In this document: positions 1-64,000 of the stretch, in pieces | Position numbering within the stretch: the first letter of the stretch is position 1 | Layout: each line of letters starts with the position of its first letter | Assembly: GCA_045580125.1 (NCBI GenBank) | Contig: JAZNNE010000022.1 | Location: forward strand, 30-64,029 | Reading direction: 5' to 3' | Length of the DNA: 64,000 bases | Source: Faecousia sp. | Lineage (GTDB): Bacteria > Bacillota > Clostridia > Oscillospirales > Oscillospiraceae | The notes under the pieces: model-generated | Told to the model about the DNA's origin: nothing | What the model saw: the letters and a program-made list of their open reading frames with translations, nothing else | The model's database searches: none | Made by a program: the position numbers and the translations under genes

Positions 1-625
1 CCCGTTTGACATAGTGGTACAGAATGTCTTCCGTTTCCACAATTTTTTCTGCCTTCAGGCAGACCTTATAGGTCTGCATTTCGTCCTCGTAGACCTGTCC
101 TACGGGGAAACGGATATTTTGCCATAGTTCTTTGCGGTAAATTTTGCTCCAAAGCGCGACTTGATTTGTATAATCGCCACCCTGCTTGGTAAACATCCGC
201 CGCACAAAGCCTGCGCCATCCAGAAACTTCACACCATCGCTTCTGTCGCTTCCGTTTAAAGCAGAAGCACGATCATGCTGGCATTGGACAATGTCCGCGT
301 TATGAGTTTCTGCTAACGTCATCAGTCGCTGGAACATATCTTTTTCAACAATATCGTCAGAATCCACCCAACCGATATACTCGCCCTGCGCGGCATCCAA
401 GCCCGCATTTCGAGCGGCAGATACGCCGGCATTTTTCTGATGAATCACCCGCACGCGGCTATCCGCAGCAGCGAAAGCATCACACAGTTCTGCGCTGCCA
501 TCGCTGGCACCGTCATCCACCAATATCAATTCAAAATCCCGAAATGTCTGGTTGAGAACAGACTGCACCGTCTCCTCCAGCCATTGCCGCACATTATATA
601 CGGGGATGATAATGCTTAGTTTCAC
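1..625 (-). CDS. Glycosyltransferase family 2 (partial, runs off left edge; not in ORF track)
   Basis: Manual translation from GTG at 625: MKLSIIIPVYNVRQWLEETVQSVLNQTFRDFELILVDDGASDGS...AARNAGLDAAQGEYIGWVDSDD, a GT-A/GT2 N-terminus with a DxD motif. Confidence 0.9.
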   Translation of the reverse strand, partial: MKLSIIIPVYNVRQWLEETVQSVLNQTFRDFELILVDDGASDGSAELCDAFAAADSRVRVIHQKNAGVSAARNAGLDAAQGEYIGWVDSDDIVEKDMFQRLMTLAETHNADIVQCQHDRASALNGSDRSDGVKFLDGAGFVRRMFTKQGGDYTNQVALWSKIYRKELWQNIRFPVGQVYEDEMQTYKVCLKAEKIVETEDILYHYVKR

Positions 626-629
626 ACAA

Positions 630-1265
630 TCACTTCCAAGTTACATTCTCTCGAATAACCTTTGCGGGAACTCCGCCCACAATTGCATTGGCTGGCACAT
701 CTTTGGTAACCACAGCACCTGCTGCAACAACGGCATTATCACCAATGGTAACGCCCTTCAATATCGTGGCTCGTTGTCCGATCCAAACGTGGTCTCCTAT
801 GACCACCGGAGCTGTTTTCTCATAGCCGTCATATTGGATATCGTGGTCGTCACAATCTCGAATCAAAGCTCCATCAGCAATTGCAACACCGTCGCCAATA
901 GTAATGCTCTTGCTACACACAATTTGTGAATTGCTGTTTATGTATCCACTGCCTATACGTAATGATGCATTCTTGCGAACGATAACATAAGCATTGTCAC
1001 CAACAGAGAAACTGCCGGCAACAGCGATAGACGCATCCGCACCCATACCCAAGTACGACGGTCTGCAAAAGCCAACACCGCTACTGGCGCCAAACACAAA
1101 GTGTGCTTTCTTTCCTAACACAAATCTTGCTCTGGGAGAAATATTCAGCGTCGCTTTTCTGGACAGCTTTAACGGCATCCGATTCTCCGATTGATTGCTT
1201 CCCTTGGATAAATACCGGCGCGCTGTAAACACGCGATAATTTTTCAGAAGCTCTATTGCGTGCAT
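630..1265 (-). CDS. Hexapeptide-repeat (LbH) O-acyltransferase
   Basis: [49 protein letters not shown]; start moved to ATG 1265 (AGGTG RBS). Confidence 0.9.
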
Positions 1266-1269
1266 AATA

Positions 1270-1875
1270 TCACCTGATCTCATTCAACAAATCTTCGTTA
1301 TCATCAATGGTTTTGATGACCTTAGCAGGATTGCCGACCACAACAACATTATCCGGCACATCCTTCGTCACAACGCTGCCGGCACCGATGATCACATTGC
1401 TGCCAATGGTGATGTCGCCTACCACCGTGGCATTCGCCGCCACATACACATTGTCGCCAAACACGGGGAAATCACCGTTGCGGCCGATGACCACACCGGG
1501 TCCTACCCGAAAGTTCTTGCCGGTCAGCTTAGGAAATACGACACAATGGTAGTGCGATACCATAAGCCCGCCACCAATACCGCCGTTGCCAAACTCGATT
1601 GTTTTCATCCGTGGCAGGAATATATCGTTCACGCCACACAGGAACTTGTGATGGCGCATCCGCAAATGAAATATGCTGCGGAATTCTTTTTTGGTCAGAA
1701 GACAGTAGTTCATAAGGAGCACAGGGGAGCTGTGCTCCTCTTTGAAGTGGTCCCACTTCAAATTTCGCGCCACATCCGCATCCACTAGCTCTTTAATAGG
1801 CTTTCCACTAAGTGTGTACAGCACGTCCGCCACCACGCAGCGCCACATTTTCAAATACAAACAAAATGTTTTCAT
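1270..1875 (-). CDS. Serine-acetyltransferase-like LbH acetyltransferase (polysaccharide O-acetylation)
   Basis: [47 protein letters not shown]; lies inside the polysaccharide operon. Confidence 0.85.
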
Positions 1876-1904
1876 ATGTATTCCCTTCCGGATTTGGTAT
1901 CATC

Positions 1905-2678
1905 TTACTTGCCCAGTTTCTTTTTCAGCTTTTCCATAGCATCATCGCCAAATACTTTGCGAAATGCCTTCTGGGGCAAAATTTTAACCTGCTCCCACGC
2001 GCGATACCAGCCTCTCTGATGCCGCTTCACACGAGCAAAATCCTTCTTCGCCTTCTCGGTGCGCCAAGTCATTGCCCAGTGATGGAGAGCCACAGTATCG
2101 GGACCCGTTTTATCTTCTATACTGACGCAACTGGTAGGGCAAAAGTAGGTCTGTGGATATACGACCACATTTCCTAGTTCCTGATAGCTGTCATCCAGTT
2201 TCAGCCCCCGCTCCAGTAGGATGTCTGTCATCCAGTTGGTGTTGGGCTTGATGTCCTCGCCGTCGGCAGTTAAAAACGACTTTTCTTTATAGTAAGAAAG
2301 CATTTGCTGCATCACAGGATGGTCTTTTTCTGTTCCAATTACGCCGGCACTGATATTTGTAGCATCCATAAAGCCCAAAAATGCGCTATGCTGCATAAAC
2401 GGCTCTAACGGTTTGATCAGTTCCTGATCTGTGTCCAAATAAACACCGCCCTGGCGGCACAATACCAAAATACGCACATAATCTGCTACAAACGCATATT
2501 TCTTGGCTTCATAGGCCTGCTTAGTCCAAAGTGTGGAGTTGACATCAAAATTATCCTCATTCCACTCGACAATCTCCCAATCCGGGCAAAATTTCTTCCA
2601 GCTCTTGATGCACGTTTTCATCAGCTTTGGCATTTCGCCCCTGCCAAACCAGCAGTAATGAATAATCTTGGGAATCAC
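1905..2678 (-). CDS. GT32-type DxD glycosyltransferase
   Basis: MIPKIIHYCWFG...AFVADYVR...GGVYLDTD signature. Confidence 0.9.
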   Translation of the reverse strand: MIPKIIHYCWFGRGEMPKLMKTCIKSWKKFCPDWEIVEWNEDNFDVNSTLWTKQAYEAKKYAFVADYVRILVLCRQGGVYLDTDQELIKPLEPFMQHSAFLGFMDATNISAGVIGTEKDHPVMQQMLSYYKEKSFLTADGEDIKPNTNWMTDILLERGLKLDDSYQELGNVVVYPQTYFCPTSCVSIEDKTGPDTVALHHWAMTWRTEKAKKDFARVKRHQRGWYRAWEQVKILPQKAFRKVFGDDAMEKLKKKLGK

Positions 2679-3232
2679 TCCATTCCCTCCTTGCGGTATC
2701 GAATAACCCGCGCCGGCACACCGCCAACAATGGCGTACTCCGGAACATCTTTTGTAACAACGGCGCCGGCGGCAACTACACTATGGCTGTGAATATGAAC
2801 ATCTGCCAAAATCGTTACCCGGTCACCAATCCATACGTCATCGTCGATAATAATTTGGCTGGCACGGGTAAACCCTTGTTCTATCATTGGAATATCTGTT
2901 CTATCGAACGCATGGTTTCTTGGAATGGTTAGCAATTGTCTGCCAATCATAACATCATTGCCAACAACCGTATTTCCGCCGATAATCGATCCTTCACCGA
3001 AGCCAGAGCGATCTCCTAAGGAAATCCCACCCCAGCGCAGTTGTACATTTTTCTCAATGCTAACATTCTTTCCGCAGTTGTCTAGCAAAAACCGTGCGCA
3101 CCACGCTCTAAACTTCTTGGGAAAATTCGTTCTTGCAACGTCTGAAGACGGTAACTTTGATGCCCAAGAATAATACAAGAAATGTGCAAGCTTATGTACA
3201 AACCGTGCTTTCATTTTTTTGAGCATTACCAT
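2675..3232 (-). CDS. LbH acetyltransferase (maltose/galactoside O-acetyltransferase-like)
   Basis: [47 protein letters not shown]; start moved to 3232 (GGAGGAG RBS; 3226 also possible). Confidence 0.88.
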   Translation of the reverse strand: MVMLKKMKARFVHKLAHFLYYSWASKLPSSDVARTNFPKKFRAWCARFLLDNCGKNVSIEKNVQLRWGGISLGDRSGFGEGSIIGGNTVVGNDVMIGRQLLTIPRNHAFDRTDIPMIEQGFTRASQIIIDDDVWIGDRVTILADVHIHSHSVVAAGAVVTKDVPEYAIVGGVPARVIRYRKEGME

Positions 3233-4215
3233 TTCTCCTCCAAATACTGTGCACCGTGCACCTGCATATAGAATCTTCTGGCAATTTTCGGACTTATCCG
3301 AAACAGCATATATGCGAGTTTTTCTCGTGCACAAAGCCCTCCTGCCCGAATATATCGAGGGTACAGTTTTCGATACATTTTGACATAAGGCTTAATTTCT
3401 TTCTTGAGTTCCGGTTTTTCCTCCTGCACTCGGTAGTAATATTGCAGTACCCGCATCAGGAATTCCTTCTGGAAATGGGCAGCTTGTTTGCTTCCCCTTT
3501 CTAAAAAGAATTCCGCTTGATATCGACGCGAATCGATAATCGCAAAACTTTTAGCTGTTAAACCGGCGCGGGTTACACTGTCACGTGTTTCTCTCCAATA
3601 ATATAGCCGTTCACCACTCTTTGCGATTTTCTTAGATCGCTCAAGAATGTGCGGGAGCGACATAGAGTCTTCGTCAATATGTCCTTCCGGAATTCGCAGG
3701 CCGTCGAACACCTGTTTTTTGAACAGCTTCATACAAAGAGAGATTAGGCTGACTTTCCGGCAGTGTTCTGCAAAATTCGCCAGCATTTCCGTGCCATTGA
3801 GCAGCTCATACTCCAGCTGCGGCTCGCCGTTAAACCATTCTCCTTCTTCCGCAAAGAAGTCATAATAGCACATCGCAAAATCCGCATCTGTTTTTTGCTG
3901 CAACGCCAGCAGAAACTCCAGATACTGAGGGTGCACACAGTCGTCGCCGTCGATAAAGGCGATAAAATCGCCTTTTGCTACATCCAGACCGGCATTGCGG
4001 GCGGTGGCTGCACCGCCGTTTTCCTTGTGAATCACCCGAATACGGGTATCCGTTGCAGCCAATGCGTCGCAGATCTCACCGCTGCGGTCAGGGCTGCCAT
4101 CCTCCACCAAGATCAGCTCAAAATCGCCGTAGGTCTGGGCAAGAATGCTCCTAACGCAGCTTTCTATGTACTTTTCCGCCTTATAAACCGGCACAATCAC
4201 GCTGATCGTTGGCAT
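3226..4215 (-). CDS. Glycosyltransferase family 2
   Basis: MPTISVIVPVYK...ILVEDGSPD...ARNAGLDVAKGDFIAFIDGDD. Confidence 0.92.
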   Translation of the reverse strand: MPTISVIVPVYKAEKYIESCVRSILAQTYGDFELILVEDGSPDRSGEICDALAATDTRIRVIHKENGGAATARNAGLDVAKGDFIAFIDGDDCVHPQYLEFLLALQQKTDADFAMCYYDFFAEEGEWFNGEPQLEYELLNGTEMLANFAEHCRKVSLISLCMKLFKKQVFDGLRIPEGHIDEDSMSLPHILERSKKIAKSGERLYYWRETRDSVTRAGLTAKSFAIIDSRRYQAEFFLERGSKQAAHFQKEFLMRVLQYYYRVQEEKPELKKEIKPYVKMYRKLYPRYIRAGGLCAREKLAYMLFRISPKIARRFYMQVHGAQYLEEKW

Positions 4216-4217
4216 AC

Positions 4218-5180
4218 TTATTTCCCCCAACCGAGTTTTTTCAATACCGCCTGACAGTACAGATAAGATGTCGTTAGTCTTGGATAGAATCGCTTATAGA
4301 TCCACATATCTTTCTCGCCCACAAACACCTTGTCAGCGCGGTATTTGCGCAGAATTTTTCTGCCCCACTTTTCCAGTGTCCGAATCCCCTTCGCGTCAGG
4401 CTTTTCCATATCGGCAATCAGATTCAGTTGCCCCAGAATATTCTTCATAAATTCCCGGATGCGCCAACACCGCAATTGGGTATTTCCCCGCTGCGTAAAA
4501 TATTCGATCTGCTCCACAAACGCCTGCAGCACATCCAAACGCTTAACGGACCAACCAGATCGGATAATGCTTTTTCTATTGCAAAAATAGCCATATAATT
4601 CAGCGTCAAGGACGGCAATTTTTTCGCAGTCGAACAAAATCCGATAGGTTACAAATTCGTCCTCGTGAAGCCTTCCCACGGGATACGGCAACACCACACC
4701 GCTGTGGTAGAGCTTGCCCCAGGCAACCGTAGCATTTACATGGCGTTTGAGATACAAATCCTCAGCACCCCAAAGTCTTGCCGTCAAGTCCGGATCGTCT
4801 TCCAGAGGCTCTCCGTCAGTTCCCTTGAAGCCGCAAACGCTTATCTTAACATTGTGCGCCTGCACAGCATCGTACAGCGCCTGCAGCATCGCGGGATGGA
4901 TATAATCATCGGAGTCAATAAAGCTGATCCACTCTCCGCAGGAAGCCTCAAAGCCCACATTTCGGGCATCGGACAAGCCGCCGTTTTCCTTGTGAATCAC
5001 CTTGATGCGGATATCCTTCTCCGCCCACGCATCGCAAATCGCAGGACAGTTGTCTGGGCTTCCGTCATCTACCAAAATCAATTCAAAATCTGTAAATGTT
5101 TGTGATAAAATGCTCTCTACACACCGGTCTAGGTAGTCCTCTACCTTATATACCGGCACGATCACGCTAATTGTTGGCAT
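4218..5180 (-). CDS. Glycosyltransferase family 2
   Basis: MPTISVIVPVYKVEDYL...ILVDDGSPD...ARNVG...SFIDSDD. Confidence 0.92.
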   Translation of the reverse strand: MPTISVIVPVYKVEDYLDRCVESILSQTFTDFELILVDDGSPDNCPAICDAWAEKDIRIKVIHKENGGLSDARNVGFEASCGEWISFIDSDDYIHPAMLQALYDAVQAHNVKISVCGFKGTDGEPLEDDPDLTARLWGAEDLYLKRHVNATVAWGKLYHSGVVLPYPVGRLHEDEFVTYRILFDCEKIAVLDAELYGYFCNRKSIIRSGWSVKRLDVLQAFVEQIEYFTQRGNTQLRCWRIREFMKNILGQLNLIADMEKPDAKGIRTLEKWGRKILRKYRADKVFVGEKDMWIYKRFYPRLTTSYLYCQAVLKKLGWGK

Positions 5181-5181
5181 T

Positions 5182-6432
5182 CTAAAATCCCTTTCGTACT
5201 AGGCGTTTTATCTTATCATATCCTTGGGATCCCAATAACTTAATTGCAATTCGATTGGGCAATATTCTCAACGCATATAAATCCTGCTGTTTATGCCTTT
5301 TTTTTAGATTCGGATGATATTGTTTTTCTCTCGGCTCAGGGTACAAATACTTTTCAATAATATTTGAAAACCCCATTTCTCTGTAATCTCTCCAGAACTG
5401 CTCCCTTCTTTCTGATGGAGCAAAGCACTTGTTAAGCGCCGGATTTCCATTTACCGCTTCCTCTAATGGGCGACTAAAAATACAGAGCTGTCTCCTAACG
5501 TTTTGAAAAATATGTTCTCCATTTTCCGTATTTAGCATAACCATAGAGATTCCCTTGTCGTTATCGCGGTCTGCACGGCAGGTATCCATATATCCCCAAA
5601 AATCCGCAAGGGTAATATCCGCCACACGGCTTGTTCCTGCATAATTGCATTGGTGGCAACTGGGGCGCAAAAACAGTTCTCTCAAAAAGCCACGAATAAA
5701 TGGATCTTCATATGTATCGGCCTTATAGATTTTTTCATTCTCAAATACTATTTTCATGCCAAACACATACCAGCCAGGTTCTTTATTTCGAAAATACACT
5801 TTCTTTGCCCTGGCCCCATACTTGTCCTGAACATAATCAAGGTAATCCTTGAAAACCTTTGGTGATGGTACTCCGTGGCACACCAAATCGATAGTAAACA
5901 GCTGCCCTTCATACCGGTCTCCCAGATATGCGTACAGTCCATCAATTTGGCACGCTGTTCCAGAATACAAGACTTTCTTTCCCTCGGTTAAGCACAGCTT
6001 TACCTCTTGAAAAGTATATCCGATGTCACTTTGTACATACTTAGACCCGCGAAGTTCTTCCAGCGCCTTAATCGTCTCGACCTTTTTATGTACCACTTTT
6101 AGGTCGTTATCAAAGCCGGCTCCAAAAATAACGCCATCTTGTAATAGTATCCACTGTGCCAATGCCGAGAATGCGCCACCGGATGTGCTCATTTTGCGAA
6201 GCTTTTTATTCTTTAGCCAGCACGCATATACTTTTTTCTCTCGCTGTGATCTTGCAACCTCATTGATACGAGGACATATTTTGCGACACTTTCCACACTG
6301 TATACACTTTTCATTATTAATAACTGGGCGAATGAACCCCTCGTCATCAGGATAGCTTTGGATTGCATCAACAGGGCATACATTCTTACATGCCATGCAT
6401 CCTGTGCACGCAACCTTGTCGCACAGCAACAT
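5182..6432 (-). CDS. 4Fe-4S protein with coenzyme F420 hydrogenase/dehydrogenase beta-subunit (FrhB)-like domain
   Basis: CTGCMACKNVCP and CIQCGKCRKICP ferredoxin motifs, STSGGAFSALA, LRGSKYVQS, SGTACQIDGL, IDLVCHGVPS, FLRPSCHQC. Confidence 0.85.
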   Translation of the reverse strand: MLLCDKVACTGCMACKNVCPVDAIQSYPDDEGFIRPVINNEKCIQCGKCRKICPRINEVARSQREKKVYACWLKNKKLRKMSTSGGAFSALAQWILLQDGVIFGAGFDNDLKVVHKKVETIKALEELRGSKYVQSDIGYTFQEVKLCLTEGKKVLYSGTACQIDGLYAYLGDRYEGQLFTIDLVCHGVPSPKVFKDYLDYVQDKYGARAKKVYFRNKEPGWYVFGMKIVFENEKIYKADTYEDPFIRGFLRELFLRPSCHQCNYAGTSRVADITLADFWGYMDTCRADRDNDKGISMVMLNTENGEHIFQNVRRQLCIFSRPLEEAVNGNPALNKCFAPSERREQFWRDYREMGFSNIIEKYLYPEPREKQYHPNLKKRHKQQDLYALRILPNRIAIKLLGSQGYDKIKRLVRKGF

Positions 6433-6437
6433 CTACA

Positions 6438-7493
6438 TCACTCCTCGATCCGTTTCCGCAGGTCGGCATAATAATTCTCAATAAAATATGGTGGCAAACA
6501 GTACTCATAGGACGAGCTATAGATGCGTTTCACCTGTGTGCTTACATTGTCAATCTCCGGTTCATAGCAGACATAGTCTCTGAAACTTTCCGGAAACCAT
6601 TTTACTCCAGAGCTTAATTTGTGGTCTGTCGACGAGATCACTACCACCGGCGTACCAGCAATCAAGGAAAAAATCGTACCATGATATCGGTCTGTCACAA
6701 TTGCTCGATATCCAGCATATTCCTCCCACATCTGAGACAGGATTTTTCCCCGTTTTTTACGCACCCGATCCATATTCATAGAAATAGTCGTGTCAGACAC
6801 AGCCACTGTGTCTATCGTCTCTAATTCATTTTTAAGCGCTCTGATTTGTTCCGCAGAATAAAGCGCTTCTTTATCATTTCGCAAACAAAGAAGGATCCCT
6901 TTTCTTTCCTTCTTATAATGCTTAACGCCAATCATTGTTGTTACAACATCTGGCATCAACAATTTTCTGCACTTAGGAAACATCTCCTGTGCAGTCTCAT
7001 AGGACACCTCATCTCGGCACATTATTAGCAGATTCGGATGTTTGTTATAAATATTGCACGATTTTTCTTTCTCCTTCTCAGTCTGATAGAAAATCGTTTG
7101 CGGCAGAATAACCACTTGCCTATCCTGAAACAGCTGGATTGTCATACGTTGCATATTTTCTTCCAACATATATAAATCCGTAGTGTGATACCCGCTATGA
7201 AGAAACACTTTATCACACCGATTACAGAATCTGCGGATTTTTCTTAGGAGTGCAAAATCCCACCGTATCAAGTCTGTCGTTTCATATAGCCTAACTCGGT
7301 ATCCTGGATAGGACTTTTTCAACCACTTTTCTATGCAATAACTTTGCGCGTTATCTCCCATATTCGTGTGAAAAGGCGCTCCAAATACAAATATATTTTT
7401 ACAACTCTTTACCTTCATCCAAAACCATAGCAAACCCAATCGGTAATGTGCAGAAATATTAACTTTTTTCCACAAATCGCTTATTTTGTCCAT
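6438..7493 (-). CDS. Polysaccharide pyruvyltransferase family protein
   Basis: HTNMGD, LPQT, IMCRDEVS, MPDVV, IVTDRYHGTIFSLIAGTP motifs. Confidence 0.85.
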   Translation of the reverse strand: MDKISDLWKKVNISAHYRLGLLWFWMKVKSCKNIFVFGAPFHTNMGDNAQSYCIEKWLKKSYPGYRVRLYETTDLIRWDFALLRKIRRFCNRCDKVFLHSGYHTTDLYMLEENMQRMTIQLFQDRQVVILPQTIFYQTEKEKEKSCNIYNKHPNLLIMCRDEVSYETAQEMFPKCRKLLMPDVVTTMIGVKHYKKERKGILLCLRNDKEALYSAEQIRALKNELETIDTVAVSDTTISMNMDRVRKKRGKILSQMWEEYAGYRAIVTDRYHGTIFSLIAGTPVVVISSTDHKLSSGVKWFPESFRDYVCYEPEIDNVSTQVKRIYSSSYEYCLPPYFIENYYADLRKRIEE

Positions 7494-7505
7494 ACATAAA
7501 CCCAC

Positions 7506-8780
7506 TTATTGCTCGACATGAATTTCAGGAAACATAACATATCCCCACCAACTGTGTTGCCATACCATCGAATTATTGTCTTCTGCAGAAATAAGTTTTT
7601 CAAAAGCAAACGCCGATTCTACAACGTCGTGTAGTTGGTTGTGTCCGTATTCATTCACAGAGTAAGCCACCAAATCCACAAAATATTTTCCCGGTGCCAA
7701 CCAAGCCATAGGTAAAGAAAGCCTGACGTTATTCTCACCCTCTTGCACTGCTATGCAAGGCTTTGTCGTTGCCATACCTGCTCTTGCATCATCCGCAGAG
7801 TGGATTGTCATCCTGAACGTTATCCCCTTCGCGCTACATTTCGATGTTAGTCCTATACACATTTGAATATCCTCTCCTTGGTAGAAAATCGGATATTCGT
7901 CCCTATTCAAAATATGTACGCAATCAATACATATCTTTCCGTCAATATCTTTCCGCTTACGTTCAGTACCACATTTATTGATCAAACTCAACTGTGCAGC
8001 ATTGTCCATATAGAGCGCAATTGCTTCCTCCACATCCCCATCAAAGATGATTCTGCCCTTATCCAGCACGATGCAGCGGTCGCAGAGCTTGCGGATGGTA
8101 TTCATATTGTGAGAAACGTACAGAACAGTCTTGCCCTGGACGGTAGCGGCGTCACGCATCTTGTCCAAGCACTTCTTCTGGAACGCCATATCACCCACCG
8201 CCAGCACTTCGTCCATGATCATAATCTCGCTGTCCAAATGAGCAGCCACGGAGAACGCCAGCTTGACGTACATACCGGAAGAATACCGCTTTACCGGAGT
8301 GTCGATAAAATCCCGCACCTCGGAAAACTCGATAATATCCTCCATTTTGGCGTCGATCTCCGCCTTAGTCATACCCAAAATCGCGCCGTTCATATAGATA
8401 TTCTCGCGACCGGTCATTTCCGGGCTAAAACCGGTACCCACCTCCAGCATAGAGGCGATCCGGCCGTAAATATCCACGCTGCCCTTGGTAGGCGCCGTGA
8501 TTCGGGACAAGATCTTCAGCATGGTAGACTTACCGGCGCCGTTGCCGCCGATAATGCCCACAGCTTCGCCCTGCTTGATCTGAAGATCAATGCCGTTCAG
8601 TGCCCAGAAGCGCTGACCCAGCAGCCGCTGATCGGTGCCGATCTTGGAGTTGGGGTCTTCCTTATGGCGAACGCGCGCCCACCAGCTCTGCAGGTCGGCA
8701 GTCAGCGTGCCGCCGCCGATCTGACCCAAGCGGTACTCTTTTTTCAGACCCTTTATTTTAATTGCAAGTTGTTCACTCAT
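7506..8780 (-). CDS. wzt: Polysaccharide ABC transporter ATPase with C-terminal Wzt_C domain
   Basis: Walker A GGNGAGKST, YSSGMYVKLAFSVA signature, IMDEVLAVGD Walker B, then a ~170-aa beta-rich C-terminus. Confidence 0.93.
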   Translation of the reverse strand: MSEQLAIKIKGLKKEYRLGQIGGGTLTADLQSWWARVRHKEDPNSKIGTDQRLLGQRFWALNGIDLQIKQGEAVGIIGGNGAGKSTMLKILSRITAPTKGSVDIYGRIASMLEVGTGFSPEMTGRENIYMNGAILGMTKAEIDAKMEDIIEFSEVRDFIDTPVKRYSSGMYVKLAFSVAAHLDSEIMIMDEVLAVGDMAFQKKCLDKMRDAATVQGKTVLYVSHNMNTIRKLCDRCIVLDKGRIIFDGDVEEAIALYMDNAAQLSLINKCGTERKRKDIDGKICIDCVHILNRDEYPIFYQGEDIQMCIGLTSKCSAKGITFRMTIHSADDARAGMATTKPCIAVQEGENNVRLSLPMAWLAPGKYFVDLVAYSVNEYGHNQLHDVVESAFAFEKLISAEDNNSMVWQHSWWGYVMFPEIHVEQ

Positions 8781-8789
8781 TTTCTTACC

Positions 8790-9644
8790 TCACACCGTAT
8801 CCATAAAGGTCTTTTCCACGCGGCTGAAGATAATAACGCCCAACGTTACCACAACCGCCATCACGCCCAAGCTGATGCCCCAATACATCAGATTCAGGTC
8901 GCCCTGACCCAAGAATGCCCAACGGAAGGTCTCCGCAGCGCAGGTTACGGGGTTGAGCATCACGGCCTTGTACAGACCGCCGTTGCCAAGCTCTGAGGCA
9001 GGATACACCACAGGCGTAATGTACATCCACAGCTGAATGCCAAAGCCCACCAGCATGGACAAGTCGCGGTACTTGGTGGTCAGGCTGGAAATAATAATGC
9101 CGAAGCCCAGACCCAGCAGACCTAAGTAAACGATGATCACCGGCAGTGTTGCAATACCAGCATAGTTTGGTGCGATTTTGTTGGTAGCAATGAAGTACAC
9201 CCAGAAAATCAGGAACATCGCCAGTTGAATAAAGAAATTCAGCACACTGAACAGTACTGTAGAAATCGGGCTGACCAATCTGGGGAAATAGACCTTACCA
9301 AACACACCTGAATTTCCGGTAAAGGTATTCGCGGTGCCGTTCAGGCAGGCTGCAAAGAAGCTCCAAACCACATTGCCGCCCATATAGAATAAGATTGGGG
9401 GCACGCCGTCGGTAGAGATTTCAGCGATGCCGCCGAATACCAAGGTATGGATCAAGGTGGTCAGGAGGGGCTGAATGATGGCCCACAGCGGTCCCAAAAC
9501 CGTCTGCTTATAGCGCACCACAAAGCTGCGCTTGGTAAACAGCCAGATCAGGTCGCGATAACGCCACACTTCCTTCAGATTGATGTCAAACCATCCGTTT
9601 TTCGGCTCTAAGTGGGTATGGTATTGCTTGCTTAAATCGCTCAT
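8790..9644 (-). CDS. wzm: Polysaccharide ABC transporter permease
   Basis: RYKQTVLGPLWAIIQP, VYFPRL, YRDL, MYITPVVYP, LNP motifs; six hydrophobic segments; adjacent to wzt. Confidence 0.93.
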   Translation of the reverse strand: MSDLSKQYHTHLEPKNGWFDINLKEVWRYRDLIWLFTKRSFVVRYKQTVLGPLWAIIQPLLTTLIHTLVFGGIAEISTDGVPPILFYMGGNVVWSFFAACLNGTANTFTGNSGVFGKVYFPRLVSPISTVLFSVLNFFIQLAMFLIFWVYFIATNKIAPNYAGIATLPVIIVYLGLLGLGFGIIISSLTTKYRDLSMLVGFGIQLWMYITPVVYPASELGNGGLYKAVMLNPVTCAAETFRWAFLGQGDLNLMYWGISLGVMAVVVTLGVIIFSRVEKTFMDTV

Positions 9645-9667
9645 AATACTCGTCTTCCTTTACATTT

Positions 9668-10762
9668 TTACGTCCGCTCTAAAATATCCGCAATGCGCTT
9701 ACTGGCAAAGCCGTCGCCATAGGGATTGCTGGCGTGGCTCATTCGCTGATATTCCGCTTCGTCCTCCAGCAGCTGCTTGAAATTCTGATAAATAACCTCT
9801 TCATCGGTGCCCACCAGTTTCAGCGTGCCTGCGGCAATGCCCTCAGGACGCTCGGTAGTATCCCGCATTACCAGAACCGGTTTGCCCAGACTGGGGGCTT
9901 CTTCCTGAATACCGCCGGAATCTGTCAAAATCAGATGGCTGCGGCTCATAAAATTGTGGAAGTCCAAAACATCCAGAGGCTCAATGATATGAATTCTGGG
10001 CTCCTGACGCAGATATTTATCTGCGATCTGGCGCACCTGCGGATTCATATGGATGGGATAGATCGCCTTTACATCCGGATGCTCCTCCATCACACGGCGG
10101 ATTGCCCGGAACATATGCTCCATCGGTTCGCCCAAGTTTTCGCGGCGGTGGGCAGTGATCAAAATCAGCCGACTGTCTGCAGCCCACTGCAGCTCCGGAT
10201 GAGAATAGTCATCCTTGACCGTCGTTTTCAGTGCGTCGATCGCCGTATTTCCGGTTACATAGATAGACTCCGGTTTCTTGCCTTCCCGCAGCAGATTCTC
10301 TTTGGATTTTTCTGTTGGCGCAAAATTATATGCGCTCAAAATGCCCACTGCCTGCCGGTTGAATTCCTCCGGATAGGGAGAATAGATATTATACGTACGC
10401 AGACCTGCTTCCACGTGTCCCACGGGAATTTGCAGATAAAAACACGCCAGTGCCGTTACGAATGTCGTGCTGGTATCTCCGTGCACCAAGACCACATCCG
10501 GCTTTTCGATCTCCAGAATTTCCTTGATGCCGTTTAAGATATTTGTGGTTACATCAAACAGCGTCTGCCGATCCTTCATAATGGACAGGTCATAGTCCGG
10601 CACCACATTGAACGCCTGCAGCACCTGATCCAGCATCTGCCGATGCTGACCGGTTACACAAACCTTGGTCTGAATTCCCTTTCTGGTCTTCAGCTCGTTG
10701 ACCAGCGGGCACATCTTAATTGCCTCCGGTCTGGTACCAAACGCCAGCATAACTTTTCTCAT
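9668..10762 (-). CDS. wecB: UDP-N-acetylglucosamine 2-epimerase (non-hydrolysing)
   Basis: GTRPEAIKM, VHGDT, HVEAGLR, PEEFNR, TAHRREN, TDSGGIQEEAP, NPYGDG; true start is ATG 10762. Confidence 0.96.
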   Translation of the reverse strand: MRKVMLAFGTRPEAIKMCPLVNELKTRKGIQTKVCVTGQHRQMLDQVLQAFNVVPDYDLSIMKDRQTLFDVTTNILNGIKEILEIEKPDVVLVHGDTSTTFVTALACFYLQIPVGHVEAGLRTYNIYSPYPEEFNRQAVGILSAYNFAPTEKSKENLLREGKKPESIYVTGNTAIDALKTTVKDDYSHPELQWAADSRLILITAHRRENLGEPMEHMFRAIRRVMEEHPDVKAIYPIHMNPQVRQIADKYLRQEPRIHIIEPLDVLDFHNFMSRSHLILTDSGGIQEEAPSLGKPVLVMRDTTERPEGIAAGTLKLVGTDEEVIYQNFKQLLEDEAEYQRMSHASNPYGDGFASKRIADILERT

Positions 10763-10782
10763 AATTTCCACCTTATCCGTAT

Positions 10783-11739
10783 TCAGGTTTTCCCTGTTAA
10801 TCTTCTTGTATAATAGTACAGCCCGATGGCGGCGGGGAGCTTTCCTGCCACACGGTGCAGGATGCGATACTGTCCGCTCAGGGGCAAATTTTTCTGTTTT
10901 GATAGCTGCACGATCCGGCTTTTCAGTTCTTTGGCTTCGCAGCAGAAGCCGTTCTTGCGGGCCAGGCAGTACAGCCATACCGCAGTCTGGAACATTTTGC
11001 CTTGCGTTTCCATCGCCAGTCCGTCACAGCCAAGGGCTTGCAGCGTCTGAACACGCCGCTCCATAATGGGGAAAATATCCATCGTTTTGGGCGTGAATCG
11101 GGAGTGAATGATGCTTCCCTGCCGCATTACGTAGCCGTAAAGCACCAGATCAGTATACACCACCTTGCAGCACTTGGGCAGCAGACGGGTCATTAGCTCT
11201 TCGTCCTCGTGGCGGATGCCCTCTAGGAATCGCAAGCCTTCAAAAAGCTCTTTTCTGAAAAGCTTGGTGCAGGCAGATGCCGCCACGCCGCCCAGATCAT
11301 ACAGTTTTTGAAAAAACTCAGGCACAGAAGTCAGAACAGCTTGCTCTGTCCCCTGCGTTTCCGGCTGCCAGCTGCCATCGGTTTCCTGATAGAAAAACTG
11401 GACAAAGTCCGCATCCGGATACTGCTGCGCCACATTCAGCAGCAGTTCAACCGCATTGCTTACCAGATAGTCATCGCCATCCACGAACAAAATCCAATCA
11501 CCGGCGGCAACATCCAAGCCGGCATTTCGTGCTGAGGACAAGCCGCCGTTTTCCTTGTGGACCACGCGGATCCGGCTGTCCGTTACCGCATATTCGTCGC
11601 AGAGAACGCTGCTGCCATCGGTGGAGCCGTCGTCTACCAAAATGATCTCCACGTCAGGGCAAGTCTGTCCTTGCAGACTCTTGACGCAGGCCGGCAGATA
11701 TTCACTTATGTTGTATACCGGCACAATGATCGATACCAT
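10783..11739 (-). CDS. Glycosyltransferase family 2
   Basis: VSIIVPVYN, ILVDDGSTD, SARNAGLD, LFVDGDD. Confidence 0.92.
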   Translation of the reverse strand: MVSIIVPVYNISEYLPACVKSLQGQTCPDVEIILVDDGSTDGSSVLCDEYAVTDSRIRVVHKENGGLSSARNAGLDVAAGDWILFVDGDDYLVSNAVELLLNVAQQYPDADFVQFFYQETDGSWQPETQGTEQAVLTSVPEFFQKLYDLGGVAASACTKLFRKELFEGLRFLEGIRHEDEELMTRLLPKCCKVVYTDLVLYGYVMRQGSIIHSRFTPKTMDIFPIMERRVQTLQALGCDGLAMETQGKMFQTAVWLYCLARKNGFCCEAKELKSRIVQLSKQKNLPLSGQYRILHRVAGKLPAAIGLYYYTRRLTGKT

Positions 11740-11740
11740 T

Positions 11741-12736
11741 TTAGTCCCTACCCAGTATGTTCTTAATTATCTTCTTCAGCCGCATTTTTCGCAGTGTGCG
11801 GCGGTTCGTGTAGTGGCTGTTTTTCGCCAATTCTTTTTGTTCTTTTCGGGGCAGTTTTGCTGCCACCGCCCCGATCACGGAGCGGAAGGCTGCCGTCAGC
11901 TTTTCTTCATTATAGAAGGTCTTCTCGCAATTTGCCGCTGTAACTAGCGCAAAAAATGCGTCCAATTCCAAAATCTGCTCCGCAGAATTCAGTTTTTCAC
12001 CTTGACAATAGCAGAAAAACGCATTAGGCACTTCTGTCTCTATACCCAACTGCCGGATCTGTCGAATTTTCACTGCCCGCAGCAGGTCCAGATAGCGTGC
12101 GCTTTGGTTTTGTGTTACCTGACCGCCGTGGACACGGTATCGAAGCAGAATGTCAGGCAGTGTGGTAATTTGATGTTTTTCCAACACGCGGCACCAGAGT
12201 TCATAATCCTCCAAGCCGTGATAATCCGGCGCATATCCGCCCAGCTGTCGGATCACGTTGGTTCGCATCATAACGCTGGGGTGCGCCAAGCCGCAGGCAA
12301 ACAGCATATCCACCTTCATCTGCTCCGGATCTGTCGCAGACCAGCCGGTGCAGATCGTGCCTGTTTCATTGAAAGTTTCCACGTTTGTGCCCAGCACGGC
12401 GACATCTTCATTCGCATTCAAGAACGCCACTTGCTTTGCAAACCGTTGCGGCAGAGACATGTCGTCGGCATCCATGCGGGCGATGTATTCTCCCTTAGCA
12501 ATTTCAAGACCGACATTCAGCGTTTTTGCCACGCCTAGGTTTTGCTCGTTCTTTACATAGACGATCCGCGGATCGTCGTAAGACAGAATGATCTCCTCGG
12601 TGCGATCGCAGGAGCAGTCATTGATGATGATAAGCTCAAAATCCTTGTATGTCTGCCCCAGAATGCTCTCGATGGCCTGCGCTATGTACTTTTCGGCATT
12701 ATATGCCGGCATAATGACGCTGACCAGTTTCATCAC
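11741..12736 (-). CDS. Glycosyltransferase family 2
   Basis: VSVIMPAYN, IINDCSCD, YIARMDADD, AHPSVMMR, EDYELW. Confidence 0.92.
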   Translation of the reverse strand: MMKLVSVIMPAYNAEKYIAQAIESILGQTYKDFELIIINDCSCDRTEEIILSYDDPRIVYVKNEQNLGVAKTLNVGLEIAKGEYIARMDADDMSLPQRFAKQVAFLNANEDVAVLGTNVETFNETGTICTGWSATDPEQMKVDMLFACGLAHPSVMMRTNVIRQLGGYAPDYHGLEDYELWCRVLEKHQITTLPDILLRYRVHGGQVTQNQSARYLDLLRAVKIRQIRQLGIETEVPNAFFCYCQGEKLNSAEQILELDAFFALVTAANCEKTFYNEEKLTAAFRSVIGAVAAKLPRKEQKELAKNSHYTNRRTLRKMRLKKIIKNILGRD

Positions 12737-12745
12737 ACGTTCCTC

Positions 12746-13726
12746 TTACATTTCATTTTCCGACAGAATATGGGCATAAACCGTTTTTTGTCCATCATCC
12801 GTCTGCGTCGTTAGTTTTCCTTTGTAGCTCAATTTGAAGAATTCATTTTGCGCCAGTAGGTTTTCATAGCTTTCCTGCTTATATGCATCGTTCAAATGCT
12901 TTTGTAGCAGCCAGATATTGGGGTTATTCGGCGCAACCCCATCAATGCTCTGCCGAATCGCAGGTACACCGCAGTAGCCCGCCCATAGGAGATAATCAAA
13001 AAACACATAATCGATAATCCGATTGTGGTGTGCCCAATAATAGCACAACGCCTCAAACATAAAGGAAAAAATCTCGCAATCTGCTTGTCCGCCAATGAAA
13101 AAGCCGCACCATTTTCCTCTGCAGGCTTCTGTAGGGCAGTCTTCCCAGCTTTCGAATCGCTGAGTATAGAACTTTTCTGTCAGCAATTCGTCTGTGAATT
13201 TCTTAGAAAAGCACACCGTTGAATCCACCCACGCACCGCCATAGGTGCGCAGCAATGCAAACCGCAGCACATCAGAAAGGTGCGCAGCACCAATGATCCC
13301 TTGCTTGTGTTTTTCCAGAACAAACTCGGGAAGATCTACATACTGCGCATAATTGTCCCAAGCAACGATGTGTACCTGCGCATTGTCAGGCACAAGCTTT
13401 CGCATCCGATTCACACACGCCTTTACAATGGGCGGCATATTCTCCTCGCCCTGCCACCAGCAGACCCAAACCGGAATTTTCTCCAGCTTTTTCTTTGGCG
13501 TTGCCTTCGGGATCTCGCCTTTTGTGTATTTTCCCGTCAAGGGCGTAAGCTCCCTGATCATATACGCAGACAGTGTTTCAATATAGCGCTTGCTTTTTCC
13601 CGTAGGAATCAGCACATCCCAGAATTTGACCCGCGCAACCTTGCGACCAAACTCCCGCCGATCATTGGGATATTCCTTGCAGCAAGCAGTAAACCGCTGC
13701 ATCAGGTGCTTGATCTTTTTCAGCAT
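12746..13726 (-). CDS. Capsular polysaccharide synthesis protein (Caps_synth, GT32 clan)
   Basis: VWVCWWQGEENMPPIVKAC, HLSDVLRFALLRTYGGAWVDST, KLSYK. Confidence 0.88.
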   Translation of the reverse strand: MLKKIKHLMQRFTACCKEYPNDRREFGRKVARVKFWDVLIPTGKSKRYIETLSAYMIRELTPLTGKYTKGEIPKATPKKKLEKIPVWVCWWQGEENMPPIVKACVNRMRKLVPDNAQVHIVAWDNYAQYVDLPEFVLEKHKQGIIGAAHLSDVLRFALLRTYGGAWVDSTVCFSKKFTDELLTEKFYTQRFESWEDCPTEACRGKWCGFFIGGQADCEIFSFMFEALCYYWAHHNRIIDYVFFDYLLWAGYCGVPAIRQSIDGVAPNNPNIWLLQKHLNDAYKQESYENLLAQNEFFKLSYKGKLTTQTDDGQKTVYAHILSENEM

Positions 13727-13729
13727 TCC

Positions 13730-14707
13730 TTATCTCCCGTGTTTTTTGTTGGCCAGCCACGCAAGGGCGCATAATGGCAGCACTTTTTTGCGCTCCATCA
13801 GTTTCTCACGCAAACCGATATTGACGGTCTGTGATAATACCTGCTGCAGACATTCATCATTGCAAATGTTCTTAACCTTCTCCCGTCTTTGCCCCATTGT
13901 CAGCGGAGAGGTTTTATAGAAATAATTGCAAACTGCAGCAAACGCGCCGCTTAACAGCTGGCGGTTGTAAACCTGCGCGTAGCCCTCATGATTCCAATGC
14001 AATTCCAGTGCCTGCATGATTGCCTTATGCACCAGCACATACGCTTCAAAATAATCTTCGTGATAGCGATGCACCGCGCTTTCGCCGTGCATCAGCCGGT
14101 AATATAGGGGTGTTTTCAAATACCGCAAACTGTTGCTGCGACCCATTGCGTACAGATTGAACAGCCGATCCTCGGAGAATTTGATTCCCTGCGGGAAACG
14201 AATGCCGAAAATGCACTCTGCCCGATACAAACACCGCCAGACAGATCCAGCCATCTGTCCCAGCAGTGCCGGAGTCCAATCCGCACTGGTAATAGTGCAG
14301 TCCGCTTCCAGTAACGGAATCGTATCCGGCTCTGTCCGACCATCGCCCCATACCGTCACAGCATCCCACATCACAATGTCACAGCCGTCCGTCTGGCGTA
14401 ACGCTGTTTCGTAGGTTTCAGGCGCGATCTCATCATCCGCGTCCACAAAGCCAATAAAGTCGCCGGTTGCCAGCTCTAAACCCGCGTTTCTGGCAGCAGA
14501 AACACCCTGATTTTCCTGATGGATCACCTTAACTCGAATATCTTTTTCTGCCCAGCGGTCACAAATAGCACCGCTATTATCTTTCGACCCATCGTTGACC
14601 AAAATCAACTCGATGTCCGGATGCGTTTGACTTAAAACGGACTCTATGCACTTGTCTAAGTAGCGTTCACCGTTGTATACGGGAACGATTACACTAACTC
14701 TTGACAT
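13730..14707 (-). CDS. Glycosyltransferase family 2
   Basis: Start moved to 14707: MSRVSVIVPVYNGERYL...ILVNDGS...ARNAGL...GFVDADD. Confidence 0.92.
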   Translation of the reverse strand: MSRVSVIVPVYNGERYLDKCIESVLSQTHPDIELILVNDGSKDNSGAICDRWAEKDIRVKVIHQENQGVSAARNAGLELATGDFIGFVDADDEIAPETYETALRQTDGCDIVMWDAVTVWGDGRTEPDTIPLLEADCTITSADWTPALLGQMAGSVWRCLYRAECIFGIRFPQGIKFSEDRLFNLYAMGRSNSLRYLKTPLYYRLMHGESAVHRYHEDYFEAYVLVHKAIMQALELHWNHEGYAQVYNRQLLSGAFAAVCNYFYKTSPLTMGQRREKVKNICNDECLQQVLSQTVNIGLREKLMERKKVLPLCALAWLANKKHGR

Positions 14708-15813
14708 TTTTGCTCCTTCAGCAACGCGACCCTGCCCAACAGCAAGCCCAAAATCACGTACGGAATAATATTGGGACTGGCGGCAAATATACCCAACTCT
14801 ACAGACTGCTGCCAGAAAATTACGAAAAATGCAGAAATCGCGCCGGCGACACAGATATCGTCCCAATACGGCAGCGTTTTGCTCAGTATCACCTTAAACA
14901 TACCGATCCACAGCCCATAGCCCACAACACCGTAGGCCACCAGGCAAGCGATTGCACTGTTATGATAGTAACCGATATCCACATTGCCTGTGCCAAATAA
15001 GAAATTATTCGATACGGTGGTCAGCGCCCCAAGCCAAATCTCTTCCCGTCCGCTGAACAATACTTTGTCAAATTTCTCCTGGCTCCACGCATTCAGCGCA
15101 TCCATATCCGCATATGTTGCAATTAAGCAGCCGATCAGTGCCACGATCAGCGGTATCTGCAGTGCCAGATCGATCCGCCACTTGGCGCGGAAGATCTTTT
15201 CAAAGGGAAGGAATCGGAAAACGATCAGCAAATTCAGTATGATCGCAAACATACAAGATCGGGAATCCGTGGCGCGCAGCAAGAACACATATGCCGCGCC
15301 CACCAGTGCGATCATAATCATACTTTTTGTATTCCGGACACCGTAATAGGGAATGGTAAAAACCAAATAACTGAACAGACCGATCATGGCAATGGAATTA
15401 TCGTTCCATCCGGACAAGGCCGTCATATAATTGTAGATAAACAAAATTGCCAATCCCAAGCCGCCGTATGCAAGGCTTACCAAATACAGATCCTCGTGTT
15501 TCGGGCGTGTACGGGATACTGCGTAGGTTACCAAAAACACCCACAAATAGTGCAGGCTGACCATTCCATAACCCTTCGCCATAGAAACTGTAACAAACAG
15601 TCCTACCATAAACAGCAGTGTCAGGAAATGCTTTTTGGGAATAAGCCAGCCCTTGCGGAAGCGCCCCTCCCACAGCAGCAGCAGGAATGCCAGCGCCAGC
15701 GCCAATAGTCGGGCATATTCCGTTGTGCGGTAAGCGTTGCCTATGCCTGTGCCGTTGAGCAATGCCACAAGCCACAGCAAAACCATAGCGCCGGTATAAA
15801 GAATCGAACTCAT
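14689..15813 (-). CDS. Wzy_C-family membrane protein (polymerase, O-antigen ligase or O-oligosaccharyltransferase)
   Basis: About 10 hydrophobic segments; DSRS after a TM pair, FSGREEIW loop and YHNSAI motif, typical of the Wzy_C/WaaL family. Confidence 0.75.
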   Translation of the reverse strand: MSSILYTGAMVLLWLVALLNGTGIGNAYRTTEYARLLALALAFLLLLWEGRFRKGWLIPKKHFLTLLFMVGLFVTVSMAKGYGMVSLHYLWVFLVTYAVSRTRPKHEDLYLVSLAYGGLGLAILFIYNYMTALSGWNDNSIAMIGLFSYLVFTIPYYGVRNTKSMIMIALVGAAYVFLLRATDSRSCMFAIILNLLIVFRFLPFEKIFRAKWRIDLALQIPLIVALIGCLIATYADMDALNAWSQEKFDKVLFSGREEIWLGALTTVSNNFLFGTGNVDIGYYHNSAIACLVAYGVVGYGLWIGMFKVILSKTLPYWDDICVAGAISAFFVIFWQQSVELGIFAASPNIIPYVILGLLLGRVALLKEQKCQELV

Positions 15814-15855
15814 ACTTTCACCTTAATGCGTAGAAATGTAAAAACGTTTCGGGGT

Positions 15856-16722
15856 TCAAATCCCCCGTAAAAGCTTGTAATAAATGCGGAAGAACAATCC
15901 CGGCAGCACCGACAGTGCCACCAAAATTCTGTGTTTTCCGTCGTATTTCAGTTCTTTACGCTTGCAGATCCACCGGAAGCACCAGTACTTTCCCGCTGTA
16001 ATCATCCGTTGCTTCAAGCTCCGCTGCAGATCGATCCGCTGCAGGAAATACAGGCAATAGCCAGCGGGGTTATTTCGCATCAATCGCGAAGCGTCGCTGG
16101 AATAGCCACCCGCTTGGTATTCGCAGACCGTAACGACCTCCGGTAGCAGGGCAAATTCCCCGTTGCGATCCATACGGTCATACACAACGCACTCCGTCAC
16201 AAACCGCTCCCCATCAAATACAGGAAATGGAAACTGCCGCGCAAAGTCCGTGGCAAACGCAAGGGAAAACTCGCCTTGACAGCCGTACTCTGCTGTCAGA
16301 CGGTACATCTGCGTCTTTTGGATCCCCTCGGGGAATGCACCGCTGAGCAGACGACCGCCAAAATCTTGTTTGTAGGCAATGATGCCTTGTTCGCCATTGA
16401 GCTGCGTGCGCTTTTCTGCCAGTTTTGCAACAGCATCCGGTGCCAGCAAATCGTCAGAATCCACGCAGAGAAACCACGCCCCTGCCGCTTGCTCCAGTGC
16501 CAGATTGTGGGCGGAATGCTTGCCGCCGTTTTCTTTTTTACAGTAGCGGATATTTACCTTTTTCTCGTCGATAAATGACTGTACCACCATCGCGGTATCG
16601 TCTGTGGAGCCATCGTCGATGATCAGCCATTCAAAGTCATCACAAGTTTGCTCGCATAGGCTGCGATAAAGCCTCGGCAGCATATCCGCCCGATTGTAAG
16701 CGGGTGTAAAAACAGTCAGCAT
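15856..16722 (-). CDS. Glycosyltransferase family 2
   Basis: LTVFTPAYNR, IIDDGSTD, NGGKHSAHN, CVDSDD. Confidence 0.92.
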   Translation of the reverse strand: MLTVFTPAYNRADMLPRLYRSLCEQTCDDFEWLIIDDGSTDDTAMVVQSFIDEKKVNIRYCKKENGGKHSAHNLALEQAAGAWFLCVDSDDLLAPDAVAKLAEKRTQLNGEQGIIAYKQDFGGRLLSGAFPEGIQKTQMYRLTAEYGCQGEFSLAFATDFARQFPFPVFDGERFVTECVVYDRMDRNGEFALLPEVVTVCEYQAGGYSSDASRLMRNNPAGYCLYFLQRIDLQRSLKQRMITAGKYWCFRWICKRKELKYDGKHRILVALSVLPGLFFRIYYKLLRGI

Positions 16723-16723
16723 T

Positions 16724-17434
16724 TTATTTCCTCTTTAGCCACCGAAGGCAGTTCTTTCCAAAAACGCGCCGCAAGAATCGGGTGATCTTACTGCGGATGC
16801 GCGTTGCAGGTGATACCCAAGATTTATTGAACCAATGAATAGCTGCTGTGTTCGCAGTTTTGTGAAGCACACCAGTTGCATTGTCATAAGGGCAAAACAC
16901 ATCCTGCGGATACAACGCAAAGCCGTCCACGATCTGGAACTCACCGTTGGGAACGAACCCCTTTTCCGTTAACATCTGCGTAATGATGATGACATTTGTC
17001 GTTGTATCCAGCGTTCCGTCCTCCTGAATAAAGGGCCGATCTTTATAATAGCCCAGCAAGTCCGCAAACAGAGGAAAATTCTGCTCGCCCGCCATAATTC
17101 CAGTGGGGATGTGGATCTCAGACTCAAATCCGGAGAAACCGCGATGCTCCAAAAAAGCATCGAGATTCTTTGTCAGCTCCACATCTGTATCCATATAAAC
17201 GCCGCCCTGGGTATACATCGCATAAAGGCGGACATAGTCGGTCACAAAGGCAAACTTTTTGCTTTGATATGCTTCGTTTACGTATTGACAAGCCTCAACA
17301 TCAAAATTGCTCTCATCCCAACGGATGATCTCGTAGTCAGGGCAGTACTTTTCCCAGCTGGCTATGCATTTTTTTGCCAGCTCCGGCAGTTCCTTTCCGC
17401 CAAACCAGCAATAATGGATCTTCTTCGGTATCAT
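16724..17434 (-). CDS. GT32-type DxD glycosyltransferase
   Basis: MIPKKIHYCWFGG...AFVTDYVR...GGVYMDTDVE. Confidence 0.9.
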   Translation of the reverse strand: MIPKKIHYCWFGGKELPELAKKCIASWEKYCPDYEIIRWDESNFDVEACQYVNEAYQSKKFAFVTDYVRLYAMYTQGGVYMDTDVELTKNLDAFLEHRGFSGFESEIHIPTGIMAGEQNFPLFADLLGYYKDRPFIQEDGTLDTTTNVIIITQMLTEKGFVPNGEFQIVDGFALYPQDVFCPYDNATGVLHKTANTAAIHWFNKSWVSPATRIRSKITRFLRRVFGKNCLRWLKRK

Positions 17435-18243
17435 TTCGTCAAACTCCCAAGACGTTTTTTGTGCAGCTTTTCATACAGCCACGCAGGCATCAAGCCCACC
17501 AAAATCGGTCGCAGTGCTCGCAGATAATTGTACGCCGGCAGCTTCAGCAGCCGCACCGCTTTGCAAAGCACTCTGGCTTCATTAATGCGGAAACGGAATT
17601 TTCTGCGACCGAAAGCATTGCGGTCGTCCCGCATCTGATACAGCGGCTCATCCAGATTCATACCGCGGTAGCCTGCGGCATACAGCTTGACCCACAGGTC
17701 ATAATCCTCTACCCGCAGGTACTTATCGTCATCGGTATAACCACCGATCTGCTCCATTACCGAGCGGCGCACCATACACGGCGCGTGGCAGAAGGGTGTT
17801 CCGTGGAGGAAATCCTTTTTCTTGGGGAACGGGATCACCTGACCTCTGCCCCACTGCCCATTTTCGTCAAAATACGCCATTGCCGTGCTGACCACCGCCA
17901 TACTGGGATGCTCCCGCAGGGCTGCGATTTCTTTTTCAAACCGGTCTGCAGAGCACAGATCATCGCCGTCCATACGGGCAACAAATTCACCGGAGGCCTG
18001 CGCCAGACATCTGTTCAGCGTATAATTCAGACCCATATTCTTTTCATTCTTCAGCAGAATGATCTTCTCCGGATATTGCTGCCGGATGCTATCCGCCGCG
18101 GCGTATGTACAGTCTCTGGAGCCATCGTCGCACAAAATCAGCTCCCAGTTGGTATAGGTCTGATTCAGTATCGATTCGATCGCCGACGGCAATGTGCCGG
18201 CGCAATTATAGATACCCATCAGGATCGATATTTTACCGTTCAT
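17431..18243 (-). CDS. Glycosyltransferase family 2
   Basis: ISILMGIYN, LCDDGSRD, VARMDGDD, HAPCMVR, EDYDLW. Confidence 0.92.
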   Translation of the reverse strand: MNGKISILMGIYNCAGTLPSAIESILNQTYTNWELILCDDGSRDCTYAAADSIRQQYPEKIILLKNEKNMGLNYTLNRCLAQASGEFVARMDGDDLCSADRFEKEIAALREHPSMAVVSTAMAYFDENGQWGRGQVIPFPKKKDFLHGTPFCHAPCMVRRSVMEQIGGYTDDDKYLRVEDYDLWVKLYAAGYRGMNLDEPLYQMRDDRNAFGRRKFRFRINEARVLCKAVRLLKLPAYNYLRALRPILVGLMPAWLYEKLHKKRLGSLTK

Positions 18244-18253
18244 ACGTATCCTC

Positions 18254-19402
18254 TTATAAGCAGTTCATCAGCCACTTCCGGTCTTCCAGAATGTATCTCT
18301 TCAGCTTGGTCTGCTCAAATCTTTCAAACGCAAAGCGACGGGCTTTCTCTGCAAATTTTGCTCGCATTTCCCCATCCTCCTGCATTCTCCGCATTCCCTC
18401 GCAAAGAGATTCTACATTTTCCTTCTGTACTACGATTCCCGTTTCGTTGGGGAGCATCGCATCGGTAGGACCTGGAATGTCTGTAACAATCACGGGAACA
18501 CCCATTGCTTCCGCCTCAACTACAGCGCTGCCAAAGCCTTCCCGATGGCTGGGCAGGATATAAACATCCATTGCCGATAAATGCTGTTCTACCACTTCGG
18601 AATAACCGCAGAAAAGCATCCGCTGTTCATTTTGCGCCCAATCCAGCAGTGCCGGATCCAAAGTGTCGGTCCTTTCCAGATCGCCCACCAGCATCACCCA
18701 GGATTCAGGCTTTTCCTCCAGGATCCGCTTGCTGGCAGCAAACAGTTCGTTCACGCCTTTGTCGCCGGTAATTCGGCCTATAAAGCCGTATACAAAATCA
18801 TCTTTGCCAATTCCGTATTGCTGGCGGATGGCTTTTCGCCACTGGGCCTTGTGAGAAATATCAAACTTCTGAAGATCTACGCCGCTGGCGCTGCCGCTCC
18901 AAATCACAGAGCCCTTCTCTTTCGGATACAAGCCTTCCTCGTGGCTGAATCTCAAGTTGCCAAAGCTATCTGGCTCGATCCAGGTGGAGCGTCTGCAGAT
19001 CACCTTTTCCAGCGCCTTGAAAATTCTGCGCTTGATGCCGGTAAAGCCCACATAGGCAATGCCCCACTGGCAGTACAGCCGCACCGGAACCTTGGCGATC
19101 TTCGCCGCCATAGATGCGTAGAAAGAGGCATTGGGCGTAGAATACTGCACCATATCGAATTTTTCACTGCGGAAAATTTTGACCATTTGACGCATTGCTT
19201 TAATGCCGCTGAGGCTCACGCCCCGCTGCATAGTGACCGGGATATACCGCACGCCCTCCGGAAGCTGCTCCTGCAGATTGGGGTCTTCGTGGCAGATCAC
19301 CGTGATCTCCCAGTCCGTGTGCTCCTTAAAATAACGGATCACCGGAAGCACAAAGGCGCGGATGGTCAATGATACAGTTGTAACAAAACAAATCTTCTTC
19401 AT
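18254..19402 (-). CDS. Glycosyltransferase family 4 (GT-B); first gene of the operon
   Basis: GFIGRITGDKG, DVYILPSHREGFGSAVVEAEAMGVPVI (EX7E motif). Confidence 0.92.
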   Translation of the reverse strand: MKKICFVTTVSLTIRAFVLPVIRYFKEHTDWEITVICHEDPNLQEQLPEGVRYIPVTMQRGVSLSGIKAMRQMVKIFRSEKFDMVQYSTPNASFYASMAAKIAKVPVRLYCQWGIAYVGFTGIKRRIFKALEKVICRRSTWIEPDSFGNLRFSHEEGLYPKEKGSVIWSGSASGVDLQKFDISHKAQWRKAIRQQYGIGKDDFVYGFIGRITGDKGVNELFAASKRILEEKPESWVMLVGDLERTDTLDPALLDWAQNEQRMLFCGYSEVVEQHLSAMDVYILPSHREGFGSAVVEAEAMGVPVIVTDIPGPTDAMLPNETGIVVQKENVESLCEGMRRMQEDGEMRAKFAEKARRFAFERFEQTKLKRYILEDRKWLMNCL

Positions 19403-19514
19403 TCTATCTTCCTCGCAGGTACGAATACTGTAATTACGGGGTCCAAACGGTCAATTTGACCTTAATTTTCAATAAACTTCCATTTTTTGCAAAATGCCCA
19501 TAGTATGACACCTT

Positions 19515-19543
19515 ATTATAGCATTTTTTTGGATAGATTGCAA
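19515..19543 (-). promoter_or_regulatory. sigmaA-type promoter of the polysaccharide operon
   Basis: Minus strand TTGCAA-17 bp-TATAAT with extended -10 TG. Confidence 0.8.
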
Positions 19544-19676
19544 CAGATTTTTAATATTTCAACGCAAAATGCTCTGCTATTTCTACAGAATCCTGTGCGT
19601 TAATTGTTGAAACAGATTCTTGAAATATGTGCGGTCATTTGACAGAGAATATGTGCATCTATGCTATGTCTCCAGA

Positions 19677-19705
19677 TTGACACACGGTTTAAATTATGAT
19701 ACATT
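19677..19705 (+). promoter_or_regulatory. sigmaA-type promoter for the divergent GT-B gene
   Basis: TTGACA-17 bp-TACATT with TG extension. Confidence 0.65.
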
Positions 19706-19753
19706 TTTGTTGAAAGATTACAGACATCATTGCCGCAGTAATTTGGAGTATTT

Positions 19754-20920
19754 ATGAAAAATTTATTTCTTTATTTAAACTCTCTATTCCCATCTTTGGA
19801 TCACAATGCGCATCTTGTTTTAAAGCTTGTACCGTACTTAGATTGCAACAGCTATGCCATCGCTTTTGACGACTCCTGTGATGGACAGGCACTTCCTCGC
19901 ACAATTATGAATACTCCCGCATTCTTTATTAAAGAGCGTAATTTCATCAGCAAACTGCTGCGACGCAGCCTGCGCTTTATCCTAGGAAAAGAGCGCGGTG
20001 CCAACTATCTGACCTTTTTTCAATTCTACTTGCAAACTTTACTCCTGCGGATCAAGCGCAAGCCTCACGCGGTGCTTTCCACCTTCCATCGGTATCGTCC
20101 GCCAATGATGGGAGCTGCCGCGGGAAAATCAACCGTAAAGGCCCTTTATTTAATGGATCCTACAGAAGCAATGTGGATGCCCGGTAAGACATCCGCAGAC
20201 GAAGCCGGCTGGTTCTTGTCGGTGTTGAAAAGGCACGACGTTATATTCACAACAAAATTTATTCACGAGGCAATGCTTTCCCGCGGCTACGGGGATTACA
20301 CCAAAAAAATTGTCGATGTTTCATTTCCCATGATCACAGATTTCCCATATCGCCCCAATGTGCAGCAAGATGATAAAATCACGCTGCTTTTCGCCGGAAC
20401 TATATATTCCGATATTCGTTCTCCGGAATATTTTCTCAAACTAGTGTCAAAACTCGACGAGCGTTTTCGTGTTCTGTTCATCGGATATAATACCAAGAGT
20501 ACAAAAAGTATGGTTTTCCCGGAAACAAAAGCCGAAATAATTACAAAACCTCCCGTCCCTTATGACGAAATACTGCAGGAAATGGCAAACGCAGATATCC
20601 TGATAAACATCGGCAATTCAATACCCGTACATCTTCCTTCCAAAACATTGGAATATATTAACACCGGTAAGCCCTTTGTTAATTTCTATAAATTTGATGA
20701 ATGCCCTACTCTCTCTTTTGCTGAAAAATATCCCCTCTGCCTAAACATAAGTGAGGAAAACGATGATATTGATTTGGCCACAGAACAGTTTATCGCATTC
20801 TGTATCCGTTCAAAGGGCAAACAGCTTGATCGCAGTTTTCTAAAAGATGTATTCTGCGAATCAACCCCACAAACCATTGCCGCCACCATTTCAAACGAGC
20901 TTTTTGCCGATCGACACTAA
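19754..20920 (+). CDS. Divergent GT-B fold glycosyltransferase (GT4-like)
   Basis: LLFAGTIYSDIR, ADILINIGN...PSKTLEYINTGKP C-terminal Rossmann motif. Confidence 0.7.
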   Translation: MKNLFLYLNSLFPSLDHNAHLVLKLVPYLDCNSYAIAFDDSCDGQALPRTIMNTPAFFIKERNFISKLLRRSLRFILGKERGANYLTFFQFYLQTLLLRIKRKPHAVLSTFHRYRPPMMGAAAGKSTVKALYLMDPTEAMWMPGKTSADEAGWFLSVLKRHDVIFTTKFIHEAMLSRGYGDYTKKIVDVSFPMITDFPYRPNVQQDDKITLLFAGTIYSDIRSPEYFLKLVSKLDERFRVLFIGYNTKSTKSMVFPETKAEIITKPPVPYDEILQEMANADILINIGNSIPVHLPSKTLEYINTGKPFVNFYKFDECPTLSFAEKYPLCLNISEENDDIDLATEQFIAFCIRSKGKQLDRSFLKDVFCESTPQTIAATISNELFADRH

Positions 20921-20967
20921 CACATCGTTTCTTTCGTATTGCTTTTTGCCAATGCCATACGCAAAGC

Positions 20968-21008
20968 AAAACAGTCCCGGATCTTGATATAAGATCCGGG
21001 ACTGTTTT
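20968..21008. terminator. Bidirectional rho-independent terminator
   Basis: AAAACAGTCCCGGATCTT-gatat-AAGATCCGGGACTGTTTT between convergent genes. Confidence 0.88.
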
Positions 21009-21045
21009 AGGTTAATCGGTATGGAAAACCACCGTTATAGACTGA

Positions 21046-22056
21046 TCAATTATGTCTTTTGAAAGGTTTCTTTACCATCTTAGATATATAATTCAAAACC
21101 ACGCTACTGGCAACAGTTGCCGCTAATGCTGCCACAATGCCGACCACTATATTGGGTGATGCCCAAATCAGTGAAGTGTTATAGCCGATGAACATACAAT
21201 GCGTCAAATAAATTTCGTAGGAGTATTTGTCAGACAGCTTTAATACGACACCTTGCTTCTGAATTCGTGCAAATCCTCTATACAGCCAATAGAACAGTGT
21301 AAAGCCAACCATTGTCTGCACATAGACAAACATCAGCTCTGCCACTGCTTCTGGAATGCCAATGTTGGGAGTGTACCGAATCCAAGCTACAGCTGCAATT
21401 GCAACAATTGACAATGCAGAAAATACATACATCGTCGGCTTGATCTTGTTGTCTGTAATGCTGTATCTTTTGAACACAAAATACGGCAGATAAAACCGCA
21501 GTAATATTCCTATGCTGAGCAGCGTAATTCCTGTTAATCTTTCGACTGCCATCGTGATTCCCTGCAGCACCACTACACAGCCAGCCATAATTGCCCAAAA
21601 CGCAAATCCCGAGCCCTTCTTGCAGTTGATTTTTTGCACCAGCGGAACGGTCAGGTAGAAGAACAGCAGATATGTAATAAACCAAAGCTGCACGAACATA
21701 AACGGATTCTTGGCATATACTTCCAAACCGATGCAGGACAACACCGATCCCCAAATTATCTCTGCGTTCAGCTTTCCCATGGCCCCAAACACGCCCAAAA
21801 CAGTCGCGCCTACCAGTATGCTGGGGATAACAATTTCCAAGAACCTATGCAAATACCATCTGAATATATTCGTGATTTCTCTTTGCGAATACAGAAAAGC
21901 GGATATGCAGAAAAACATAACCAATCCCAGGTTCAACCAGTCTGTAATGATGCGAATTGGCGTGTAAATTCTTTCGATCTGCTGCGTAATATGTAAAATT
22001 ACCACAGCCGCAGTGCATATCAATCTGATTGCGGATATTCTCACATCTCGCTTCAT
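21046..22056 (-). CDS. Acyltransferase-3 family membrane O-acyltransferase
   Basis: IRLICTAAVVILH, FFCISAFL, LWFITYLLFFYL, SYEIYLTH; about 10 TM segments; start moved to 22056. Confidence 0.85.
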   Translation of the reverse strand: MKRDVRISAIRLICTAAVVILHITQQIERIYTPIRIITDWLNLGLVMFFCISAFLYSQREITNIFRWYLHRFLEIVIPSILVGATVLGVFGAMGKLNAEIIWGSVLSCIGLEVYAKNPFMFVQLWFITYLLFFYLTVPLVQKINCKKGSGFAFWAIMAGCVVVLQGITMAVERLTGITLLSIGILLRFYLPYFVFKRYSITDNKIKPTMYVFSALSIVAIAAVAWIRYTPNIGIPEAVAELMFVYVQTMVGFTLFYWLYRGFARIQKQGVVLKLSDKYSYEIYLTHCMFIGYNTSLIWASPNIVVGIVAALAATVASSVVLNYISKMVKKPFKRHN

Positions 22057-22148
22057 ACACATTCCCCCCGGCAGTCTCAGTATAATAAGCTTATCACGTT
22101 TTGTGCTCATTTGCAACAATCTGTTCAACTCCAACGTAATACATCCGC

Positions 22149-22199
22149 AAAAATAAGCGTTGCGTAATGGATTTGTCCAAAACGCAACGCTTGATTTTC
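22149..22199 (-). terminator. Probable terminator hairpin
   Basis: AAAATAAGCGTTGCGT...ACGCAACGCTTGATTTT inverted repeat downstream of the 22262-22660 gene. Confidence 0.55.
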
Positions 22200-22261
22200 T
22201 GTTGCAGTGCTGCTACTGCCGAGGCAACGGTGCACCTATGCTTTTTCAGCATTTTCAACGC

Positions 22262-22660
22262 TTAATAATAACGGTAAGAAGCAGAGCTGCCGCTTGCAAG
22301 GCTGATGCCCAGCACCACAGCGATCAGTACATAAACCAGCACGATAGCTGCCACGATGAGCAGGGCGCACCAGTAGGAGCGGGCAAAGTTTCTGCGGTTG
22401 ATGTTCGCGCCGCTGCAGCTGAACACGATGAGGAAAACAAAACCGACAATAGGAACGCTGAACAGCAACTGCAGACCAAAGTATGCCCAGGGGCTCAGCG
22501 GACGGTTTTCCGGCGGGATCTCATACTTAACAGTCGGCGCTGCCTGAACAATATTCTGAACGGGCGCAGGGGCAACAAAGCTGGGTGCAGAAGATGTACC
22601 GCAGTTGGGGCATACCACCGCATTTTCGTCCATCTCAGTTCCGCAATTTTTACAAAACAT
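22262..22660 (-). CDS. Zinc-ribbon membrane protein
   Basis: MFCKNCGTEMDENAVVCPNCG, Pro-rich linker, two or three C-terminal TM helices; true start 22660. Confidence 0.85.
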   Translation of the reverse strand: MFCKNCGTEMDENAVVCPNCGTSSAPSFVAPAPVQNIVQAAPTVKYEIPPENRPLSPWAYFGLQLLFSVPIVGFVFLIVFSCSGANINRRNFARSYWCALLIVAAIVLVYVLIAVVLGISLASGSSASYRYY

Positions 22661-22699
22661 ATTTTTTACCTCTCTTTCATATTGGGATCGGCTGTTTTT

Positions 22700-22728
22700 A
22701 TTATACCAACCCCTGGTAGATTTTGCAA
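22700..22728 (-). promoter_or_regulatory. sigmaA promoter (leftward)
   Basis: TTGCAA-17 bp-TATAAT with TGG extension. Confidence 0.8.
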
Positions 22729-22770
22729 CATTAAATATTCCTTTTGCTACTGTTTTCCTTAGAAAAACAC

Positions 22771-22799
22771 TTGCGAACAGCCAAAATCTATGGTACAAT
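22771..22799 (+). promoter_or_regulatory. sigmaA promoter (rightward)
   Basis: TTGCGA-17 bp-TACAAT with TGG extension. Confidence 0.8.
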
Positions 22800-22832
22800 G
22801 TTAGCAACCAAACATATAAGGAGGATTCTCTT

Positions 22833-23354
22833 ATGTCTTTTTGTTCTAACTGCGGCAAATCCCTGACCGAAACCGATAAGTTCTGCAAGTACTGCGGCAC
22901 TGCAGCTCCCGCAACGGCCGAGCCCGTAACTCCCGTGGCTCCTGCTCCGCAGCCGACTCCCGTAACCCCCGTGACTCCCGTAGCGCAGCCCGCCCCTACC
23001 GCTGTGCAGACTGCTCCCGTTTACACTGTACCCAGCTGCTCCAAGAAGGCTAAGGCTCTGGGCTTTGTTGGTATGGGTCTGGGTATCGGCGGTCTGGTTT
23101 TTGCAGTTCTGGGCATTCTGTACACCTTCATCGGCTTGGCAGTGGACGAGATTCTTGGCTTTACCTATGCCTTTGTTTTTGGCATTTTCTCTATGCCCCT
23201 GAGCATTGTTGGCAAGATCCTGAGCGGCAACAGCCAGGATGCGGGCAATTGCTCCGCACCTCCCTCCGTCGGCTCCAAGCTGGGCCTCGCAGGCATCATC
23301 GTTACCGCTGTAATGCTGTTCATCGGCTTTATCTGCCTGGTTTCTATCGCTTAA
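22833..23354 (+). CDS. Zinc-ribbon membrane protein
   Basis: MSFCSNCGKSLTETDKFCKYCG, PVTPV-rich linker, three TM helices; AAGGAGG RBS before ATG 22833. Confidence 0.85.
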   Translation: MSFCSNCGKSLTETDKFCKYCGTAAPATAEPVTPVAPAPQPTPVTPVTPVAQPAPTAVQTAPVYTVPSCSKKAKALGFVGMGLGIGGLVFAVLGILYTFIGLAVDEILGFTYAFVFGIFSMPLSIVGKILSGNSQDAGNCSAPPSVGSKLGLAGIIVTAVMLFIGFICLVSIA

Positions 23355-23374
23355 TACGTACTGTTCCAAATTCG

Positions 23375-23407
23375 TTTCCGCCGGTCTGCTGCCGGCGGAA
23401 ACTGTTT
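23375..23407 (+). terminator. Probable terminator hairpin
   Basis: TTTCCGCCGG-tctgctg-CCGGCGGAAA followed by ACTGTTT. Confidence 0.55.
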
Positions 23408-23425
23408 ATGATGTGAGGAAGCAAT

Positions 23426-25345
23426 ATGGACAGAGAGATCAAAAACATCATGCGCTGCAACCAGCAGCTGCTGGAAAGCTCGCCAAAAGATCTGAAATCG
23501 CTTTTCAATATCATATTCCGTTCGCCCGATTGCGTCTTGTGCGAAACCAACGACGGCTTTCGCATTCATACGCAAACCTACGGTCAGATCCATAGCCGGA
23601 TCTGTACCGCAGCAAATGCTCTGTATGCCAAGCTCGGCGCCACCCACAGCTACATCGCTCTGGAGATGGAAAACTCTCCGGACTGGATCGTAGCTTTTTG
23701 GGCTATTTTGATGAGCGGCAACAAGCCCTACCTGGTCAACACCCGCTATCCCGCGCACCTGAGCAACAGCATTCTCGGCACCCTGCAGGTGGAATACATT
23801 CTCTGCACCAAAGATACGCAGCTTTCCGGTCAGGCTATCCCTCTGTCCCAGCTGGCAGGAGATTTTCCCTGCGTCCCGGAGGATGTTTTTGAAAACGAAC
23901 TGGCTTTCTCCTCCTCTGCTACCTCTATGAAAGAGGTCATTTGCTTCTATACCGGTTTGCAAATTTCCGAGCAGGTCCTGAATTTCCCGCAAATCGTCAA
24001 AGAAAATCCCCAAATCGTCGCCCATTACAAGGGCAAGCTGAAGCAGCTGGCATTTCTGCCTTTTTACCACGTATTCGGTCTGTTTGCCGTATTTTTCTGG
24101 TTTACATCCCTTGGACGAACATTGGTTTTCCTGCCCGATTACAGTGCAGATTCCATTTTGAAAACCTGCCGACGTCATAAAGTTACCCATATCTTTGCAG
24201 TGCCCGCCCTTTGGCACACGGTTGAAAAGCAGCTTTCCTCCGAAGTCGCCAAGCTGGGCGACAAAAAACAGGCACAGCTGCAAAAATCCCTTGCATTTTT
24301 TACAACGCTTCAAAATCTTTTCCCCCGCTTGGGCGCTAAGTTGGCAAAGCGTTCCTTGCGGCAGATCACCGACAAGCTGTTCGGTCAGTCCGTTCTGTTT
24401 TGCATCAACGGTGGCAGCTATCTGCGGGACTCTGCGATGGCGCTGCTCAACGGCATCGGCTATAACCTGCACAACGGCTACGGTATGAGTGAAATCGGCA
24501 TAACCTCGGTGGAGCTGCGGCATCGTCCCAAGCACCGGAATCTGAATTCCATCGGTCACCCCTTCTCTGCGGTAGAATACCGCTTGGATGAAAACGGCAT
24601 TTTGCAGGTCAGAGGCGGAACCGTATGCACGAAAAAGCTGGTAAACGGCAGCAGCGTACAGCTGGACGACTGGTTCCACACCGGCGACCAGATGAAGTGC
24701 GTGGACGGTCATTACTACATTCTCGGTCGGCAAAGCGATGTCGTGATCGGTGAAAGCGGCGAGAACATCAATCCGGATATGATCGAAAAAGCATTTATTG
24801 TCCACGATGTTACGCAGCTATGTGTTCTGGGTCTGCCCGGTGAAAACGGTCAGGAGCTCTCGCTGGTGGCTCAAATCAGCCCCTACACCACCGGGAACCG
24901 CATTGAGCAGATCAAAAAGCGCATCTACCAAATCAACGAAACCTTCCCGCTTGCCATTGGCATCAAGCACTTCTATTTCACATACGACGAACTGGCATCT
25001 GCATCCGCCATCAAGGTCAGCAGAACGCAGTTGCTTCAAAAAATCGAGAATGCCCAGGTAAATCTGACTGCATTCCATCAATTCAAGCCCCGGGAAGCCC
25101 AGCAGGGCGAACAGTCCGCGCTGTTCCTGGCAGTTCGGAAGATTATCGCGCAGGTTTTGGTTGTCGACGAAGCGGATATTCTCGACGACACCCACATTTT
25201 CCACGATCTGGGCGCGACCAGCATCCAGTATTTTTCCATCCTTTCCGCATTGGCAGAGCAATTTTCCGTCTCCGCCTTTGACAGCAGCGATACCTATTGC
25301 TATACCCCCAGGGAAATCTGTGAATATTTAGAGAGAAAATTGTGA
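23426..25345 (+). CDS. AMP-binding (acyl-adenylate-forming) enzyme fused to a C-terminal carrier (ACP/T) domain
   Basis: FLPFYHVFG, NGYGMSE, WFHTGD, ILGRQSD..GENINP, IKVSR; C-terminal HDLGATS phosphopantetheine Ser motif. Confidence 0.88.
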   Translation: MDREIKNIMRCNQQLLESSPKDLKSLFNIIFRSPDCVLCETNDGFRIHTQTYGQIHSRICTAANALYAKLGATHSYIALEMENSPDWIVAFWAILMSGNKPYLVNTRYPAHLSNSILGTLQVEYILCTKDTQLSGQAIPLSQLAGDFPCVPEDVFENELAFSSSATSMKEVICFYTGLQISEQVLNFPQIVKENPQIVAHYKGKLKQLAFLPFYHVFGLFAVFFWFTSLGRTLVFLPDYSADSILKTCRRHKVTHIFAVPALWHTVEKQLSSEVAKLGDKKQAQLQKSLAFFTTLQNLFPRLGAKLAKRSLRQITDKLFGQSVLFCINGGSYLRDSAMALLNGIGYNLHNGYGMSEIGITSVELRHRPKHRNLNSIGHPFSAVEYRLDENGILQVRGGTVCTKKLVNGSSVQLDDWFHTGDQMKCVDGHYYILGRQSDVVIGESGENINPDMIEKAFIVHDVTQLCVLGLPGENGQELSLVAQISPYTTGNRIEQIKKRIYQINETFPLAIGIKHFYFTYDELASASAIKVSRTQLLQKIENAQVNLTAFHQFKPREAQQGEQSALFLAVRKIIAQVLVVDEADILDDTHIFHDLGATSIQYFSILSALAEQFSVSAFDSSDTYCYTPREICEYLERKL

Positions 25346-25346
25346 T

Positions 25347-25976
25347 ATGAACGAAAACATTTGGCTTGTCCGATTCTGCCTCGGCTTTGTAAAGCTTACC
25401 GGTCTTTTCCCGGCATGGCTGTATCTGAAGCCCCGGATCCGTCTTGCTTCCGGTGCAAAACGCCGGTTGCCCAAATCCTGCATTTTGGTCAGTAACCATA
25501 TCAGCCTGATGGATTTTGTGGTGTACCTGCTGGTATTTCCCTCCCGCACCATTCGGTTTTTGATCGCAGAGGTGCTGTATAACCGCGGCAAGCTCTTTGC
25601 GCGGTTTCTGAACCTGATCGGCGGCATTCGGGTGGATCGGGACGCCAAAAACTTCGACTTCGTTTCCCATTCCCTGACCGTGCTGGACAACGGTGGCGCC
25701 ATCGGCGTATTCCCCCAGGGTCGCCTGCCTGTCAAAGGACAGCATTTCCCCTTTACTGCCAGCACCGCATTTATCGCCCTGCGCACCGATGCGCCCATCA
25801 TTCCGGTATACACCGACGGCAATTACGGTCTTACCAAGCGTGCCGGCGTTGTTATCGGCGCCCCCCTCTATCTGCATGAGCATTGCTTGGACAACGTCAG
25901 CGAACAGGAACAGCTGACCCATCTGACAAAACTGCTGGAAGAGAAAGTTTACGCACTGAAAGAGGAACTGAACTGA
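25347..25976 (+). CDS. plsC: PlsC-type lysophospholipid acyltransferase
   Basis: SNHISLMD (HX4D), VFPQG, APIIPV. Confidence 0.85.
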   Translation: MNENIWLVRFCLGFVKLTGLFPAWLYLKPRIRLASGAKRRLPKSCILVSNHISLMDFVVYLLVFPSRTIRFLIAEVLYNRGKLFARFLNLIGGIRVDRDAKNFDFVSHSLTVLDNGGAIGVFPQGRLPVKGQHFPFTASTAFIALRTDAPIIPVYTDGNYGLTKRAGVVIGAPLYLHEHCLDNVSEQEQLTHLTKLLEEKVYALKEELN

Positions 25977-25978
25977 CT

Positions 25979-26617
25979 ATGGGCAAGACAAAGAAATTAT
26001 GCTTCCGCCACAATATGCCGGCTATGGATGCCGCGCGGCTTGTTTGTATGCCTTTGCTGCTGCTGTGGCGTATGAAGCGGCTGAATCCCGACGGCACAAA
26101 ATATACCGGCCGCATCCGCGGCGGTGCGATCGTTGCCGCCAATCACACCTCTTTTGCAGATCCCTTTCTTGTAGGTGTTGCCGTTTGGTACCGCCGGCTG
26201 TTTTTCCTTGCAGCCGAAGCAGTTATGGGAGGGAAACTGCGCACCTGGCTTCTTAAGGGCGTAGGCGCCATTAAGATCGACCGCAACTGCGCCGATATCG
26301 AAGCAATACGCAAATGCGTCAGCGTGCTGAAAAGCGGCTACCTGCTTTCCGTTTTTCCCCAAGGTGGCATCACCGGCGAGGATACGGTCTCGTCCATCAA
26401 ATCCGGCGCGATTCTGATGGCGCTGCAGGCGGGTGTTCCCATCGTACCGATGCACATCTGCCCTCCCAAGCACTGGTACAGCCGCCGGGTGGTCATTATC
26501 GGCAATACCGTCGATCCCAAAAATCATGTGGCAAACAAATTCCCCTCCACCAAGGACATCGAGAAGATCTCTCAGATCCTGATGGAGGAAATGAATCACT
26601 GTATGATATCTCAGTAA
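25979..26617 (+). CDS. plsC: PlsC-type lysophospholipid acyltransferase (second copy)
   Basis: ANHTSFAD, VFPQGG, IKSGAILMALQAGVPIVP; true start 25979. Confidence 0.85.
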   Translation: MGKTKKLCFRHNMPAMDAARLVCMPLLLLWRMKRLNPDGTKYTGRIRGGAIVAANHTSFADPFLVGVAVWYRRLFFLAAEAVMGGKLRTWLLKGVGAIKIDRNCADIEAIRKCVSVLKSGYLLSVFPQGGITGEDTVSSIKSGAILMALQAGVPIVPMHICPPKHWYSRRVVIIGNTVDPKNHVANKFPSTKDIEKISQILMEEMNHCMISQ

Positions 26618-26629
26618 GGAGCAAGCATT

Positions 26630-26872
26630 ATGCAAACACTGGAACGGTTGATCAAAGTCTTCAATGTTGTATTCGAAGACAGCATTGATATCAGCGCATT
26701 CAAGCCGGAAGCCTCTCTTCGTGAGGACCTTGGTATGAACTCCATCGGTCTTCTATATATGGCAATGGCCGTTGAAGAGGAATTCGGCATTAAGTTCAAT
26801 AACGACGATTTCGCTTCCATCTGCACTGTAGCAGATGTGGTTGCGTGCATCGAAAAGAAATGTCAGAGATAA
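26630..26872 (+). CDS. Stand-alone acyl carrier protein
   Basis: 80 aa, acidic, EDLGMNSIG motif, VEEEFGIKF, TVADV. Confidence 0.9.
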   Translation: MQTLERLIKVFNVVFEDSIDISAFKPEASLREDLGMNSIGLLYMAMAVEEEFGIKFNNDDFASICTVADVVACIEKKCQR

Positions 26873-27273
26873 GCTGGTCTGAAAAGACCCCTGTTTTCGG
26901 GGACATCGTCCGCACAAAGGTACAGTTTTATCATCACTACGGTATTTTTGTGTCTGAAAACGAGGTGATCCAGTTTGGTCTGCCGGACGATCCCTTTCGC
27001 CCCGCCTGCCAGATCCGTGTGATCAGCACAGACGTTATGACATTTCTGCAAGGCGGCGATCTGGAGGTCTTGACGCCCGATCGCAGCACCCGCAGTCAAA
27101 TGCGCAGTCCGGAGCAGATCGTATCCATCGCCCGCGGACGCCTTGGCGAAGACGGATATGATATTTTGCACAACAACTGCGAACACTTTGTAAATGACTG
27201 TGCCTTTGGAAAACCCCACTCCTCCTTTGTGCAGGACGTGCGGGAAAAACTGCGAAAAAAACTGGGAAAATAG
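26860..27273 (+). CDS. LRAT/PLAAT (permuted NlpC/P60) family acyltransferase or phospholipase
   Basis: N-terminal GDIV...YHHYGIF and C-terminal YDILHNNCEHF catalytic motifs. Confidence 0.85.
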   Translation: MSEISWSEKTPVFGDIVRTKVQFYHHYGIFVSENEVIQFGLPDDPFRPACQIRVISTDVMTFLQGGDLEVLTPDRSTRSQMRSPEQIVSIARGRLGEDGYDILHNNCEHFVNDCAFGKPHSSFVQDVREKLRKKLGK

Positions 27274-27284
27274 ACGTTTTCGTC

Positions 27285-27869
27285 TTATTCTCCCAGTATC
27301 TGTATGAAATAATCATCTACAACGCATAATTGCCGTTGTAGCGGCAGGATGTTGACTGCTTTCAAGTCGGTGATTCCGGTGCCGCATTTTTTGTAGTACG
27401 CCTCTTTGGCTGTCCAAATTTCAAAAAACCGCCGCAGGATGCTTTCATCGCAGCACAGCTGCTGCCAGGTTTCCTCCGCCCCTGCCGCCAGATATTCCAT
27501 CTCCTCCGGCACGCATACGTGCTTGCAAATGTTCAGTTTAATGGGTCGAATGCGCTCAATATCGATCCCCACCGGGGCATCGCTGATGGCGCACGCTACC
27601 ATTTGGTCGCAGTGGGATATGCTCACGTGCATTTCGCAGCCGGTGAGGTATGGCTGACCTTTGCTTGTGCAATGCAGCTTCGCAGAATCGGTATTCGCCT
27701 GCTTTTGCAGCAGTTCATAGACCAGACATTCCGCCGCCAAAGACCGTTTTCGGTCCTCTTCCCGGCGCAGGCGGTCGATACGCTCTTTTCTGGATGGCGA
27801 CAACTGCCGGTAAATGCATTGCAGCTGCGCCTCGGTATATTCTGTTATTTTACGGCAAGCCCAATGCAT
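27285..27869 (-). CDS. Sfp-type 4'-phosphopantetheinyl transferase
   Basis: KGQPYL, VSISH, VGIDIE, WTAKEAYYK..GTG. Confidence 0.93.
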   Translation of the reverse strand: MHWACRKITEYTEAQLQCIYRQLSPSRKERIDRLRREEDRKRSLAAECLVYELLQKQANTDSAKLHCTSKGQPYLTGCEMHVSISHCDQMVACAISDAPVGIDIERIRPIKLNICKHVCVPEEMEYLAAGAEETWQQLCCDESILRRFFEIWTAKEAYYKKCGTGITDLKAVNILPLQRQLCVVDDYFIQILGE

Positions 27870-27894
27870 TCTCTCACCCCAGTGCTAATTTTTG

Positions 27895-27923
27895 TTGAAA
27901 TCTGTTGACCGGTACCCTATAAT
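27895..27923 (+). promoter_or_regulatory. sigmaA promoter
   Basis: TTGAAA-17 bp-TATAAT upstream of the AGGAGG RBS of 27956. Confidence 0.7.
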
Positions 27924-27955
27924 GGTAATCATCTGAAACAAGGAGGCAATTGGAT

Positions 27956-28582
27956 ATGTGGATTGTATATTCCCTACTTGCGCTCCTGGCGATCATCATT
28001 ACCGTCATATTGGTATTGCCGGTAAAGGTGATCATAAAGAATGATAAGGATGACATTCTCATCCTGCGTTACCGGCTGCTTTTTAAAACCTACGGCGAAG
28101 ATCCGGACCCCAACGACCCCATTCTCAAGGCTCTGAAAAAAGCCGGCGGTATCGATCGGTTGGAAAAAGCCGCTGTGCAGCAAAACATCCAAACGGACGG
28201 TCTGCAGGAAACGATTACGGAAAGCTATTCCCTTTTGATCGACCTTTTGAAAGAACTGCTTTTCCTTCTAAAAAATTGTACGGTAACAAAGCTGGATATT
28301 CACATTCTCAGCGCCGGCGATGATCCTGCCCAGGCAGCCATCAACTACGGCATTTACCAGGCCGCGACCCACACGCTTCTGTCTGTGCTGGGTCAGTTCC
28401 TGAAAATCCGTAAGCGGGCCCGTAAAATCGACATTCGCTGCGATTTTAATGAGCCGGCTCCGGTCTTCCGCTATCACGTCGTCCTGGCAGTGCCCTTCGC
28501 CCGAGTGTTAGCCGCCTTCTGGCGTGCCACTATGGCAGAAGTCAAGCGCACCGCCGAGGAAACGAAAAATCAGCAAAAATGA
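27956..28582 (+). CDS. Membrane-anchored conserved hypothetical protein (DUF2953-like)
   Basis: N-terminal TM helix; DDPAQAAINYG and IDIRCDF segments resemble DUF2953 proteins (from memory). Confidence 0.6.
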   Translation: MWIVYSLLALLAIIITVILVLPVKVIIKNDKDDILILRYRLLFKTYGEDPDPNDPILKALKKAGGIDRLEKAAVQQNIQTDGLQETITESYSLLIDLLKELLFLLKNCTVTKLDIHILSAGDDPAQAAINYGIYQAATHTLLSVLGQFLKIRKRARKIDIRCDFNEPAPVFRYHVVLAVPFARVLAAFWRATMAEVKRTAEETKNQQK

Positions 28583-29544
28583 TCCAGCACCTGCTGCACG
28601 TGGGCAGCAACGGTCTGCTCTTTATCGCATAATATGGCGTGAGTGGCGCCCGGCTGCACGATCCGGCGGCACATTTCGCATTTCTCTGCAAATTTCTGCT
28701 GCACCTGATTGCATACGGTTTTGTCGTTTTCTGCGCTGATCATCAAAATCGGCGTGCGGATCTTTTTCAAAAATCTTCTGCTGGTCAGCCTGCCGCGCAA
28801 GCTCACAGACTGCTGTACCCAGCGAATGGTTTGCGGTGTGGTGCAATAGCAGGGGTTCTGGTGCCGCCGTTCCATATTGAGTTGGAAACGGGCACGGCTT
28901 CTGTCGTGGGCGCGCTCAAACGGATAATTGGGATCATATTCACCGGCTGTCCAGCTTTTCTTTTTCCCTCTGCCTGCCAGTATGTGCAATGTCATTGCCC
29001 CATAGGCAATGGGTATCGGTATGCCGTTGGTCAACGGCTGGATCATAGGCGCGGACAGCACCGCCTTTTGGAACGTGTCCGTATGCTCTGCCAGATACTG
29101 AGCTGCCACCGCACCGCCCATAGAATGGGCATACAAATACAGCGGTCCATCGGTAACCGGTCGCACAACATCGCAAATAAACTTGTGCAGATCCTTCCGG
29201 TAATCGGAAAAACGATCCACGTGGATTAGATCAAGTCGCTCCGTAAGTCTGCAGGATCTGCCGTGGCAACGCTGGTCGTAGAGGAATACATCGTAGCCCT
29301 GATTCAGCAAATACCAGGCAAACTCGTGATATTTTTCCGTAAATTCGCTAAGTCCGTGCAGAATGACCACCGCGCCGCGGCTGTCTTCTGCCTGAAAATA
29401 TTCGTAATAGAGCGATGCTCCGTCAAACCCTTCAAAATTGCCCGTCTTCCGGCACTGCAGCAACTGCTGCGTGATGGCAGTCATCTGCTCCCGAAAAGTT
29501 TCCTCGGGCAGAACAGAAAACTGATAACTAGGTTTGATTTTCAC
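28570..29544 (-). CDS. Lysophospholipase L2-like alpha/beta-hydrolase
   Basis: VILHGLSEFTEKY, YDQRCHGRS, YAHSMGG nucleophile elbow, LSAPM, AENDKTV, GATHAI; GTG start 29544 with GAGGTG RBS. Confidence 0.88.
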   Translation of the reverse strand: MKIKPSYQFSVLPEETFREQMTAITQQLLQCRKTGNFEGFDGASLYYEYFQAEDSRGAVVILHGLSEFTEKYHEFAWYLLNQGYDVFLYDQRCHGRSCRLTERLDLIHVDRFSDYRKDLHKFICDVVRPVTDGPLYLYAHSMGGAVAAQYLAEHTDTFQKAVLSAPMIQPLTNGIPIPIAYGAMTLHILAGRGKKKSWTAGEYDPNYPFERAHDRSRARFQLNMERRHQNPCYCTTPQTIRWVQQSVSLRGRLTSRRFLKKIRTPILMISAENDKTVCNQVQQKFAEKCEMCRRIVQPGATHAILCDKEQTVAAHVQQVLDHFC

Positions 29545-29576
29545 AAAATCACCTCTGCTTATAATTTCCAGAAAAG

Positions 29577-30527
29577 TTGGTGATAATCTTGATATCTGCA
29601 AAGAAATCTCGCTTCAAAAGGATATCGGTTATCATTATTGCCATTATTTTCTCTTTTTGTGCCGTTTCTCTGGTGGCAACAAAATTTGTTTACGACAGCA
29701 TTTTTGCCCGCTACGATCAGCCCGCGGACATTCCCCAAGCGCTTAACGCCACTGTGGAGCAGCGGCAAACCTGCCAATTCTCCTCCGGGGAGAATCTGCT
29801 GGCGGGCTATTATTACCGCGCAGCTCAGCCCAACCAAACCAACGCCCTGGTGGTGCTGGTTCCCGGCTTCCACGCCGGCGGGGACGACTATTTGTGGCAG
29901 ATCCACGAACTGCTGGAATACGGCTGGAACGTTTTCACCTTTGATACCACCGGCACGCTTCAATCCCAGGGCGACAGCCAAATCGGCTTTTCCCAATCCC
30001 TGCTGGATCTGGAGGCTGCCTTGGAATATATTCGGAATAACCAAAAATTCGGTCATTCCCAGCTCGTCCTGATGGGACACAGCCGGGGCGCGTATGCCGC
30101 CTGCTGCGCTTTGTCCCGGGAGCAGGATATTGCCGCCGTTGTTTCTGTCAGCGGTGTCAACAGTGCTATGGAGGCCATTATGCAAATGAGCGTCCAGGCG
30201 GTCGGTCCTGTCAGCTACGGTAACTACGGCTTTCTTTGGCTCTATCAGGTCTCCCTGTTCGGCGCCGACACCCTGAATCAGGACGCAGCCCAAGCCATTT
30301 CCGACAGCGACGTGCCTGTGCTTATGATCCACGGCACCCGCGATACGCAAATCCCAATGGACGACAGCTCCATTATTTCCTACAAAGAGCAAATTACCTC
30401 CACCGAGGTAGAATATCTTCTGTGCGATGCCGGGCATACAGATCTGCTGTACGATGCCGACGGCACAGCCAGTGACACACTCATCGCCTACGTTCACGAT
30501 TTCCTGCTTCGCAGCTTAAATAAATAA
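29577..30527 (+). CDS. Membrane-anchored alpha/beta-hydrolase
   Basis: N-terminal TM, VLVPGF, GHSRG elbow, IHGTRD, AGHTD; exact start uncertain. Confidence 0.82.
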   Translation: MVIILISAKKSRFKRISVIIIAIIFSFCAVSLVATKFVYDSIFARYDQPADIPQALNATVEQRQTCQFSSGENLLAGYYYRAAQPNQTNALVVLVPGFHAGGDDYLWQIHELLEYGWNVFTFDTTGTLQSQGDSQIGFSQSLLDLEAALEYIRNNQKFGHSQLVLMGHSRGAYAACCALSREQDIAAVVSVSGVNSAMEAIMQMSVQAVGPVSYGNYGFLWLYQVSLFGADTLNQDAAQAISDSDVPVLMIHGTRDTQIPMDDSSIISYKEQITSTEVEYLLCDAGHTDLLYDADGTASDTLIAYVHDFLLRSLNK

Positions 30528-30550
30528 CAACGAGAGATAAAGAGGTTGTA

Positions 30551-31573
30551 ATGAATGCTATTTTGATACCGGCGTATGAACCGGATGCACAGCTGATCGC
30601 ATTGGCGAAGCAGCTGAAAGAGACAGGCTTCCTTGTGGTCATCGTCGACGACGGCAGCGGTCCTTCCTATCAGGATATTTTCGATGCGGCACGAGAATAT
30701 TCCCATATCCTTACCCACGGCAGAAACCGCGGCAAGGGCGCAGCTCTGAAAACCGGTATGCGCTATATCCGGGACCATCTGCCCCAGGTGGAAAATTTCA
30801 TCACCTGCGACGCCGACGGACAGCACCGTGTAGAGGATGTCCTGCGCGTTGAAAATCAATTAAATGCCGGTCATAAGTTCGTGCTGACGATGCGGCAGCT
30901 GCATAAGGATATTCCTTTGCGCTCCCAGGTGGGCAATTCCATGTCCCGGGTCGTTTATGCGCTGCTGACTAAGCGGTACCTGTCGGACAATCAGTCCGGT
31001 CTTCGCGGCTTCCACCGCTCTCATATCAACTGGATGATAAAGGTGGAAAAGGACAACTACGACTATGAAATGAACGTCCTCTACTATGCCGCCAAGAAGA
31101 GCATCCGCATTTGCACCCTCTCCATTGAAGCTATCTACATCAACAACAATCAGTCTTCGCATTTTCATCCGGTCAAGGATACCCTGCGGATCTACAAAAG
31201 CCTTTTCAAGCTGGCCAGCGGCTTATTTGTTGGATTTTTTGTGGCTGAGCTGTGCATCATTCTCACTTCGATTTTCCTTGGCTATGACCACCTGCTCATT
31301 TCCATTCCCAGTGTCGCACTGATTTCCTATCTTGTCAACATCGGTTTCAGTAAGTATTTTATGTTCCGCAATACCCACTGCCACGATTACCTGACCCTTT
31401 TGATCCACCAGATCATATCTTACATACTCTACACGCTGGGCTGCATCGTATTTTATTACGCCTGTCCCCAGATCCCGCTGTGGCTCAGCTTCAATATCGT
31501 ATTTATGATATGCCTTCCCCTGCGGTATTGGCTGCATAAATTCACCTTTATCGCCCTGCGGACCCACGAATAA
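30551..31573 (+). CDS. GT2 (polyprenyl-phosphate glycosyltransferase-like) fused to a GtrA-like membrane domain
   Basis: ILIPAYEP, VDDGSG, NRGKGAALKTG, CDADGQH, DNQSGLRGF, YEMNVL; four C-terminal TM helices. Confidence 0.85.
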   Translation: MNAILIPAYEPDAQLIALAKQLKETGFLVVIVDDGSGPSYQDIFDAAREYSHILTHGRNRGKGAALKTGMRYIRDHLPQVENFITCDADGQHRVEDVLRVENQLNAGHKFVLTMRQLHKDIPLRSQVGNSMSRVVYALLTKRYLSDNQSGLRGFHRSHINWMIKVEKDNYDYEMNVLYYAAKKSIRICTLSIEAIYINNNQSSHFHPVKDTLRIYKSLFKLASGLFVGFFVAELCIILTSIFLGYDHLLISIPSVALISYLVNIGFSKYFMFRNTHCHDYLTLLIHQIISYILYTLGCIVFYYACPQIPLWLSFNIVFMICLPLRYWLHKFTFIALRTHE

Positions 31574-31601
31574 GCTGCCGCTGGGAAAATTCCATAAAAT
31601 G

Positions 31602-31640
31602 CAAATCGTCAAAACAATGTTTTGACGATTTGTTTTTTAT
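31602..31640. terminator. Bidirectional terminator
   Basis: CAAATCGTCAAAACA-a-TGTTTTGACGATTTG plus a T tract, between convergent genes. Confidence 0.82.
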
Positions 31641-32614
31641 TTGCTTAATTCCTCTGCCACAGCTTGGGTAAAGCCTGCTTTTTCCAGACGGAAGGCTTGC
31701 TCAATGGAAGCAACCACCGTATCCGCATTGGCTTGTCCGTGCATTTTCAGCACAGTTTTCTTCGGTCCCAAGAATGTGGCGGCGCCGCGGGAATTGAAAT
31801 CAAAGGTCTCCAGCAGAGCTTGGCGGCATTTCTCCATTTCCGGCGTGCCGTTACCGATCCGCCGTACAATTTCTGCCGCAGCTTTGCCCACGGACTCTGC
31901 GCATTTCAGCAGGAGATTTCCGCTGAAACCGTCGGTAACGATGACGTCGGCGTAATCGCTGACCAGATCGCAGCCTTCCACATTGCCCACAAAGTTCAGA
32001 TCCAACTGACTGATGCGCTCATGCGCCTGCTGGATCAGGGCTGTTCCCTTTTGCCGTTCCTTGCCCACGCTCATCAAGCCGATCCGCGGACGCGCAATGC
32101 CGCAATAGCATTTTGTAAAGGCGTGACCCATTTTTGCAAACCGGACAAGATCATCCGGCGTACACTCAATATTTGCGCCGCAATCCACAAGACACAGCAA
32201 ATTCTCCCCGTTGCAGGGCAAAGCGCTCAGCAGCGCGGGGAATTTCAGTCCCGGCAGCAGACCCAGCCGGCAGATCGAGCCCACCAGCAGCGCGCCGGTA
32301 TTGCCTGCCGAGAGCATAACGCGGCAATCTGCATCATTTTTCAGGCAGCTGTAGGCCTTGACCATAGTCGTATCCTCAGCGCCGCCAAAAATGCAGGTGG
32401 GCGGGTCTTCGTTGCGGATATACTCGCAGGCATCCACGATCTCATATCGGGACGGATCGATACCGCGCTGCGTCATGATCTTCTGCAGCGCCTGCTCCGG
32501 TCCAATCAGAACCGGAAAGATATCCAAACCCTTTTCCAGCGCCATTGCCGCGCCGGTTACAATAGGTTCATAGCCGGCATCTGCACCCAGGGTGTCAATA
32601 ACGATCTTTGTCAT
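31637..32614 (-). CDS. plsX: Phosphate acyltransferase (acyl-ACP:phosphate transacylase)
   Basis: IVIDTLGAD, SAGNTGAL, DCGANIEC, GNVEG, DVIVTDGFSGNLLLK, GAATFLG, KMHG. Confidence 0.9.
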   Translation of the reverse strand: MTKIVIDTLGADAGYEPIVTGAAMALEKGLDIFPVLIGPEQALQKIMTQRGIDPSRYEIVDACEYIRNEDPPTCIFGGAEDTTMVKAYSCLKNDADCRVMLSAGNTGALLVGSICRLGLLPGLKFPALLSALPCNGENLLCLVDCGANIECTPDDLVRFAKMGHAFTKCYCGIARPRIGLMSVGKERQKGTALIQQAHERISQLDLNFVGNVEGCDLVSDYADVIVTDGFSGNLLLKCAESVGKAAAEIVRRIGNGTPEMEKCRQALLETFDFNSRGAATFLGPKKTVLKMHGQANADTVVASIEQAFRLEKAGFTQAVAEELSK

Positions 32615-32619
32615 AGTGC

Positions 32620-34257
32620 TTACTCCAAAGAAATAATGAAGTCATAAACGCCCTGCTTGCCGTCTACAAAGCCGGTATCCACCAGAGGATATTCCGTCTG
32701 CATAAACGCCTGCAGCTGCTGCGCCTCATCTTCGGACACACTTTCTCCATAGAAGACGATGACAACATCCTTCGGTTCCGCAGTCATCAGCTTGGTGATC
32801 AGCGCCTTGGCCGTTTCCAGATTGCTGCTGCCGGTGGAGAGTACGTGATGCCCGTCCAGACCGATATAGTCGCCCTTTTTGATATTGATGCCGTCCAGAT
32901 GCGCATCACGGACAGCGGTGGTTACGTATCCGGTGGTAACCTGACCCAGGTTCATAGACATATCTTCCACCAGTTCTTCCACCGTATCGCTCCACAGATT
33001 CATCATAGAAAGTGCAGAATAGCCCTCAGCAATGGACTTCGTGGGGATCACCCGCACATCGGAATCGGTATAGGCGTCTGCAGCCTGATTGGCTGTCAGA
33101 ACGATATTGGAGTTGTTGGGCAGCACCACAATATGCTCCGCATTGACGCTTTTGAACGCGTCCAAAAATGCGTTTACGGAAGGATTGTTGGTCTGACCGC
33201 CGTCAATGATGTATGTGGCGCCGATTTCACGGAAATAGTCCTGAATGCCCGCGCCGGATGCCACGGCAACAACTGCGTATTTTTCTTTCTTGCGCTCGAC
33301 CTGATTCTGGCTGTGCTGGACAGACATATTTTCGATCTTGACGCTGACGAACTCGCCAAACTGTCTTCCATAGCCCAGAACTTCTTCCGGAGCGAAGGTA
33401 TGGATATGGATCTTGACAATGCCGTCGTTATGGACGGAAACGATCGAATCGCCCATTGCCTCCAAAGGCTTGGTAAAGCTCTGCAGATCAAATGCAGCCA
33501 AGTCGGTTTTGTAGTTCATCAGCTGCAGCACAAACTCCGTGCAGTAGCCGTATTCCAGCCGGGTATCCGGACCGAAATCGCTGTCGCAGGCAGCAGGTGC
33601 CGACCAATCCGCAACATCTGTGCTGTCTGTAATTTCTTCGCCGTGCAGGCAGGCGCAAATACCCTCGACAAAGCACACCAGTCCTGCACCGCCGCTGTCA
33701 ACCACATTGGCCTCTTTCAGCACCGGCAGCAATTCCGGTGTTCTTTTCAGCGTAGCGGTCATCACATCCCGCAGGGCATCAAAGCCCTCTTCAAAAGAGC
33801 TGAAGGAGGTTGCATTGTCTGCCAGATATTCCGAAGCTTCCCGGATAACTGTCAGAATTGTGCCTTCTGTGGGGGTGATAATGGAATGATATGCGTCCTC
33901 AGTAGCGCAGGCAAAGGCTTGCGCCATATCCGCAAAGGTTACAGTCTCTTTTTCAGAAAAGCCGCGGTAAAGGCCGTGAACAAACTGGGAGAAAATCACG
34001 CCCGAATTGCCTCTTGCAGACAGCAGAATGCCTTTGGACAGGCCTTTCATATACTGCCCGACGTTGGTCTGCTCCGGGTCGGCAGCCTTAAGACCGCCAC
34101 CGAAGGTCATCGCCATATTGGCACCCGTATCGCCATCCGGTACAGGGAACACATTCAGGTTGTTGATCGTCTCCATATTTCTCGTCAAGTTGCTGTATCC
34201 GCTGAGAAACAGCTTGTGAAGACCGATACCGTCCAACGAATTTGACATATTACTCAT
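32620..34257 (-). CDS. fakA: DAK2-domain fatty acid kinase catalytic subunit
   Basis: INNLNVFPVPDGDTGANM, ARGNSGVIFSQ, EGTILTV, VDSGGAG, YGYCTEF, KIHIHT, GGQTNNPS. Confidence 0.95.
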   Translation of the reverse strand: MSNMSNSLDGIGLHKLFLSGYSNLTRNMETINNLNVFPVPDGDTGANMAMTFGGGLKAADPEQTNVGQYMKGLSKGILLSARGNSGVIFSQFVHGLYRGFSEKETVTFADMAQAFACATEDAYHSIITPTEGTILTVIREASEYLADNATSFSSFEEGFDALRDVMTATLKRTPELLPVLKEANVVDSGGAGLVCFVEGICACLHGEEITDSTDVADWSAPAACDSDFGPDTRLEYGYCTEFVLQLMNYKTDLAAFDLQSFTKPLEAMGDSIVSVHNDGIVKIHIHTFAPEEVLGYGRQFGEFVSVKIENMSVQHSQNQVERKKEKYAVVAVASGAGIQDYFREIGATYIIDGGQTNNPSVNAFLDAFKSVNAEHIVVLPNNSNIVLTANQAADAYTDSDVRVIPTKSIAEGYSALSMMNLWSDTVEELVEDMSMNLGQVTTGYVTTAVRDAHLDGINIKKGDYIGLDGHHVLSTGSSNLETAKALITKLMTAEPKDVVIVFYGESVSEDEAQQLQAFMQTEYPLVDTGFVDGKQGVYDFIISLE

Positions 34258-35137
34258 TTCCTTCGATCAGTACTTCTTTTCCGTAGCTAAACGCGACGAC
34301 TGTGCCGGGACCAACGGAAGCGCCAACAATGGGTCCGATGGCGCTGATATAAACCTGCTTAAACGGAGCCAGCTTCAGGATCTCAGCCTTCAGCAGTTCC
34401 GCCTCTTCCAGGCAATCCGCATGGGTGATCAGCAGCTCGTTGTAGGTGCCGTCGGCGGCATCTACGATATGCTCAGCAATTGCTGTGCGGGCATTGGCAG
34501 CGCCCTTTGCCTTCTTGTGCGCATAGTTCTGACCCTTCCGGTCGGAAATGATCAGGGGCTTAACGCCGAACAGATTGCCGAAAAATGCCTTGGAGGCCTT
34601 AACGCGACCTGCACGTCGCAGATATTCCAGAGAAGCAACCGTGCCGCACTGATTGACGCACAGCTTGATGCTTTCAATGTACTCCGCAGTTTCCGCAGCG
34701 CTCAAACCGGCGGAACGCTTCCGGGATGCTTCCATCACCAGATAGCCCTGACCCAGAGAGCTGATCAGAGAGTCGATGCAGTAAATACCGGCATCGGGAT
34801 ATTCCGCTGCCATCTCCTGTGCCACCAGACGGGCTGCATTGATCGAAGCGGACAGAGCAGAGGAGCAGGAAATATACACAATATCCTTACCTGCATCCAA
34901 CGCACTCTTAAATGCATTGTAGTAAGCGTCCTTGGGAACCTGGGTGGTGAAAACCCGCTTGCCGTTGCGCATCAGATCGTAAAAGTCCTTAACTGTGTGA
35001 GACTCCCAGTCCAGAGAAGCCTTATACTCCGTGCCGTCCACAACATAATTCATTGGGACATATTCTACACCATACTCCTGACGCATCTGCAGCGGCAGAT
35101 CACAAGTAGAATCGGAATAAATAACAAATTCTCTCAT
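34250..35137 (-). CDS. fakB: DegV-family fatty acid binding subunit
   Basis: SDSTCDLP, FTTQV, CSSALSAS, IDSL, LEYLRRAGRV, GPIVGASVGPG. Confidence 0.92.
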   Translation of the reverse strand: MREFVIYSDSTCDLPLQMRQEYGVEYVPMNYVVDGTEYKASLDWESHTVKDFYDLMRNGKRVFTTQVPKDAYYNAFKSALDAGKDIVYISCSSALSASINAARLVAQEMAAEYPDAGIYCIDSLISSLGQGYLVMEASRKRSAGLSAAETAEYIESIKLCVNQCGTVASLEYLRRAGRVKASKAFFGNLFGVKPLIISDRKGQNYAHKKAKGAANARTAIAEHIVDAADGTYNELLITHADCLEEAELLKAEILKLAPFKQVYISAIGPIVGASVGPGTVVAFSYGKEVLIEGNE

Positions 35138-35149
35138 ACTAAAATCTCC

Positions 35150-36091
35150 TTATTTTTTCTGAGCACTGATAATGCTGTCCATCAGTGCCTGTTCATATTT
35201 CATATCCTCGCTGATTTCCTTGCCCCAGTAAAATGCTGCGCACAAACCGGGACCGATGGAAGCACCGCAGGACATACCAACGTGGTTAATAATAATTTCC
35301 TTGGGAGAAAACTCCTCCTGAATACGCTGAGCAAGCACCTCTGCCGACTTTTCCCGATCGGAATGGGCTACAAAAATGATCTGCTCGCCGGGATTTTCGA
35401 TGGTGCCCTTCATATATTCAATTACGGCGTCAAAGGCATTCTTCTTGCCCTTAAACTTTCCCAGCACCTGAGACAGTCCCTTGCGGTTAAAGTCCGCCAT
35501 AGGGTTAACGCCGATCAGGGTGCCGAAGAACGCCTTGAAATTGGAGATACGGCCGGTCTTCACCAGGAAGAACAAGTCGTCCATCGGACCGATCTGGTGC
35601 ACGCGGTGCTTATTCGCCTCCACATACGCCGCCGTCTCTTCCAGAGAACAGCCTTCCTGCTGCAGCTGCGCAGCCTTTACCACCAGAAGCGTCAGAGCCG
35701 TGGAATACCGCAGCGAATCCACAATAACGATCTTGCGCTGGGGATACTTTTCCAGCAGCTCCTGGGCAACACCGTGGCAAACCTGATTGGTGCCGGACAA
35801 GGCAGAGGAAAGTGTGATCGCCAGGATATCCTTGCCTTCTTTCAGGAAGTGCTCATAGACGGAGAATACCTCGCCTCTTTGTGCGCTGGCCGTCTTATAC
35901 GGAGCTCTCCGACCGGACATAGATTTATAGTATGTTGTGGGATCGAGCAGTTCCCAGTCCAGATCTGCCAGATACTCTTTGCCATCCTGCAAATAAATCG
36001 TTCCGTGAATATATCCGGGCACGCCAAAGCGTTCCCGCAGTTCTTTGGTCATATCAGATGATGCATCGGGGATAATCACAAAATCAGACAT
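35150..36091 (-). CDS. fakB: DegV-family fatty acid binding subunit (second copy)
   Basis: PDASSDM, YKTAS, LSSALSGT, VDSLRYS, LVKTGRI, SIGPG; true start 36091. Confidence 0.92.
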   Translation of the reverse strand: MSDFVIIPDASSDMTKELRERFGVPGYIHGTIYLQDGKEYLADLDWELLDPTTYYKSMSGRRAPYKTASAQRGEVFSVYEHFLKEGKDILAITLSSALSGTNQVCHGVAQELLEKYPQRKIVIVDSLRYSTALTLLVVKAAQLQQEGCSLEETAAYVEANKHRVHQIGPMDDLFFLVKTGRISNFKAFFGTLIGVNPMADFNRKGLSQVLGKFKGKKNAFDAVIEYMKGTIENPGEQIIFVAHSDREKSAEVLAQRIQEEFSPKEIIINHVGMSCGASIGPGLCAAFYWGKEISEDMKYEQALMDSIISAQKK

Positions 36092-36145
36092 TGAACTCAG
36101 CCCTTTCTTGTTTGTGTTCACAATGTGTTCATAAGCATCTGTGTA

Positions 36146-36174
36146 ATAATACCACACTCTCCCTTTCTTTTCAA
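36146..36174 (-). promoter_or_regulatory. sigmaA promoter of the fakB-fakB-fakA-plsX operon
   Basis: TTGAAA-17 bp-TATTAT with TGG extension. Confidence 0.72.
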
Positions 36175-36279
36175 CATCTTTTTCATTTTTTCGACGTTTT
36201 GCGACAAAAAACAGATGCATTTTTCCAAAAGCTGTGATATAATGTTTTATCGATATATTAATGTTTTTGGGAGGCACTT

Positions 36280-37236
36280 ATGGAGTACCTGATTCCCCTG
36301 GCTATCGCGCTGGCTGTTTTGCTGTCAGGTGGCCTGATTTTTATGCTGATTTACACATATCCCATCTCGAAACGGGTCTACGAAGACCAGCTGGTACGCA
36401 CATCCCCGGAAAAGTGGGGCTACGCCTGCACCTTCCCTGACGATGCTGAGCAAGTGCAAATGTGGCACGACGGCATTGCGTGGATGGAACAAAACCGGGA
36501 TCGCATTACCGAGCTGCAAATCGAAAACGAAGGTCTGCAGCTGTTTGGTCAGTATTTTGACTTTGGCGCGGATCGCTGCGTGATCATTCTGCCCGGTCGC
36601 TGCGAAAGCCTGATTTACTCCTACTATTTTGCGCCCCCTTATGAAAAGGCCGGCTTCAACGTTCTCGTGATCGATACGCGCTGCCACGGCAGAAGCGACG
36701 GCAAATACAACACCATCGGTCTGCAGGAAAGCAAGGATGTCCTGGCCTGGGCAAAGCTCGCCCACGAACAGTTCGGCAATCAGGAGATCTACTTCCACGG
36801 CATCTGCATCGGCACCTCCTCGGGTCTGTTTGCCCTGACCTCCAAAAATAGCCCCAGCTATCTGCGGGGTCTGGTCACGGAAGGCTGCTACGTTTCCTTC
36901 CCTGAAACCTTCAAGCGCCATATGATGGCGCTGAAGCGCCCGCTGTTCCCGGTGCTGCAGCTGGTTATGATGCATATCTATCGCCACACCGGCACCAATG
37001 TCTACCGCTACAAGCCCATTTCCGCTATTCGCCGGCTGAAGCCCGACTGCCGTGTTCTATTCTTATACGGCGAGCAGGACATCTTTTCCATTCCGGCGAA
37101 AAGCCGCAAATTATTCGCCGCCTGCTCCTCTCAGGACAAGAAGCTGATTTGGTTCAGCCGCGGCGGCCATTCCCATCTGCGTATCAACAACACCGAAGCC
37201 TACGACCGGGCAATTATTGATTTTTTAGGGAAATAA
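36280..37236 (+). CDS. Membrane-anchored alpha/beta-hydrolase with a Cys at the nucleophile elbow
   Basis: N-terminal TM, IILPG, IDTRCHGRSDG, FHGICIG, YGEQD, GGHSH. Confidence 0.8.
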   Translation: MEYLIPLAIALAVLLSGGLIFMLIYTYPISKRVYEDQLVRTSPEKWGYACTFPDDAEQVQMWHDGIAWMEQNRDRITELQIENEGLQLFGQYFDFGADRCVIILPGRCESLIYSYYFAPPYEKAGFNVLVIDTRCHGRSDGKYNTIGLQESKDVLAWAKLAHEQFGNQEIYFHGICIGTSSGLFALTSKNSPSYLRGLVTEGCYVSFPETFKRHMMALKRPLFPVLQLVMMHIYRHTGTNVYRYKPISAIRRLKPDCRVLFLYGEQDIFSIPAKSRKLFAACSSQDKKLIWFSRGGHSHLRINNTEAYDRAIIDFLGK

Positions 37237-37240
37237 CTGT

Positions 37241-38107
37241 ATGACACGAAAGAAGTACGCCGTCTTTACCATGGATGTGGAAAGCTTTGCCGATACCGAA
37301 TGTATCCGCAACTCTGGCATTCAGATAGAAGATGACCTGATCGACGGCTTGGACGAGTATATCCGCATATTGGACGATCACGGCATCAAGGGCACCTTGT
37401 TCACCGTAGGTGATTTTGCTCCGAAAATCGCCGACACCCTCCGGCGCCACATCGCCAACGGGCACTCCCTTGCGCTGCACAGCTATACCCATATTCCCCC
37501 TATGTCCATCCCTCTGGATCAATTCCGCGAAAACACCCTCCGGGCCAAAGAGCGAATGAAGGAGCTTTTCGATATTGATGTTGTGGGCTTTCGCGCTCCC
37601 TGCTTCAGCATCGACAGAGACCGGCTGAACGTGCTGGAGGAGCTGGGTTTTCTTTACGACTCCAGTCACCTGGACTATCTGCCCGCTCAGCATACTGTAA
37701 AGCTGGATCTGGAGGATTTTCAGCCGGTGCGCGGCAGCATATTCCGCAAGCAGGATTTCTACGAGTTCGGTCTGTCCAAAGGCCGGGTATTCGGCAAGCC
37801 CTTCCCGGTTTCCGGCGGCGGCTATGTCCGGCTCAATCGCTGGGGCATCGTAAAAACAATGATCAACCATTGTATCCACGACAACGATTACTATGTGTTT
37901 TACCTGCATCCGTTTGAGCTGACAAAACACAAAATTCCCCTTTTCAAAGAACTCAAGGCCTATGACAAATATTACATCAGCCAAGGCATTCGCAGCTATC
38001 AGCGCCGTATTGAGCATATCATCCGGATGCTCAAAAACGACAATTATGAATTTGTTACCTTTGAGCAGCTGGTACGCATTTTGAACCGCGAACAAGAAAA
38101 TGCATAA
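37241..38107 (+). CDS. Polysaccharide deacetylase (CE4/NodB type with DUF3473-like C-terminus)
   Basis: FTMDVE, GTLFTVG, ALHSYTH, GFRAPCFS, YDSS, SGGGYVR, FYLHPFE. Confidence 0.88.
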   Translation: MTRKKYAVFTMDVESFADTECIRNSGIQIEDDLIDGLDEYIRILDDHGIKGTLFTVGDFAPKIADTLRRHIANGHSLALHSYTHIPPMSIPLDQFRENTLRAKERMKELFDIDVVGFRAPCFSIDRDRLNVLEELGFLYDSSHLDYLPAQHTVKLDLEDFQPVRGSIFRKQDFYEFGLSKGRVFGKPFPVSGGGYVRLNRWGIVKTMINHCIHDNDYYVFYLHPFELTKHKIPLFKELKAYDKYYISQGIRSYQRRIEHIIRMLKNDNYEFVTFEQLVRILNREQENA

Positions 38108-38120
38108 AGGAGGTATACCG

Positions 38121-39038
38121 ATGGAAAATGTACTTACCACCAACGCACTTTGTAAAAAGTATAAGAAGCGAATGGTCGTTGACAGCGTAAATATGCACAT
38201 CGACCGTGGAGATATCTACGGCTTTGTCGGCGAAAACGGCTCCGGAAAAACCACCATTATTCGCCTGATCACAGGGCTGATCTCCCCTTATGCCGGCAGT
38301 TTTACTGTTTTCGGCGCAGACAGTCAATCCCGGGATATCCGCCAAGCCCGTCGCCGTATGGGTGCCATCGTGGAAAGCCCTTCCATTTACCTGAATCTGT
38401 CCGCTTACGACAACTTAAAAACCCAGTGTGCCATTTGCGGCATTGACGACGACGAGAAAATCCGCGCCGTTTTGCACGATGTGGGTCTGGAGGATCTGAT
38501 CGGCGACAAAAAGCACGCCGGCAATTTTTCCCTGGGTATGCGGCAGCGGCTGGGTATTGCCATGGCGCTTTTGCACGATCCGGAATTTCTGATTCTGGAT
38601 GAACCGATGAACGGTCTGGATCCTGCCGGCATTGTGGAAATCCGGGAGCTGATCCTGAAACTGAATCGGGAGCAGGGCATCACCTTCCTGATCTCCTCCC
38701 ACATTCTGACGGAGCTTTCCCTGATCGCCACCAAATACGGCATCATTTCCAAGGGCAAGCTGATCAAGGAAATCACCTCTGAGCAGCTGCACAACGAATG
38801 CTCCCAAACCACCTGCATCGCTGCAGATGATCCCGACAAGCTGCTGGCAGTTGTGCAAAATTGCATTGCAAACCCCTGCCAGCGCACCGATACCGGTGTC
38901 AAGGTCCTTGGCGATGTCGATCTGAATGCGCTGCTGGGCGCGATCCTTGCTGAAAATATCCGCATCCGCAGCGTCAACTGCAGCGAACCCAGCTTTGAAG
39001 CGTACTATCTGTCCTTGATTGGGGGTGCGGCGCAATGA
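38121..39038 (+). CDS. ABC transporter ATPase (BcrA-like)
   Basis: GENGSGKTT, FSLGMRQRLGIA, ILDEPMNGLDP, ISSHIL. Confidence 0.92.
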   Translation: MENVLTTNALCKKYKKRMVVDSVNMHIDRGDIYGFVGENGSGKTTIIRLITGLISPYAGSFTVFGADSQSRDIRQARRRMGAIVESPSIYLNLSAYDNLKTQCAICGIDDDEKIRAVLHDVGLEDLIGDKKHAGNFSLGMRQRLGIAMALLHDPEFLILDEPMNGLDPAGIVEIRELILKLNREQGITFLISSHILTELSLIATKYGIISKGKLIKEITSEQLHNECSQTTCIAADDPDKLLAVVQNCIANPCQRTDTGVKVLGDVDLNALLGAILAENIRIRSVNCSEPSFEAYYLSLIGGAAQ

Positions 39039-39859
39039 GAGGTTTGATAAAAGCGGATTTTAAGCGCATCGCAAAGGATAAGCTGCTGCTGGTTATGGGA
39101 ATTCTCGCCGTTGTATTCGCCGCCATCACGCCGCTGCTGTATGCCGCGCTGTTTTCTGACCCAATATTTGCAGAGGATCCTATGTTCTCCTCCTTCATTT
39201 TTGCGAAGGATCAGTTCTTTGACAGCTTCTCCATCGGCAACAATCTGGGTCTGATCGCCCCGGTTTTGCTGGGCATTGCCCTGTGTAAGGATTTCTCTTT
39301 CGGCACAGTCCGCAATAAGATCATCGTAGGCAAGAGTCGCAGCGCGATTTTCCTGTCGCTATTCATTACCTGCGCAACGGTGCTGGTTTCCGTTATGCTG
39401 CTGCACGCCTTTGCAACGCTGGGTATCAGCCTGATCTTCTTTGATTATCAGCCCGAGCCCTTTACCTTCTCTGACTTTTGGTATTTCCTGGCATCGTTGG
39501 GCTTTGCGATCCTGACGCTTTTGTGGGTGGCAGCGCTGCTGTCCTGCCTGTGCGCAAGTATGAAAAATGTAGGTCTGGTGATCGTGCTGTATATCGCCTC
39601 GTCCTTTGTCCTTGTCATCGCCGGCAGCGTCGTGAATACATCCCTGTTTTTCCTGGAAGCCTCCGAAGCCCAAAAAAGCCTGATCGCTATTTTGGACTTT
39701 GTGGACCGGATCAATGTAGGAACCGCCATCAACCATATCGGCAACGGCAACAGTTACACGCTGGAGGATGTTTTGTACCTGACCCTCCCCGCCATTGTCG
39801 GTATTCTCAGCTTCCTGGGATTGGGTCTGTGGCGCTTTAACAAAAAGGACCTGAAATAA
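39035..39859 (+). CDS. ABC-2 type transporter permease
   Basis: Six TM segments, DFSFGTVRNKIIVGKSR; ATGA-overlaps the ATPase. Confidence 0.88.
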   Translation: MRGLIKADFKRIAKDKLLLVMGILAVVFAAITPLLYAALFSDPIFAEDPMFSSFIFAKDQFFDSFSIGNNLGLIAPVLLGIALCKDFSFGTVRNKIIVGKSRSAIFLSLFITCATVLVSVMLLHAFATLGISLIFFDYQPEPFTFSDFWYFLASLGFAILTLLWVAALLSCLCASMKNVGLVIVLYIASSFVLVIAGSVVNTSLFFLEASEAQKSLIAILDFVDRINVGTAINHIGNGNSYTLEDVLYLTLPAIVGILSFLGLGLWRFNKKDLK

Positions 39860-39862
39860 AAT

Positions 39863-39905
39863 AAAACAGCTAGTCGAAAGGCAACGTTTCGACTAGCTGT
39901 TTTTT
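39863..39905. terminator. Bidirectional terminator
   Basis: AAAACAGCTAGTCGAAA-ggcaacg-TTTCGACTAGCTGTTTT. Confidence 0.88.
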
Positions 39906-39916
39906 ATTGCGATCGC

Positions 39917-41452
39917 TCAGGGCTCATTGACCACACCTGCAAACAAAGGCAGATTGTCCCGGCTGCTGACCACGAACAGGAAGGGTCTGTCCAGCACCAG
40001 GTCGACCTCGTCCACCTGCGGCGGCGGAGCCATACCGGCCAAGAACATAACCGTAAATGCCGCGCCCTTGCAGCCCTCCTCGTCAATGACTACCCGGGCG
40101 GCATGGTTGATCCCATCCACAAATATGGGCTCATCTTCGGTAAGCGCACTGAAATCAGATACGTTCAGATCAAAAATATCCGTTACACCCATTGCCTGCA
40201 TACCGGAAATCAGATCCTGCTGCTGGGTAACATCAAATTTAGGCAGGCTCAGGTTGATCAGCATTTCCCGCTTGTTCTCCCAGGCACCGGGGTTCAGCGT
40301 CATTTGCAGATACTCGCCGCTTGCCAAAATATCTTCTGCAGTGTAGCCTTCGTCCGGCAGGATCAGCCACATTCCATTGTCCCCCGTCAGCTCCAGCTTG
40401 ATGGCGGCAAAGTTCTCCGCCCAATAATACTCCTGACGCAGGCTCCTATTCATAAAGGGAACGTTTCTGTCCACATCGGCACTGTGAAACAGCGCGTTTT
40501 TCGTTTCATCCTTCCCGAATTTCTTGTCCCAGGAAGCGGTGAAATAAACCGAAGAAGCCAGGGCAAAGGCAGAATTTTTGTGCAGAGAAATGTTATTTGC
40601 CTGCTCTGTCAGCATTCCGCCGGTACTTTCATTGAGCCAGCTTCGCAGCTGCTGATTCATCTCTTCTGTGCCCAGATCGCCGCTGAAGGAGGACGCATAG
40701 TAGCGATCCGCCAAAAGCTGCGCCGTTTCCGTGTTGACGGTGTACCCTTCATCCAGCCACAGAGAATTGGCAAGCAGCGTGGAAGTTACACCGTCCTCGC
40801 AGTAATGGGCATTCCACAGGTTATCCGCCTGCTCCCGCAGCTGCTCAATGGTATCCAAGCCGAACAGATCCAGGATCTGCTGCCGGGAATTGCCCTCCGC
40901 AGTTTCCGCCAGCATCGCCATCGCCAGATACACATTCACCGGAGAACAGACCTGATTGCCATTCCCCTGCAGAAATTGCTGCATACTGGTTTGGAAAAAG
41001 TCCGTCAGGCTGTCTGCATAGCCGTCGGGCTGGATATACTGCCGCAAACGCTCTGCTTCCCAGGCGTTGCACGCATTGTAAAACTCCATAGAGCTGGTAT
41101 TGTACTCTTCCTTTGTGGGATATTGGGGCATCTGCGGGTACGCAGGCTCTGCCACCAAATTGGTCAGCGGCACGATCACCGGCTCCGGGGCCGGTGTTGT
41201 AGGCGGATTGGTTACCACCGGTCTTGTTGCCGTCGGCTCTGTGGCAGGGAGTGGCTCCAGAATGGGTGGGTCGGCAGGCAACACGCCCCTGCCCGCCAGC
41301 ACACCGATACCGATAGTCAGCGCCAATGCCGCCGCCACCGTCGCCCTCCAATAGGGACGGCGGGGTTTCTTTTTGTCTTTTTTTGCAATATGCTCTGCCA
41401 CCAGGTCTTGATCCAGGTGGCTTAATCCTTCATTCCACTGCTTTGAATTCAT
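39917..41452 (-). CDS. Anti-sigma-like N-terminus, TM helix, Pro/Thr linker and extracellular serpin domain
   Basis: SPVNVYLAMAMLAETAEGNSRQQI, ANSLW, LASSVYFTASW, LSLPKF, NHAARVVIDEEG, LDRPFLF; N-terminus MNSKQWNEGLSHLDQDLVAE then a TM helix. Confidence 0.88.
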   Translation of the reverse strand: MNSKQWNEGLSHLDQDLVAEHIAKKDKKKPRRPYWRATVAAALALTIGIGVLAGRGVLPADPPILEPLPATEPTATRPVVTNPPTTPAPEPVIVPLTNLVAEPAYPQMPQYPTKEEYNTSSMEFYNACNAWEAERLRQYIQPDGYADSLTDFFQTSMQQFLQGNGNQVCSPVNVYLAMAMLAETAEGNSRQQILDLFGLDTIEQLREQADNLWNAHYCEDGVTSTLLANSLWLDEGYTVNTETAQLLADRYYASSFSGDLGTEEMNQQLRSWLNESTGGMLTEQANNISLHKNSAFALASSVYFTASWDKKFGKDETKNALFHSADVDRNVPFMNRSLRQEYYWAENFAAIKLELTGDNGMWLILPDEGYTAEDILASGEYLQMTLNPGAWENKREMLINLSLPKFDVTQQQDLISGMQAMGVTDIFDLNVSDFSALTEDEPIFVDGINHAARVVIDEEGCKGAAFTVMFLAGMAPPPQVDEVDLVLDRPFLFVVSSRDNLPLFAGVVNEP

Positions 41453-42024
41453 AAGGAATATCCCTCACTTTCCAGTTTCTGTCGCAGGGCTTTTCTGACC
41501 GCCGCCAGCTCCTTGTTGACCATAGACCGGCTCAAATTCAGCTCTTTGGCGATGGTTTCGATGGGCTCTGCCATATAGTAGCGGCTGATAAAAACGTATC
41601 TCTTGCGGCTGGACAATTCCCGCAAAAAGTCGCTGATGACCCTGCCCAATTCTCTTGCCTCCGCTTTTGCGCTGACATCCTCCTGACCGGAGAGAAAATC
41701 CTCCAGCTCGGTTAAAGACACCGCCATTTCGCTGTGGCGGAGATTCTTGTGATAACGGTTCACGGCGATCCTGCGAATAATGGCGGTTAAAAATGCCTTC
41801 AGCACCGCAGGCTTTGTGGGAGGAATTGCGTTCCAGGTGGCAAGATAGGTGTCGTTTAGACATTCTTCGCAATCTTTTTCGCCACCGACAATGTTATGCG
41901 CCACCGTGTACAGATACTTTCTGTATTTGAAATCCGTTTCGTCGATGGCGCTCTCATCCCGCGACCAGTAAAGTGTAATGATCTTTTCGTCGTCAAGCGG
42001 CAGCTTAACCGTTTGCAGTGCCAT
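41449..42024 (-). CDS. ECF RNA polymerase sigma factor
   Basis: DDEKIITLYWSRDESAI, DCEECLNDTYLATWNAIPP (region 2), RYVFISRYY...IETIAKELNLS..V (region 4 HTH). Confidence 0.92.
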   Translation of the reverse strand: MALQTVKLPLDDEKIITLYWSRDESAIDETDFKYRKYLYTVAHNIVGGEKDCEECLNDTYLATWNAIPPTKPAVLKAFLTAIIRRIAVNRYHKNLRHSEMAVSLTELEDFLSGQEDVSAKAEARELGRVISDFLRELSSRKRYVFISRYYMAEPIETIAKELNLSRSMVNKELAAVRKALRQKLESEGYSL

Positions 42025-42196
42025 ATTTCTCCCCCTTTCGCCGCATTGAAAGGCCCTTCATAACTATAAGTCAAGAAAAACTATGAAAGTGTGTAATCCT
42101 TTGTTTATTTTCATTATAACACAAAGGCGCATCGATGACCAGCAAATACCAAAATTCCCGAAATGCATCAGCATTTCGGGAATTTAATGTATAGGA

Positions 42197-43021
42197 TTAC
42201 ATCGTCTTGCGATAATTTTCCAGATTCAGATCTGTGTTGTAGGTAGGATCGCCGGGATTGATGCCGTTCATCACCTGCATAATGTGGTACGCATCCTGCT
42301 GCATTTTCTTCACAGCCTCCAGCTTCGGCAACGACTTGTCCCGATAGATCGGGTCGCCGATATTCACATCCACCAGCGGCGTCTTGCCGATCAGCTTCCA
42401 CAAGCCCGTTCTGGGGCGGAAGGAAAAGGTGATGGGCAGGATCGGACGGTCATAGCTGACGGCGTACTTAAACACCGCTTTTTTCAGCGGGCGAATATCC
42501 GGATAGTAGTACCACATAGAGCCCTCCGGGAAAAAGTGCAGCCACTCCTTCTTTTCCAGGACCTCTTCGATGGCTCCCATAAACTTTGCCATAGACCGGT
42601 GGTTGTCTGTCGGAACCGGAATGCCGCCGGACATACGGATCCACGTTTTGTTGGAGCCTTCCAGATTGGTCTTCCAAACCGGAAAATAGCCAATATGAGG
42701 GCGCAGAACAACCAGAAGCGTGGCATAGTCCATAAACATAACGTGGTTAGAGATGGTGATCAAGCCCTCTTTAAACAGTTCCTTATAGGATTTTACCTTT
42801 TTTCTGTCGTGGACGCGTATGCCATAGGCCAGCCAGACCACCAATGGCAGCAGCGTATTCTGAAGCGCCCGCAGCAGTACCCGCTGACACCGGAACCAGA
42901 AGCCCTTCGGTAAATAAGGATAATTTTCGTCCAGATTCACATCCCGCAGATGCTTTACCTTCAGCATATGCCCATCGCATTTATCCGGATATGTATAGTC
43001 AAGGTTGTGTCTGTAATACAT
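42197..43021 (-). CDS. PlsC-type acyltransferase (third copy)
   Basis: SNHVMFMD (HX4D), HFFPEG, RPILP. Confidence 0.82.
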   Translation of the reverse strand: MYYRHNLDYTYPDKCDGHMLKVKHLRDVNLDENYPYLPKGFWFRCQRVLLRALQNTLLPLVVWLAYGIRVHDRKKVKSYKELFKEGLITISNHVMFMDYATLLVVLRPHIGYFPVWKTNLEGSNKTWIRMSGGIPVPTDNHRSMAKFMGAIEEVLEKKEWLHFFPEGSMWYYYPDIRPLKKAVFKYAVSYDRPILPITFSFRPRTGLWKLIGKTPLVDVNIGDPIYRDKSLPKLEAVKKMQQDAYHIMQVMNGINPGDPTYNTDLNLENYRKTM

Positions 43022-43063
43022 TACAAGGCCTCACTTTTTTATGTATTGCGCATTTCCTTTCCG

Positions 43064-43092
43064 ATTATATCACACAGACGCCTTTGACTCAA
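43064..43092 (-). promoter_or_regulatory. sigmaA promoter
   Basis: TTGAGT-17 bp-TATAAT with TG extension. Confidence 0.68.
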
Positions 43093-43115
43093 GCATTAAA
43101 TTCCCCACCCAAAAA

Positions 43116-43141
43116 CGGAGCTGTTGCGTTTGCAACAGCTC
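43116..43141 (-). terminator. Probable terminator hairpin
   Basis: GGAGCTGTTGCG-tt-TGCAACAGCTCC downstream of the 43192 stop. Confidence 0.55.
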
Positions 43142-43191
43142 CGCCTGTTTGGTTTTCTTTTGCCAAGTGTCATTTCTCCGCGCCGTCAAAA

Positions 43192-44286
43192 TTACGGCAG
43201 CGCCTTATTGAACATATTCAGAATATCCTGCATCATTTCCCCATTGACCTCACTGTACAAGGCGTGGTCAACACCGCTGCAGAATTCCGCCTGTTCTTCC
43301 CAGGTCAGATCCCGGTCGTATTCCTTCTTCAGCTGTTTCAGGTCTTTTGCAACCTTTTCCTGATAGGCAACGGCGCGCAGCGAGTGCAAAATCGTATTGT
43401 GTCCCGCCTGAGGACCGGTGCCAACGTAATACGTTACATTTTTACTCCGGATCTCATCTTTGTGAGAAATAACGGATTGATGCGCATAGCCAATAACGAA
43501 ATCACGGGTTCCGTGGGCAATATAGACCGGAATGTCGGTGCTGTTAATACCCCGCACGGCATCGTATTTTGTGTAGTCCTTAAACAGCAGCTTTTGATAC
43601 GCATTCAAAAAGTCCTTGGGAAAATCAAATTTCACCATATCTGCGAAGGGCGCCATATATTGGTCTCCCTTTTCCACGAACAGCGTATAGCCGCTGTTAA
43701 ACGGAGCTACCGCTGCGCATCCGCGGACATTTTTGTGGATAGAAAGCACCGATGTTGCCGCGTAGCCGCCCCAGGAATGTCCGAACAGGAACAGCGGGTA
43801 TTTAGACAGCCGCTTGTTGCTTTTGATATAGGTCAAGGCGTGATCCAAATTCACCAAGGGCGTGCACATACCCACGGTAGAATCGCCCTCAGAGGCGTAT
43901 GTACCCTGACAATCGTAGGAAAACACAGCATATCCGTTGTTGACAAAGTATTCAATAAACGGAATGTAATCGTCTGAGCCGGCATGCATACCGTGGCAAA
44001 CCACGACCATTCCCTTGGCGTTGGGGCAGGGATAGAAATAGCCCTGAAGCTTCAACCGACCGCTGGGAAAGAAAAACGTGGTCCGCTGCAGCTTATTTTC
44101 CACGCGACTGTAATCAAATTCACCGAATACCGTATTGATATCCCGTTTTTCATATCTTTTGAAGAAGGAATCGTACGCAGTCTTCGCTCCCAGGATCGTT
44201 CCCAGCTGAAGACCTGTGCGCAGCGCGAGCCCCGCAAGCGCTTTTGCGTCATTCATAAAGCGTCCGCTTTGCTCTTTGTTTTCCAC
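43192..44286 (-). CDS. Alpha/beta-hydrolase (serine aminopeptidase/lipase-like)
   Basis: VVCHGM, YDCQGT..SEG, FGHSWGG, AHGTRD, AGHN; GTG start 44286. Confidence 0.85.
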   Translation of the reverse strand: MENKEQSGRFMNDAKALAGLALRTGLQLGTILGAKTAYDSFFKRYEKRDINTVFGEFDYSRVENKLQRTTFFFPSGRLKLQGYFYPCPNAKGMVVVCHGMHAGSDDYIPFIEYFVNNGYAVFSYDCQGTYASEGDSTVGMCTPLVNLDHALTYIKSNKRLSKYPLFLFGHSWGGYAATSVLSIHKNVRGCAAVAPFNSGYTLFVEKGDQYMAPFADMVKFDFPKDFLNAYQKLLFKDYTKYDAVRGINSTDIPVYIAHGTRDFVIGYAHQSVISHKDEIRSKNVTYYVGTGPQAGHNTILHSLRAVAYQEKVAKDLKQLKKEYDRDLTWEEQAEFCSGVDHALYSEVNGEMMQDILNMFNKALP

Positions 44287-44454
44287 TGTGCAAACCCCCT
44301 TGTTTAGATTATTGTTTGCCGGCTTTGTGCCGGTAACATCTGCTTGCCCATTCAGTTTAGCACAGTTTTTTGGATTTTTCAACAGCTCGGTTTGCGGTAT
44401 CCGACGGGCACTACGCCTGGTGAAGCTACTTCGCATTCATCTAACCGTTATTGC

Positions 44455-46647
44455 TCATTCAGGTATGTCATCTTCTGCAATCGTCTTCCCGGTTTTAACA
44501 AACGACATCGTTGCAGCGTCAAACTCTAGAATATCCGCTGTGTCGGTTCGTTTCTCGCCTGCATAAATCATACCGCTTTCAGGATGCTGGGAAATCCAAT
44601 AATATCCATAAGGATATGTCACCAATACGGGGGCGCCGTTCTTTACGCCATAGATCTCTCCCGCACCATGGCGTGCTTCTGTTTGGTAGAGCTTATAGTC
44701 CCCGCATTCAAACCAAATTCCACCAAAATTTCTATTCTCATTATGGTCAATAAGACACTCGGCATGGCCTGTAGCGCTTATATACCACAATGATCTTGGC
44801 GAATAAACATCATAGTATGTAGCAACATCACCAGAACTTATGAAGGCCTCCTTCTTTCCGTCGCTGTCAAAATCATCATAGCACCATTCCATGATTGTCT
44901 CTGGAATAACTGCTGCAGCTATTTTATATAGTTCGGTATCCAGGAAGTTTTCTTCTTGGGTCGGCATATTCGGATCCACCGATTCTACTAACAAGTTTTT
45001 TAGATTTGCGTTCAAATATGCCTTCGTTTTCTCGTAATAATCAGTTGAATCACATTCTACGCCGTCAGCCGCAAGGTATAGCTTCATTAGTGCCTCATTA
45101 ATCTGGGGTACTTTCTCATGTGTATAGTCTTTTCCCCAAAGTGTCGTGTATGCTTGTTTTGATGCTACCAATGTAAAAATGGCACACAAGCGCAAATTGT
45201 CCAGCGATTCTGTTGTGTATTGCTCTGAGTAACGCATCGCAAAGTAGGAGTTCGCAACTAACTGAGCGTTTTCATCAATTACGTATAACATCGCATCCCC
45301 TTTTAGTTGTTCCACAGCATCTCTAAAGTCTTTGTTGACTAGCATAAGCGCATTATAGCTAACCTTATACGGTGCCAAAGCATACCCGGATACGGTATCA
45401 GCAGTCCCCTCCAGGAAACGTGTTCCAAGATCCAGCATAGCAGTTCCTGCCGTTGCGACCAACTTATCAGCAACTTCGTTTCCATAAAGCGCCTGAACTA
45501 ATTGTGCCGCATGATATGCATCCGAATCCGCTTCCCGTAGCATTTGCGCAAGCGGACCATCAACATAAACAGCTCCAAGCATTTTGCTATGGTCACTAAC
45601 CTGATTTTCGTAGTGGTACCAATAATCAAATATTTTATATGCGCCGCTATAAATATCCGAAACGCCTACATCTTTAAATTTGGTGCACATTGCCTCCCAA
45701 CTCGGATTCTGAACATCTAGCGTTTTTGCGCCGTTAATATATTCGTACAATTTGCCCGTATTGGTTACTACAGATATTGCACTTTTGCCAAGGGTGTTCG
45801 TATCCGATGCTAAGCTATATATAGCTGAACTGGGAGTAATTCGCTTGTCAAAGGCTGCAAGATAGGTCGCATCATCAATTAAGTATCCCTTGAAAAGCTT
45901 TTTATAGTCATTCAACTTGCCGTAACCTAACAAACGATCAAACCGCAGATTTAATACATTGAACGTATCGAGGATATATGCTGAAAAAGTAATGAAACCT
46001 TTTGCTTTCATATCAGAGGAAGCATTAAATGCTAATTCCGCAATATCAATGCTATACAAGGCTTCCGAAATCGAAATAGGGTTGGGCGAGATAATCAATT
46101 CGTTGTTGCTTGAAATTTGAACCTTCGCATTAAAAAACGGCACCACTTCCGATAAAGGCAAATATAGTGTGCCTCCTTCAAAATGTTGATCGGAAAAAGT
46201 TCCAGATAGAACCGGTTGATAAGTTGCGCTGTTAGGAAATGTTCTGTTTAAGTAAGCAATTGCCTTGTGCGCCGCATCGGTATCTTGATATGTAAAACGG
46301 CTTTTGTTGAAACCTTCTGCGTCTGTATAGTAACTTAAAACAAATGCTGTGCCGTCTTTGGAAATGAAAATCCGTTTAGCGAAATCATGATTTTCCTCCT
46401 CTCCCTTTGGGAAAAAAACATAGCTATCATCAGATTCCCTATAATCATACAGACCGAAATATGTCATCCAGGTGATTGGCACAAACAAAGTTCCGTCGTC
46501 ATCAGAGAGAACGTCTGCAGACAAACGTTCACCGCCATAGATGATCGGAATTTTCTTTTTTGTGAAATTTCTGGTTGCAGAAACTTCGACGGTAATTGAC
46601 GCAATTATGGCAAGAAAAAGAATTGCAGAAATGAATTTTTTCATCAT
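44455..46647 (-). CDS. Large secreted protein of unknown function
   Basis: Signal peptide MMKKFISAILFLAIIASITVEVSA; 730-aa open frame; C-terminal DFDSDGKKE motif. Confidence 0.8.
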   Translation of the reverse strand: MMKKFISAILFLAIIASITVEVSATRNFTKKKIPIIYGGERLSADVLSDDDGTLFVPITWMTYFGLYDYRESDDSYVFFPKGEEENHDFAKRIFISKDGTAFVLSYYTDAEGFNKSRFTYQDTDAAHKAIAYLNRTFPNSATYQPVLSGTFSDQHFEGGTLYLPLSEVVPFFNAKVQISSNNELIISPNPISISEALYSIDIAELAFNASSDMKAKGFITFSAYILDTFNVLNLRFDRLLGYGKLNDYKKLFKGYLIDDATYLAAFDKRITPSSAIYSLASDTNTLGKSAISVVTNTGKLYEYINGAKTLDVQNPSWEAMCTKFKDVGVSDIYSGAYKIFDYWYHYENQVSDHSKMLGAVYVDGPLAQMLREADSDAYHAAQLVQALYGNEVADKLVATAGTAMLDLGTRFLEGTADTVSGYALAPYKVSYNALMLVNKDFRDAVEQLKGDAMLYVIDENAQLVANSYFAMRYSEQYTTESLDNLRLCAIFTLVASKQAYTTLWGKDYTHEKVPQINEALMKLYLAADGVECDSTDYYEKTKAYLNANLKNLLVESVDPNMPTQEENFLDTELYKIAAAVIPETIMEWCYDDFDSDGKKEAFISSGDVATYYDVYSPRSLWYISATGHAECLIDHNENRNFGGIWFECGDYKLYQTEARHGAGEIYGVKNGAPVLVTYPYGYYWISQHPESGMIYAGEKRTDTADILEFDAATMSFVKTGKTIAEDDIPE

Positions 46648-47180
46648 TCTAGCCCCTTCCATAAAGACGATAAGTATTCTTGTTGAAGTTTCGTAATATT
46701 GCCGTAATAGGCATTATAAAAATCCTCGGTCAAAATTGCTGAGTAGCCATCTGGCCCCTCTAACAATACCACTTCAATTTCCGTTTCCAAAATGTCAGTA
46801 TTCCTTAATTCTTCGGTGATAACGCGATCCATCTCTTCAGTCGAGGATACGTTTATGTAGGTTTCATCTAATTTTTGGGCCAGACTGTAGAGATCAATTG
46901 ATTTAACCGTAATTTGCGCAACTGTTACGCCGTCTTTTTCTTCTATTCCTAGAATCTCATAATCAATCTTTTCCAGCAATGAGGAAAAAAACTCTGGTGT
47001 CAGTTCTGAATTATTAATCGAACTGAAATCCTTTGAGAGTGCATTGGCTATTGCAACTTCAGCCATAACTAATTTATCGTTTTTCTTTTTATTGCCAAAA
47101 TACAGGCAACTCAATACAACTGCAGTAAATAAGCAAGCAACTGACAGCCAAAATACCATCTTCATCCTTTTGTTTTGCAT
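46644..47180 (-). CDS. Membrane-anchored acidic hypothetical protein
   Basis: N-terminal TM; stop overlaps the next ATG (ATGA). Confidence 0.78.
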   Translation of the reverse strand: MQNKRMKMVFWLSVACLFTAVVLSCLYFGNKKKNDKLVMAEVAIANALSKDFSSINNSELTPEFFSSLLEKIDYEILGIEEKDGVTVAQITVKSIDLYSLAQKLDETYINVSSTEEMDRVITEELRNTDILETEIEVVLLEGPDGYSAILTEDFYNAYYGNITKLQQEYLSSLWKGLE

Positions 47181-47224
47181 GCAAAAACCTCCCCACGAAA
47201 AATAATGTAATTTTGTACACAGAG

Positions 47225-47252
47225 ATTATATCACAAATTTTGTCTATTGCAA
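47225..47252 (-). promoter_or_regulatory. sigmaA promoter (leftward)
   Basis: TTGCAA-16 bp-TATAAT with TG extension. Confidence 0.62.
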
Positions 47253-47343
47253 CTGTACTGACGGCATAATCTAACAATGGTCTTTAATAGTTGGAGGAAC
47301 GACTACTGTTGATTTGTGCCTGCTGCGGTGTCCGATGCGCGCC

Positions 47344-47372
47344 TTGACTTTTCTGCAGGTTCGCTATATTAT
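47344..47372 (+). promoter_or_regulatory. sigmaA promoter (rightward)
   Basis: TTGACT-17 bp-TATTAT. Confidence 0.68.
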
Positions 47373-47402
47373 ATTACCATCACACAGTTGGAGGTAATAT
47401 GG

Positions 47403-48407
47403 ATGAGTTGCTTATTAAGCATCGTAATTCCCGTATACAACGCTGAGGAATTTCTGGATTTCAACTTTGCATCCTTGTTAGATCAAGATGTACCCGCTGA
47501 TTCTTACGAAATTATTTGCGTCGACGACGGTTCTAAGGACGGCAGCGGCGCACTTTTGGATCAGTATGCCGGTCAGCATTCCAACATCAAAGTAGTCCAC
47601 CAAGCGAACGCCGGCCATGCCAATGCCCGCAACACCGGTATGGACATCGCACAGGGCAAATACATCTGGTTTGTGGATGCTGATGACTGCATAGACAGAA
47701 AATGCGTTGGCTTTATCGTCGATAGCATGGAAACACACCAGATCGGCGTTATGAGCATTCGCCACGCCCTATTCCATAACGACAACGAAGTCCCCACCAC
47801 TGCAGGCAACTACAAATATTCGCCCAACGCTAAGCAAAACCCCTCCCCCTGCAGCGGTATTCGGATCTTTGACCTGAATCTATTGCGTGAGCACAATATC
47901 CGCTGGAGACCGGAGCTCGGCGCAAGTGACGACCTCATTTTCTGTTTCTTTGCCGAATCTTACGCCAAAAATGTAGTTTACATCGACTCTGTCAACTACT
48001 ATCACAGAAAATGGAGTGGCTCGGTCACAGGCAGAAAAGATTTGGGCACAGATAAGAGATTTATTGAATCTCATATTATGATTGCAAATATCTTCAAAGA
48101 GGAATTGTCCAATCCCAGATATACCAAAAAACAGCAACAAAATCTAAAGCTCAGAATCAGGCACTGCGCGCAGGCTGTTTTGATTATGTGCGCTATGATT
48201 GGCGACAAAGACTTCACAAGCGAGATCTTGAAAACGCTTCGCGAGCAAAACCTATATCCATATGCACTCATCTGGAGTAATCTTGCTCCCCACATTTCTT
48301 TTAAGAGAACCGTGCTTGATTGGTCTATCTTCCTGTTCCCGTTAAGTATCTACTATCGTTTCTATTGCTTCGTTTACCGCAAGTTTAACTTGACCCATAA
48401 ATATTAA
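47403..48407 (+). CDS. Orphan glycosyltransferase family 2
   Basis: LSIVIPVYN, CVDDGSKD, ARNTGMD, WFVDADD; GGAGG RBS before ATG 47403. Confidence 0.9.
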   Translation: MSCLLSIVIPVYNAEEFLDFNFASLLDQDVPADSYEIICVDDGSKDGSGALLDQYAGQHSNIKVVHQANAGHANARNTGMDIAQGKYIWFVDADDCIDRKCVGFIVDSMETHQIGVMSIRHALFHNDNEVPTTAGNYKYSPNAKQNPSPCSGIRIFDLNLLREHNIRWRPELGASDDLIFCFFAESYAKNVVYIDSVNYYHRKWSGSVTGRKDLGTDKRFIESHIMIANIFKEELSNPRYTKKQQQNLKLRIRHCAQAVLIMCAMIGDKDFTSEILKTLREQNLYPYALIWSNLAPHISFKRTVLDWSIFLFPLSIYYRFYCFVYRKFNLTHKY

Positions 48408-48413
48408 TTGGTG

Positions 48414-48445
48414 AAAGGCACCGCCCGTTTGGGCGGTGCCTTTTT
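48414..48445 (+). terminator. Rho-independent terminator
   Basis: AAAGGCACCGCCC-gttt-GGGCGGTGCCTTTTT. Confidence 0.85.
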
Positions 48446-48481
48446 GTGGTTATGGGAGTGCACTCGAACCAGCGCCATATA

Positions 48482-48513
48482 AAAAACGGCAAGGATTTCT
48501 CCTTGCCGTTTTT
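48482..48513 (-). terminator. Rho-independent terminator of the large surface-protein gene
   Basis: AAAAACGGCAAGG-atttct-CCTTGCCGTTTTT. Confidence 0.82.
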
Positions 48514-48522
48514 GCTTTGCAT

Positions 48523-51500
48523 TTAGCGCTTGATGCTTGCGCTGTTAATGTACCAGCTCTTGAAATTACCGTTGTAAGCGCGGACGGTGTACTGGTAAAA
48601 TACGCCGGTCTTTGCGGTGGTGTCGGTAAAGCTGGTAGCCGTGGTGGTCTTGACAGCTTCCCAACCGGTCCACTTGCCGTTTACATAGGCTCTGCGGTAG
48701 ACGATGTAGCCCTTGGCGCTGCCAACCGCATTCCAGCTGGCCTTGATGCCGGTGGTGGTTCTTGCCACCGTTACCGTAGGTGTTGCCAGGAACTTGATGG
48801 AGTTGCTTGCCTTGATGTAGCCGGTAAAGTTGCCGTTGATGGCCTTGACCGTATAGCGTACATTGGCACCGGACTTGACGGAAGTATCCGTATAGGATGT
48901 GCCGGTTACGCCGGTGGCAACTCTTGTCCAGCCGCCCCACTTGCCGCCGCTGTAGACGCTCTTGTAAACGATGTAGCTCTTTGCGCCGGTAATCTTGTTC
49001 CAAGTGATGCTTGCGCCACCTGCGGCATTGGTCGCCTTAACGGTAGGTGTCGCCAGGAACTTGATGGAGTTGCTTGCCTTGATGTAGGACGTGAAGTTGC
49101 CGTTGATCGCCTTGACGGTGTAACGAACATTGTCCGCAGACTTGACCGTAGTATCGGTATAGGTGGTGCCGGTTACGCCGGTCTTCAGTCTTGTCCAGCT
49201 GCTCCACTTGCCGCCGGAATAGGTGCTCTTATAGACGATATAGCTCTTTGCGCTGCCCACGGCATTCCACGTCAGCTTCACGCCGTCAACTGCATTGCTT
49301 GCCTTGACAGTGGGCGTTGCCAGGAACTTGATGGAGTTACTTGCCTTAAAGGTAGAGGAATTGCTGCCGTTGAAGGCACGGACAGTGTAGCGCACATTAT
49401 GACCGGACTTGACAGTCGTGTCGACGTAAGACGTTCCGGTGTAGCCGGTCTTGATGGCAGTCCAGGAAGACCAGCCGCTGCTGGTATAGACACTCTTGTA
49501 GACCTTGTAGCTTGTTGCACCGGCAATGGCGTTCCAGGTGATCTTCACGCCGTCAACTGCGTTGGAAGCCTTGACAGTAGGCACTGCAAGATTGATCTTG
49601 AAGGTCAAGGTCTTGGTGCCGCTGTAATTACCCTTCATCGTGATGGTAACATTGTAGCTGCCCGGATTGATACGACCGCTGGGATAGGTAACGGTGTAGT
49701 CTGTTCCCTTAACCAGAGTCTTGCCGTTGGCATCCTTGACTGTAACGCCGGGGGTCTTTACCACGCCATTGTAGGTGTAATTAACAGTGGATAGAGTGAA
49801 GGTGGCAGGACGTGCGATGACCGTGGTGCTTTCCACATCGCCGCAATCAGAGCAAGCCTTTACGATCTTGCCATCCTTTGTCAGGGTTGCCTTTGTAGTG
49901 GTTGTGGTGTAAGAATGTGTAACAGGACGATCTGCACCGCAGGTGTTGCAGGAGGTGTCGCAATCGTCGTCATAGGTGTGGTAGTGTTCCGCAGTAAATA
50001 CGGCTGTATACTCCGCATCTCCGACACAATCCACTACGGTCTTATCCCAACCTGCAAAGGTGTATGTGTAGCTGCCGTCAGAAGCCTTGGTGGGGTCGCC
50101 GGGTACGGTTACAGTATCGCCATAATGGTAGGTTGTGCTGCTGATCACAGAGCCGTCCCAGTTTCTAAAGGTAACGGTATAGACGGGTTCCTCTACGCTG
50201 GTGTCCCGATACAGCTCAAACTCGCCAAAGGTAACGCTGCTGCCGGCTGTAACGGAGTCCGCCCAGACATAGATGCCCTTTACATTGTAGGTCTGCTCAA
50301 AGGTCCACTCCAGAGGTGTTGCGTAAACGCCCCAGTTGGGAGAGAAGGTTTGTGTTACCTGCGTACCGTCTGCCAATTCCAGAACGATGGTAATGGAGGT
50401 CATTGCGTAATTGCCAACACCGCCGTAGTACAGCTTTAGCTGGTCAACCGCAACGGCACCGCCGTAACCTCTGGTCAGGTCTACGTAGAAGTCTGCTCTT
50501 TCACCGGGAGACACGGTGTAGGAGATATCGTTCAGATGGTCGCCGTCGACAAAGTTCTCCAAGTCTCTCCAATCGGGATATGCGGAGGACCACCAGCTCT
50601 GGTTTGCGTAGCTTACGCTTGCATCGTAAGCACTGCAGGTGCCGACTACGCAGCCGCTCAGGTCGATCTTCTCCATAGGATCCACGACGGGCTCGGTTGC
50701 GGGAGGATTGGTGGGTACCGGCGTGGGGATGGGATCGGAAGGCGGCAGGGGGATTCCCTGGGTGTCTTCGCCGACGATCACCCGAACGAGCCATTCCTTT
50801 TCGGTGCCGTCGGAGGTGAGGGTGTAGGCAACGGGCTCAGTAAAGTTCTGTGCAGTGCCGTTGTTGGGCGTAACCGTCCAGCCGCCCTCGGCGGTGTAGC
50901 GCAAGGACATAGAGGACAGATCTGTGCCCTCAGGTACAACAATGGTGGCGACCCGGTTGATATCGTCATAGTAGGTACGACCGATCTGACCGGAGATGTT
51001 AACATCGTACCAGCCTCTTTCTTCGGTGTTGTATCTGGCGCAGTCAGAGTTGGTCCAGTAATCCTGAGAGAAATTATGGCGCAGCCAGAAGCCCTTGTCC
51101 TCACCACGCTTGACGCTCTCGTCGGTCAAGCCGGCATTGTTTGCAATGGACAGCGCAGCAGCATTGCTGGATAAGCTGTCGAAAGCAATATTGTTCTTGG
51201 TGCTGTTGCTGACATTTACATAGTAGCCGCGGGTGCTCAGGCTGGAATTGTGGTAGTTATCGTGGGTCTTGTTGTTGTGGATGGTTTCGAACCAGATCTG
51301 CAGCCAGGACTGTGCCTCGGTATCGATAACGTTGTGGTGGATATCCAGATAGGCAGTGCCTTCATCCAGATAGATGGCGTTTTCCGTCTTGCTGGCGAGG
51401 GTGCCGGAATCGTGGATGTAGTTGTAGGCAATCTCGGAATCCGACTGTTCAGCCAGCGTGTAGATCGCGCCGCCGTCATAGTTGGTCTTACAGACATCGT

Positions 51501-54500
51501 GGACATAGTTATAGGTGATCTTATTGTTGCCAACATCGTCGTTGTTAGTTTCGGCACTCCAGCCCCAGCCAAGGCTAATGCCGGTATAGGGGGTGTAGGA
51601 AACTTCGTTGTGGTCGATCAGCACGCCATTGGTGTATCCGGCAAAGATACCGACAGAGTCGTACATATCGATACCGATACGGGTTACGAAATTGTTCTGA
51701 ACGGTGGCGTTCTTAACCAGCTGCCAATCTCTGAAGCCTGCCTGGGCAACGATCTCGCCGATCACGATGCCGTTGTAGGAGATGTCGCAGACCAGGGAGT
51801 TGATAATCTTACAGCCATCGGAAATGACGACGCCGTCACTCTTGATGCGGATGCCGGCAGTGCCCATATTGCGGATCTGGCAGCCGTCAAAGACCACATT
51901 CACGCAGCCGGACAGCTCGATGCCGCCGGGCACCTGGGTCCAGGTGTTGTTGAGCAGGTAGCAGTTTGCCTGCTCATCCACATACTGATTCTCGCTGGGG
52001 AAGGTGAAGGTGGTGTGGGAGAAGGTAATACCCTCAAAGGTGATGTTGCTGGCATATTCCATATCGATGACGTGCTCTGTCACGGGCAGGTAAGCTTCCA
52101 CGTCCTCCATAGTGTCCTGCGCCATATAGTAGATCTTACCCTCGTGGCGGTCAATGTACCATTCGCCGGGGGTGTCGATAAACATATAGTCGTTGGACAG
52201 CCAGGTGGGCATGAGAGGCGTTCCCGACAGCGATGCCATACCGTCATCCACATAAAGCTCCGTGCCGTCCATAGATGCGCCGACGATGTGCTGAATTCTG
52301 TGATACCACAGATACAGGCTGTGCATCTCCACATGCTCGGGGTTCTTCAGGTAGGAGAAGTTGTATTTTTCATCAGAAGAAACGCTGAGACCGGCGTTGT
52401 ACATAGACTCAATAAAGCCGTCAACCGCGCGGTTGGGATTGAAATCGGAGGAGTAGCTGCTGGTAGCGGCAGCACCCTTGGCATCGTAAGTGATCGTGCC
52501 GCTGGCGGTTTCGCCCTGGGTAACGATATCTGTTGCGATGGGGTTGTTGGGATCGTGGATGTTCAGCAGCGTCAGCTCGCTGATGTGCAGATAAGTAACA
52601 GTGGAGCTTCTCCATTCACTCTTGGGGATATTGCTCATAGGTGTCAGCAGAGTGGCGACCAGACGCACCTTGTAAACCTCCACGTCCGAGAAAGTAAAGG
52701 TCTTGACGTTTTTGATCGTCCAATCCTGCTCTGCGCCTTCTGCAACGGTGGTCCAGTTATCCCGTTCGGCAGAAGTGGTAACCTGGATCTTGTAATCGTA
52801 AGGTGCGCAGAAGCCGTCGTCCCGGACAGCCAGCTCGATGGTGTTGATCAAAGAGGGCTTGCCGTTCTCGGTGGCATCCAGTACAAGGGCGGGAATATTG
52901 GGACCGTAAGGCGGCATCCACTGATACTGCTGGCCGTAGGTTGCGCCATAGTTTTCGTAGTTGCCGTCAAACATCTTGGCGCCGGTACCGTCATTGTATT
53001 CAACCAGGGTAACCAGATCGGCACCGCGGTAGTAGCCGAATTCGATAATATCATCGGCGGTCAGGTCTACCTTGTCGTGCACAACGGTGTCGGACTCGAT
53101 GGTCTCGTCCACCTCATAGGTAACCTTATCAACGGTATACAGCGTAAATTCGTTCAGGCAGAAGTCGGTGGTGAAGCCGGCAGGATTTGCGCTGATGTCC
53201 GCTTCGGGATAGGTGCCGTCCTCCTCGGTCAGGTTGTAGACCAGAATACGGGCAGCGGTAATAACGACCTCGTCAAACTTATAACGCTGGGCATAGTGGG
53301 CATCGGGCTGAGTCTTGTCTACCCACTGGGGATCGTCCTCGGAAGCGACGGTCTTCCATACACCGCCGGTGAGGACCTGAATCTCATAGTTCAGAGGTGC
53401 GGACCAAATGTCGGGGTCGATGGCCACCTCAATGGCGCCGATCTGTGTAGCAGTACCCAGCTGAAGCAGGAAGGCAGGAACCTTGCTGCCGCCCCACTGC
53501 ACCAGTTCGTTGTAGGTGAACTGACCGGTGTAGCCGTAGGAGCGCAGGCCGTCGATGATGCATTCCGCTTCGCCGGAAGCTTTTTCATAATCAACGAAGC
53601 TGCCATTGACGTTGGTATAGTAACCCAGACGGGGGGTCAGACTGCTTGCAGGCAGGGCGGTGTAGATGTTCTTAACGGCATAGCTGGGAGCATCCTCCTC
53701 AGCCAGAATGCCGGTAACGGTAGAAGGAACGATATCCAGCTCGTCCAGCTGCAGGCTGTATTCGCCGTCGCCACGCAGCATCAGGGGCTGGAGCTTAACG
53801 TACTGCGCCTTATAGCCCTTGGGCAGCACCAGAAGCTGTGCGCCGCCGGTAGGTGTCTGGATGTCAGGCAGCTCCATCAGGGTGTGATAGTTCACACCGT
53901 CGGTGGAAACCTGAACACGGGCCGCCTTCATATAGCCGGCAGTGACACCGTCGACGTAGGTGGGATACAGACGAATTGCGCCCACATCCTGAACAGAGCC
54001 CAGATCCACAATGAATTCTCCCTTGTAGACGGGAGAGGACTGGACGCCGCTGTTAAAGCCGTCGGCAAAGCCGTTATCCATCAAATAGTTTTCACCGGAG
54101 CCGTTAACGGTTATGGTACCGCTGAGTTCGGCAGGAGCATGCACCTTCAGCTGGCTGACGGTAACGGCAGCACCGCTGGTGATGCGAAGCTGGGTGGCGG
54201 CAACAGGATTGATGGCAAAGGTGTTGCTACTCTTCCAGGTATAGTCGGTCTTGCTGTAGACAGTGTTCCAGACAGTGCCGTCGGCAGAGGCCTCGATCTG
54301 AATATCGCCCACAGTATCAACCGCGGCGGCATCGGCAGTCATAACCACAGCACCAACCGCGACAGCGCTGCTGCCCACATTGACCGTATAGGCGTTACCC
54401 TTGGTCAGATTGATGTTGGCGGCGGTTGTCATGGTGCTGTCCAGATCCACGTGCTGCACAACGCCCAGATTGACAGCCTTGGTGGTGTTGGTAAAGCCAA

Positions 54501-55368
54501 CCTGCACCTCCGCAAATGCCAGGGAATACTTCCCATTTGCAGGGTTGCCCAACTTGGTTGCTTCGATCTTGATGTAGCGGGCGTCGGTAGTGGAGAAGTA
54601 GAATTCCACACCGCCCATAGCCGCGGGCGCGACAAAGCCGGTTTCGGCTGCCTGGGTTGCCCAGGTGCTGCCGTCGGAGGAGGTCTGAATGGTAAAGTTC
54701 TCCGGGAAGCCCAATGCCTTGCCCGTAGCGGAAGAGGTATCGGTATAGCCGTACAGCATAACGTTGGAGATCAGCTTGGCTTCGCCCAGATCAACAATCA
54801 GATACTGGGTGGTATTGGCAGAGGAAAACTCAGCAGATTGGAAGCCGTAGGAGGAGAAGGTCTCCAGATCCGTGGGCGTCAGCTCCATAGCAGCCACGGG
54901 TTGGGGCTCGCCATTGACATAGAACTGGCGGGTCAGCTCTGCGCCCTTGGGGATGTCCGCAACATAAATATTGTGCGCGGCATCGTGCAGCGTCCAGCTG
55001 TCCAGCTGTACACCGCCGGAGATCAGGGCAGTCTCACCGGATGCGGCCCGGTATGTAATGGTGTGTCCATTCTGACCGGACTCAGCCTCGCCAAATGTGA
55101 TGGACTGGGTCGCGTCGTATGTGCCACCCTTCAGGATGACGACCACATCGCCGTCGGCACTCAATGCGGCAGCCTTTTTCTTGGCAGCCTGGAGGGTCTT
55201 GAGTGCAGTTTGCTCTGTGGTGCCGTCATTGGAATCGCTGCCGTTGACGGGGTCGATCCACAGATCAGCGTCTGCTTCCGTTGCGCTTGCGATGGTGATC
55301 GCCGGCATAACCGACAGCACCATACACAGCACCAAAAGAAGAGAAAGGATTCTGGTGAGCTTTTTCAT
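48523..55368 (-). CDS. 2281-aa secreted right-handed beta-helix protein (GH141-like) with F5/8 (discoidin/CBM32-like) inserts, DUF5018-like, InlB-B-like and four FN3-like repeats
   Basis: Signal peptide; DPVNGSDSNDG, TITYRAASGE..ISGG, RQFYVNG, PGEWYID, IDHNEVSYTPYTGISLGWGW, DGGAIYT, IYLDEG; repeated IVDLG...IQ.S.DG..W modules. Confidence 0.85.
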   Translation of the reverse strand: MKKLTRILSLLLVLCMVLSVMPAITIASATEADADLWIDPVNGSDSNDGTTEQTALKTLQAAKKKAAALSADGDVVVILKGGTYDATQSITFGEAESGQNGHTITYRAASGETALISGGVQLDSWTLHDAAHNIYVADIPKGAELTRQFYVNGEPQPVAAMELTPTDLETFSSYGFQSAEFSSANTTQYLIVDLGEAKLISNVMLYGYTDTSSATGKALGFPENFTIQTSSDGSTWATQAAETGFVAPAAMGGVEFYFSTTDARYIKIEATKLGNPANGKYSLAFAEVQVGFTNTTKAVNLGVVQHVDLDSTMTTAANINLTKGNAYTVNVGSSAVAVGAVVMTADAAAVDTVGDIQIEASADGTVWNTVYSKTDYTWKSSNTFAINPVAATQLRITSGAAVTVSQLKVHAPAELSGTITVNGSGENYLMDNGFADGFNSGVQSSPVYKGEFIVDLGSVQDVGAIRLYPTYVDGVTAGYMKAARVQVSTDGVNYHTLMELPDIQTPTGGAQLLVLPKGYKAQYVKLQPLMLRGDGEYSLQLDELDIVPSTVTGILAEEDAPSYAVKNIYTALPASSLTPRLGYYTNVNGSFVDYEKASGEAECIIDGLRSYGYTGQFTYNELVQWGGSKVPAFLLQLGTATQIGAIEVAIDPDIWSAPLNYEIQVLTGGVWKTVASEDDPQWVDKTQPDAHYAQRYKFDEVVITAARILVYNLTEEDGTYPEADISANPAGFTTDFCLNEFTLYTVDKVTYEVDETIESDTVVHDKVDLTADDIIEFGYYRGADLVTLVEYNDGTGAKMFDGNYENYGATYGQQYQWMPPYGPNIPALVLDATENGKPSLINTIELAVRDDGFCAPYDYKIQVTTSAERDNWTTVAEGAEQDWTIKNVKTFTFSDVEVYKVRLVATLLTPMSNIPKSEWRSSTVTYLHISELTLLNIHDPNNPIATDIVTQGETASGTITYDAKGAAATSSYSSDFNPNRAVDGFIESMYNAGLSVSSDEKYNFSYLKNPEHVEMHSLYLWYHRIQHIVGASMDGTELYVDDGMASLSGTPLMPTWLSNDYMFIDTPGEWYIDRHEGKIYYMAQDTMEDVEAYLPVTEHVIDMEYASNITFEGITFSHTTFTFPSENQYVDEQANCYLLNNTWTQVPGGIELSGCVNVVFDGCQIRNMGTAGIRIKSDGVVISDGCKIINSLVCDISYNGIVIGEIVAQAGFRDWQLVKNATVQNNFVTRIGIDMYDSVGIFAGYTNGVLIDHNEVSYTPYTGISLGWGWSAETNNDDVGNNKITYNYVHDVCKTNYDGGAIYTLAEQSDSEIAYNYIHDSGTLASKTENAIYLDEGTAYLDIHHNVIDTEAQSWLQIWFETIHNNKTHDNYHNSSLSTRGYYVNVSNSTKNNIAFDSLSSNAAALSIANNAGLTDESVKRGEDKGFWLRHNFSQDYWTNSDCARYNTEERGWYDVNISGQIGRTYYDDINRVATIVVPEGTDLSSMSLRYTAEGGWTVTPNNGTAQNFTEPVAYTLTSDGTEKEWLVRVIVGEDTQGIPLPPSDPIPTPVPTNPPATEPVVDPMEKIDLSGCVVGTCSAYDASVSYANQSWWSSAYPDWRDLENFVDGDHLNDISYTVSPGERADFYVDLTRGYGGAVAVDQLKLYYGGVGNYAMTSITIVLELADGTQVTQTFSPNWGVYATPLEWTFEQTYNVKGIYVWADSVTAGSSVTFGEFELYRDTSVEEPVYTVTFRNWDGSVISSTTYHYGDTVTVPGDPTKASDGSYTYTFAGWDKTVVDCVGDAEYTAVFTAEHYHTYDDDCDTSCNTCGADRPVTHSYTTTTTKATLTKDGKIVKACSDCGDVESTTVIARPATFTLSTVNYTYNGVVKTPGVTVKDANGKTLVKGTDYTVTYPSGRINPGSYNVTITMKGNYSGTKTLTFKINLAVPTVKASNAVDGVKITWNAIAGATSYKVYKSVYTSSGWSSWTAIKTGYTGTSYVDTTVKSGHNVRYTVRAFNGSNSSTFKASNSIKFLATPTVKASNAVDGVKLTWNAVGSAKSYIVYKSTYSGGKWSSWTRLKTGVTGTTYTDTTVKSADNVRYTVKAINGNFTSYIKASNSIKFLATPTVKATNAAGGASITWNKITGAKSYIVYKSVYSGGKWGGWTRVATGVTGTSYTDTSVKSGANVRYTVKAINGNFTGYIKASNSIKFLATPTVTVARTTTGIKASWNAVGSAKGYIVYRRAYVNGKWTGWEAVKTTTATSFTDTTAKTGVFYQYTVRAYNGNFKSWYINSASIKR
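48526..49590 (-). repeat. Four tandem FN3-like coding repeats, 267-bp period
   Basis: CCAGGAACTTGATGGAGTT recurs at 48786, 49053 and 49320; 89-aa units LATPTV...ASNSIKF. Confidence 0.9.
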
Positions 55369-55520
55369 AAAGTATCCTCCTTGCTGAATATTGGGAAAAT
55401 TTTCAAGTGCACCTATGTATATTGTTAATATATCACAAAGAATTTGGAAACGGAATACTAAATTTGCAGAAATTGCATAAATTTACCACAAAAGGATTGC
55501 AAAGTTGCGTTTGTTGGGCG

Positions 55521-55540
55521 TTGGTGTCAAAATTGGTGTC
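55521..55540. repeat. Direct repeat TTGGTGTC x2 (12-bp period), possible integrase arm-type site
   Basis: gcgTTGGTGTCaaaaTTGGTGTCcaa; homologous to 58616-58635. Confidence 0.45.
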
Positions 55541-55722
55541 CAACCGATTTGATTCGTTTCTGTTCGTCCTGAAAAGTCAGAAAAACAACCGGCTCGGATA
55601 TCATTCCTTAAATAAAAAATAATATCAAGAAAAAGTCGAAAATGCTTTCCTTTGTCGAAAAAGTGTGGTATAATAATTTAATACTGCGAAAAACATATTA
55701 GCTTACAGGAGTGTAATGGAAT

Positions 55723-57081
55723 ATGACGGATAAACCTTGCTACAATTTAAGTCCCACGCAAGACGTGGTATATATGCAAAGCCAGTACAGTTTATATAAA
55801 AGAGTGATCAACATCCTTTCCTCCATCGCCATTGATGAGGAAGTGGATTTCCAGCTTATGAATCAGGCTTTCAAGCTTCTGGTTGAACGAAATGACTGCC
55901 TCAGAATCAGATTCTTCAAAAAGAGAGGAAAGCTGATGCAGTACTTTGGCGATTCCGGAAATAAGATCAAGAATGTGCCTGTTTTGTCCTTTGAAACCAA
56001 GCAGCAGCAAGACGCCTTTATCGATAAGGTTAGAAAAAAAGCCATTGACTATATGCACGGCGTTGTCATCGAGCCTTATTTTATTCACACCTATGACAAT
56101 CGTTATATGGTGTTTATCAAGATCTGCCATTTGGTTAGTGACCTTTATGGAATCAACGTTTTGTATACGGATCTTTTAAACGTGTATCATGCGCTGAAGA
56201 AGGGCGAGCCGTTGCCCCCTGCCCCGGCAAGTTTCGAGGAGATTATTAAAAAGGATATTGAAAAGAACGCCAACAGCAATGTGACGGAGAAACATCTGGA
56301 GTACTTCACCGATCTGCTCACCAATAATCCCGAGCCGTTCTATGCCGGTATTCACGGCCCCAACAATCCCATTTGGCAGAAGCAGCTCAAAAAACACCAA
56401 CGGGGCATGCCCATTTTCCTTGTCCGTAACAGTACGCAGACCTACCGCCACAAGATCGACAAGGATCTGGTAGAGAAGGTGCTAAGCTATTGTCAGAACA
56501 ATGTATGCTCACCTGCGAATTTGTTTTTCTGCGCAAGCTCCGTAGCCCTGGCTAAGCTAAACGGAAACCTCAAGAACATAATGCCCATCGGTCTTTATCA
56601 TTGCCGCCATACCGCACAGGAAAAGCACTGTGCAGGTCCCAAGGTGCAAAGTGCTGCTTGTTATACCAAGATCGATTATGCCCTTTCCTTTGAGGATAAT
56701 CTGAAGGCATACTCAGCTGCGCAGTACGGTCTTTACAAACATATCAAGTTTAAAGACAGAGATTTTGAGGCCTTAGTGCACAACATCTACCGCTCTTCAC
56801 CTCTTACGATGTACTATTCGTTTTCCTACTCGCTCTTACCCGTTGATATGCCCGATGGCGTGGAGTTTAATGTGTATACCAACGGTAATGGCGCGCTTCC
56901 TGCCTATGTCGTTCAGGTTTTGAATGCCAAGACCAAAGAAGTTGAGATGGCTTACGATGTACAGACCAGGATCACCAGTGAAGATGATGTCAGCAAATTC
57001 CATACCTACTATCTGAATGTACTGAAGCAGGTGCTGGACGATCCCGGCATCAAAGTTGCGGATATTCAGCTTTCGCTGTAA
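55723..57081 (+). CDS. Stand-alone NRPS-type condensation domain protein
   Basis: YNLSPTQ, LVERNDCLRIRF, ICHLVSDLYG (HHxxxDG variant); no A or T domain in this ORF. Confidence 0.82.
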   Translation: MTDKPCYNLSPTQDVVYMQSQYSLYKRVINILSSIAIDEEVDFQLMNQAFKLLVERNDCLRIRFFKKRGKLMQYFGDSGNKIKNVPVLSFETKQQQDAFIDKVRKKAIDYMHGVVIEPYFIHTYDNRYMVFIKICHLVSDLYGINVLYTDLLNVYHALKKGEPLPPAPASFEEIIKKDIEKNANSNVTEKHLEYFTDLLTNNPEPFYAGIHGPNNPIWQKQLKKHQRGMPIFLVRNSTQTYRHKIDKDLVEKVLSYCQNNVCSPANLFFCASSVALAKLNGNLKNIMPIGLYHCRHTAQEKHCAGPKVQSAACYTKIDYALSFEDNLKAYSAAQYGLYKHIKFKDRDFEALVHNIYRSSPLTMYYSFSYSLLPVDMPDGVEFNVYTNGNGALPAYVVQVLNAKTKEVEMAYDVQTRITSEDDVSKFHTYYLNVLKQVLDDPGIKVADIQLSL

Positions 57082-57112
57082 TGACATATTTTCAAAAAGC
57101 GTTCTATATATG

Positions 57113-57147
57113 CAGCACCCCAAAAGCGTTTCGCTTTTGGGGTGCTG
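57113..57147. terminator. Bidirectional terminator hairpin
   Basis: CAGCACCCCAAAAGC-gtttc-GCTTTTGGGGTGCTG between convergent genes. Confidence 0.78.
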
Positions 57148-57166
57148 TTCATTTTATCATGTGGGT

Positions 57167-58018
57167 TTATAAAATCTTTCTTCTGGTTAATTTTTGCGTT
57201 ATTTTATTAAAGTTGGTAATAATCACGTCGCCGGTTAAGCGCAGACGGCTATCTTTATTATTTTTGTTAATGACCTCTATATTGCGGTAAATTTGTTCCA
57301 GATCATCATAGCCATCGCCAAAATACTCTTTTAAGATGTTTTTCGTTCTTTCATAACCGACTTCCAACATATTATCAATGCTGTCCTGTTGGAACACAAA
57401 TGATTGTCTTAACGAAGTTTCGTCCGGGAAGGTTATTTTAATAATTTTGTTGTCAAACTCTGTGCTTTCAAATTTATAGCAAATATCATCAAAATATATA
57501 CAGATGATATAATCTATCTCACGATCTAAAAGCGGAAAAACGGGAATGTTGTCGACCACAGCTCCATCAAAATATCCCGAGCCGTCAACCTGAACGGAAC
57601 GGTTGCAAACAGGTAACGCAACCGCTGCTTTTAAGTATAGCGGTATTTTATCTTTGTCCACCTTGGATAAATCTTTATATGCGATATTTTTGGCGCTTAA
57701 CTCAAGCAAAGAACAGTAAAATTCAGAAGATATTGAATCGTTGGGATCATACAGATTGATGATATCTTGTTGCAAAATATCGCTTCTAAGGAATCGGGTC
57801 AAGCCCATCTTCTTGCCATTGCTGCAAATCTCACTCCACATTTGCTTTGCCCGCTCAAGCTTGTTTGTCATATAGGCATAACCATTGAGCGTGCCTACGG
57901 AAGCGCAAGATACATATTTAATTTCTTCAGACGGTATAATTTCGCTTAATGCATATAAAGCGCCAAGCTGAAGTGCGCCTTTAGCCATTCCTCCGGCCAA
58001 TACAAGTCCTATATTCAT
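57167..58018 (-). CDS. Patatin-like phospholipase
   Basis: LAGGMAKGA glycine loop, CASVG nucleophile elbow, YFDGAVVDNIP (DGA/G motif). Confidence 0.88.
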   Translation of the reverse strand: MNIGLVLAGGMAKGALQLGALYALSEIIPSEEIKYVSCASVGTLNGYAYMTNKLERAKQMWSEICSNGKKMGLTRFLRSDILQQDIINLYDPNDSISSEFYCSLLELSAKNIAYKDLSKVDKDKIPLYLKAAVALPVCNRSVQVDGSGYFDGAVVDNIPVFPLLDREIDYIICIYFDDICYKFESTEFDNKIIKITFPDETSLRQSFVFQQDSIDNMLEVGYERTKNILKEYFGDGYDDLEQIYRNIEVINKNNKDSRLRLTGDVIITNFNKITQKLTRRKIL

Positions 58019-58218
58019 TCGAGCGCTCCTTTAAACAAATAACAGCAAAAATTATTGTTTTGCTACTATGATCATAATGTTTGAATGATTATTTGGCTAC
58101 TATTATACCAAATACATTTAAAATAACAAGTGTTTTTACTCAAATAGTATTATTTTAAAGATAATTGTCAGATTTTGAAAAGTACAAGTACCGAAAACAA
58201 GTCGTTTGGGTGTTTTCT

Positions 58219-58463
58219 TTGGTTGCGGAAGGCACACTCGAACCTGCGCCCTGTTGCGGTGCCCGATAAAATCTTCGGGCTTACGCTTTTCCTCGGTTTT
58301 ATCGACCGCTGCCACTCGCTCGCCTTCCTTCCTCCGCCACTGGCGGCGGTCGGCTCGCTCCCCCAACGAGCTACGCTCGTCGGTCTCATAACCCGGAAGT
58401 CGCTTGAAGCTTGCTTCATAACCAAAGAAAACACCACCCGTTTGGGTGGTGTTTTCTTTGGTT
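58219..58463 (+). repeat. tRNA-Met-derived structured repeat, copy 1
   Basis: Inverted degenerate tRNA 3' end, nested hairpins, GCTCGTCGGTCTCATAACCCGGAAGTCG...ACCA, then a 20-bp-stem hairpin. Confidence 0.7.
58420..58463. terminator. Perfect 20-bp-stem hairpin following the tRNA fragment
   Basis: AACCAAAGAAAACACCACCC-gttt-GGGTGGTGTTTTCTTTGGTT. Confidence 0.8.
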
Positions 58464-58503
58464 GCGGAGGCAGGACTCGAACCTACGACCTCCGGGTTAT
58501 GAG
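58459..58503 (-). other. 3' half of tRNA-fMet (anticodon loop to CCA); putative att core at a genomic island boundary
   Basis: Reverse complement CTCATAACCCGGAGGTCGTAGGTTCGAGTCCTGCCTCCGCAACCA; the D-arm and 5' acceptor strand are absent. Confidence 0.88.
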
Positions 58504-58615
58504 TAAACGCGCCCAGGTATATTTGTACTTTTTGTGCTGCATTCCAACGCATTTATTATGATTCGGGTATGTTTGATCAGCATTTACACTATGGAAATTA
58601 GAAAATAAAGATGCG

Positions 58616-58635
58616 TTGGCGTCGATATTGGCGTC
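58616..58635. repeat. Direct repeat TTGGCGTC x2 (12-bp period), possible integrase arm-type site
   Basis: gcgTTGGCGTCgataTTGGCGTCaa, about 113 bp inside the att-like core. Confidence 0.55.
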
Positions 58636-58672
58636 AAATGATAGCGCATCTGCTTTTTGTGGCATTCACTGT

Positions 58673-58930
58673 TCAATCGCCAAATTCTGCTTTGATTCTT
58701 TCATTAGCCTTCGCATCCAAACCCTTAGGCAAAAGTTTCAGATCATCTTCCTTGATTGCAATTGTTGCAATATTATCCTTATCGCCGTACTGTGGAAAAC
58801 AAACAAGATGCATTCCGTTAATGCCGCGAGGATCGCAAATCCACCCTTGCATCCCTTTGTGAACGCCTTCTTTCGCATACTTATTTTTTTCAACTATAAG
58901 TTCTACACAATCCATTTCCTTCATTATCAT
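58673..58930 (-). CDS. Small conserved protein (DUF4926-like, putative immunity protein)
   Basis: MDCVELIVEKNKYAKEGVHKGMQGWIC...ATIAIKEDDL; family resemblance recalled from memory. Confidence 0.7.
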   Translation of the reverse strand: MIMKEMDCVELIVEKNKYAKEGVHKGMQGWICDPRGINGMHLVCFPQYGDKDNIATIAIKEDDLKLLPKGLDAKANERIKAEFGD

Positions 58931-59104
58931 TTTCCTCCATAAGGCGTGTTCAACTTTATTTTTCCGCCGGCTTCAACCATCCAGCTGAAGGCATTCAAAA
59001 CAATGTATAATACCCTCTACCTGATGTACCCACTTTACCCAATAATCGCACCAAAATTTCTTTCTTGTGGCAAGCGGGGCATTCCATATTTTCTCAATTA
59101 GCAT
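58927..59104 (-). pseudogene. Internally deleted toxin-like gene
   Basis: GGAGG RBS and ATG 59104 give MLIEKIW...HCFECLQLDG*; the +1 frame continues WMVEAGGKIKLNTPYGGK* with an ATGA overlap into 58930. Confidence 0.6.
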
Positions 59105-59256
59105 CCTATCCCTCCAAAACGATAATAAGAACAAGTTGTTCTCCTAACCTTAGCTGGTGAAAGATACTAAGTTGCACAAAATATACAACTATCATAAACT
59201 TTGAGATAGGAAAAATCAATACCTTGCAATTTGCCTGACCGGAAGATTTCCTTTCT

Positions 59257-59482
59257 CGTTTCTGCAGCCCGGTTTGCGGTGCCCTATATTTTCGGCGGCA
59301 GGCAAAGCCGCCTTGAAAATATAGACCGCTGCACTGCGCTCGCCTCCTTCCTCCCGCCACCGGCGGCAGTCGGCTCGCTTACCCAACGAGCTACGCTCGC
59401 CGGTCTCACAACCCGGAGGTCGTTTGAATTCTACTTCATAACCAAAGAAAACACCACCCAAACGGGTGGTGTTTTCTTTGGT
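59257..59482 (+). repeat. tRNA-Met-derived structured repeat, copy 2
   Basis: Colinear with 58237-58462; GCTCGCCGGTCTCACAACCCGGAGGTCG...ACCA followed by the same hairpin. Confidence 0.7.
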
Positions 59483-59642
59483 GCGAATGTTCTCAATGGA
59501 TTCGAGAAAATAAACATAAAACAACCGACAATCACACATATATTCAAACCGTATCTAATTGGCACATTGGTGTTTTCAAAAATAGAGATATAAAATGTAT
59601 ATACAAACTAAAACGTATATACGAGTCAAGGAGGAAAACACA

Positions 59643-60026
59643 ATGGAAAAATTACCGAAATTTATTACTGACAAAAGAACGGGACTCCGGTATGAATTAT
59701 GCGGTGATTATTATATCGTCGCCGGTGAGGACGAGCCTGAACGAGAGCCAATCGGCATGTGGGGTCAATGGCATTTAAAGCATATTCAAAAACACAGTAA
59801 AGCGTTTTATAACAAAATGCTAAACGAGCATACTCTTTATGATTACCTCTTACAGTTGAATTGCGATGCCGAAGACACCTTTAATCGTTTGGTTAAACAA
59901 ATGGCCAAGCGTGAGGATGTGACCGAAAACATCAAAGCAGATAACCAAATGGATTGGGTTGGTAAGATGAATAATATTCGTCAAAGGGCAGCAGAAATTG
60001 TTTTTCTGGATTTGATTTATAACTAA
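59643..60026 (+). CDS. tnpV: TnpV-family protein
   Basis: GLRYELCGDYY, PIGMWG..HL, L..YL..LN.DAE, MAKREDVTENIKADNQMDWVGKMNNIR..A.EIV...LIY. Confidence 0.88.
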   Translation: MEKLPKFITDKRTGLRYELCGDYYIVAGEDEPEREPIGMWGQWHLKHIQKHSKAFYNKMLNEHTLYDYLLQLNCDAEDTFNRLVKQMAKREDVTENIKADNQMDWVGKMNNIRQRAAEIVFLDLIYN

Positions 60027-60028
60027 CA

Positions 60029-60066
60029 AAAAAGTATCGAAGTTCGAACAAACTTCGATACTTTTT
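60029..60066. terminator. Bidirectional terminator
   Basis: AAAAAGTATCGAAGTT-cgaaca-AACTTCGATACTTTTT. Confidence 0.85.
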
Positions 60067-60086
60067 ATTGATGAATTTTATCATCG

Positions 60087-60443
60087 CTATTTCATGATTT
60101 TTTTAGAAGAAAGTTTATCGATCAAATACCATACCTCATTGTTTTTTCTGTAGCATGAATATAAATCTTGAAGTTTTTTGTTAGTCTCTGATAACAAAAT
60201 AAATTCCGGGCATGTTTTGTCGTCGCAACTTTTAGAACGAAAATCTTCAATTGTTTTATCAAATTCTTCTCGAAAAGCAGTTGTGCTTTCATAAACTTCT
60301 TCAAAAGCCTTTCTGCGCAATTCGACAGCCATCTGCCAGGCAACATAATCTACATCATTTGATGCATGCTCAGATAAAAAACTTCTCATTTGTTCTAAGG
60401 TTTCTTCTTTAATCGTTTCTATAAACAACCCTTTTTCACTCAT
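60087..60443 (-). CDS. Hypothetical helical protein
   Basis: Open frame of ~118 aa ending at the terminator; no recognisable motif. Confidence 0.65.
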   Translation of the reverse strand: MSEKGLFIETIKEETLEQMRSFLSEHASNDVDYVAWQMAVELRRKAFEEVYESTTAFREEFDKTIEDFRSKSCDDKTCPEFILLSETNKKLQDLYSCYRKNNEVWYLIDKLSSKKIMK

Positions 60444-60502
60444 AGTATTACTCCAATGTAGATACACATCTCAAATTTAATATATGTGCTATTTCTTGCG
60501 CG

Positions 60503-62473
60503 TTAATTCTCCAAAGGTATATCGGTTAGGCAAATCCAACCTGTTGTATCGATAACTTTGCCCCATAAATTTCCGTCTTGATTTTTAACAGTCTCAATGG
60601 AGTAGTGCCATCCCTCCGACAAAGTTTTTATAATTTTGCTTTCGTATGATGGCTCGCTATAAATTTTATAATCTTCACTACGAACATAAAATTCAAATAC
60701 CTCCATATGATCTACAATTTCATATGTTTTATTATCAACTTTATATGCACGTCCGGATCCATAGTCCTCGAGCATAATGTAACCATCCTTCACTTCGGAA
60801 ATTATGGGTCCACAGTATGAATACATTGCATCATATTGGTTGCTTTTATGAAGAAGAACACTTCGAACGAAAAAGCCATTTCCGACTATCTTTCTACAAA
60901 TAGCACCCACCTTGGTATTTGATTTGATTGTTTCGATAGAAGAAGATAAATCATCACCAGTTGCAAATTGAATATAAATATCAGTTCCACCCCAATCTAT
61001 GTCCATTGACTTTCCACCGGGGACAAAAAGCGTATCATCCTCAATATACATTTGACATTTATTATTAATTTTATCTGGAATTAAATATTCGGCATCAGAG
61101 AACACCGCACATACAATTTGTTTGTCTGCACCTTCACCATAATCATAAAGAACTTTTTGATTTGATAAATCTTTTGCATAGAAAAGTATTTGAACATCTG
61201 TATTTGCAATACGATAAAGATTCGCTTCTGATAACGTACCTCCACCCGCTGTAATTTCTGAATTGCTATCTTTTTCAAGTTCGAATCCTAAAGATGTAAT
61301 ATCATCTGCCGTGGTTGGCGTTTTAAGCCATGACAATAGCAATTCTGACGTTACCTGTAAAATAGCAGGTTTATCACTTTTTTCCGACAACTTAAATTCA
61401 ACATTTTGATTGCCTATTGATGCAAAGTCGCCAGTATTCTCCATTTGAACTACAATAGATATACCATCATTTTTTAACATTATACTGACTTTACCCGAAT
61501 TACCAAATGTATCCGTAAATGAATACGACTGTTCTTTCCCGTTCCAAACGCCTTCAACATTTGCCTTGGAAGTGCCGTTCGAAGATTCCGTACTCATTTC
61601 CAGCAATACCTCAGTGGCGTTTTTAATATCAAGATAAAGCGAAAACTTCTTATCCATTGTTTGATAGTATCCATCGTAGCGGTTAAAAATAGCTTTGACT
61701 TGTTTTTTACTATCCTTATATTCAAGTATGCTTGAATATAAATCATATGCCTCAAGAAAACTTTCATTTTCCACCAGATTTTGAGCATTATCATATATTT
61801 CTTGATTTGATTGCTGAACAGGTGGTTGAGGATCATCTGATTTGTTTAAATATGAGAAACCAAATATTCCAATCGCTATCAAAAATAGTACACTAGCTAT
61901 GCCCAAAACTATGTTTCTCAATTTTTGGATTTTTTTATTGGAATTAAGTATATCAAGTTCTTTTTCTCGGCCCAGTAATCTAAGTACACCCTTTTCTAAA
62001 TCCATTTCCCAACCAATTGATGAGAAATCCAAAGCTTGAATTTTGCTTAACTCTTTCGGAATATCTGACGGCTTTATATCTGCAACAAGAGGGATAACCG
62101 TCTTGTCAGAAATATATTGTCCGTATTTTTCTAAAATGAGTCTAAAATTGTCAACATTAGCTCCTACTACCAAAATAATTTTCGCGGCACGAACAGAAGA
62201 GTATCTAAGCAATTCTAATTCATCACCAATAATATTTGTTGCAGAAACTCGTTCATAAAATGTATTAATCTTTTTGGACTCCAACTTCCGAAAGATTTCT
62301 TGTGCCACAATACTATCTTTAGTTCTTCTGCCACTAGAATCACTTTCAATATAACAAATATGAACGTCAATGTCTTCATAAACATGATCTATTTTATAAG
62401 AGGTATTACAAACATTGCATATAGCAACACCGTTTTGAAATTCAAGAGTCCCCCCACAATTTTTACATTTCAT
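60503..62473 (-). CDS. Zn-ribbon, degenerate TIR, TM, TPR-like, extracellular region and SH3b-like domain protein
   Basis: CKNCGG...CNVC; DVHICYIESDSSGRRTKDSIVAQEIF; TM IVLGIASVLFLIAIGIFGFSYL; YDNAQNL..YKDS; C-terminal YKIYSEPSYESKII...WGKV..TGWICL. Confidence 0.8.
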   Translation of the reverse strand: MKCKNCGGTLEFQNGVAICNVCNTSYKIDHVYEDIDVHICYIESDSSGRRTKDSIVAQEIFRKLESKKINTFYERVSATNIIGDELELLRYSSVRAAKIILVVGANVDNFRLILEKYGQYISDKTVIPLVADIKPSDIPKELSKIQALDFSSIGWEMDLEKGVLRLLGREKELDILNSNKKIQKLRNIVLGIASVLFLIAIGIFGFSYLNKSDDPQPPVQQSNQEIYDNAQNLVENESFLEAYDLYSSILEYKDSKKQVKAIFNRYDGYYQTMDKKFSLYLDIKNATEVLLEMSTESSNGTSKANVEGVWNGKEQSYSFTDTFGNSGKVSIMLKNDGISIVVQMENTGDFASIGNQNVEFKLSEKSDKPAILQVTSELLLSWLKTPTTADDITSLGFELEKDSNSEITAGGGTLSEANLYRIANTDVQILFYAKDLSNQKVLYDYGEGADKQIVCAVFSDAEYLIPDKINNKCQMYIEDDTLFVPGGKSMDIDWGGTDIYIQFATGDDLSSSIETIKSNTKVGAICRKIVGNGFFVRSVLLHKSNQYDAMYSYCGPIISEVKDGYIMLEDYGSGRAYKVDNKTYEIVDHMEVFEFYVRSEDYKIYSEPSYESKIIKTLSEGWHYSIETVKNQDGNLWGKVIDTTGWICLTDIPLEN

Positions 62474-62474
62474 A

Positions 62475-64000
62475 TTAATCTAACCTCGATATCCATTCTG
62501 ATTGTACCGTTGTTTTTTGCTTTGTTTCACCATTTATCAACCCAGAACGAGTCACATAATAATCCAAAGAACCTGTAATGTTTTCAGCGAAAATTACATC
62601 CTGTTCGTACACTCTATGCCCATCTATGGCGACTATTTTGCCGGCACTGGTAAGCAATTTGTTGATGCTAACAACATCTACAATTTCGCTTGCTTCACGT
62701 TCGCTAAATGTTCCGTTGATATATGTTTGCAACTTGCCATCTTTGGTTAAAGCCACGATAGAAAACTCGGAATTTTCTTCTCCTGGTGCAACAGCTTTCA
62801 AACATTTCACATTAGAAAACTTTGATAAGGTATTATTGAAACCAATATCTTCTCCAGTAATTGTTTGTGACACACTATTGCTAATAAATTCAACGTTATC
62901 TATATAACCGCACAGCGTCCCATCTGATTTGATTGCAATTATCATTTCGTTTTGTGTGCCTTGATAAAAACCTTCATAGTAAAATTCGAAGTCAACAATG
63001 TCTGTAAACTTTGAAATAACGCTTTCCCAATTATCCTGTGTTTCATTAGCGTAATCGTCATCTCGTACAGCGCGTGCAACACTCATAGTTCCATCCGAAT
63101 GAAGAGCAACCCAATGAGAATAACTGATTTCTCCTGAAATTTTAATTACGTCACTTAAAGGTTTTTGCAACTCTATATTAGAGACATATCCATCTTCATG
63201 TACAACGGCAAGATCCCCGCCCATCCCTAAAGAGGCAACCTTCCCATGTTCTTGAAGAGATATATTTTTGTGTGCTATACCCTCGCTCATTGGACTTACT
63301 GCTCCGTTATTATTTATATAATAACAGTCATTTTTTTGGTATACACTATATCCATCCATTACAGCCAAAACAGCGGTAGCACGTCTCCACGATAATGCGG
63401 ATTTTTCTTTTTGTTCAGTGGCATCTTCATAATCGCCAAGTACATCAAAAGCCCAAGTTGCCTCAGCATAATTGCCATCATAGTAAAGTTGCATGGCAGC
63501 ATCATATTTAGGTTGAACGGAGCATTTTTCAACCATCTCTTTTGAGTCTTTATAATCGCTAAGTTTTTCAAATTCTTTTGCTGCATCCTCATACTTGGCG
63601 TTTTCAAACAGTTCTTGAGCATATAAATATGCGGCTTGATATTTTTTATCTTCTAAATATCCGGGCAGGAAAATCGCGGTAACAGCAATGGCAACTGCAC
63701 AAACTATTGTTGCAATTATGCCAATTGTTTTACTTATTTGCTTACGTCTTTTTGCCTTCATAATCGGCAATGGTATTAGTTTTTTAATACCTCTAAGCAG
63801 TTCATCTGTAAAACCGTCAGCAGACATATCATAGGCAGACAAAAGTGCAAATTCTTCAGGTAGATCCGCTTTGTCCATATCAAAATACAAAGGCAATAAT
63901 GTTTTAGAATTATCGTTTTGTCTAAACCCTAAAAATCTCGCCCATTCATTTTTAACCCATACTGCATTGATGTTTTCCTTGGAAGAGCAAATTGTCAGCA
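62475..64000 (-). CDS. TIR, TM, TPR-like and RCC1/BLIP-II-like repeat protein (5' partial; frame stays open past 63896 to the window edge)
   Basis: Manual translation of 63998-63897: LTICSSKENINAVWVKNEWARFLGFRQNDNSKTL, joined to LPLYFDMDKADLPEEF; TM IIATIVCAVAIAVTAIFLP; DYKDS repeats; VALHSDGT, IAIKSDGT, VALTKDGK repeats. Confidence 0.85.
   Translation of the reverse strand, partial: LTICSSKENINAVWVKNEWARFLGFRQNDNSKTLLPLYFDMDKADLPEEFALLSAYDMSADGFTDELLRGIKKLIPLPIMKAKRRKQISKTIGIIATIVCAVAIAVTAIFLPGYLEDKKYQAAYLYAQELFENAKYEDAAKEFEKLSDYKDSKEMVEKCSVQPKYDAAMQLYYDGNYAEATWAFDVLGDYEDATEQKEKSALSWRRATAVLAVMDGYSVYQKNDCYYINNNGAVSPMSEGIAHKNISLQEHGKVASLGMGGDLAVVHEDGYVSNIELQKPLSDVIKISGEISYSHWVALHSDGTMSVARAVRDDDYANETQDNWESVISKFTDIVDFEFYYEGFYQGTQNEMIIAIKSDGTLCGYIDNVEFISNSVSQTITGEDIGFNNTLSKFSNVKCLKAVAPGEENSEFSIVALTKDGKLQTYINGTFSEREASEIVDVVSINKLLTSAGKIVAIDGHRVYEQDVIFAENITGSLDYYVTRSGLINGETKQKTTVQSEWISRLD

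Follow-up and report, generated by a model that had tools for sequence, protein, structure and literature searches.

The lipid-related region of about 35 kb identified in a Faecousia sp. genome comprises three separate things: a conserved island, a set of genes unrelated to it, and a mobile cassette (Table 1). The island occupies 22.6–38.1 kb of the window (the whole stretch of 64,000 nucleotides that was analysed), perhaps extending to 39.9 kb. We consider it moderately likely, judging from comparisons of genes and genomes, that it encodes a second, parallel pathway with its own carriers, by which fatty acids from outside would be activated and attached to lipids. All gene classes listed in the original prediction were recovered with Pfam and NCBIfam, and the window was free of fab genes as stated there; its treatment of the 35 kb as one integrated system was not borne out, since synteny in relatives does not extend from the left half to the right.

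Table 1. Features of the region, with window coordinates and numbers of species-level loci (of 80) carrying each gene; counts were drawn from 10-kb flanks and are hence minimum values for distal genes.
Feature	Position	Strand	Assignment or motif	Loci
Zn-ribbon membrane protein	22605–23354	+	Pfam Zn_Ribbon_1; TM scan	41/80
FAAL~ACP	23426–25345	+	Pfam AMP-binding + PP-binding	80/80
AT1, PlsC/LPLAT acyltransferase	25347–25976	+	NHISLMD, FPQGR	77/80
AT2, second PlsC/LPLAT acyltransferase	25979–26617	+	NHTSFAD, FPQGG	74/80
Free ACP (ACP')	26630–26872	+	Pfam PP-binding; NCBIfam ACP	73/80
PLAAT/LRAT-like Cys-His enzyme	26845–27273	+	Pfam LRAT, E 3.6e-19	68/80
Sfp-type PPTase	27285–27869	-	Pfam ACPS + AASDHPPT_N; NCBIfam HetI/AusB-like	41/80
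DUF2953-like protein	27950–28582	+	Weak Pfam match; N-terminal TM segment	41/80
ABH1, alpha/beta-hydrolase	28570–29601	-	Pfam Hydrolase_4; nucleophile motif AHSMG	49/80
ABH2, TM-anchored alpha/beta-hydrolase	29577–30527	+	GHSRG	51/80
GT2a, GT2 glycosyltransferase	30551–31573	+	4 C-terminal TM segments	52/80
PlsX'	31637–32614	-	Pfam FA_synthesis	52/80
FakA'	32620–34257	-	Pfam Dak2 + FakA_M + FakA_C	52/80
FakB1' (DegV fatty-acid-binding subunit)	34250–35137	-	Pfam DegV	50/80
FakB2' (DegV)	35150–36277	-	Pfam DegV	at least 22/80 (bounded by flank length)
ABH3, TM-anchored alpha/beta-hydrolase	36280–37236	+	Cys nucleophile GICIG
CE4 polysaccharide-deacetylase-family protein with DUF3473	37241–38107	+
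ABC exporter	38100–39859	+	ATPase 38100–39038; ABC-2 permease 39035–39859
ECF sigma factor + membrane serpin	39917–42024	-	Pfam
AT3, third PlsC/LPLAT acyltransferase	42197–43021	-	NHVMFMD, FPEGS
ABH4, alpha/beta-hydrolase	43192–44436	-	GHSWG
Intervening genes not linked to island	44455–55368		Low-GC 735-aa and 178-aa ORFs; GT2b; surface protein
GT2b	47316–48407	+
2281-aa surface protein	48523–55368	-	F5/8-type-C + beta-helix/GH141-like
Stand-alone condensation domain	55723–57081	+	Pfam Condensation; active-site motif CHLVSDL
Patatin-like phospholipase	57167–58018	-	GGMAKG, CASVG, DGA; convergent with condensation domain

The same gene set was found in MAGs of gut Oscillospirales, among them Faecousia and Acutalibacteraceae, and across the 80 species-level loci it survives inversions and permutations. 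Clustering beyond chance held for 22.6–38.1 (39.9) kb only, a functionally coherent neighbourhood syntenic in dozens of species with which the right half is not conserved. Relatives of FAAL~ACP numbered 457 among species genomes; all genomes compared are MAGs, and gene absences are to be read with the usual caveat. The expectation of a fatty-acid auxotroph agreed with a search of the genome (94% complete), in which neither FabF, FabK, FabD, FabZ, AccA or AccD homologues nor a counterpart of a fab/acc cluster present in a relative of the same genus was found. A ketoacyl synthase (KAS) is absent here, in 15 of 18 genus relatives, and in 47 of 50 island-bearing genomes. The island is inherited vertically and is an accessory element of FASII-less gut Oscillospirales, with 23 of 24 sampled genus relatives lacking it and most of these also lacking FASII.

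At the left end, a Zn-ribbon protein with a Pro-rich linker and three C-terminal TM segments, usually found beside the FAAL operon, is followed by a terminator-like hairpin (23374–23402). FAAL~ACP joins a divergent acyl-AMP-ligase-like (ANL) domain to a carrier domain of its own; by motif reading, its A3 P-loop is degenerate (LAFSSSATSMKEV), while A5, A7, A8 and the Lys of A10 are intact, and GATS holds the Ser of the carrier. Because the ligase domain lacks a canonical ATP-binding P-loop, the chemistry of FAAL~ACP is uncertain. The best family match of AT1 is the Aas-type acyl-[ACP]–phospholipid O-acyltransferase domain, and AT1 partners FAAL~ACP in all variants seen, including variants II–IV. 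AT2 is closer to the AGPAT/PlsC type and likely starts at the ATG at 25979, giving 212 aa (215–217 aa in relatives); HX4D and FP(Q/E)G motifs are present in AT1, AT2 and AT3 alike. ACP' is a second, dedicated ACP, and the LRAT gene always adjoins it on its downstream side. The LRAT-like enzyme is soluble, without TM segments, carries the motifs HHYGIF and NCEHF, and aligns along its length with human PLAAT3 (4DOT), and its close homologues are for the most part LRAT-PPTase fusions, a census counting at least 74 such proteins among the nearest 150 LRAT representatives. Here the PPTase gene is convergent on the FAAL operon, followed by a DUF2953-like protein that is conserved in the window-type island and whose AlphaFold model (pLDDT 72) gave no fold match.

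The FakA, PlsX and FakB genes of the island are dedicated paralogues, separate from the housekeeping set. PlsX', an acyl-phosphate:ACP transacylase, is 32% identical to the housekeeping PlsX (contig C43), and FakA', the fatty acid kinase subunit A, is ~36% identical to the housekeeping FakA (C26); other contigs additionally carry the canonical ACP (C85), PlsY, and DegV and PlsC-like genes. Island FakA proteins form one clade of 53 sequences (SH-aLRT 98). Two or more FakA genes occur in 49 of 52 island genomes, whereas island-less relatives have a single FakA, ~35% identical to the island copy; in five genomes the ligase operon and FakA are unlinked, yet each has at least two FakA genes. For FakB2', M63 (36091) is the probable true start; a promoter-like site lies at 36174–36146.

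Membrane-anchored and cytosolic enzymes surround these paralogues. ABH1 is cytosolic and resembles lysophospholipase L2 (PldB), with a below-cut-off match to NCBIfam PRK10749 (148 bits), and GT2a is of the polyprenyl-phosphate-sugar synthase type (PpgS/AglJ/ArnC-like), with a bidirectional terminator-like hairpin (31601–31633) at its 3' side. ABH3 is present in all architectural variants, its GxCxG motif kept in 25 of 25 orthologues. The CE4 protein is cytosolic, resembles an XrtA-type deacetylase, and stays linked to ABH3 in rearranged islands. Its gene overlaps that of the ABC exporter, with which it is probably co-transcribed here; linkage of the exporter to the island is confined to the closest relatives, and in two genomes (one being the relative G017) the exporter lies on the island's other side.

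Comparison of variants indicates which genes belong together. The minimal variant has the operon order FakB-FakA-MFS_2-FAAL~ACP-AT1-ABH3, and variants II–IV keep FAAL~ACP, AT1, ABH3 and Fak, but are without GT2a, the deacetylase, ABH1 and ABH2, which therefore look like lineage-specific additions. The MFS_2 transporter sits between or beside FAAL~ACP and AT1 in variants; its orthologue lies elsewhere in this genome, and no LplT-kind transporter was found adjoining the window-type island. In every variant seen, a free ACP is accompanied by PlsX' or a second ligase, these two being complementary in distribution, and where there is no free ACP neither is present, a pattern that fits the proposal of two loading routes for two carriers.

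From the gene content, synteny, paralogy, phyletic patterns and domain fusions observed, we infer each chemical step of the following route. The membrane-anchored ABH2 and ABH3, together with the PldB-like ABH1, would release fatty acids and lysolipids from outside lipids. FakA' with FakB1' or FakB2' would then produce acyl-phosphate, from which PlsX' would shift the acyl group onto the private ACP', while the divergent ligase may charge its own fused ACP with another acyl chain, both carriers being primed by the Sfp-type PPTase. AT1 (Aas-like, paired with ligase~ACP) and AT2 (PlsC-like, paired with ACP') would acylate lipid acceptors, most likely lysophospholipids or other glycerolipids, and the PLAAT/LRAT-like Cys enzyme is predicted to act on ACP' either as an acyl-ACP transferase or as a proofreading thioesterase. 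Such a route would run parallel to the housekeeping FakA/FakB to PlsY and PlsX to ACP to PlsC routes, and would work like a split version of the E. coli Aas/LplT system combined with Fak/PlsX. That system is resembled by the minimal variants (MFS_2, FAAL~ACP and AT1), whereas the window-type island is without an adjacent LplT-kind transporter.

The genes at 39.9–55.4 kb are unrelated to the island, except AT3 and ABH4. Neither the 80 related loci nor the G017 contig carry the ECF sigma factor and serpin; like these two, the ORFs of no assigned function, GT2b and the giant surface protein show no linkage to the island. AT3, an accessory gene, is enriched among genomes that bear the island: of 40 relatives only G017 has an orthologue, and 11 of 50 island genomes carry the gene. 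ABH4 adjoins the condensation-domain/patatin cassette elsewhere, at 78–83% identity. The original prediction did not mention the two GT2 enzymes, the CE4 deacetylase, the ABC exporter, the ECF sigma/serpin pair, the two low-GC ORFs or the 2281-aa F5/8-type-C/beta-helix surface protein.

The condensation domain and patatin at the right end (55597–58095), likewise once counted as part of one unit, are by sequence comparison a horizontally moving cassette, and copies in other genomes also carry ABH4. The condensation domain recurs at 81–88% identity in only 7 of 50 island genomes, with a patatin 81–92% identical beside it at four loci. Over 2.4 kb the cassette DNA is 84–91% identical, against 50–68% for FAAL~ACP in the same genomes; the cassette is found in four families, and here lies in a low-GC region beside TnpV and tRNA-like fragments. 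In a sample of 400 genomes, the cassette occurs in 3 of 26 island genomes versus 1 of 374 others, and the island in three of four cassette genomes versus a base rate of 26/400, although these statistics ignore shared ancestry.

It is possible, though doubtful, that this genome has a dispersed A-T-C pathway in which ligase~ACP or the free ACP works with the distant condensation domain to make fatty acid amides (N-acyl amines or amino acids), patatin and ABH4 supplying the fatty acids; this would be an add-on function compatible with the parallel pathway proposed above. The closest solved relative of the condensation domain is the fatty-acid-amide synthase OaaC (PDB 12KH, E 6.5e-31), by a large margin over the next match (2.8e-07), but at only ~25–28% identity and with the motif CHxxxDL rather than (D/H)HxxxD(S/A). 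A ligase and a carrier are both lacking from the cassette, its enrichment in island-bearing genomes points the same way, and at one locus it lies 4 kb upstream of FAAL~ACP. Against this, one cassette genome is without FAAL~ACP, the housekeeping acyl-ACP could be the donor just as well, and condensation-fold enzymes can form esters too. The catalytic His and Asp are kept (PMC13310621). In the fatty-acid-amide clusters that have been described, the A, T and C genes lie side by side (PMC13310621), as they do on one contig in our comparison (G028:C10), whereas they are 29–32 kb apart here and on different contigs in most other genomes. Acyl-ACP for the OaaC-like domain probably comes from the cell that hosts the cassette, the island's carriers being one possible source, and the N-acyl signalling lipids originally envisaged are possible through this orphan domain for this genome only.

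Private carriers and a private PPTase, coexisting with an intact housekeeping pathway, argue for insulation from bulk phospholipid synthesis, which suits a specialised product no less well than plain re-acylation. The salvage model also gives no account of GT2a and the deacetylase, which stay with the window-type island through rearrangements. The island could instead be dedicated to assembling a specialised, non-bulk lipid, such as an aminosugar lipid with O-/N-linked acyl chains. In this scheme a lipid-linked HexNAc produced by GT2a would be deacetylated by the CE4 enzyme, AT1, AT2 and the LRAT-like enzyme would add acyl chains taken from both private carriers, and the ABC exporter would move the product out. 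PLAAT-type enzymes are known N-acyltransferases, and the overlap of the deacetylase and exporter genes in the window is consistent with such a scheme. We nevertheless regard it as unlikely: variants II–IV do without GT2a, ABH1, ABH2 and the deacetylase, glycerolipid LPLATs are the nearest match for both AT1 and AT2, the MFS_2 transporter of other variants points to lysolipid uptake, and the exporter is linked in close relatives only.

That the whole 35 kb is one system, and the one on which the auxotroph mainly relies to convert lipids of host or dietary origin into membrane lipids, is very improbable, and the data on paralogy and synteny largely refute it. The absence of FASII and the many lipid genes within 35 kb would suit it, but housekeeping FakA, PlsX, ACP, PlsY and PlsC-like genes on other contigs leave the island copies as paralogues, island FakA forming its own clade; most FASII-less genus relatives manage without the island, and the mobile condensation domain and patatin occur sporadically. 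Least credible of all is that the lipid genes of the island are unrelated, share no function and were only inherited as a block, a reading that several transcription units on both strands and the lack of any shared regulator found would allow, but against which stand a gene set retained after repeated rearrangement across several families, FakA duplication tracking the ligase operon even where unlinked, the complementary distribution of PlsX' and the second ligase, and the common LRAT-PPTase fusions. The parallel pathway that we favour would be encoded by an undescribed, conserved island of 15–17 kb in an uncultured gut bacterium unable to make its own fatty acids.

The conserved unit in this region is an island of 15-17 kb, spanning positions 22.6-38.1 kb of the window and perhaps extending to 39.9 kb, and its neighbours are an unrelated stretch and a mobile cassette with a condensation domain resembling OaaC. 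The original prediction had joined all of these, from 23426 to 58018, into a single lipid system of about 35 kb. Gene calls were made from an ORF list with a codon-usage score trained on the genome, and genes were named with Pfam and NCBIfam, which recovered every gene class of that prediction at or near the place proposed for it. A motif read found intact catalytic motifs in the three acyltransferases, the LRAT-like protein, all four alpha/beta-hydrolases and the patatin. One codon-usage call, a minus-strand ORF at 25997-26635, was rejected because Pfam identified the true gene as the plus-strand acyltransferase AT2.

Lipid-related genes of the flagged interval, with the evidence for each
Feature	Position	Strand	Evidence
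FAAL~ACP, ligase~ACP fusion	23426-25345	+	Pfam AMP-binding and PP-binding
AT1, PlsC-type acyltransferase	25347-25976	+	Pfam PF01553; motifs NHISLMD/FPQGR
AT2, PlsC-type acyltransferase	25979-26617	+	Pfam PF01553; motifs NHTSFAD/FPQGG
Free ACP (ACP')	26630-26872	+	
LRAT/PLAAT-like enzyme	26845-27273	+	PF04970, 69.7 bits (cut-off 24.3); HHYGIF and NCEHF
Sfp-type PPTase	27285-27869	-	Two-lobed ACPS superfamily: PF01648 and PF22624
ABH1, alpha/beta-hydrolase	28570-29601	-	GxSxG
ABH2, alpha/beta-hydrolase	29577-30527	+	GxSxG
Operon fakB2-fakB1-fakA-plsX	36277-31637	-	FakA (Dak2, middle, C-terminal), DegV and FA_synthesis all above Pfam cut-offs
ABH3, alpha/beta-hydrolase	36280-37236	+	GxCxG (GICIG)
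AT3, PlsC-type acyltransferase	42197-43021	-	HX4D and FP(Q/E)G motifs present
ABH4, alpha/beta-hydrolase	43192-44436	-	GxSxG
Stand-alone condensation domain	55723-57081	+	Motif CHLVSDL
Patatin	57167-58018	-	GGxKG and DGA

The interval also holds genes that had not been listed before, namely a Zn-ribbon membrane protein, a DUF2953-like protein, two GT2 glycosyltransferases (GT2a and GT2b), a CE4 deacetylase, an ABC exporter, an ECF sigma/serpin pair, two low-GC ORFs and a 2281-aa surface protein. By Pfam and NCBIfam, GT2a is of the polyprenyl-phosphate sugar synthase type; the deacetylase is cytosolic. The AlphaFold model of the DUF2953-like protein had a pLDDT of 72, and a Foldseek search of the PDB with it returned nothing with a TM-score above 0.23. 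Neither RNA families (Rfam) nor intact tRNA genes (ARAGORN) were detected in the window.

The limits of the island were drawn by tblastn of all window proteins against 80 species-level loci, themselves found by alignment to the ligase~ACP fusion. FAAL~ACP was present in all 80 loci, AT1 in 77, AT2 in 74, the free ACP in 73 and the LRAT-like gene in 68, followed by PlsX, FakA and GT2a (52 each), ABH2 (51), FakB1 (50), ABH1 (49), PPTase, the DUF2953-like protein and the Zn-ribbon protein (41 each), FakB2 (22), ABH3 (13) and the deacetylase (10), the lower counts being limited by 10-kb flanks and contig ends. The gene set is retained despite inversions and permutations (L055, L097-L100, L103, L106, L110 and L112; L158-L161), and the only same-genus genome with the island, G017, is collinear with the window. 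In contrast, the serpin/ECF pair, the two low-GC ORFs, GT2b and the 2281-aa protein occurred in none of the 80 loci. Base composition agrees with this division, with a GC content of 0.51-0.53 in the island (0.525 in the genome) and of 0.33-0.44 at 44-48 kb and from 56 kb onward. The proposed cluster is thus conserved in its left half, through rearrangement, and not in its right half, and the idea of one 35-kb system was abandoned in favor of the smaller unit. The third acyltransferase, AT3, shows an accessory pattern similar to that of the cassette: 11 of the 50 island genomes have an orthologue, as does G017, and none of 38 island-less relatives does. No published description of the LRAT/ACP/LPLAT operon was found in the literature searched.

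The window represents nearly the whole of one contig (C22) in a MAG of 1.54 Mb that is 94% complete, and the fatty acid auxotrophy expected from the original reading could be followed through this genome, where FASII is absent. A same-genus relative (G007) encodes a complete fabK-fabD-fabG-fabF-accB-fabZ-accC-accD-accA cluster, and its proteins had no matches in this genome save generic SDR, biotinyl and ATP-grasp proteins. This genome and 15 of 18 genus relatives likewise have no ketoacyl-synthase domain, which is patchily distributed across the order and missing in 47 of 50 island-bearing genomes. Given these absences in this genome, its genus relatives and the island genomes, fatty acid auxotrophy has good support, subject to the limits of MAGs. 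The named sequences nearest to the ligase~ACP gene come from MAGs of ruminant, other animal and human guts labeled Faecousia, Oscillospiraceae, Acutalibacteraceae, Ruminococcus, Avispirillum, Congzhengia and, in one case, Lachnospiraceae. Loss of FASII in Oscillospiraceae was not found described in the literature searched.

The possibility that the window FakA and PlsX are simply the housekeeping genes was rejected, given paralogues on other contigs (C26 and C43, respectively) and a single FakA in each island-less relative, about 35% identical to the window copy. The second FakA, on C26, adjoins an Asp23-like gene, the usual context of housekeeping FakA. Elsewhere in the genome, C43 carries a PlsX (32% identical to the island copy), C1 and C20 carry PlsC-like genes, C85 a canonical ACP and C39 PlsY, and there are additional DegV genes. 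Among the genus relatives compared, only this genome and G017 carry a second FakA, and at least two FakA genes occur in 49 of 52 island genomes, some of which have the five-gene ligase operon on its own (L074, L075, L092, L094 and L101). In a quick maximum-likelihood tree, 53 island FakA sequences formed one clade (SH-aLRT 98) on a long branch from 18 housekeeping sequences. The window FakA is 35-37% identical to housekeeping FakAs, and neither it nor PlsX' (the island PlsX) is orthologous to the single housekeeping copy of relatives. Matched to the ACP model, the window ACP gives a weaker score than the housekeeping ACP, and it was found only with the island. With a housekeeping set elsewhere and a separate FakA clade, the island thus comes with a kinase, binding proteins, a transacylase, two carriers and a PPTase of its own; it probably encodes a second route for using outside fatty acids on dedicated carrier proteins, built of known kinds of enzyme in a new combination.

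Among the closest described counterparts is the FakA/FakB-PlsX-PlsY-PlsC pathway of Firmicutes such as S. aureus, S. pneumoniae and E. faecalis, with which it shares an intact three-domain FakA, two DegV/FakB proteins and PlsX. It differs in being a paralogous second copy in a single fakB-fakB-fakA-plsX operon and in its own clade, co-inherited with the ligase~ACP/LPLAT/LRAT operon while the housekeeping set is retained elsewhere. Similarly, E. faecalis AcpB is an auxiliary second ACP tied to the use of outside fatty acids (PMC6509188), and the island too has a second ACP with this association.

Four architectures of the island were distinguished. The window type (variant I) has the island PlsX (PlsX') and lacks both a second ligase and an adjacent transporter. 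Variant II is ordered FakB-FakA-MFS_2-FAAL~ACP-AT1-ABH3, and variant III FAAL~ACP-AT1-AT2-ligase2-ACP-LRAT-(PPTase)-FakB-MFS_2-FakA-ABH3. Variant IV, in G028, reads FAAL~ACP-MFS_2-AT1-AT2-ligase2-radical SAM activase-glycyl radical enzyme-ACP-LRAT, with the activase and glycyl radical enzyme placed between the second ligase and the ACP-LRAT pair (L027:2167-5177, contig C11 of G028). ABH3 is universal across variants, and its elbow cysteine was found in all 25 orthologues examined, with identities as low as 40%. FAAL~ACP and AT1 occur together in all variants, often with an MFS_2 transporter, and AT2, the free ACP and the LRAT-like gene occur as a set. Throughout variants I-IV, the free ACP is always accompanied by a second ligase or PlsX', and neither is present where it is absent; this pattern suggests that PlsX' of the window type would charge ACP', drawing on acyl-phosphate from the island FakA and FakB proteins.

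By analogy, FAAL~ACP, AT1 and MFS_2 together would be a split form of the Aas/LplT triad. In E. coli Aas/LplT and in fused MFS-LPLAT-acyl-ACP-synthetase proteins (NCBIfam NF006386/PRK08633 and NF005959/PRK08043), an ANL ligase with bound ACP passes the acyl chain to a PlsC-family acyltransferase. The likeness lies in AT1, which matches the Aas acyltransferase domain, and in the MFS transporter within the operon of related variants; the best NCBIfam match of AT1 is the Aas-type domain of NF006386, with a score below the cut-off of that full-length model. Here, however, ligase and acyltransferase are separate genes, it is the ligase and not the acyltransferase that carries the fused ACP, and the P-loop of the ligase is degenerate. 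The island also has two acyltransferases, a second ACP that is free, an LRAT-like enzyme and a dedicated PPTase. The transporter belongs to the MFS_2 type, unlike LplT, and is non-adjacent, as no MFS lysophospholipid transporter lies within the window; an unlinked MFS_2 orthologue, 50% identical to that of the G028 operon, is found at C59:36586-38022 and adjoins a TetR-like gene (C59:36586-38618). The host also differs from E. coli in its Gram-positive lineage and lack of FASII. Outside the window, a divergent PlsC-like gene is paired with an AMP-ligase gene at C20:16804-19517.

The ligase domain of FAAL~ACP belongs to the ANL family but is highly divergent: its closest PDB matches are only local and reach only E 1e-12. 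It has kept A5 (GYGMSE), A7 (TGD), A8 (GRQSD...GENINP) and the A10 lysine, but its A3 P-loop reads LAFSSSATSMKEV (window 23900-23940, residues 159-171) where (T/S)SG(T/S)TGxPKG is expected, with SSSATSMKE standing in for the canonical loop. Relatives in variants II-IV have loops nearer to the canonical form (SSGTTGTMK, STSGTTLSKK and MSSGTSESVK). Loss of the P-loop tracks Fak linkage only ambiguously: variant II is Fak-linked yet keeps STSGTTLSKK, and loss is limited to the window type with PlsX'. Judged by its motifs, the ligase, while divergent, is probably still adenylating.

The LRAT-like enzyme shares with mammalian PLAAT/HRASLS and LRAT enzymes the PF04970 domain, the histidine and the NCEHF cysteine, and it can be aligned with human PLAAT3 across the entire catalytic domain, both catalytic residues included. 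It differs from mammalian members in lacking their C-terminal membrane anchor, as no hydrophobic segment was found in the protein, and in its genomic setting directly after an ACP gene. A full HMMER scan of 1.84 billion representatives recovered 2091 homologues; of the best 150, 99 are 270-380 aa long, and in at least 74 of these a C-terminal domain shows homology to the Sfp-type PPTase of the window. Pfam found both LRAT and ACPS domains in five of six fusion-length proteins tested (333-378 aa). In the window itself the PPTase is separate and convergent, 11 bp downstream of the LRAT-like gene. Because of the PPTase fusions and an invariant ACP-LRAT gene order, the enzyme appears to be tied to a carrier protein, and the same features point to a carrier-linked substrate rather than phospholipid alone. 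Possible roles include an acyl-ACP:acceptor transferase, a proofreading thioesterase or a phospholipid-to-ACP transacylase.

A bolder interpretation, which we consider improbable, would make the island an assembly line for glycerolipids (or acylated aminosugar-lipids) independent of both CoA and FASII, in which a thiol PLAAT/LRAT enzyme, joined to the PPTase in most relatives, shuttles acyl chains directly between phospholipid and a private ACP and a ligase devoid of a P-loop charges its fused carrier with no adenylation, using acyl-phosphate from the island FakA and FakB proteins. If this were true, the LRAT step would harvest acyl chains without ATP. We favor instead a second, carrier-based pathway for outside fatty acids with a probably adenylating ligase.

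The condensation domain was rejected as an island member, being present in only 7 of 50 island genomes and at an identity far above that of island genes: its protein is 81-88% identical in those genomes, and the cassette DNA (window 55597-58095, patatin included) is 84-91% identical over 2.4 kb, whereas FAAL~ACP of the same genomes is only 50-68% identical. ABH4 adjoins the cassette in two genomes (78-83% identity). Among 400 sampled genomes of the order, four, belonging to three other families (f8, f17 and f19), had the cassette; three of these four genomes also have the island, compared with a base rate of 26/400 (Fisher p ~0.001, uncorrected for phylogeny). Beyond the patatin, at 58194-58491 and 59320-59482, are tRNA-like fragments, a 163-nt direct repeat (84% identical) and perfect 43-nt inverted arms, which look like scars of mobile-element integration, and TnpV is encoded nearby at 59595-60026. 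With its high identity, sporadic presence and neighboring mobile-element features, the cassette is a mobile add-on outside the conserved island.

In the PDB search, the condensation domain best matched OaaC (12KH, E 6.5e-31; next match 2.8e-07), at low identity. In Coprococcus eutactus, OaaC, itself a free-standing condensation domain, produces oleoyl aminovaleric acid, and in described fatty-acid-amide clusters the A, T and C genes (OaaA, OaaACP and OaaC) are adjacent (PMC13310621). The condensation domains of such clusters have the active-site motif (D/H)HxxxD(S/A) with conserved His and Asp (PMC13310621); both residues are present in CHLVSDL, which departs from this pattern at the first and last positions. 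The motif of OaaC itself is DHRLMDS. The resemblance to the OaaA/OaaACP/OaaC pathway thus comprises a stand-alone domain of ~450 aa and the presence of a ligase and ACPs in the same genome; the differences are the motif, the low identity, the mobile setting with a patatin and hydrolase, and the lack of adjacent A and T genes, the nearest ligase or ACP in the window being 29-32 kb away. Cassettes in other genomes are likewise without a ligase or ACP beside them. The cassette may use the carriers of the island.

Other genes flank the island. Upstream, a run of GT4, GT2 and Acyl_transf_3 genes (1-22134) is probably a surface polysaccharide cluster, and GT2b (47316-48407) has six paralogous matches within it. 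The pair at 39917-42024, which is unlinked to the island in relatives, consists of an ECF sigma factor in translational coupling with a membrane protein that bears a full serpin domain. Two co-oriented ORFs of 735 and 178 aa (44455-47180), each with an N-terminal TM segment, a GC content of 0.41-0.44, a weak codon-usage score and no family match, were probably acquired recently. The 2281-aa protein (48523-55368) combines four F5/8 type C domains with a beta-helix/GH141-like region, has paralogues on C75, C21, C79, C64, C84 and C36, and probably serves in surface glycan binding or degradation.

Faecousia, Acutalibacteraceae and their relatives are abundant hindgut bacteria and almost wholly uncultured, and fatty acid synthesis is missing from many of them. 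For enzymology, the island is a natural experiment on ANL enzymes whose P-loop is degenerate, and it gives a bacterial PLAAT/LRAT homologue a defined genomic context, beside an ACP and often fused to a PPTase. The OaaC-like mobile cassette suggests that fatty-acid-amide capacity can spread as a single orphan gene using the carriers of its recipient. The presence of duplicated carrier-based acyl activation and transfer in a subset of these bacteria is relevant to the way in which lipids from host and diet end up in bacterial membranes, and also to the culture requirements of these organisms and their indifference to FASII inhibitors.

Follow-up and report, generated by a model that had tools for sequence, protein, structure and literature searches.

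A conserved acyl-activation and acyl-transfer operon in a Faecousia genome without fatty-acid synthesis

The 64,000-nucleotide window analysed here, from a Faecousia sp. genome (GCA_045580125.1), contains six open reading frames at the coordinates given in an initial annotation of the same DNA, g1–g5 on the forward strand and g6 on the reverse (Table 1). The labels proposed there (ligase-carrier, PlsC, PlsC, ACP, LRAT and PPTase) were each confirmed by Pfam, and the tight junctions described between g1 and g5 were borne out, with gaps of 1, 2 and 12 nt and one 13-nt overlap, by which g5 is translationally coupled to g4. The stop codon of the convergent Sfp-type PPTase gene g6 lies 11 nt from that of g5, again as reported. 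A longer g3 frame with a TTG start at 25883 found no support among orthologues and was rejected.

The genes g1–g5 form one operon. Gene order from g1 to g4 is identical in all 65 related loci that have enough downstream sequence to be counted, g5 comes next in 63 of these, and catalytic residues of the cluster proteins are at least 98% conserved (71–80 orthologues). Because order and catalytic residues are kept in this way, the layout is far beyond chance, and the cluster is a genuine dedicated operon for acyl activation, carriers and acyl transfer. Relatives of g1 are present in approximately 258 species genomes, all from uncultured gut or rumen Oscillospirales, and the cluster was detected in 21 of 301 sampled Oscillospirales genomes. 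We found no paper describing it in the literature; the operon is widely conserved yet unstudied.

Homologues of u1 lie directly 5′ of g1 in most related loci, frequently as tandem copies, and u1 is possibly co-transcribed with g1. A promoter-like site was detected on the u1 side, and no promoter consensus was found between the u1–g1 hairpin and g1. The hairpin, which matched no Rfam family, could be a leaky terminator or an attenuator.

Table 1. Features of the operon and its surroundings; positions are those of the window.
Feature	Position	Strand	Length	Description
Promoter-like site	22771–22799			TTGCGA-17-TACAAT
u1	22833–23354	+	173 aa	Zinc-ribbon membrane protein; Pfam Zn_Ribbon_1
Hairpin	23374–23402	+	12 bp	GC-rich, weak T tail; between u1 and g1
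g1	23426–25345	+	639 aa	AMP-binding + PP-binding (Pfam)
g2	25347–25976	+	209 aa	PF01553
g3	25979–26617	+	212 aa	PF01553; ATG start
g4	26630–26872	+	80 aa	PP-binding
g5	26860–27273	+	137 aa	PF04970 (LRAT)
g6	27285–27869	-	194 aa	PF01648 + PF22624
n7	27950–28582	+		Small membrane-anchored protein, weak DUF2953 match; syntenic
n8	28570–29601	-		Cytosolic alpha/beta hydrolase like lysophospholipase L2 (PldB); Hydrolase_4 8e-44
n9	29577–30527	+		Alpha/beta hydrolase, N-terminal TM anchor; candidate lipase/esterase
n10	30551–31573	+		GT2 polyprenyl-phosphate glycosyltransferase-like, C-terminal TM helices; syntenic neighbour
plsX	31637–32614	-		Acyl-phosphate route for exogenous fatty acids
fakA	32620–34257	-		Pfam FakA-like_C, Dak2
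fakB/DegV, first	34250–35137	-		Pfam DegV
fakB/DegV, second	35150–36277	-		Pfam DegV
Cys-hydrolase	36280–37236	+		Alpha/beta, Cys nucleophile FHGICIG; orthologue of minimal-operon hydrolase

The first gene joins an AMP-binding domain (Pfam, 3.6e-34) to a PP-binding domain. NCBIfam places it best with the long-chain fatty-acid-CoA ligase and MenE models, in every case well short of the cut-off, and its AF2 model (pLDDT 84.5) matches structures of A-PCP didomains, MenE, MatB and AasS. The motifs A5 (YGMSE), A7 (TGD) and A8 (GRxxD), Lys530 of A10 and the carrier Ser599 are invariant in the close family. The A3 motif, or P-loop, is equally invariant there but non-canonical, SSSATSM(N/K)EV in place of the SSGTTGxxK of distant relatives; both glycines and the lysine are gone and adenylation activity is therefore not assured. 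In fold and in sequence, g1 gives much the same scores with MenE, MatB, 4-chlorobenzoate ligase and AasS, hence these comparisons cannot separate fatty from aryl or small acids; the nearest sequences are the aryl/short-acid ligases 4-chlorobenzoate ligase and MenE. We infer that g1 is an ANL adenylating domain with a carrier (T) domain, a putative self-loading acyl-carrier synthetase.

The next two genes encode PlsC-family proteins (PF01553, 6e-16 for g2 and 1e-20 for g3), and T. maritima PlsC (5kym) is the sole PDB sequence match of g2 and is also matched by g3. The best NCBIfam match of g2 is the Aas-type PRK08633, below its cut-off, and g2 orthologues keep NHxSLxD and the block II Arg; on these matches g2 is a predicted acyltransferase of the Aas/LpaT-like clade. 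Orthologues of g3, which reaches 67.8 bits against TIGR00530 (cut-off 103), keep NHTSFAD and FPQG, the latter (FPQGG in g3 block III) in the acceptor-binding block where FPEG would be expected. Mutagenesis of PlsB and PlsC points to this block as the one that binds glycerol phosphate. With FPQG replacing FPEG, the putative acceptor of g3 may be something other than glycerol phosphate. The two proteins fall into separate, well-supported clades (99/93 for g2, 98/99 for g3) whose trees mirror each other, that of g3 being nearer to the cell’s other PlsC paralogues. Furthermore, g3 is fused behind g2 in 20 of the 65 loci, and this fusion arose at least three times independently. As old, distinct and co-inherited paralogues that were repeatedly fused, neither is therefore redundant, a point on which the initial annotation is supported.

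The phosphopantetheine Ser of g4 (PP-binding, 5e-10) is invariant within (D/N)S, and the gene was found in 65 of 65 loci. It is a stand-alone ACP distinct from the housekeeping AcpP, an AcpP-like gene being present apart from it in the source genome (G000, contig C85: 43242–43577). The g5 product matches PF04970 (3e-19) and, by sequence, PLAAT3 (4dot, 4e-6), and its AF2 model (pLDDT 86.9) was matched by Foldseek to PLAAT2/3/4 with probability 1.00 and TM-scores of 0.72–0.82. His26, Gln38 and the N105-NCEHF-110 segment are invariant among orthologues and no TM helix was predicted, hence g5 is probably a soluble LRAT/PLAAT-type Cys-His acyl-enzyme. Its gene always adjoins that of an ACP. Relatives carry it as a PPTase fusion with a dedicated ligase gene ahead of it, an arrangement which suggests the sequence ligase, ACP, LRAT.

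Orthologues of g6 keep GIDIE and WTAKEA. The initial annotation regarded g6 as the operon’s own PPTase; however, it is the sole PF01648 match (E ≤ 0.1) in the source genome, which is 94% complete, and a PPTase gene is adjacent and convergent to the cluster in just 35 of 61 relatives. One Sfp-length PPTase per genome is the norm in Oscillospirales. As the only PPTase found, g6 must therefore serve AcpP and DltC too and is a general rather than a private enzyme. Nor is the cluster self-contained, as had been claimed: no dedicated loader for the free ACP g4 is present at the locus, and the lipases, plsX, fakA, fakB and Cys-hydrolase all lie outside the interval originally reported.

These neighbours are themselves conserved. 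Homologues of n8, which scores 148 bits against PRK10749 (lysophospholipase L2), below the cut-off, occur in 41 of 55 flanks and those of n9 in 43 of 55, and 45 of 55 relatives have plsX inside the flank. GT2 and Acyl_transf_3 genes were also observed near the operon. The Cys-hydrolase is 44% identical to the hydrolase of a minimal related operon, L095, which likewise has FHGICIG. There and in L102 the order is FakA, MFS_2, g1-like, g2-type PlsC and Cys-hydrolase, all co-directional, so that a g2-type PlsC is the partner of g1-like genes even in minimal operons. In L097 and L101 the order is g1-like, PlsC, ligase2, ACP, LRAT::PPTase, hydrolase, DegV, MFS_2 and FakA, the second ligase being nearest to long-chain fatty-acid ligases in NCBIfam. 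No transporter gene was found at the locus studied here; an MFS_2 homologue lies on another contig of the genome.

The genome yielded no ketoacyl synthase (PF00109), and tblastn with the fab/acc cluster of a relative found none of FabK, FabD, FabF, FabZ, AccD and AccA. Lacking FASII and acetyl-CoA carboxylase, the cell cannot make fatty acids itself. Across the 301 Oscillospirales genomes, a ketoacyl synthase was present in 3 of 21 g1-positive and 147 of 280 g1-negative genomes (Fisher p = 0.001) and in 0 of 11 with a close orthologue, a link which is partly phylogenetic, the close orthologues coming from 6 genera. Since a housekeeping route exists elsewhere in the genome (PlsY, a PlsC on contig C20 and the AcpP on C85), the cluster is an extra module. 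Given this separate PlsX/PlsY/PlsC/AcpP set and an occurrence of ~7%, it is therefore accessory and not core phosphatidic-acid synthesis, in agreement with the initial annotation.

Among known systems, E. coli Aas with LplT resembles the cluster in ANL fatty-acid activation, a carrier-bound acyl intermediate, lysolipid re-acylation by a PF01553 enzyme (g2 having the Aas-type model PRK08633 as best NCBIfam match) and, in relatives of the cluster, an MFS transporter in the operon. In contrast to Aas, the functions here are spread over separate proteins: the ligase carries a carrier domain of its own instead of an acyltransferase, two acyltransferases are present, and a further ACP and an LRAT enzyme are added. 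Every NCBIfam score is far below cut-off; the relatives’ transporter is also MFS_2/GPH-type, unlike LplT, and absent from this locus. Chlamydia trachomatis incorporates host fatty acids with a split synthetase and lysophospholipid acyltransferase, AasC (CT776) and LpaT (CT775) (PMC5693948), likewise separate proteins, but uses the cellular ACP without a carrier fusion, second acyltransferase or LRAT, and retains FASII, unlike this genome (PMC6167442).

Mammalian PLAAT/HRASLS and LRAT enzymes, which act through an acyl-Cys thioester, resemble g5 in their permuted NlpC/P60 fold, in the Cys of NCEHF and in the catalytic His. In g5, however, the soluble core is without a TM anchor, Gln replaces His as the third residue of the triad, and the gene overlaps that of an ACP and is PPTase-fused in relatives. 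In Firmicutes, S. aureus LnsA is an LRAT-like Cys-His acyltransferase which takes the sn-1 chain from phosphatidylglycerol and hands it to an acceptor (PMC13559823, PMC7387801); LnsA carries a signal peptide, is secreted and depends on LnsB, its partner in the membrane, whereas g5 has neither signal peptide nor CPBP partner, is intracellular and is paired with an ACP. BtrH of butirosin biosynthesis (mentioned in PMC10318531) is a papain-fold ACP:aminoglycoside acyltransferase which, like g5, is a Cys enzyme served by a dedicated ACP, passing its acyl group to the acceptor, but belongs to another papain-like family (BtrH_N) and transfers an aminoacyl side chain in an antibiotic pathway.

A further parallel is provided by the LRAT::PPTase operons of 9–14 genes in other gut/rumen Clostridia (L096–L101), whose g1-like A-T, PlsC, ACP and LRAT genes are homologous (30–51% identity) and which are likewise associated with DegV, FakA and hydrolases. 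The version in the window is compact, without a second ligase or transporter in the operon, and differs in its second PlsC, its degenerate g1 P-loop, its separate, convergent LRAT and PPTase genes and its Fak genes, which form an adjacent, oppositely oriented operon.

On balance, we judge it somewhat more probable than an even chance that g1–g5 are an accessory split Aas-like module for exogenous fatty-acid incorporation into glycerolipids or lysolipid re-acylation, plus an ACP–LRAT acyl-transfer step. As a self-contained acyl-ACP synthetase, g1 would adenylate a free fatty acid and thioesterify its own carrier domain. Both g2 and g3 would acylate a hydroxyl group of an acceptor built on glycerol, each drawing its acyl chain from a carrier; candidate acceptors are a lysophospholipid, a glycerophosphodiester or G3P, and two positions would be filled. 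In the second unit, g4 and g5, Cys107 of g5 would bind an acyl chain in thioester linkage before passing it on, the direction from acyl-ACP to an acceptor appearing likelier than that from phospholipid to ACP. The general PPTase g6 would turn both carriers holo, and fatty acids would be supplied by the neighbouring hydrolases and the Fak/PlsX system. This split-module reading is supported by the lack of fatty-acid synthesis, by the synteny of plsX, the hydrolases, fakA and two DegV genes, and by FakA, DegV, MFS_2 and hydrolases being co-operonic in distant relatives; the split Aas of Chlamydia, BtrH and LnsA serve as precedents. Against it stand the degenerate P-loop and uncommitted fold of g1, FPQG in g3, the sub-cut-off NCBIfam scores of both PlsC proteins, the missing transporter and the partly phylogenetic FASII link; moreover, the Fak/PlsX/PlsY/PlsC route is already complete, which leaves no obvious role for another.

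The initial annotation read the cluster as an assembly line for a diacylated or otherwise non-standard lipid; such a specialised-metabolite line, for a non-membrane or non-standard diacylated lipid, we regard as unlikely. The g1 carrier might, for example, hold a small polyol, hydroxy acid or amine that g2 and g3 acylate twice and g5 sets free, the product possibly being a host-active lipid. A line of this kind would be consistent with the presence of two carriers, of two acyltransferases that are not redundant and of a Cys-His enzyme able to off-load, and also with the accessory distribution, the atypical g1 A domain, which fits more than one substrate class, and the altered g3 block. Gut Clostridia produce signalling fatty-acid amides via carrier-based pathways (PMC13310621). 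However, no condensation, KS, FkbH, reductase or other tailoring domain occurs in or near the operon, its recurrent partners (FakA, DegV, PlsX, lipases, MFS_2) are those of primary lipid salvage, close orthologues are confined to genomes without ketoacyl synthase, and plsX synteny across families indicates a vertically inherited, core-like locus rather than a mobile biosynthetic cluster.

A redundant route to ordinary phosphatidic acid is improbable. Here g2 and g3, supplied by acyl-carriers, would be the G3P and lyso-PA acyltransferases of an ATP-driven PlsX/PlsY bypass, and g5 only an editing thioesterase acting on misloaded carriers. Two consecutive, sometimes fused enzymes with HX4D and the block II Arg intact fit successive steps, g3 groups with housekeeping-like PlsC, and the LRAT::PPTase fusions recall the way in which type II thioesterases are paired with PPTases; yet the genome already encodes PlsX, PlsY and a PlsC with a better score, AGPAT models fit g2 less well than those of Aas-type lysophospholipid acyltransferases, the g3 change falls in the glycerol-phosphate-binding block, and retention of g5 with an invariant active site in nearly all loci argues for more than editing.

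Slightly less probable still is a Dlt/AlmEFG-like envelope modification, in which g1 would activate a small amino, hydroxy or aryl acid rather than a fatty acid, and PlsC-type enzymes would pass it from the g1 carrier to a membrane lipid or glycolipid head group: the ligase, carrier and membrane-peripheral acyltransferase architecture, the sequence proximity of g1 to 4-chlorobenzoate ligase and MenE, its P-loop and overall divergence, which are compatible with more than one specificity, and the nearby GT2 and Acyl_transf_3 genes suit it, but a complete dltABC is already present on contig C13, NCBIfam places g1 and the relatives’ ligase2 nearest long-chain fatty-acid ligases, DegV and FakA of the relatives’ operons bind or activate fatty acids, and PF01553 enzymes typically move fatty acyl chains. 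AlmG itself belongs to the LpxL family. Taken together, the setting of g1–g5 speaks for the reuse of preformed fatty acids by a cell without FASII more than for a secondary-metabolite assembly line.

All six open reading frames of the initial annotation were reproduced at identical coordinates, and every one of its gene labels was borne out by Pfam. The five plus-strand genes, g1 to g5, are separated by gaps of 1, 2 and 12 nt and a 13-nt overlap, and the convergent stops of g5 and g6 lie 11 nt apart. Matches to NCBIfam for g1, g2 and g3 were sub-threshold and at family level only. What was observed in this interval is thus confirmed; the accompanying interpretation, a self-contained assembly line for a diacylated or otherwise non-standard lipid, is partly supported. 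A strong GC-rich hairpin lies 24 nt ahead of the g1 start and no promoter consensus was found between the two; g1 to g5 may be transcribed by read-through from the promoter-like site of u1, the upstream gene for a zinc-ribbon membrane protein. An Rfam search of the whole window gave no match, with the u1-g1 spacer showing the hairpin only. In some related loci (L009, L010, L012, L035), u1 is present as 2-4 tandem diverged copies upstream of g1.

Features of the operon, its source genome (G000, contigs C1, C20 and C90) and related loci in other genomes (L-numbers); positions without a prefix are in the window
Feature	Position	Strand	Assignment or content
g1, ligase-carrier	23426-25345	+	AMP-binding plus PP-binding (Pfam)
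g2, PlsC-type acyltransferase	25347-25976	+	PF01553 (Pfam)
g3, PlsC-type acyltransferase	25979-26617	+	PF01553 (Pfam)
g4, ACP	26630-26872	+	PP-binding (Pfam)
g5, LRAT	26860-27273	+	PF04970, LRAT (Pfam)
g6, PPTase	27285-27869	-	PF01648 plus PF22624, Sfp type (Pfam)
u1 promoter-like site	22771-22799		
Hairpin	23374-23402		12 bp, GC-rich
g1 A3/P-loop	23900-23940		g1 residues 159-172
Hydrolase beside fakB	36280-37236		alpha/beta hydrolase, Cys nucleophile
Acyltransferase-plus-hydrolase pair	42197-43021 and 43192-44436	- and -	
Further PF01553 acyltransferases	C1:19241-20425; C90:5906-7180		
PlsC and ligase pair	C20:16804-19517		housekeeping-like PlsC divergent to canonical acyl-CoA-ligase-like gene
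LRAT::PPTase fusions (G082, G060, G072)	L097:12917-13951; L101:12881-13915; L098:4077-5084		sole PF01648 PPTase of each genome
Hydrolases of minimal operons	L095:753-1835; L102:6271-7380		Cys nucleophile
Glycyl-radical enzyme and activase	L096:14168-17178		PFL2-3 family (728 aa) plus radical-SAM activase
g1-like fusion	L100:5921-9229		A-T didomain with BioF/serine-palmitoyltransferase-like PLP enzyme (1102 aa)
L095, L102 operons			FakA, MFS_2, g1-like, g2-type PlsC, hydrolase
L097, L101 operons			g1-like, PlsC, second canonical ligase, ACP, LRAT::PPTase fusion, hydrolase, DegV, MFS_2, FakA
L096 operon			adds fused PlsC-PlsC and glycyl-radical enzyme pair

The operon in the window represents a compact form of an operon family that is so far uncharacterised. 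Scanning one genome per species, g1 relatives were detected in 258 species, all uncultured gut or rumen MAGs assigned to Faecousia, Oscillospiraceae and Acutalibacteraceae, with a few labelled Lachnospiraceae. Hundreds of g1 homologues share 60-75% identity, all of them metagenomic and carrying no name more specific than 'AMP-binding protein [Oscillospiraceae]'. Among the 65 related loci with enough downstream sequence, the ACP was present in every one (65/65) and LRAT in 63, with g2 and g3 fused as one protein of ~425 aa in 20. Gene order is kept down to ~55% g1 identity, running from u1 through g1-g5 and the convergent PPTase into a conserved flank (small membrane protein, lysophospholipase-L2-like hydrolase, TM-anchored alpha/beta hydrolase, GT2 and plsX), well past the interval initially reported. 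Beyond plsX, the window continues with fakA, two DegV genes and the Cys-nucleophile hydrolase. Catalytic residues are invariant over 71-80 orthologues, including HX4D and the block II Arg of g2 and g3, the carrier serines of g1 and g4, His26/Gln38/NNCEHF of g5 and GIDIE/WTAKEA of g6.

Judged by its gene content, the source organism is a fatty-acid auxotroph. No ketoacyl synthase was found in its 1.54-Mb, 94% complete genome, and tblastn with the plus-strand ORFs of the GC-rich fab contig of a relative (G235) detected no FabK, FabD, FabF, FabZ, AccD or AccA. This fab cluster sits on a contig of 65% GC, compared with ~50% in the window, and the 'same genus' label of G235 may be loose. Of 301 genomes sampled across the order, 21 have a g1 relative, 150 a ketoacyl synthase and 3 both (Fisher p ~0.001), in a test which is not phylogenetically independent, the 11 close orthologues spanning 6 genera only. 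All 11 genomes with these close orthologues lack a ketoacyl synthase, and the g1 relatives in the three genomes with both genes are the most divergent ones (30-36% identity). With no ketoacyl synthase in 151 of the 301 sampled genomes, fatty-acid auxotrophy looks common in Oscillospirales.

The source genome also encodes PlsY, PlsX, FakA, two FakB proteins, a better-scoring PlsC (contig C20) and three more PF01553 paralogues, hence g1-g5 come on top of a Fak/PlsX/PlsY/PlsC route that is already complete. On balance, we favour with moderate confidence a role for g1-g5 in which an organism auxotrophic for fatty acids incorporates exogenous ones into glycerolipids. A housekeeping module, in which g2, g3 and g4 would be the only PlsC and ACP of the cell, was rejected, as the genome has six PF01553 genes in all and also encodes PlsY and an AcpP distinct from g4.

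The adenylation-carrier protein g1 is an A-T didomain, with PP-binding over residues 570-635 and an invariant Ser599. Its structural model (pLDDT 84.5) is an A-PCP didomain, with matches including the McyG and CAR A-PCP structures, and its nearest NCBIfam models (sub-threshold) are long-chain fatty-acid-CoA ligases and MenE. MenE, MatB, 4-chlorobenzoate ligase, AasS and A-PCP didomains are matched about equally, hence sequence and fold are not decisive for the substrate. Motifs A5, A7, A8 and the A10 Lys are intact, and the A3 P-loop is a degenerate SSSATSM(N/K)EV which is invariant in the close family (SSSATSMKEV in the window). Distant g1-like proteins keep the canonical SSGTTGxxK, from which the close family has lost both glycines and the lysine.

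Both acyltransferases carry the HX4D motif of PF01553 (NHISLMD in g2, NHTSFAD in g3), each at least 98% conserved. Their scores against the TIGR00530 AGPAT model are low (45.6 and 67.8 bits, cut-off 102.95) and block III departs from the FPEGTR of PlsC, being a conserved FPQGG in g3 and FPQGR in the window copy of g2 (FPEGR in the consensus), which argues that g2 and g3 are PF01553 family members, not PlsC orthologues. The nearest NCBIfam models, again sub-threshold, are Aas-type acyl-ACP-phospholipid acyltransferases for g2 and an AGPAT domain for g3, and the FPQG of g3 hints at one or more acceptors other than plain glycerol phosphate. In a phylogenetic tree, g2 and g3 separate into two ancient clades (support 99/93 and 98/99) whose topologies mirror each other, and g2-g3 fusions have arisen at least three times independently, always with the g2 type N-terminal and the g3 type C-terminal. 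Neither PlsC is therefore redundant. The source genome encodes six PF01553 acyltransferases in 1.5 Mb, one of them in another acyltransferase-plus-hydrolase pair in the window.

The PPTase g6 has the two-lobed Sfp-type architecture, with PF22624 plus PF01648 and conserved GIDIE and WTAKEA motifs. It is the sole PF01648 match in the 94%-complete genome, with no second, general PPTase (AcpS) elsewhere, and must therefore also serve the housekeeping-type AcpP (contig C85) and DltC (contig C13). The description of g6 as the cluster's own PPTase was thus wrong; it adjoins the cluster in 35 of 61 relatives. One PPTase of Sfp length per genome is usual across the order, and an Sfp-type PPTase tied to the cluster was rejected since relatives lacking the cluster likewise encode one PPTase only, similar in length. 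In three genomes (G082, G060, G072) the only PPTase is an LRAT::PPTase fusion, so that general carrier activation is physically tied to the LRAT domain.

The LRAT protein g5 scored 69.8 bits against PF04970 (cut-off 24.3), and its model (pLDDT 86.9) matched human PLAAT2/3/4 with Foldseek probability 1.00 and TM 0.72-0.82. It has the permuted NlpC/P60 fold, with an invariant His26 preceding the invariant Cys107 of NCEHF, both aligned with catalytic residues of PLAAT3. A Cys-His-His triad is the LRAT/PLAAT norm (PMC10318531), whereas in g5 an invariant Gln38 is aligned with PLAAT3 His35; the third triad residue is reported to be non-essential in LRAT and LnsA (PMC13559823). No hydrophobic segment that could serve as a C-terminal membrane anchor was found in the g5 sequence. 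S. aureus LnsA is an LRAT-like enzyme which transfers a phosphatidylglycerol chain (PMC13559823), and BtrH of butirosin synthesis is a papain-fold enzyme which takes its acyl group from an ACP, as proposed for g5 (PMC10318531). A literature search returned no description of the g1-g5 genes as a set, nor of any cytoplasmic LRAT from bacteria that is coupled with an ACP.

Distant g1 relatives (30-39% identity) have the same functions repacked into single co-directional operons, in which the recurring partners are fatty-acid kinase parts, lipases and an MFS_2 transporter, a family which includes lysolipid carriers (cf. Mfsd2a). The hydrolase beside fakB in the window has a Cys nucleophile (FHGICIG) and is 44% identical to the L095/L102 hydrolase, which has the same Cys and directly follows the g1-like and PlsC genes in these minimal operons; in L097 and L101, the hydrolase has Ser at this position, not Cys. 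The Cys hydrolase may work alongside the system by forming a thioester. In L096, a glycyl-radical enzyme and its activase separate the second ligase from the ACP-LRAT pair. The L100 fusion of an A-T didomain to a PLP enzyme suggests a putative acyl-carrier-fed synthesis of a sphingoid-type base.

The simplest model would have two units, each pairing a carrier with a loader and a transferase. Unit 1 would combine g1 with the PlsC enzymes, and unit 2, as laid out in the long operons, would run from the second ligase to the ACP and on to LRAT, a pattern which suggests that acyl groups pass from ACP to LRAT there. Unit 1 is related, in split form, to E. coli Aas and Chlamydia AasC/LpaT (PMC5693948); E. 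coli-type Aas has acyltransferase and synthetase in one polypeptide, whereas here they are separate genes, with a carrier fused to the ligase. The operon varies the theme of Aas-type re-acylation, to which it adds an ACP-LRAT unit. The score against Aas-type PRK08633 (57 bits, cut-off 1221) falls far below that of an equivalog.

The second ligase is absent from the compact family of the window, so the loader of g4 would be g1 in trans, PlsX (from acyl-phosphate) or g5 (from a phospholipid). The last of these would make the ACP-LRAT pair an ATP-free acyl harvester, which we consider unlikely: g5 would remove an acyl chain, as a Cys107 thioester, from phospholipid of host, dietary or own origin and pass it directly to the phosphopantetheine thiol of g4, and the resulting acyl-ACP would let both PlsC enzymes rebuild lipids in a cell without fatty-acid synthesis. 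With g5 as loader, the gap left by an ACP without its dedicated ligase would be filled; we know of no enzyme for which phospholipid:ACP transacylase activity has been described. The NRPS-like Clostridial fatty-acid-amide (Oaa) pathway, which uses a free-standing condensation domain, OaaC (PMC13310621), was rejected as neither the operon nor its flanks encode such a domain.

Oscillospirales without a ketoacyl synthase are abundant in the gut and rumen, where their membranes must be built entirely from host, dietary and cross-fed lipids, and lipid acquisition by Gram-positive anaerobes beyond the Fak/PlsX route is poorly known. The operon family, present in hundreds of uncultured species, is a testable candidate for a second route, in which carriers of its own would work with a split pair of Aas-like enzymes, and a bacterial PLAAT/LRAT enzyme would be coupled to an ACP. 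If true, this would define a new way of lipid salvage or remodelling and give a first function to a cytoplasmic bacterial LRAT, and it might explain growth requirements which keep these organisms uncultured.

Follow-up and report, generated by a model that had tools for sequence, protein, structure and literature searches.

A predicted LRAT/PLAAT-family thiol enzyme in a carrier-protein operon of fatty-acid-auxotrophic Clostridia

The window, a stretch of 64,000 nucleotides from Faecousia sp. [quoted passage not shown] The ligase matches PF00501 (E 3.6e-34) and, at residues 570-635, PF00550 (Pfam). Its best NCBIfam matches are long-chain fatty-acid ligases; compared by sequence with the PDB, it finds generic ANL enzymes only, e.g., 4-chlorobenzoyl-CoA ligase (E about 1e-12), and these matches are uninformative on its substrate. 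The best NCBIfam match of PlsC1 is the acyltransferase part of PRK08633 (acyl-[ACP]--phospholipid O-acyltransferase, positions 419-556), and its PDB match is PlsC of T. maritima (5kym, E 1.3e-7). All Aas-type NCBIfam matches in the operon stay under the equivalog cut-offs, and the operon ACP reaches none of the NCBIfam equivalog cut-offs for housekeeping AcpP. The ATG of LRAT lies 13 nt inside the 3' end of the ACP gene, with an in-frame GTG at 26845. Beyond the phosphopantetheinyl transferase (PPTase) gene that converges on LRAT, the neighborhood includes plsX and fakA, followed by two DegV/FakB genes. The latter were assigned through the DegV Pfam family of their orthologues in two related loci (L001, L002). 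Judging from these assignments, plsX, fakA and the DegV/FakB genes appear to form a module for the activation of exogenous fatty acids that adjoins the operon.

Table 1. Features of the operon and its surroundings, with positions in the window.
Feature	Positions	Strand	Details
Terminator-like hairpin	23374-23402		12-bp stem; closes the preceding gene and separates the operon from it
AMP-binding ligase (ANL superfamily) with C-terminal carrier domain	23426-25345	+	Operon gene 1; carrier serine in LGATSI
PlsC-type (LPLAT) acyltransferase 1	25347-25976	+	HX4D motif NHISLMD; PF01553, E 5.9e-16
PlsC-type acyltransferase 2	25979-26617	+	HX4D motif NHTSFAD; PF01553, E 9.8e-21
Free-standing ACP	26630-26872	+	80 aa; phosphopantetheine Ser38 in LGMNSI (26741-26743); PF00550, E 5.1e-10
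Predicted LRAT/PLAAT-fold thiol enzyme	26860-27273	+	137 aa, soluble; PF04970 match
Predicted LRAT triad, His26	26935-26937	+	
Predicted LRAT triad, Gln38	26971-26973	+	
Predicted LRAT triad, nucleophile Cys107	27178-27180	+	
Sfp-type 4'-phosphopantetheinyl transferase (PPTase)	27285-27869	-	Convergent with LRAT, 11-nt gap; PF01648, E 1.1e-14, and PF22624
DUF2953-like membrane protein	27950-28582	+	Pfam
Alpha/beta hydrolase, lysophospholipase/Hydrolase_4 type	28570-29601	-	Pfam
Alpha/beta hydrolase, lysophospholipase/Hydrolase_4 type	29577-30527	+	Pfam
GT2 glycosyltransferase	30551-31573	+	Pfam
plsX	31637-32614	-	FA_synthesis Pfam family of orthologues in L001, L002
fakA	32620-34257	-	Dak2/FakA-like Pfam family of orthologues in L001, L002
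Lone NRPS condensation domain	55723-57081		PF00668, E 5.9e-27; next to a patatin gene

A preliminary description, made from the letters alone, had seen in LRAT a minimal 137-aa domain with HHYGIF and NNCEHF motifs that overlaps the ACP stop and contains neither a transmembrane segment nor a signal peptide. The present data bear out each of these points: the motifs are read in the translation at residues 25-30 and 105-110, and no transmembrane segment or signal peptide is found in the protein, whose maximum Kyte-Doolittle 19-residue mean is 0.82. The protein matches PF04970 (LRAT) with E 3.2e-19 and 69.8 bits over profile positions 4-119 of 120 (Pfam, gathering cut-off 24.3 bits), a sequence match that is far beyond chance. 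NCBIfam holds no model that matches it, and close homologues carry the NCBI label 'lecithin retinol acyltransferase family protein'. A PDB sequence search returns PLAAT/HRASLS proteins only (E 4e-6 to 7e-4), namely PLAAT3 (4dot, 4fa0, 7zom), PLAAT2 (4dpz) and PLAAT4 (7zot). The AlphaFold2 model, built on 39 homologues, has a pLDDT of 85.9 and a pTM of 0.80. When it is compared with the PDB by Foldseek, the top 7 structures are all N-domains of PLAAT2/3/4 (probability 1.0, target TM 0.66-0.82), the best ranks being held by the catalytic domains of PLAAT4/3/2 (TM 0.72-0.82); MepS/Spr, classical NlpC/P60 hydrolases, are listed only at E about 1. The C-terminus is modeled as a basic amphipathic helix (residues 122-135). 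The pI of the whole protein is 6.2 (clade median 6.3), without an overall basic character that would complement an acidic ACP.

In the alignments of the PDB sequence search, His23 of PLAAT3 falls on His26 of LRAT and Cys113 on Cys107, and the permuted order is present, the H-box His lying N-terminal to the nucleophile Cys of the NCEHF motif. The third position of the PLAAT3 triad (C-H-H, His35) is occupied by Gln38, and a second His is lacking there. Hence the earlier assignment as an LRAT/PLAAT Cys-His enzyme stands for the family and for His26 and Cys107, and has to be corrected at the third triad residue. Among 39 sequences, down to 46% identity, no change occurs at H26, N105, N106, C107, E108, H109 or F110, and at least 90% keep Q38; one distant clade member has His at this position. 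With a polar residue retained at position 38, as in other NlpC/P60 enzymes, catalysis is plausible, although the clade departs from the eukaryotic triad. On sequence and model, the protein is a genuine member of the LRAT/PLAAT family that appears to be catalytically competent, with an intact predicted Cys-His-Gln triad.

Relatives were sought in one genome per species (185,579 species), and 442 stretches encode one. The gene context was analyzed at species level for the best 80 of these 442 loci, which come from Faecousia/Oscillospiraceae, Acutalibacteraceae, Ruminococcus, Lachnospiraceae and Christensenella-like MAGs. The core of ligase~carrier, PlsC, PlsC, ACP and LRAT is present in every one of the 80 loci with enough flank, down to 47% LRAT identity. 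A random context of the homologues, which the preliminary description had named as evidence against its reading, is the opposite of what is found in these best loci, where the core is invariant. In 21 loci PlsC1 and PlsC2 are joined in a single ORF of 422-451 aa. Wherever both genes occur, ACP directly precedes LRAT (84/84 loci); the distance from the ACP stop to the LRAT start is -4 to +4 nt in 72 of the 84, with ATGA or TAATG-type overlaps, and at most 10 nt in the majority of the other 12. This closeness of stop and start indicates translational coupling. The flank is less constant: the DUF2953-like gene, the hydrolases and GT2 keep the same order in L001, L002 and most loci whose LRAT identity exceeds about 55% and are lost in more distant ones, and the outer flank (hydrolases, GT2, plsX, fakA) is retained solely in closer relatives. 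The PPTase gene of the relatives is convergent downstream, divergent upstream, or beyond the fetched flank. LRAT is rare overall. It occurs in 3/400 genomes of the class and 5/201 genomes of the family; four of these five, including the window genome, also encode ligase~carrier, and the fifth (G466) has three other LRAT-domain ORFs.

Several loci depart from this arrangement. One genome (G511, locus L098) has a four-gene variant of ligase, PlsC, PlsC and ACP without LRAT anywhere in the genome; the ligase/PlsC/ACP chemistry can thus do without LRAT, which is accessory to it in the manner of an editing enzyme. Locus L089 is larger and consists of ligase~carrier, an MFS permease, PlsC, PlsC, a second ligase, ACP and an LRAT::PPT fusion. 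The same gene set together with DegV, FakA and an alpha/beta hydrolase is found in L100 and L101, with a patatin-like phospholipase additionally in L100. The second ligase of these three loci is missing from the window operon, and an orthologue is absent from the genome. The MFS permease is likewise absent from the window operon, and a 47%-identical homologue lies on another contig (C59) of the same genome.

The C-terminus of LRAT in relatives is fused to a domain orthologous to the window PPTase. Searched exhaustively with HMMER, 1.84 billion cluster representatives (50% identity) yield 2,099 relatives. Among the best 150 of these, 85 are 300-380 aa and 19 are 250-299 aa long, with the LRAT domain at residues about 2-130, and only 29 have 160 aa or fewer. 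All seven long representatives that were scanned (N-terminal LRAT, roughly 335 aa) contain a C-terminal ACPS (Sfp-type PPTase) domain. The LRAT::PPTase fusion is the majority form of the bacterial clade (about two thirds of the best 150 representatives, by length), and the window holds the split version. The catalytic residues are intact in free and fused proteins alike. Operons of the fusion type have the order ligase, ACP, LRAT::PPT (L004, L085, L089, L100, L101). Since the two domains are fused, it is plausible that they dock to one and the same carrier. The data tie LRAT functionally to the free ACP and the PPTase, and the link to a carrier protein drawn by the preliminary description is strengthened by the invariant ACP neighbor, whose stop overlaps the LRAT start, in 80 species-level loci and by the PPTase fusion in most of the clade. 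Fusion and adjacency denote a functional link; the bond attacked by LRAT is given by neither.

The window PPTase is the sole PF01648 match in its genome (G000). Most operon genomes likewise have a single PPTase, and two of them (G398, G478) have no PPTase other than the LRAT::PPT fusion; the lack of a second PPTase, like the absence of FASII, is read from MAGs. All carriers of the cell probably depend on the operon PPTase. The window genome has four: a housekeeping-like ACP (contig C85), DltC with dltA and dltB (C13), and the two operon carriers. The genome has 1.54 Mb and is 94% complete. No ketoacyl synthase (PF00109) is found in it, whereas all 14 control genomes give a match. At E <= 1e-30, the enzyme is present in 4/48 operon-bearing genomes versus 112/201 genomes sampled from the same family (Fisher p = 5e-10, without correction for phylogeny, the background being one family and the operon genomes spanning several). 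Two species of the same genus without the operon possess FabF. The operon belongs to fatty-acid-auxotrophic Clostridia. In the absence of a ketoacyl synthase, short acyl-ACPs cannot be elongated and are therefore dead ends.

These features suggest a carrier-protein-dependent system for the salvage of fatty acids and lysolipids in FASII-less Clostridia. The ligase would load scavenged fatty acids on its own carrier domain, and probably also on the ACP, and both PlsC-type enzymes would then move them to glycerolipid acceptors. Two PlsC enzymes, the absence of FASII and the Fak, PlsX, MFS and lipase neighbors point to membrane-lipid salvage or remodeling. Within this system LRAT may be a cytoplasmic Cys acyl-enzyme dedicated to the operon ACP that edits or off-loads acyl-S-ACP by hydrolysis, a reading that we hold tentatively, at a probability of roughly 0.4, as the most likely one. 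Cys107, activated by His26 and oriented by Gln38, would attack the acyl-S-phosphopantetheine thioester of the ACP to give an acyl-Cys107 intermediate. This intermediate would most likely be resolved by water, making the enzyme an editing or off-loading thioesterase and a functional analogue of the type II thioesterases. Wrong acyl groups, e.g., short chains installed from acyl-CoA by a promiscuous Sfp-type PPTase, would be stripped and the carrier would thereby stay free for long-chain fatty acids. It is established that acyl-CoAs can serve Sfp-type PPTases as donors of acyl-phosphopantetheine, and PLAAT enzymes pass through a covalent acyl-Cys intermediate that is readily hydrolyzed. For a papain-fold enzyme working on an acyl-ACP, BtrH provides a precedent (PMC10318531). 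Hydrolytic editing is favored because of this acyl loading, the dead-end nature of short acyl-ACPs, the solubility of LRAT, the variant of G511 and the ease with which the PLAAT acyl-enzyme is hydrolyzed. We infer both the ACP-bound acyl groups as substrate and hydrolysis, not transfer, as outcome. Some observations speak against proofreading: LRAT is confined to one operon type, is not placed beside other carrier systems and may be an integral pathway step, and editing thioesterases do not usually accompany their ACP in a strict 1:1 manner. Against an acyl-ACP substrate, the hallmark substrates of LRAT and PLAAT enzymes are phospholipid esters, not thioesters.

The main rival to the editing reading is transacylation, which we consider unlikely. 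Cys107 would accept an acyl chain from a phospholipid, either of the membrane or scavenged, and pass it to the holo-ACP thiol without ATP, or act in reverse, and the lysolipid would be re-acylated by PlsC in a Lands-type cycle. Phospholipid esters as donors would be in keeping with the family, fold and triad fit, and another loading route would be useful to the free ACP of the window, which has no ligase of its own. FASII-less cells, moreover, cannot tailor acyl chains by synthesis. The ACP coupling and the PPTase fusion fit transacylation equally well, but two-ligase operons retain LRAT despite a dedicated ACP ligase, a membrane-binding segment is lacking in LRAT, patatin and alpha/beta hydrolases of the larger variants already take care of deacylation, and the step from oxygen ester to thioester is energetically uphill. 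It is rather unlikely that the bacterial clade as a whole is an ATP-independent phospholipid:ACP transacylase with a private ACP, which would move acyl chains via acyl-Cys107 between phospholipids of the membrane or of the host and the phosphopantetheine thiol and, together with the ligase and two PlsC enzymes, would make up a complete carrier-based Lands cycle for FASII-less gut bacteria. If this reading of the clade were true, the eukaryotic PLAAT and LRAT enzymes would descend from ACP-dependent bacterial enzymes and would have lost the carrier later. A plain phospholipase A or lysophospholipase that acts independently of ACP is quite improbable. Such an enzyme would cleave scavenged or damaged phospholipids and feed the fatty acids to the ligase and Fak, with the adjacency of ACP and PPTase reflecting co-regulation. 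By default PLAAT enzymes show PLA1/2 activity, and the neighborhood is full of lipid hydrolases and fatty-acid activation genes. However, the constant position of LRAT right after ACP with stop/start overlap and the PPTase fusion as the majority form of the clade would stay unexplained, and a soluble cytoplasmic LRAT would be away from the imported lipid, for which other lipases are already there.

Equally improbable is an acyl-ACP-dependent acyltransferase, the idea of the preliminary description with ACP as the donor, in which the amine or hydroxyl group of a lipid head, an amino acid or a small molecule would accept the acyl chain from Cys107 to give an N- or O-acyl product. Both O- and N-acyl transfer are performed by LRAT and PLAAT enzymes. 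A precedent for a papain-fold ACP:amine acyltransferase is BtrH, the papain-like ACP:aminoglycoside acyltransferase of butirosin biosynthesis (PMC10318531). BtrH and Cys enzymes of the RifF/arylamine N-acetyltransferase (NAT) type share with LRAT the Cys-His papain superfamily and the use of acyl groups from carrier-protein or CoA thioesters, but they belong to other papain-like families (BtrH_N, PF14399, and the NAT fold) that are unpermuted and act in antibiotic pathways on amine acceptors. The ACP coupling of LRAT fits an acyltransferase, and the two carriers of the operon would allow more than one product. Yet the operon already has two PlsC-type acyltransferases, no acceptor-making gene is conserved with LRAT, the G511 variant dispenses with LRAT, and the amide-forming condensation domain of the genome is rare among operon genomes. 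The retinoid-like acceptors envisaged by the preliminary description find no trace of support, the neighbors indicating membrane-lipid salvage instead; its route to host-active N-acyl lipids likewise has no support and is, for this protein, pure speculation. An activity as peptidoglycan amidase, peptidase or conflict toxin, as in other clades of NlpC/P60, the superfamily that includes LRAT, is highly improbable. The permuted relatives Tox-Act1 and TseH are T6SS toxins (PMC12994826), but the protein has no signal peptide, secretion and immunity genes are absent, the lipid operon context is invariant and the closest matches in fold and sequence are PLAATs, with MepS/Spr far lower. The amidase or toxin reading was rejected on location, context and fold ranking.

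Human PLAAT1-5 (HRASLS) and LRAT share with the window protein PF04970, the circularly permuted NlpC/P60 fold, the order of His before Cys, the NCEHF nucleophile and a similar domain size. By analogy, a covalent acyl-Cys intermediate would be expected in the window protein too. Identity is about 20-24%, His35 of the PLAAT triad is replaced by Gln38, and the C-terminal membrane anchor of PLAAT1-5 and LRAT is absent. In contrast to the human enzymes, the bacterial LRAT is translationally coupled to ACP, usually fused to a PPTase and placed in a ligase/PlsC operon. Its donor is likely an acyl-S-carrier, as opposed to the phosphatidylcholine used by human PLAAT and LRAT. With the type II thioesterases of NRPS/PKS clusters, LRAT would share a role in carrier editing after promiscuous Sfp-type priming, and these too are cluster-encoded and accessory. 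The likeness is one of analogy only: type II thioesterases are alpha/beta-hydrolase Ser enzymes (Ser-His-Asp), whereas LRAT is a papain-like Cys enzyme of the PLAAT fold and not a member of their family. We know of no type II thioesterase fused to a PPTase. The Tox-Act1, TseH and YiiX clades have the permuted catalytic core and lipid targets in common with LRAT but are secreted T6SS toxins or separate clades (PMC12994826).

The operon as a whole may be compared with LplT-Aas of E. coli, a system for the transport and re-acylation of lysophospholipids (PMC11416262). LplT-Aas and PRK08633 (MFS-PlsC-AMP-ligase fusions) have in common with the operon a ligase of the acyl-ACP-synthetase type, PlsC-type acyltransferases and ACP, and the operon variants L089, L100 and L101 also include an MFS permease. 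The larger variants, with MFS, FakA/DegV, patatin and second ligase, resemble a split LplT/Aas system. Unlike LplT-Aas, the operon is divided into separate genes with duplicated acyltransferases and carriers, and relies on dedicated carriers and a PPTase rather than on a borrowed housekeeping ACP. It is also Gram-positive and FASII-less, and its LRAT enzyme is without a counterpart in LplT-Aas.

To our knowledge, PLAAT/LRAT enzymes are known almost only from animals and always described as acting on membrane phospholipids. In animals their roles include vitamin A storage, N-acyl-PE formation, organelle degradation and service as viral host factors. Surveys of papain-like and of permuted NlpC/P60 proteins describe the LRAT clade via its mammalian members only (PMC10318531, PMC12994826), and the latter presents no bacterial member as characterized (PMC12994826). 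In the literature, no publication was found that mentions LRAT together with a phosphopantetheinyl transferase, nor any study of the ligase/PlsC/ACP/LRAT operon. The assignment of LRAT to its family is already in automatic annotation, and the new part is its carrier-protein embedding. A clade that is locked to ACP and mostly fused to a PPTase points to thioester/carrier-protein chemistry undescribed for the LRAT/PLAAT family. The operon marks several hundred uncultured species of gut and rumen Clostridia that lack fatty-acid synthesis, and it therefore probably helps these abundant organisms to make their membranes out of dietary or host lipids. Such membrane building bears on their cultivation and on lipid exchange in the gut.

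The only amide-forming enzyme near the operon is the lone NRPS condensation domain (Table 1). Such domains are used in fatty-acid-amide pathways of gut Clostridia (OaaC; PMC13310621), and this one could in principle use acyl-ACP from the operon; no tie between it and LRAT was found in this analysis. As a general consumer of acyl-ACP it was rejected, being present in only 7-9 of 48 operon genomes, and owing to this rarity amide formation is not the general output of the operon. Close copies occur in seven of the 48, with two further distant matches, and the 81-88% identity of these copies even in distant genomes suggests that the gene is mobile.

No ketoacyl synthase (PF00109) match is found anywhere in the Faecousia sp. 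genome, and only one PPTase is encoded there, the Sfp-type enzyme at the LRAT operon. This gene content suggests fatty-acid auxotrophy and the lack of an AcpS. The genome also carries a housekeeping-like ACP gene, whose neighbors are hsp33, dnaX and recR. Because the PPTase is the sole one present, it must prime DltC and this housekeeping-like ACP as well, unless the 6% of the genome that the assembly does not cover encodes an AcpS.

Within the operon, the two PlsC genes form a single ORF of 422-451 aa in 21 relatives (loci L017, L021, L023-L026, L029, L032, L034-L036, L039, L042, L044, L047, L050, L051, L056, L063, L072, and L077). This fusion argues that the two acyltransferases would work jointly, either on one substrate or in successive steps. 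Most related loci have homologues of the zinc-ribbon membrane proteins upstream of the ligase gene. In many loci from Acutalibacteraceae, a second type occurs downstream of LRAT.

The LRAT clade includes further architectures: a metagenomic protein of 1,125 aa (P0123) with about 11 tandem LRAT domains (PF04970, 898 bits), and a 507-aa protein (P0248) in which the LRAT domain is joined to a long coiled-coil repeat region. In the Foldseek search with the LRAT model, the PLAAT hits are interspersed with a respiratory-chain protein, 8iuf_E7, which is part of supercomplex I+III2+IV from Euglena gracilis and scores an E value of 3.8e-4 with a query TM of 0.62. ACP subunits occur in complex I.

Features outside the operon (coordinates in the window, which is C22:30-64029, or on other contigs, C, of the same genome)
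Feature	Position	Remarks
Zinc-ribbon membrane proteins	window 22605-23354 and 22262-22900	low-complexity Pro/Ala/Val linkers; immediately upstream of operon
Alpha/beta hydrolase	window 36280-37236	
Lone NRPS condensation-domain protein, 452 aa	within window 55723-58018	convergent with patatin-like phospholipase gene
Patatin-like phospholipase	window 57167-58018	convergent with condensation-domain gene
MFS permease homologue	C59:36586-37992	47% identity to operon-linked permease of locus L089; outside operon here
Second PlsX-like gene	C43:19889-20842	32% identity
Housekeeping-like ACP	C85:43242-43577	

Copies of the condensation-domain gene (81-88% identity) are sparse, occurring in only 7 of the 48 operon-bearing genomes, yet they reach distant ones, and for this reason the gene looks horizontally mobile. 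The alpha/beta hydrolase may belong to the same lipid-salvage system as the operon, since a 42%-identical homologue (L100:8811-9794) sits inside the extended operon of genome G509, with fakA on one side and a patatin gene on the other. The hydrolase at window 36280-37236 has been flagged as carrying a Cys at the position of the nucleophile Ser.
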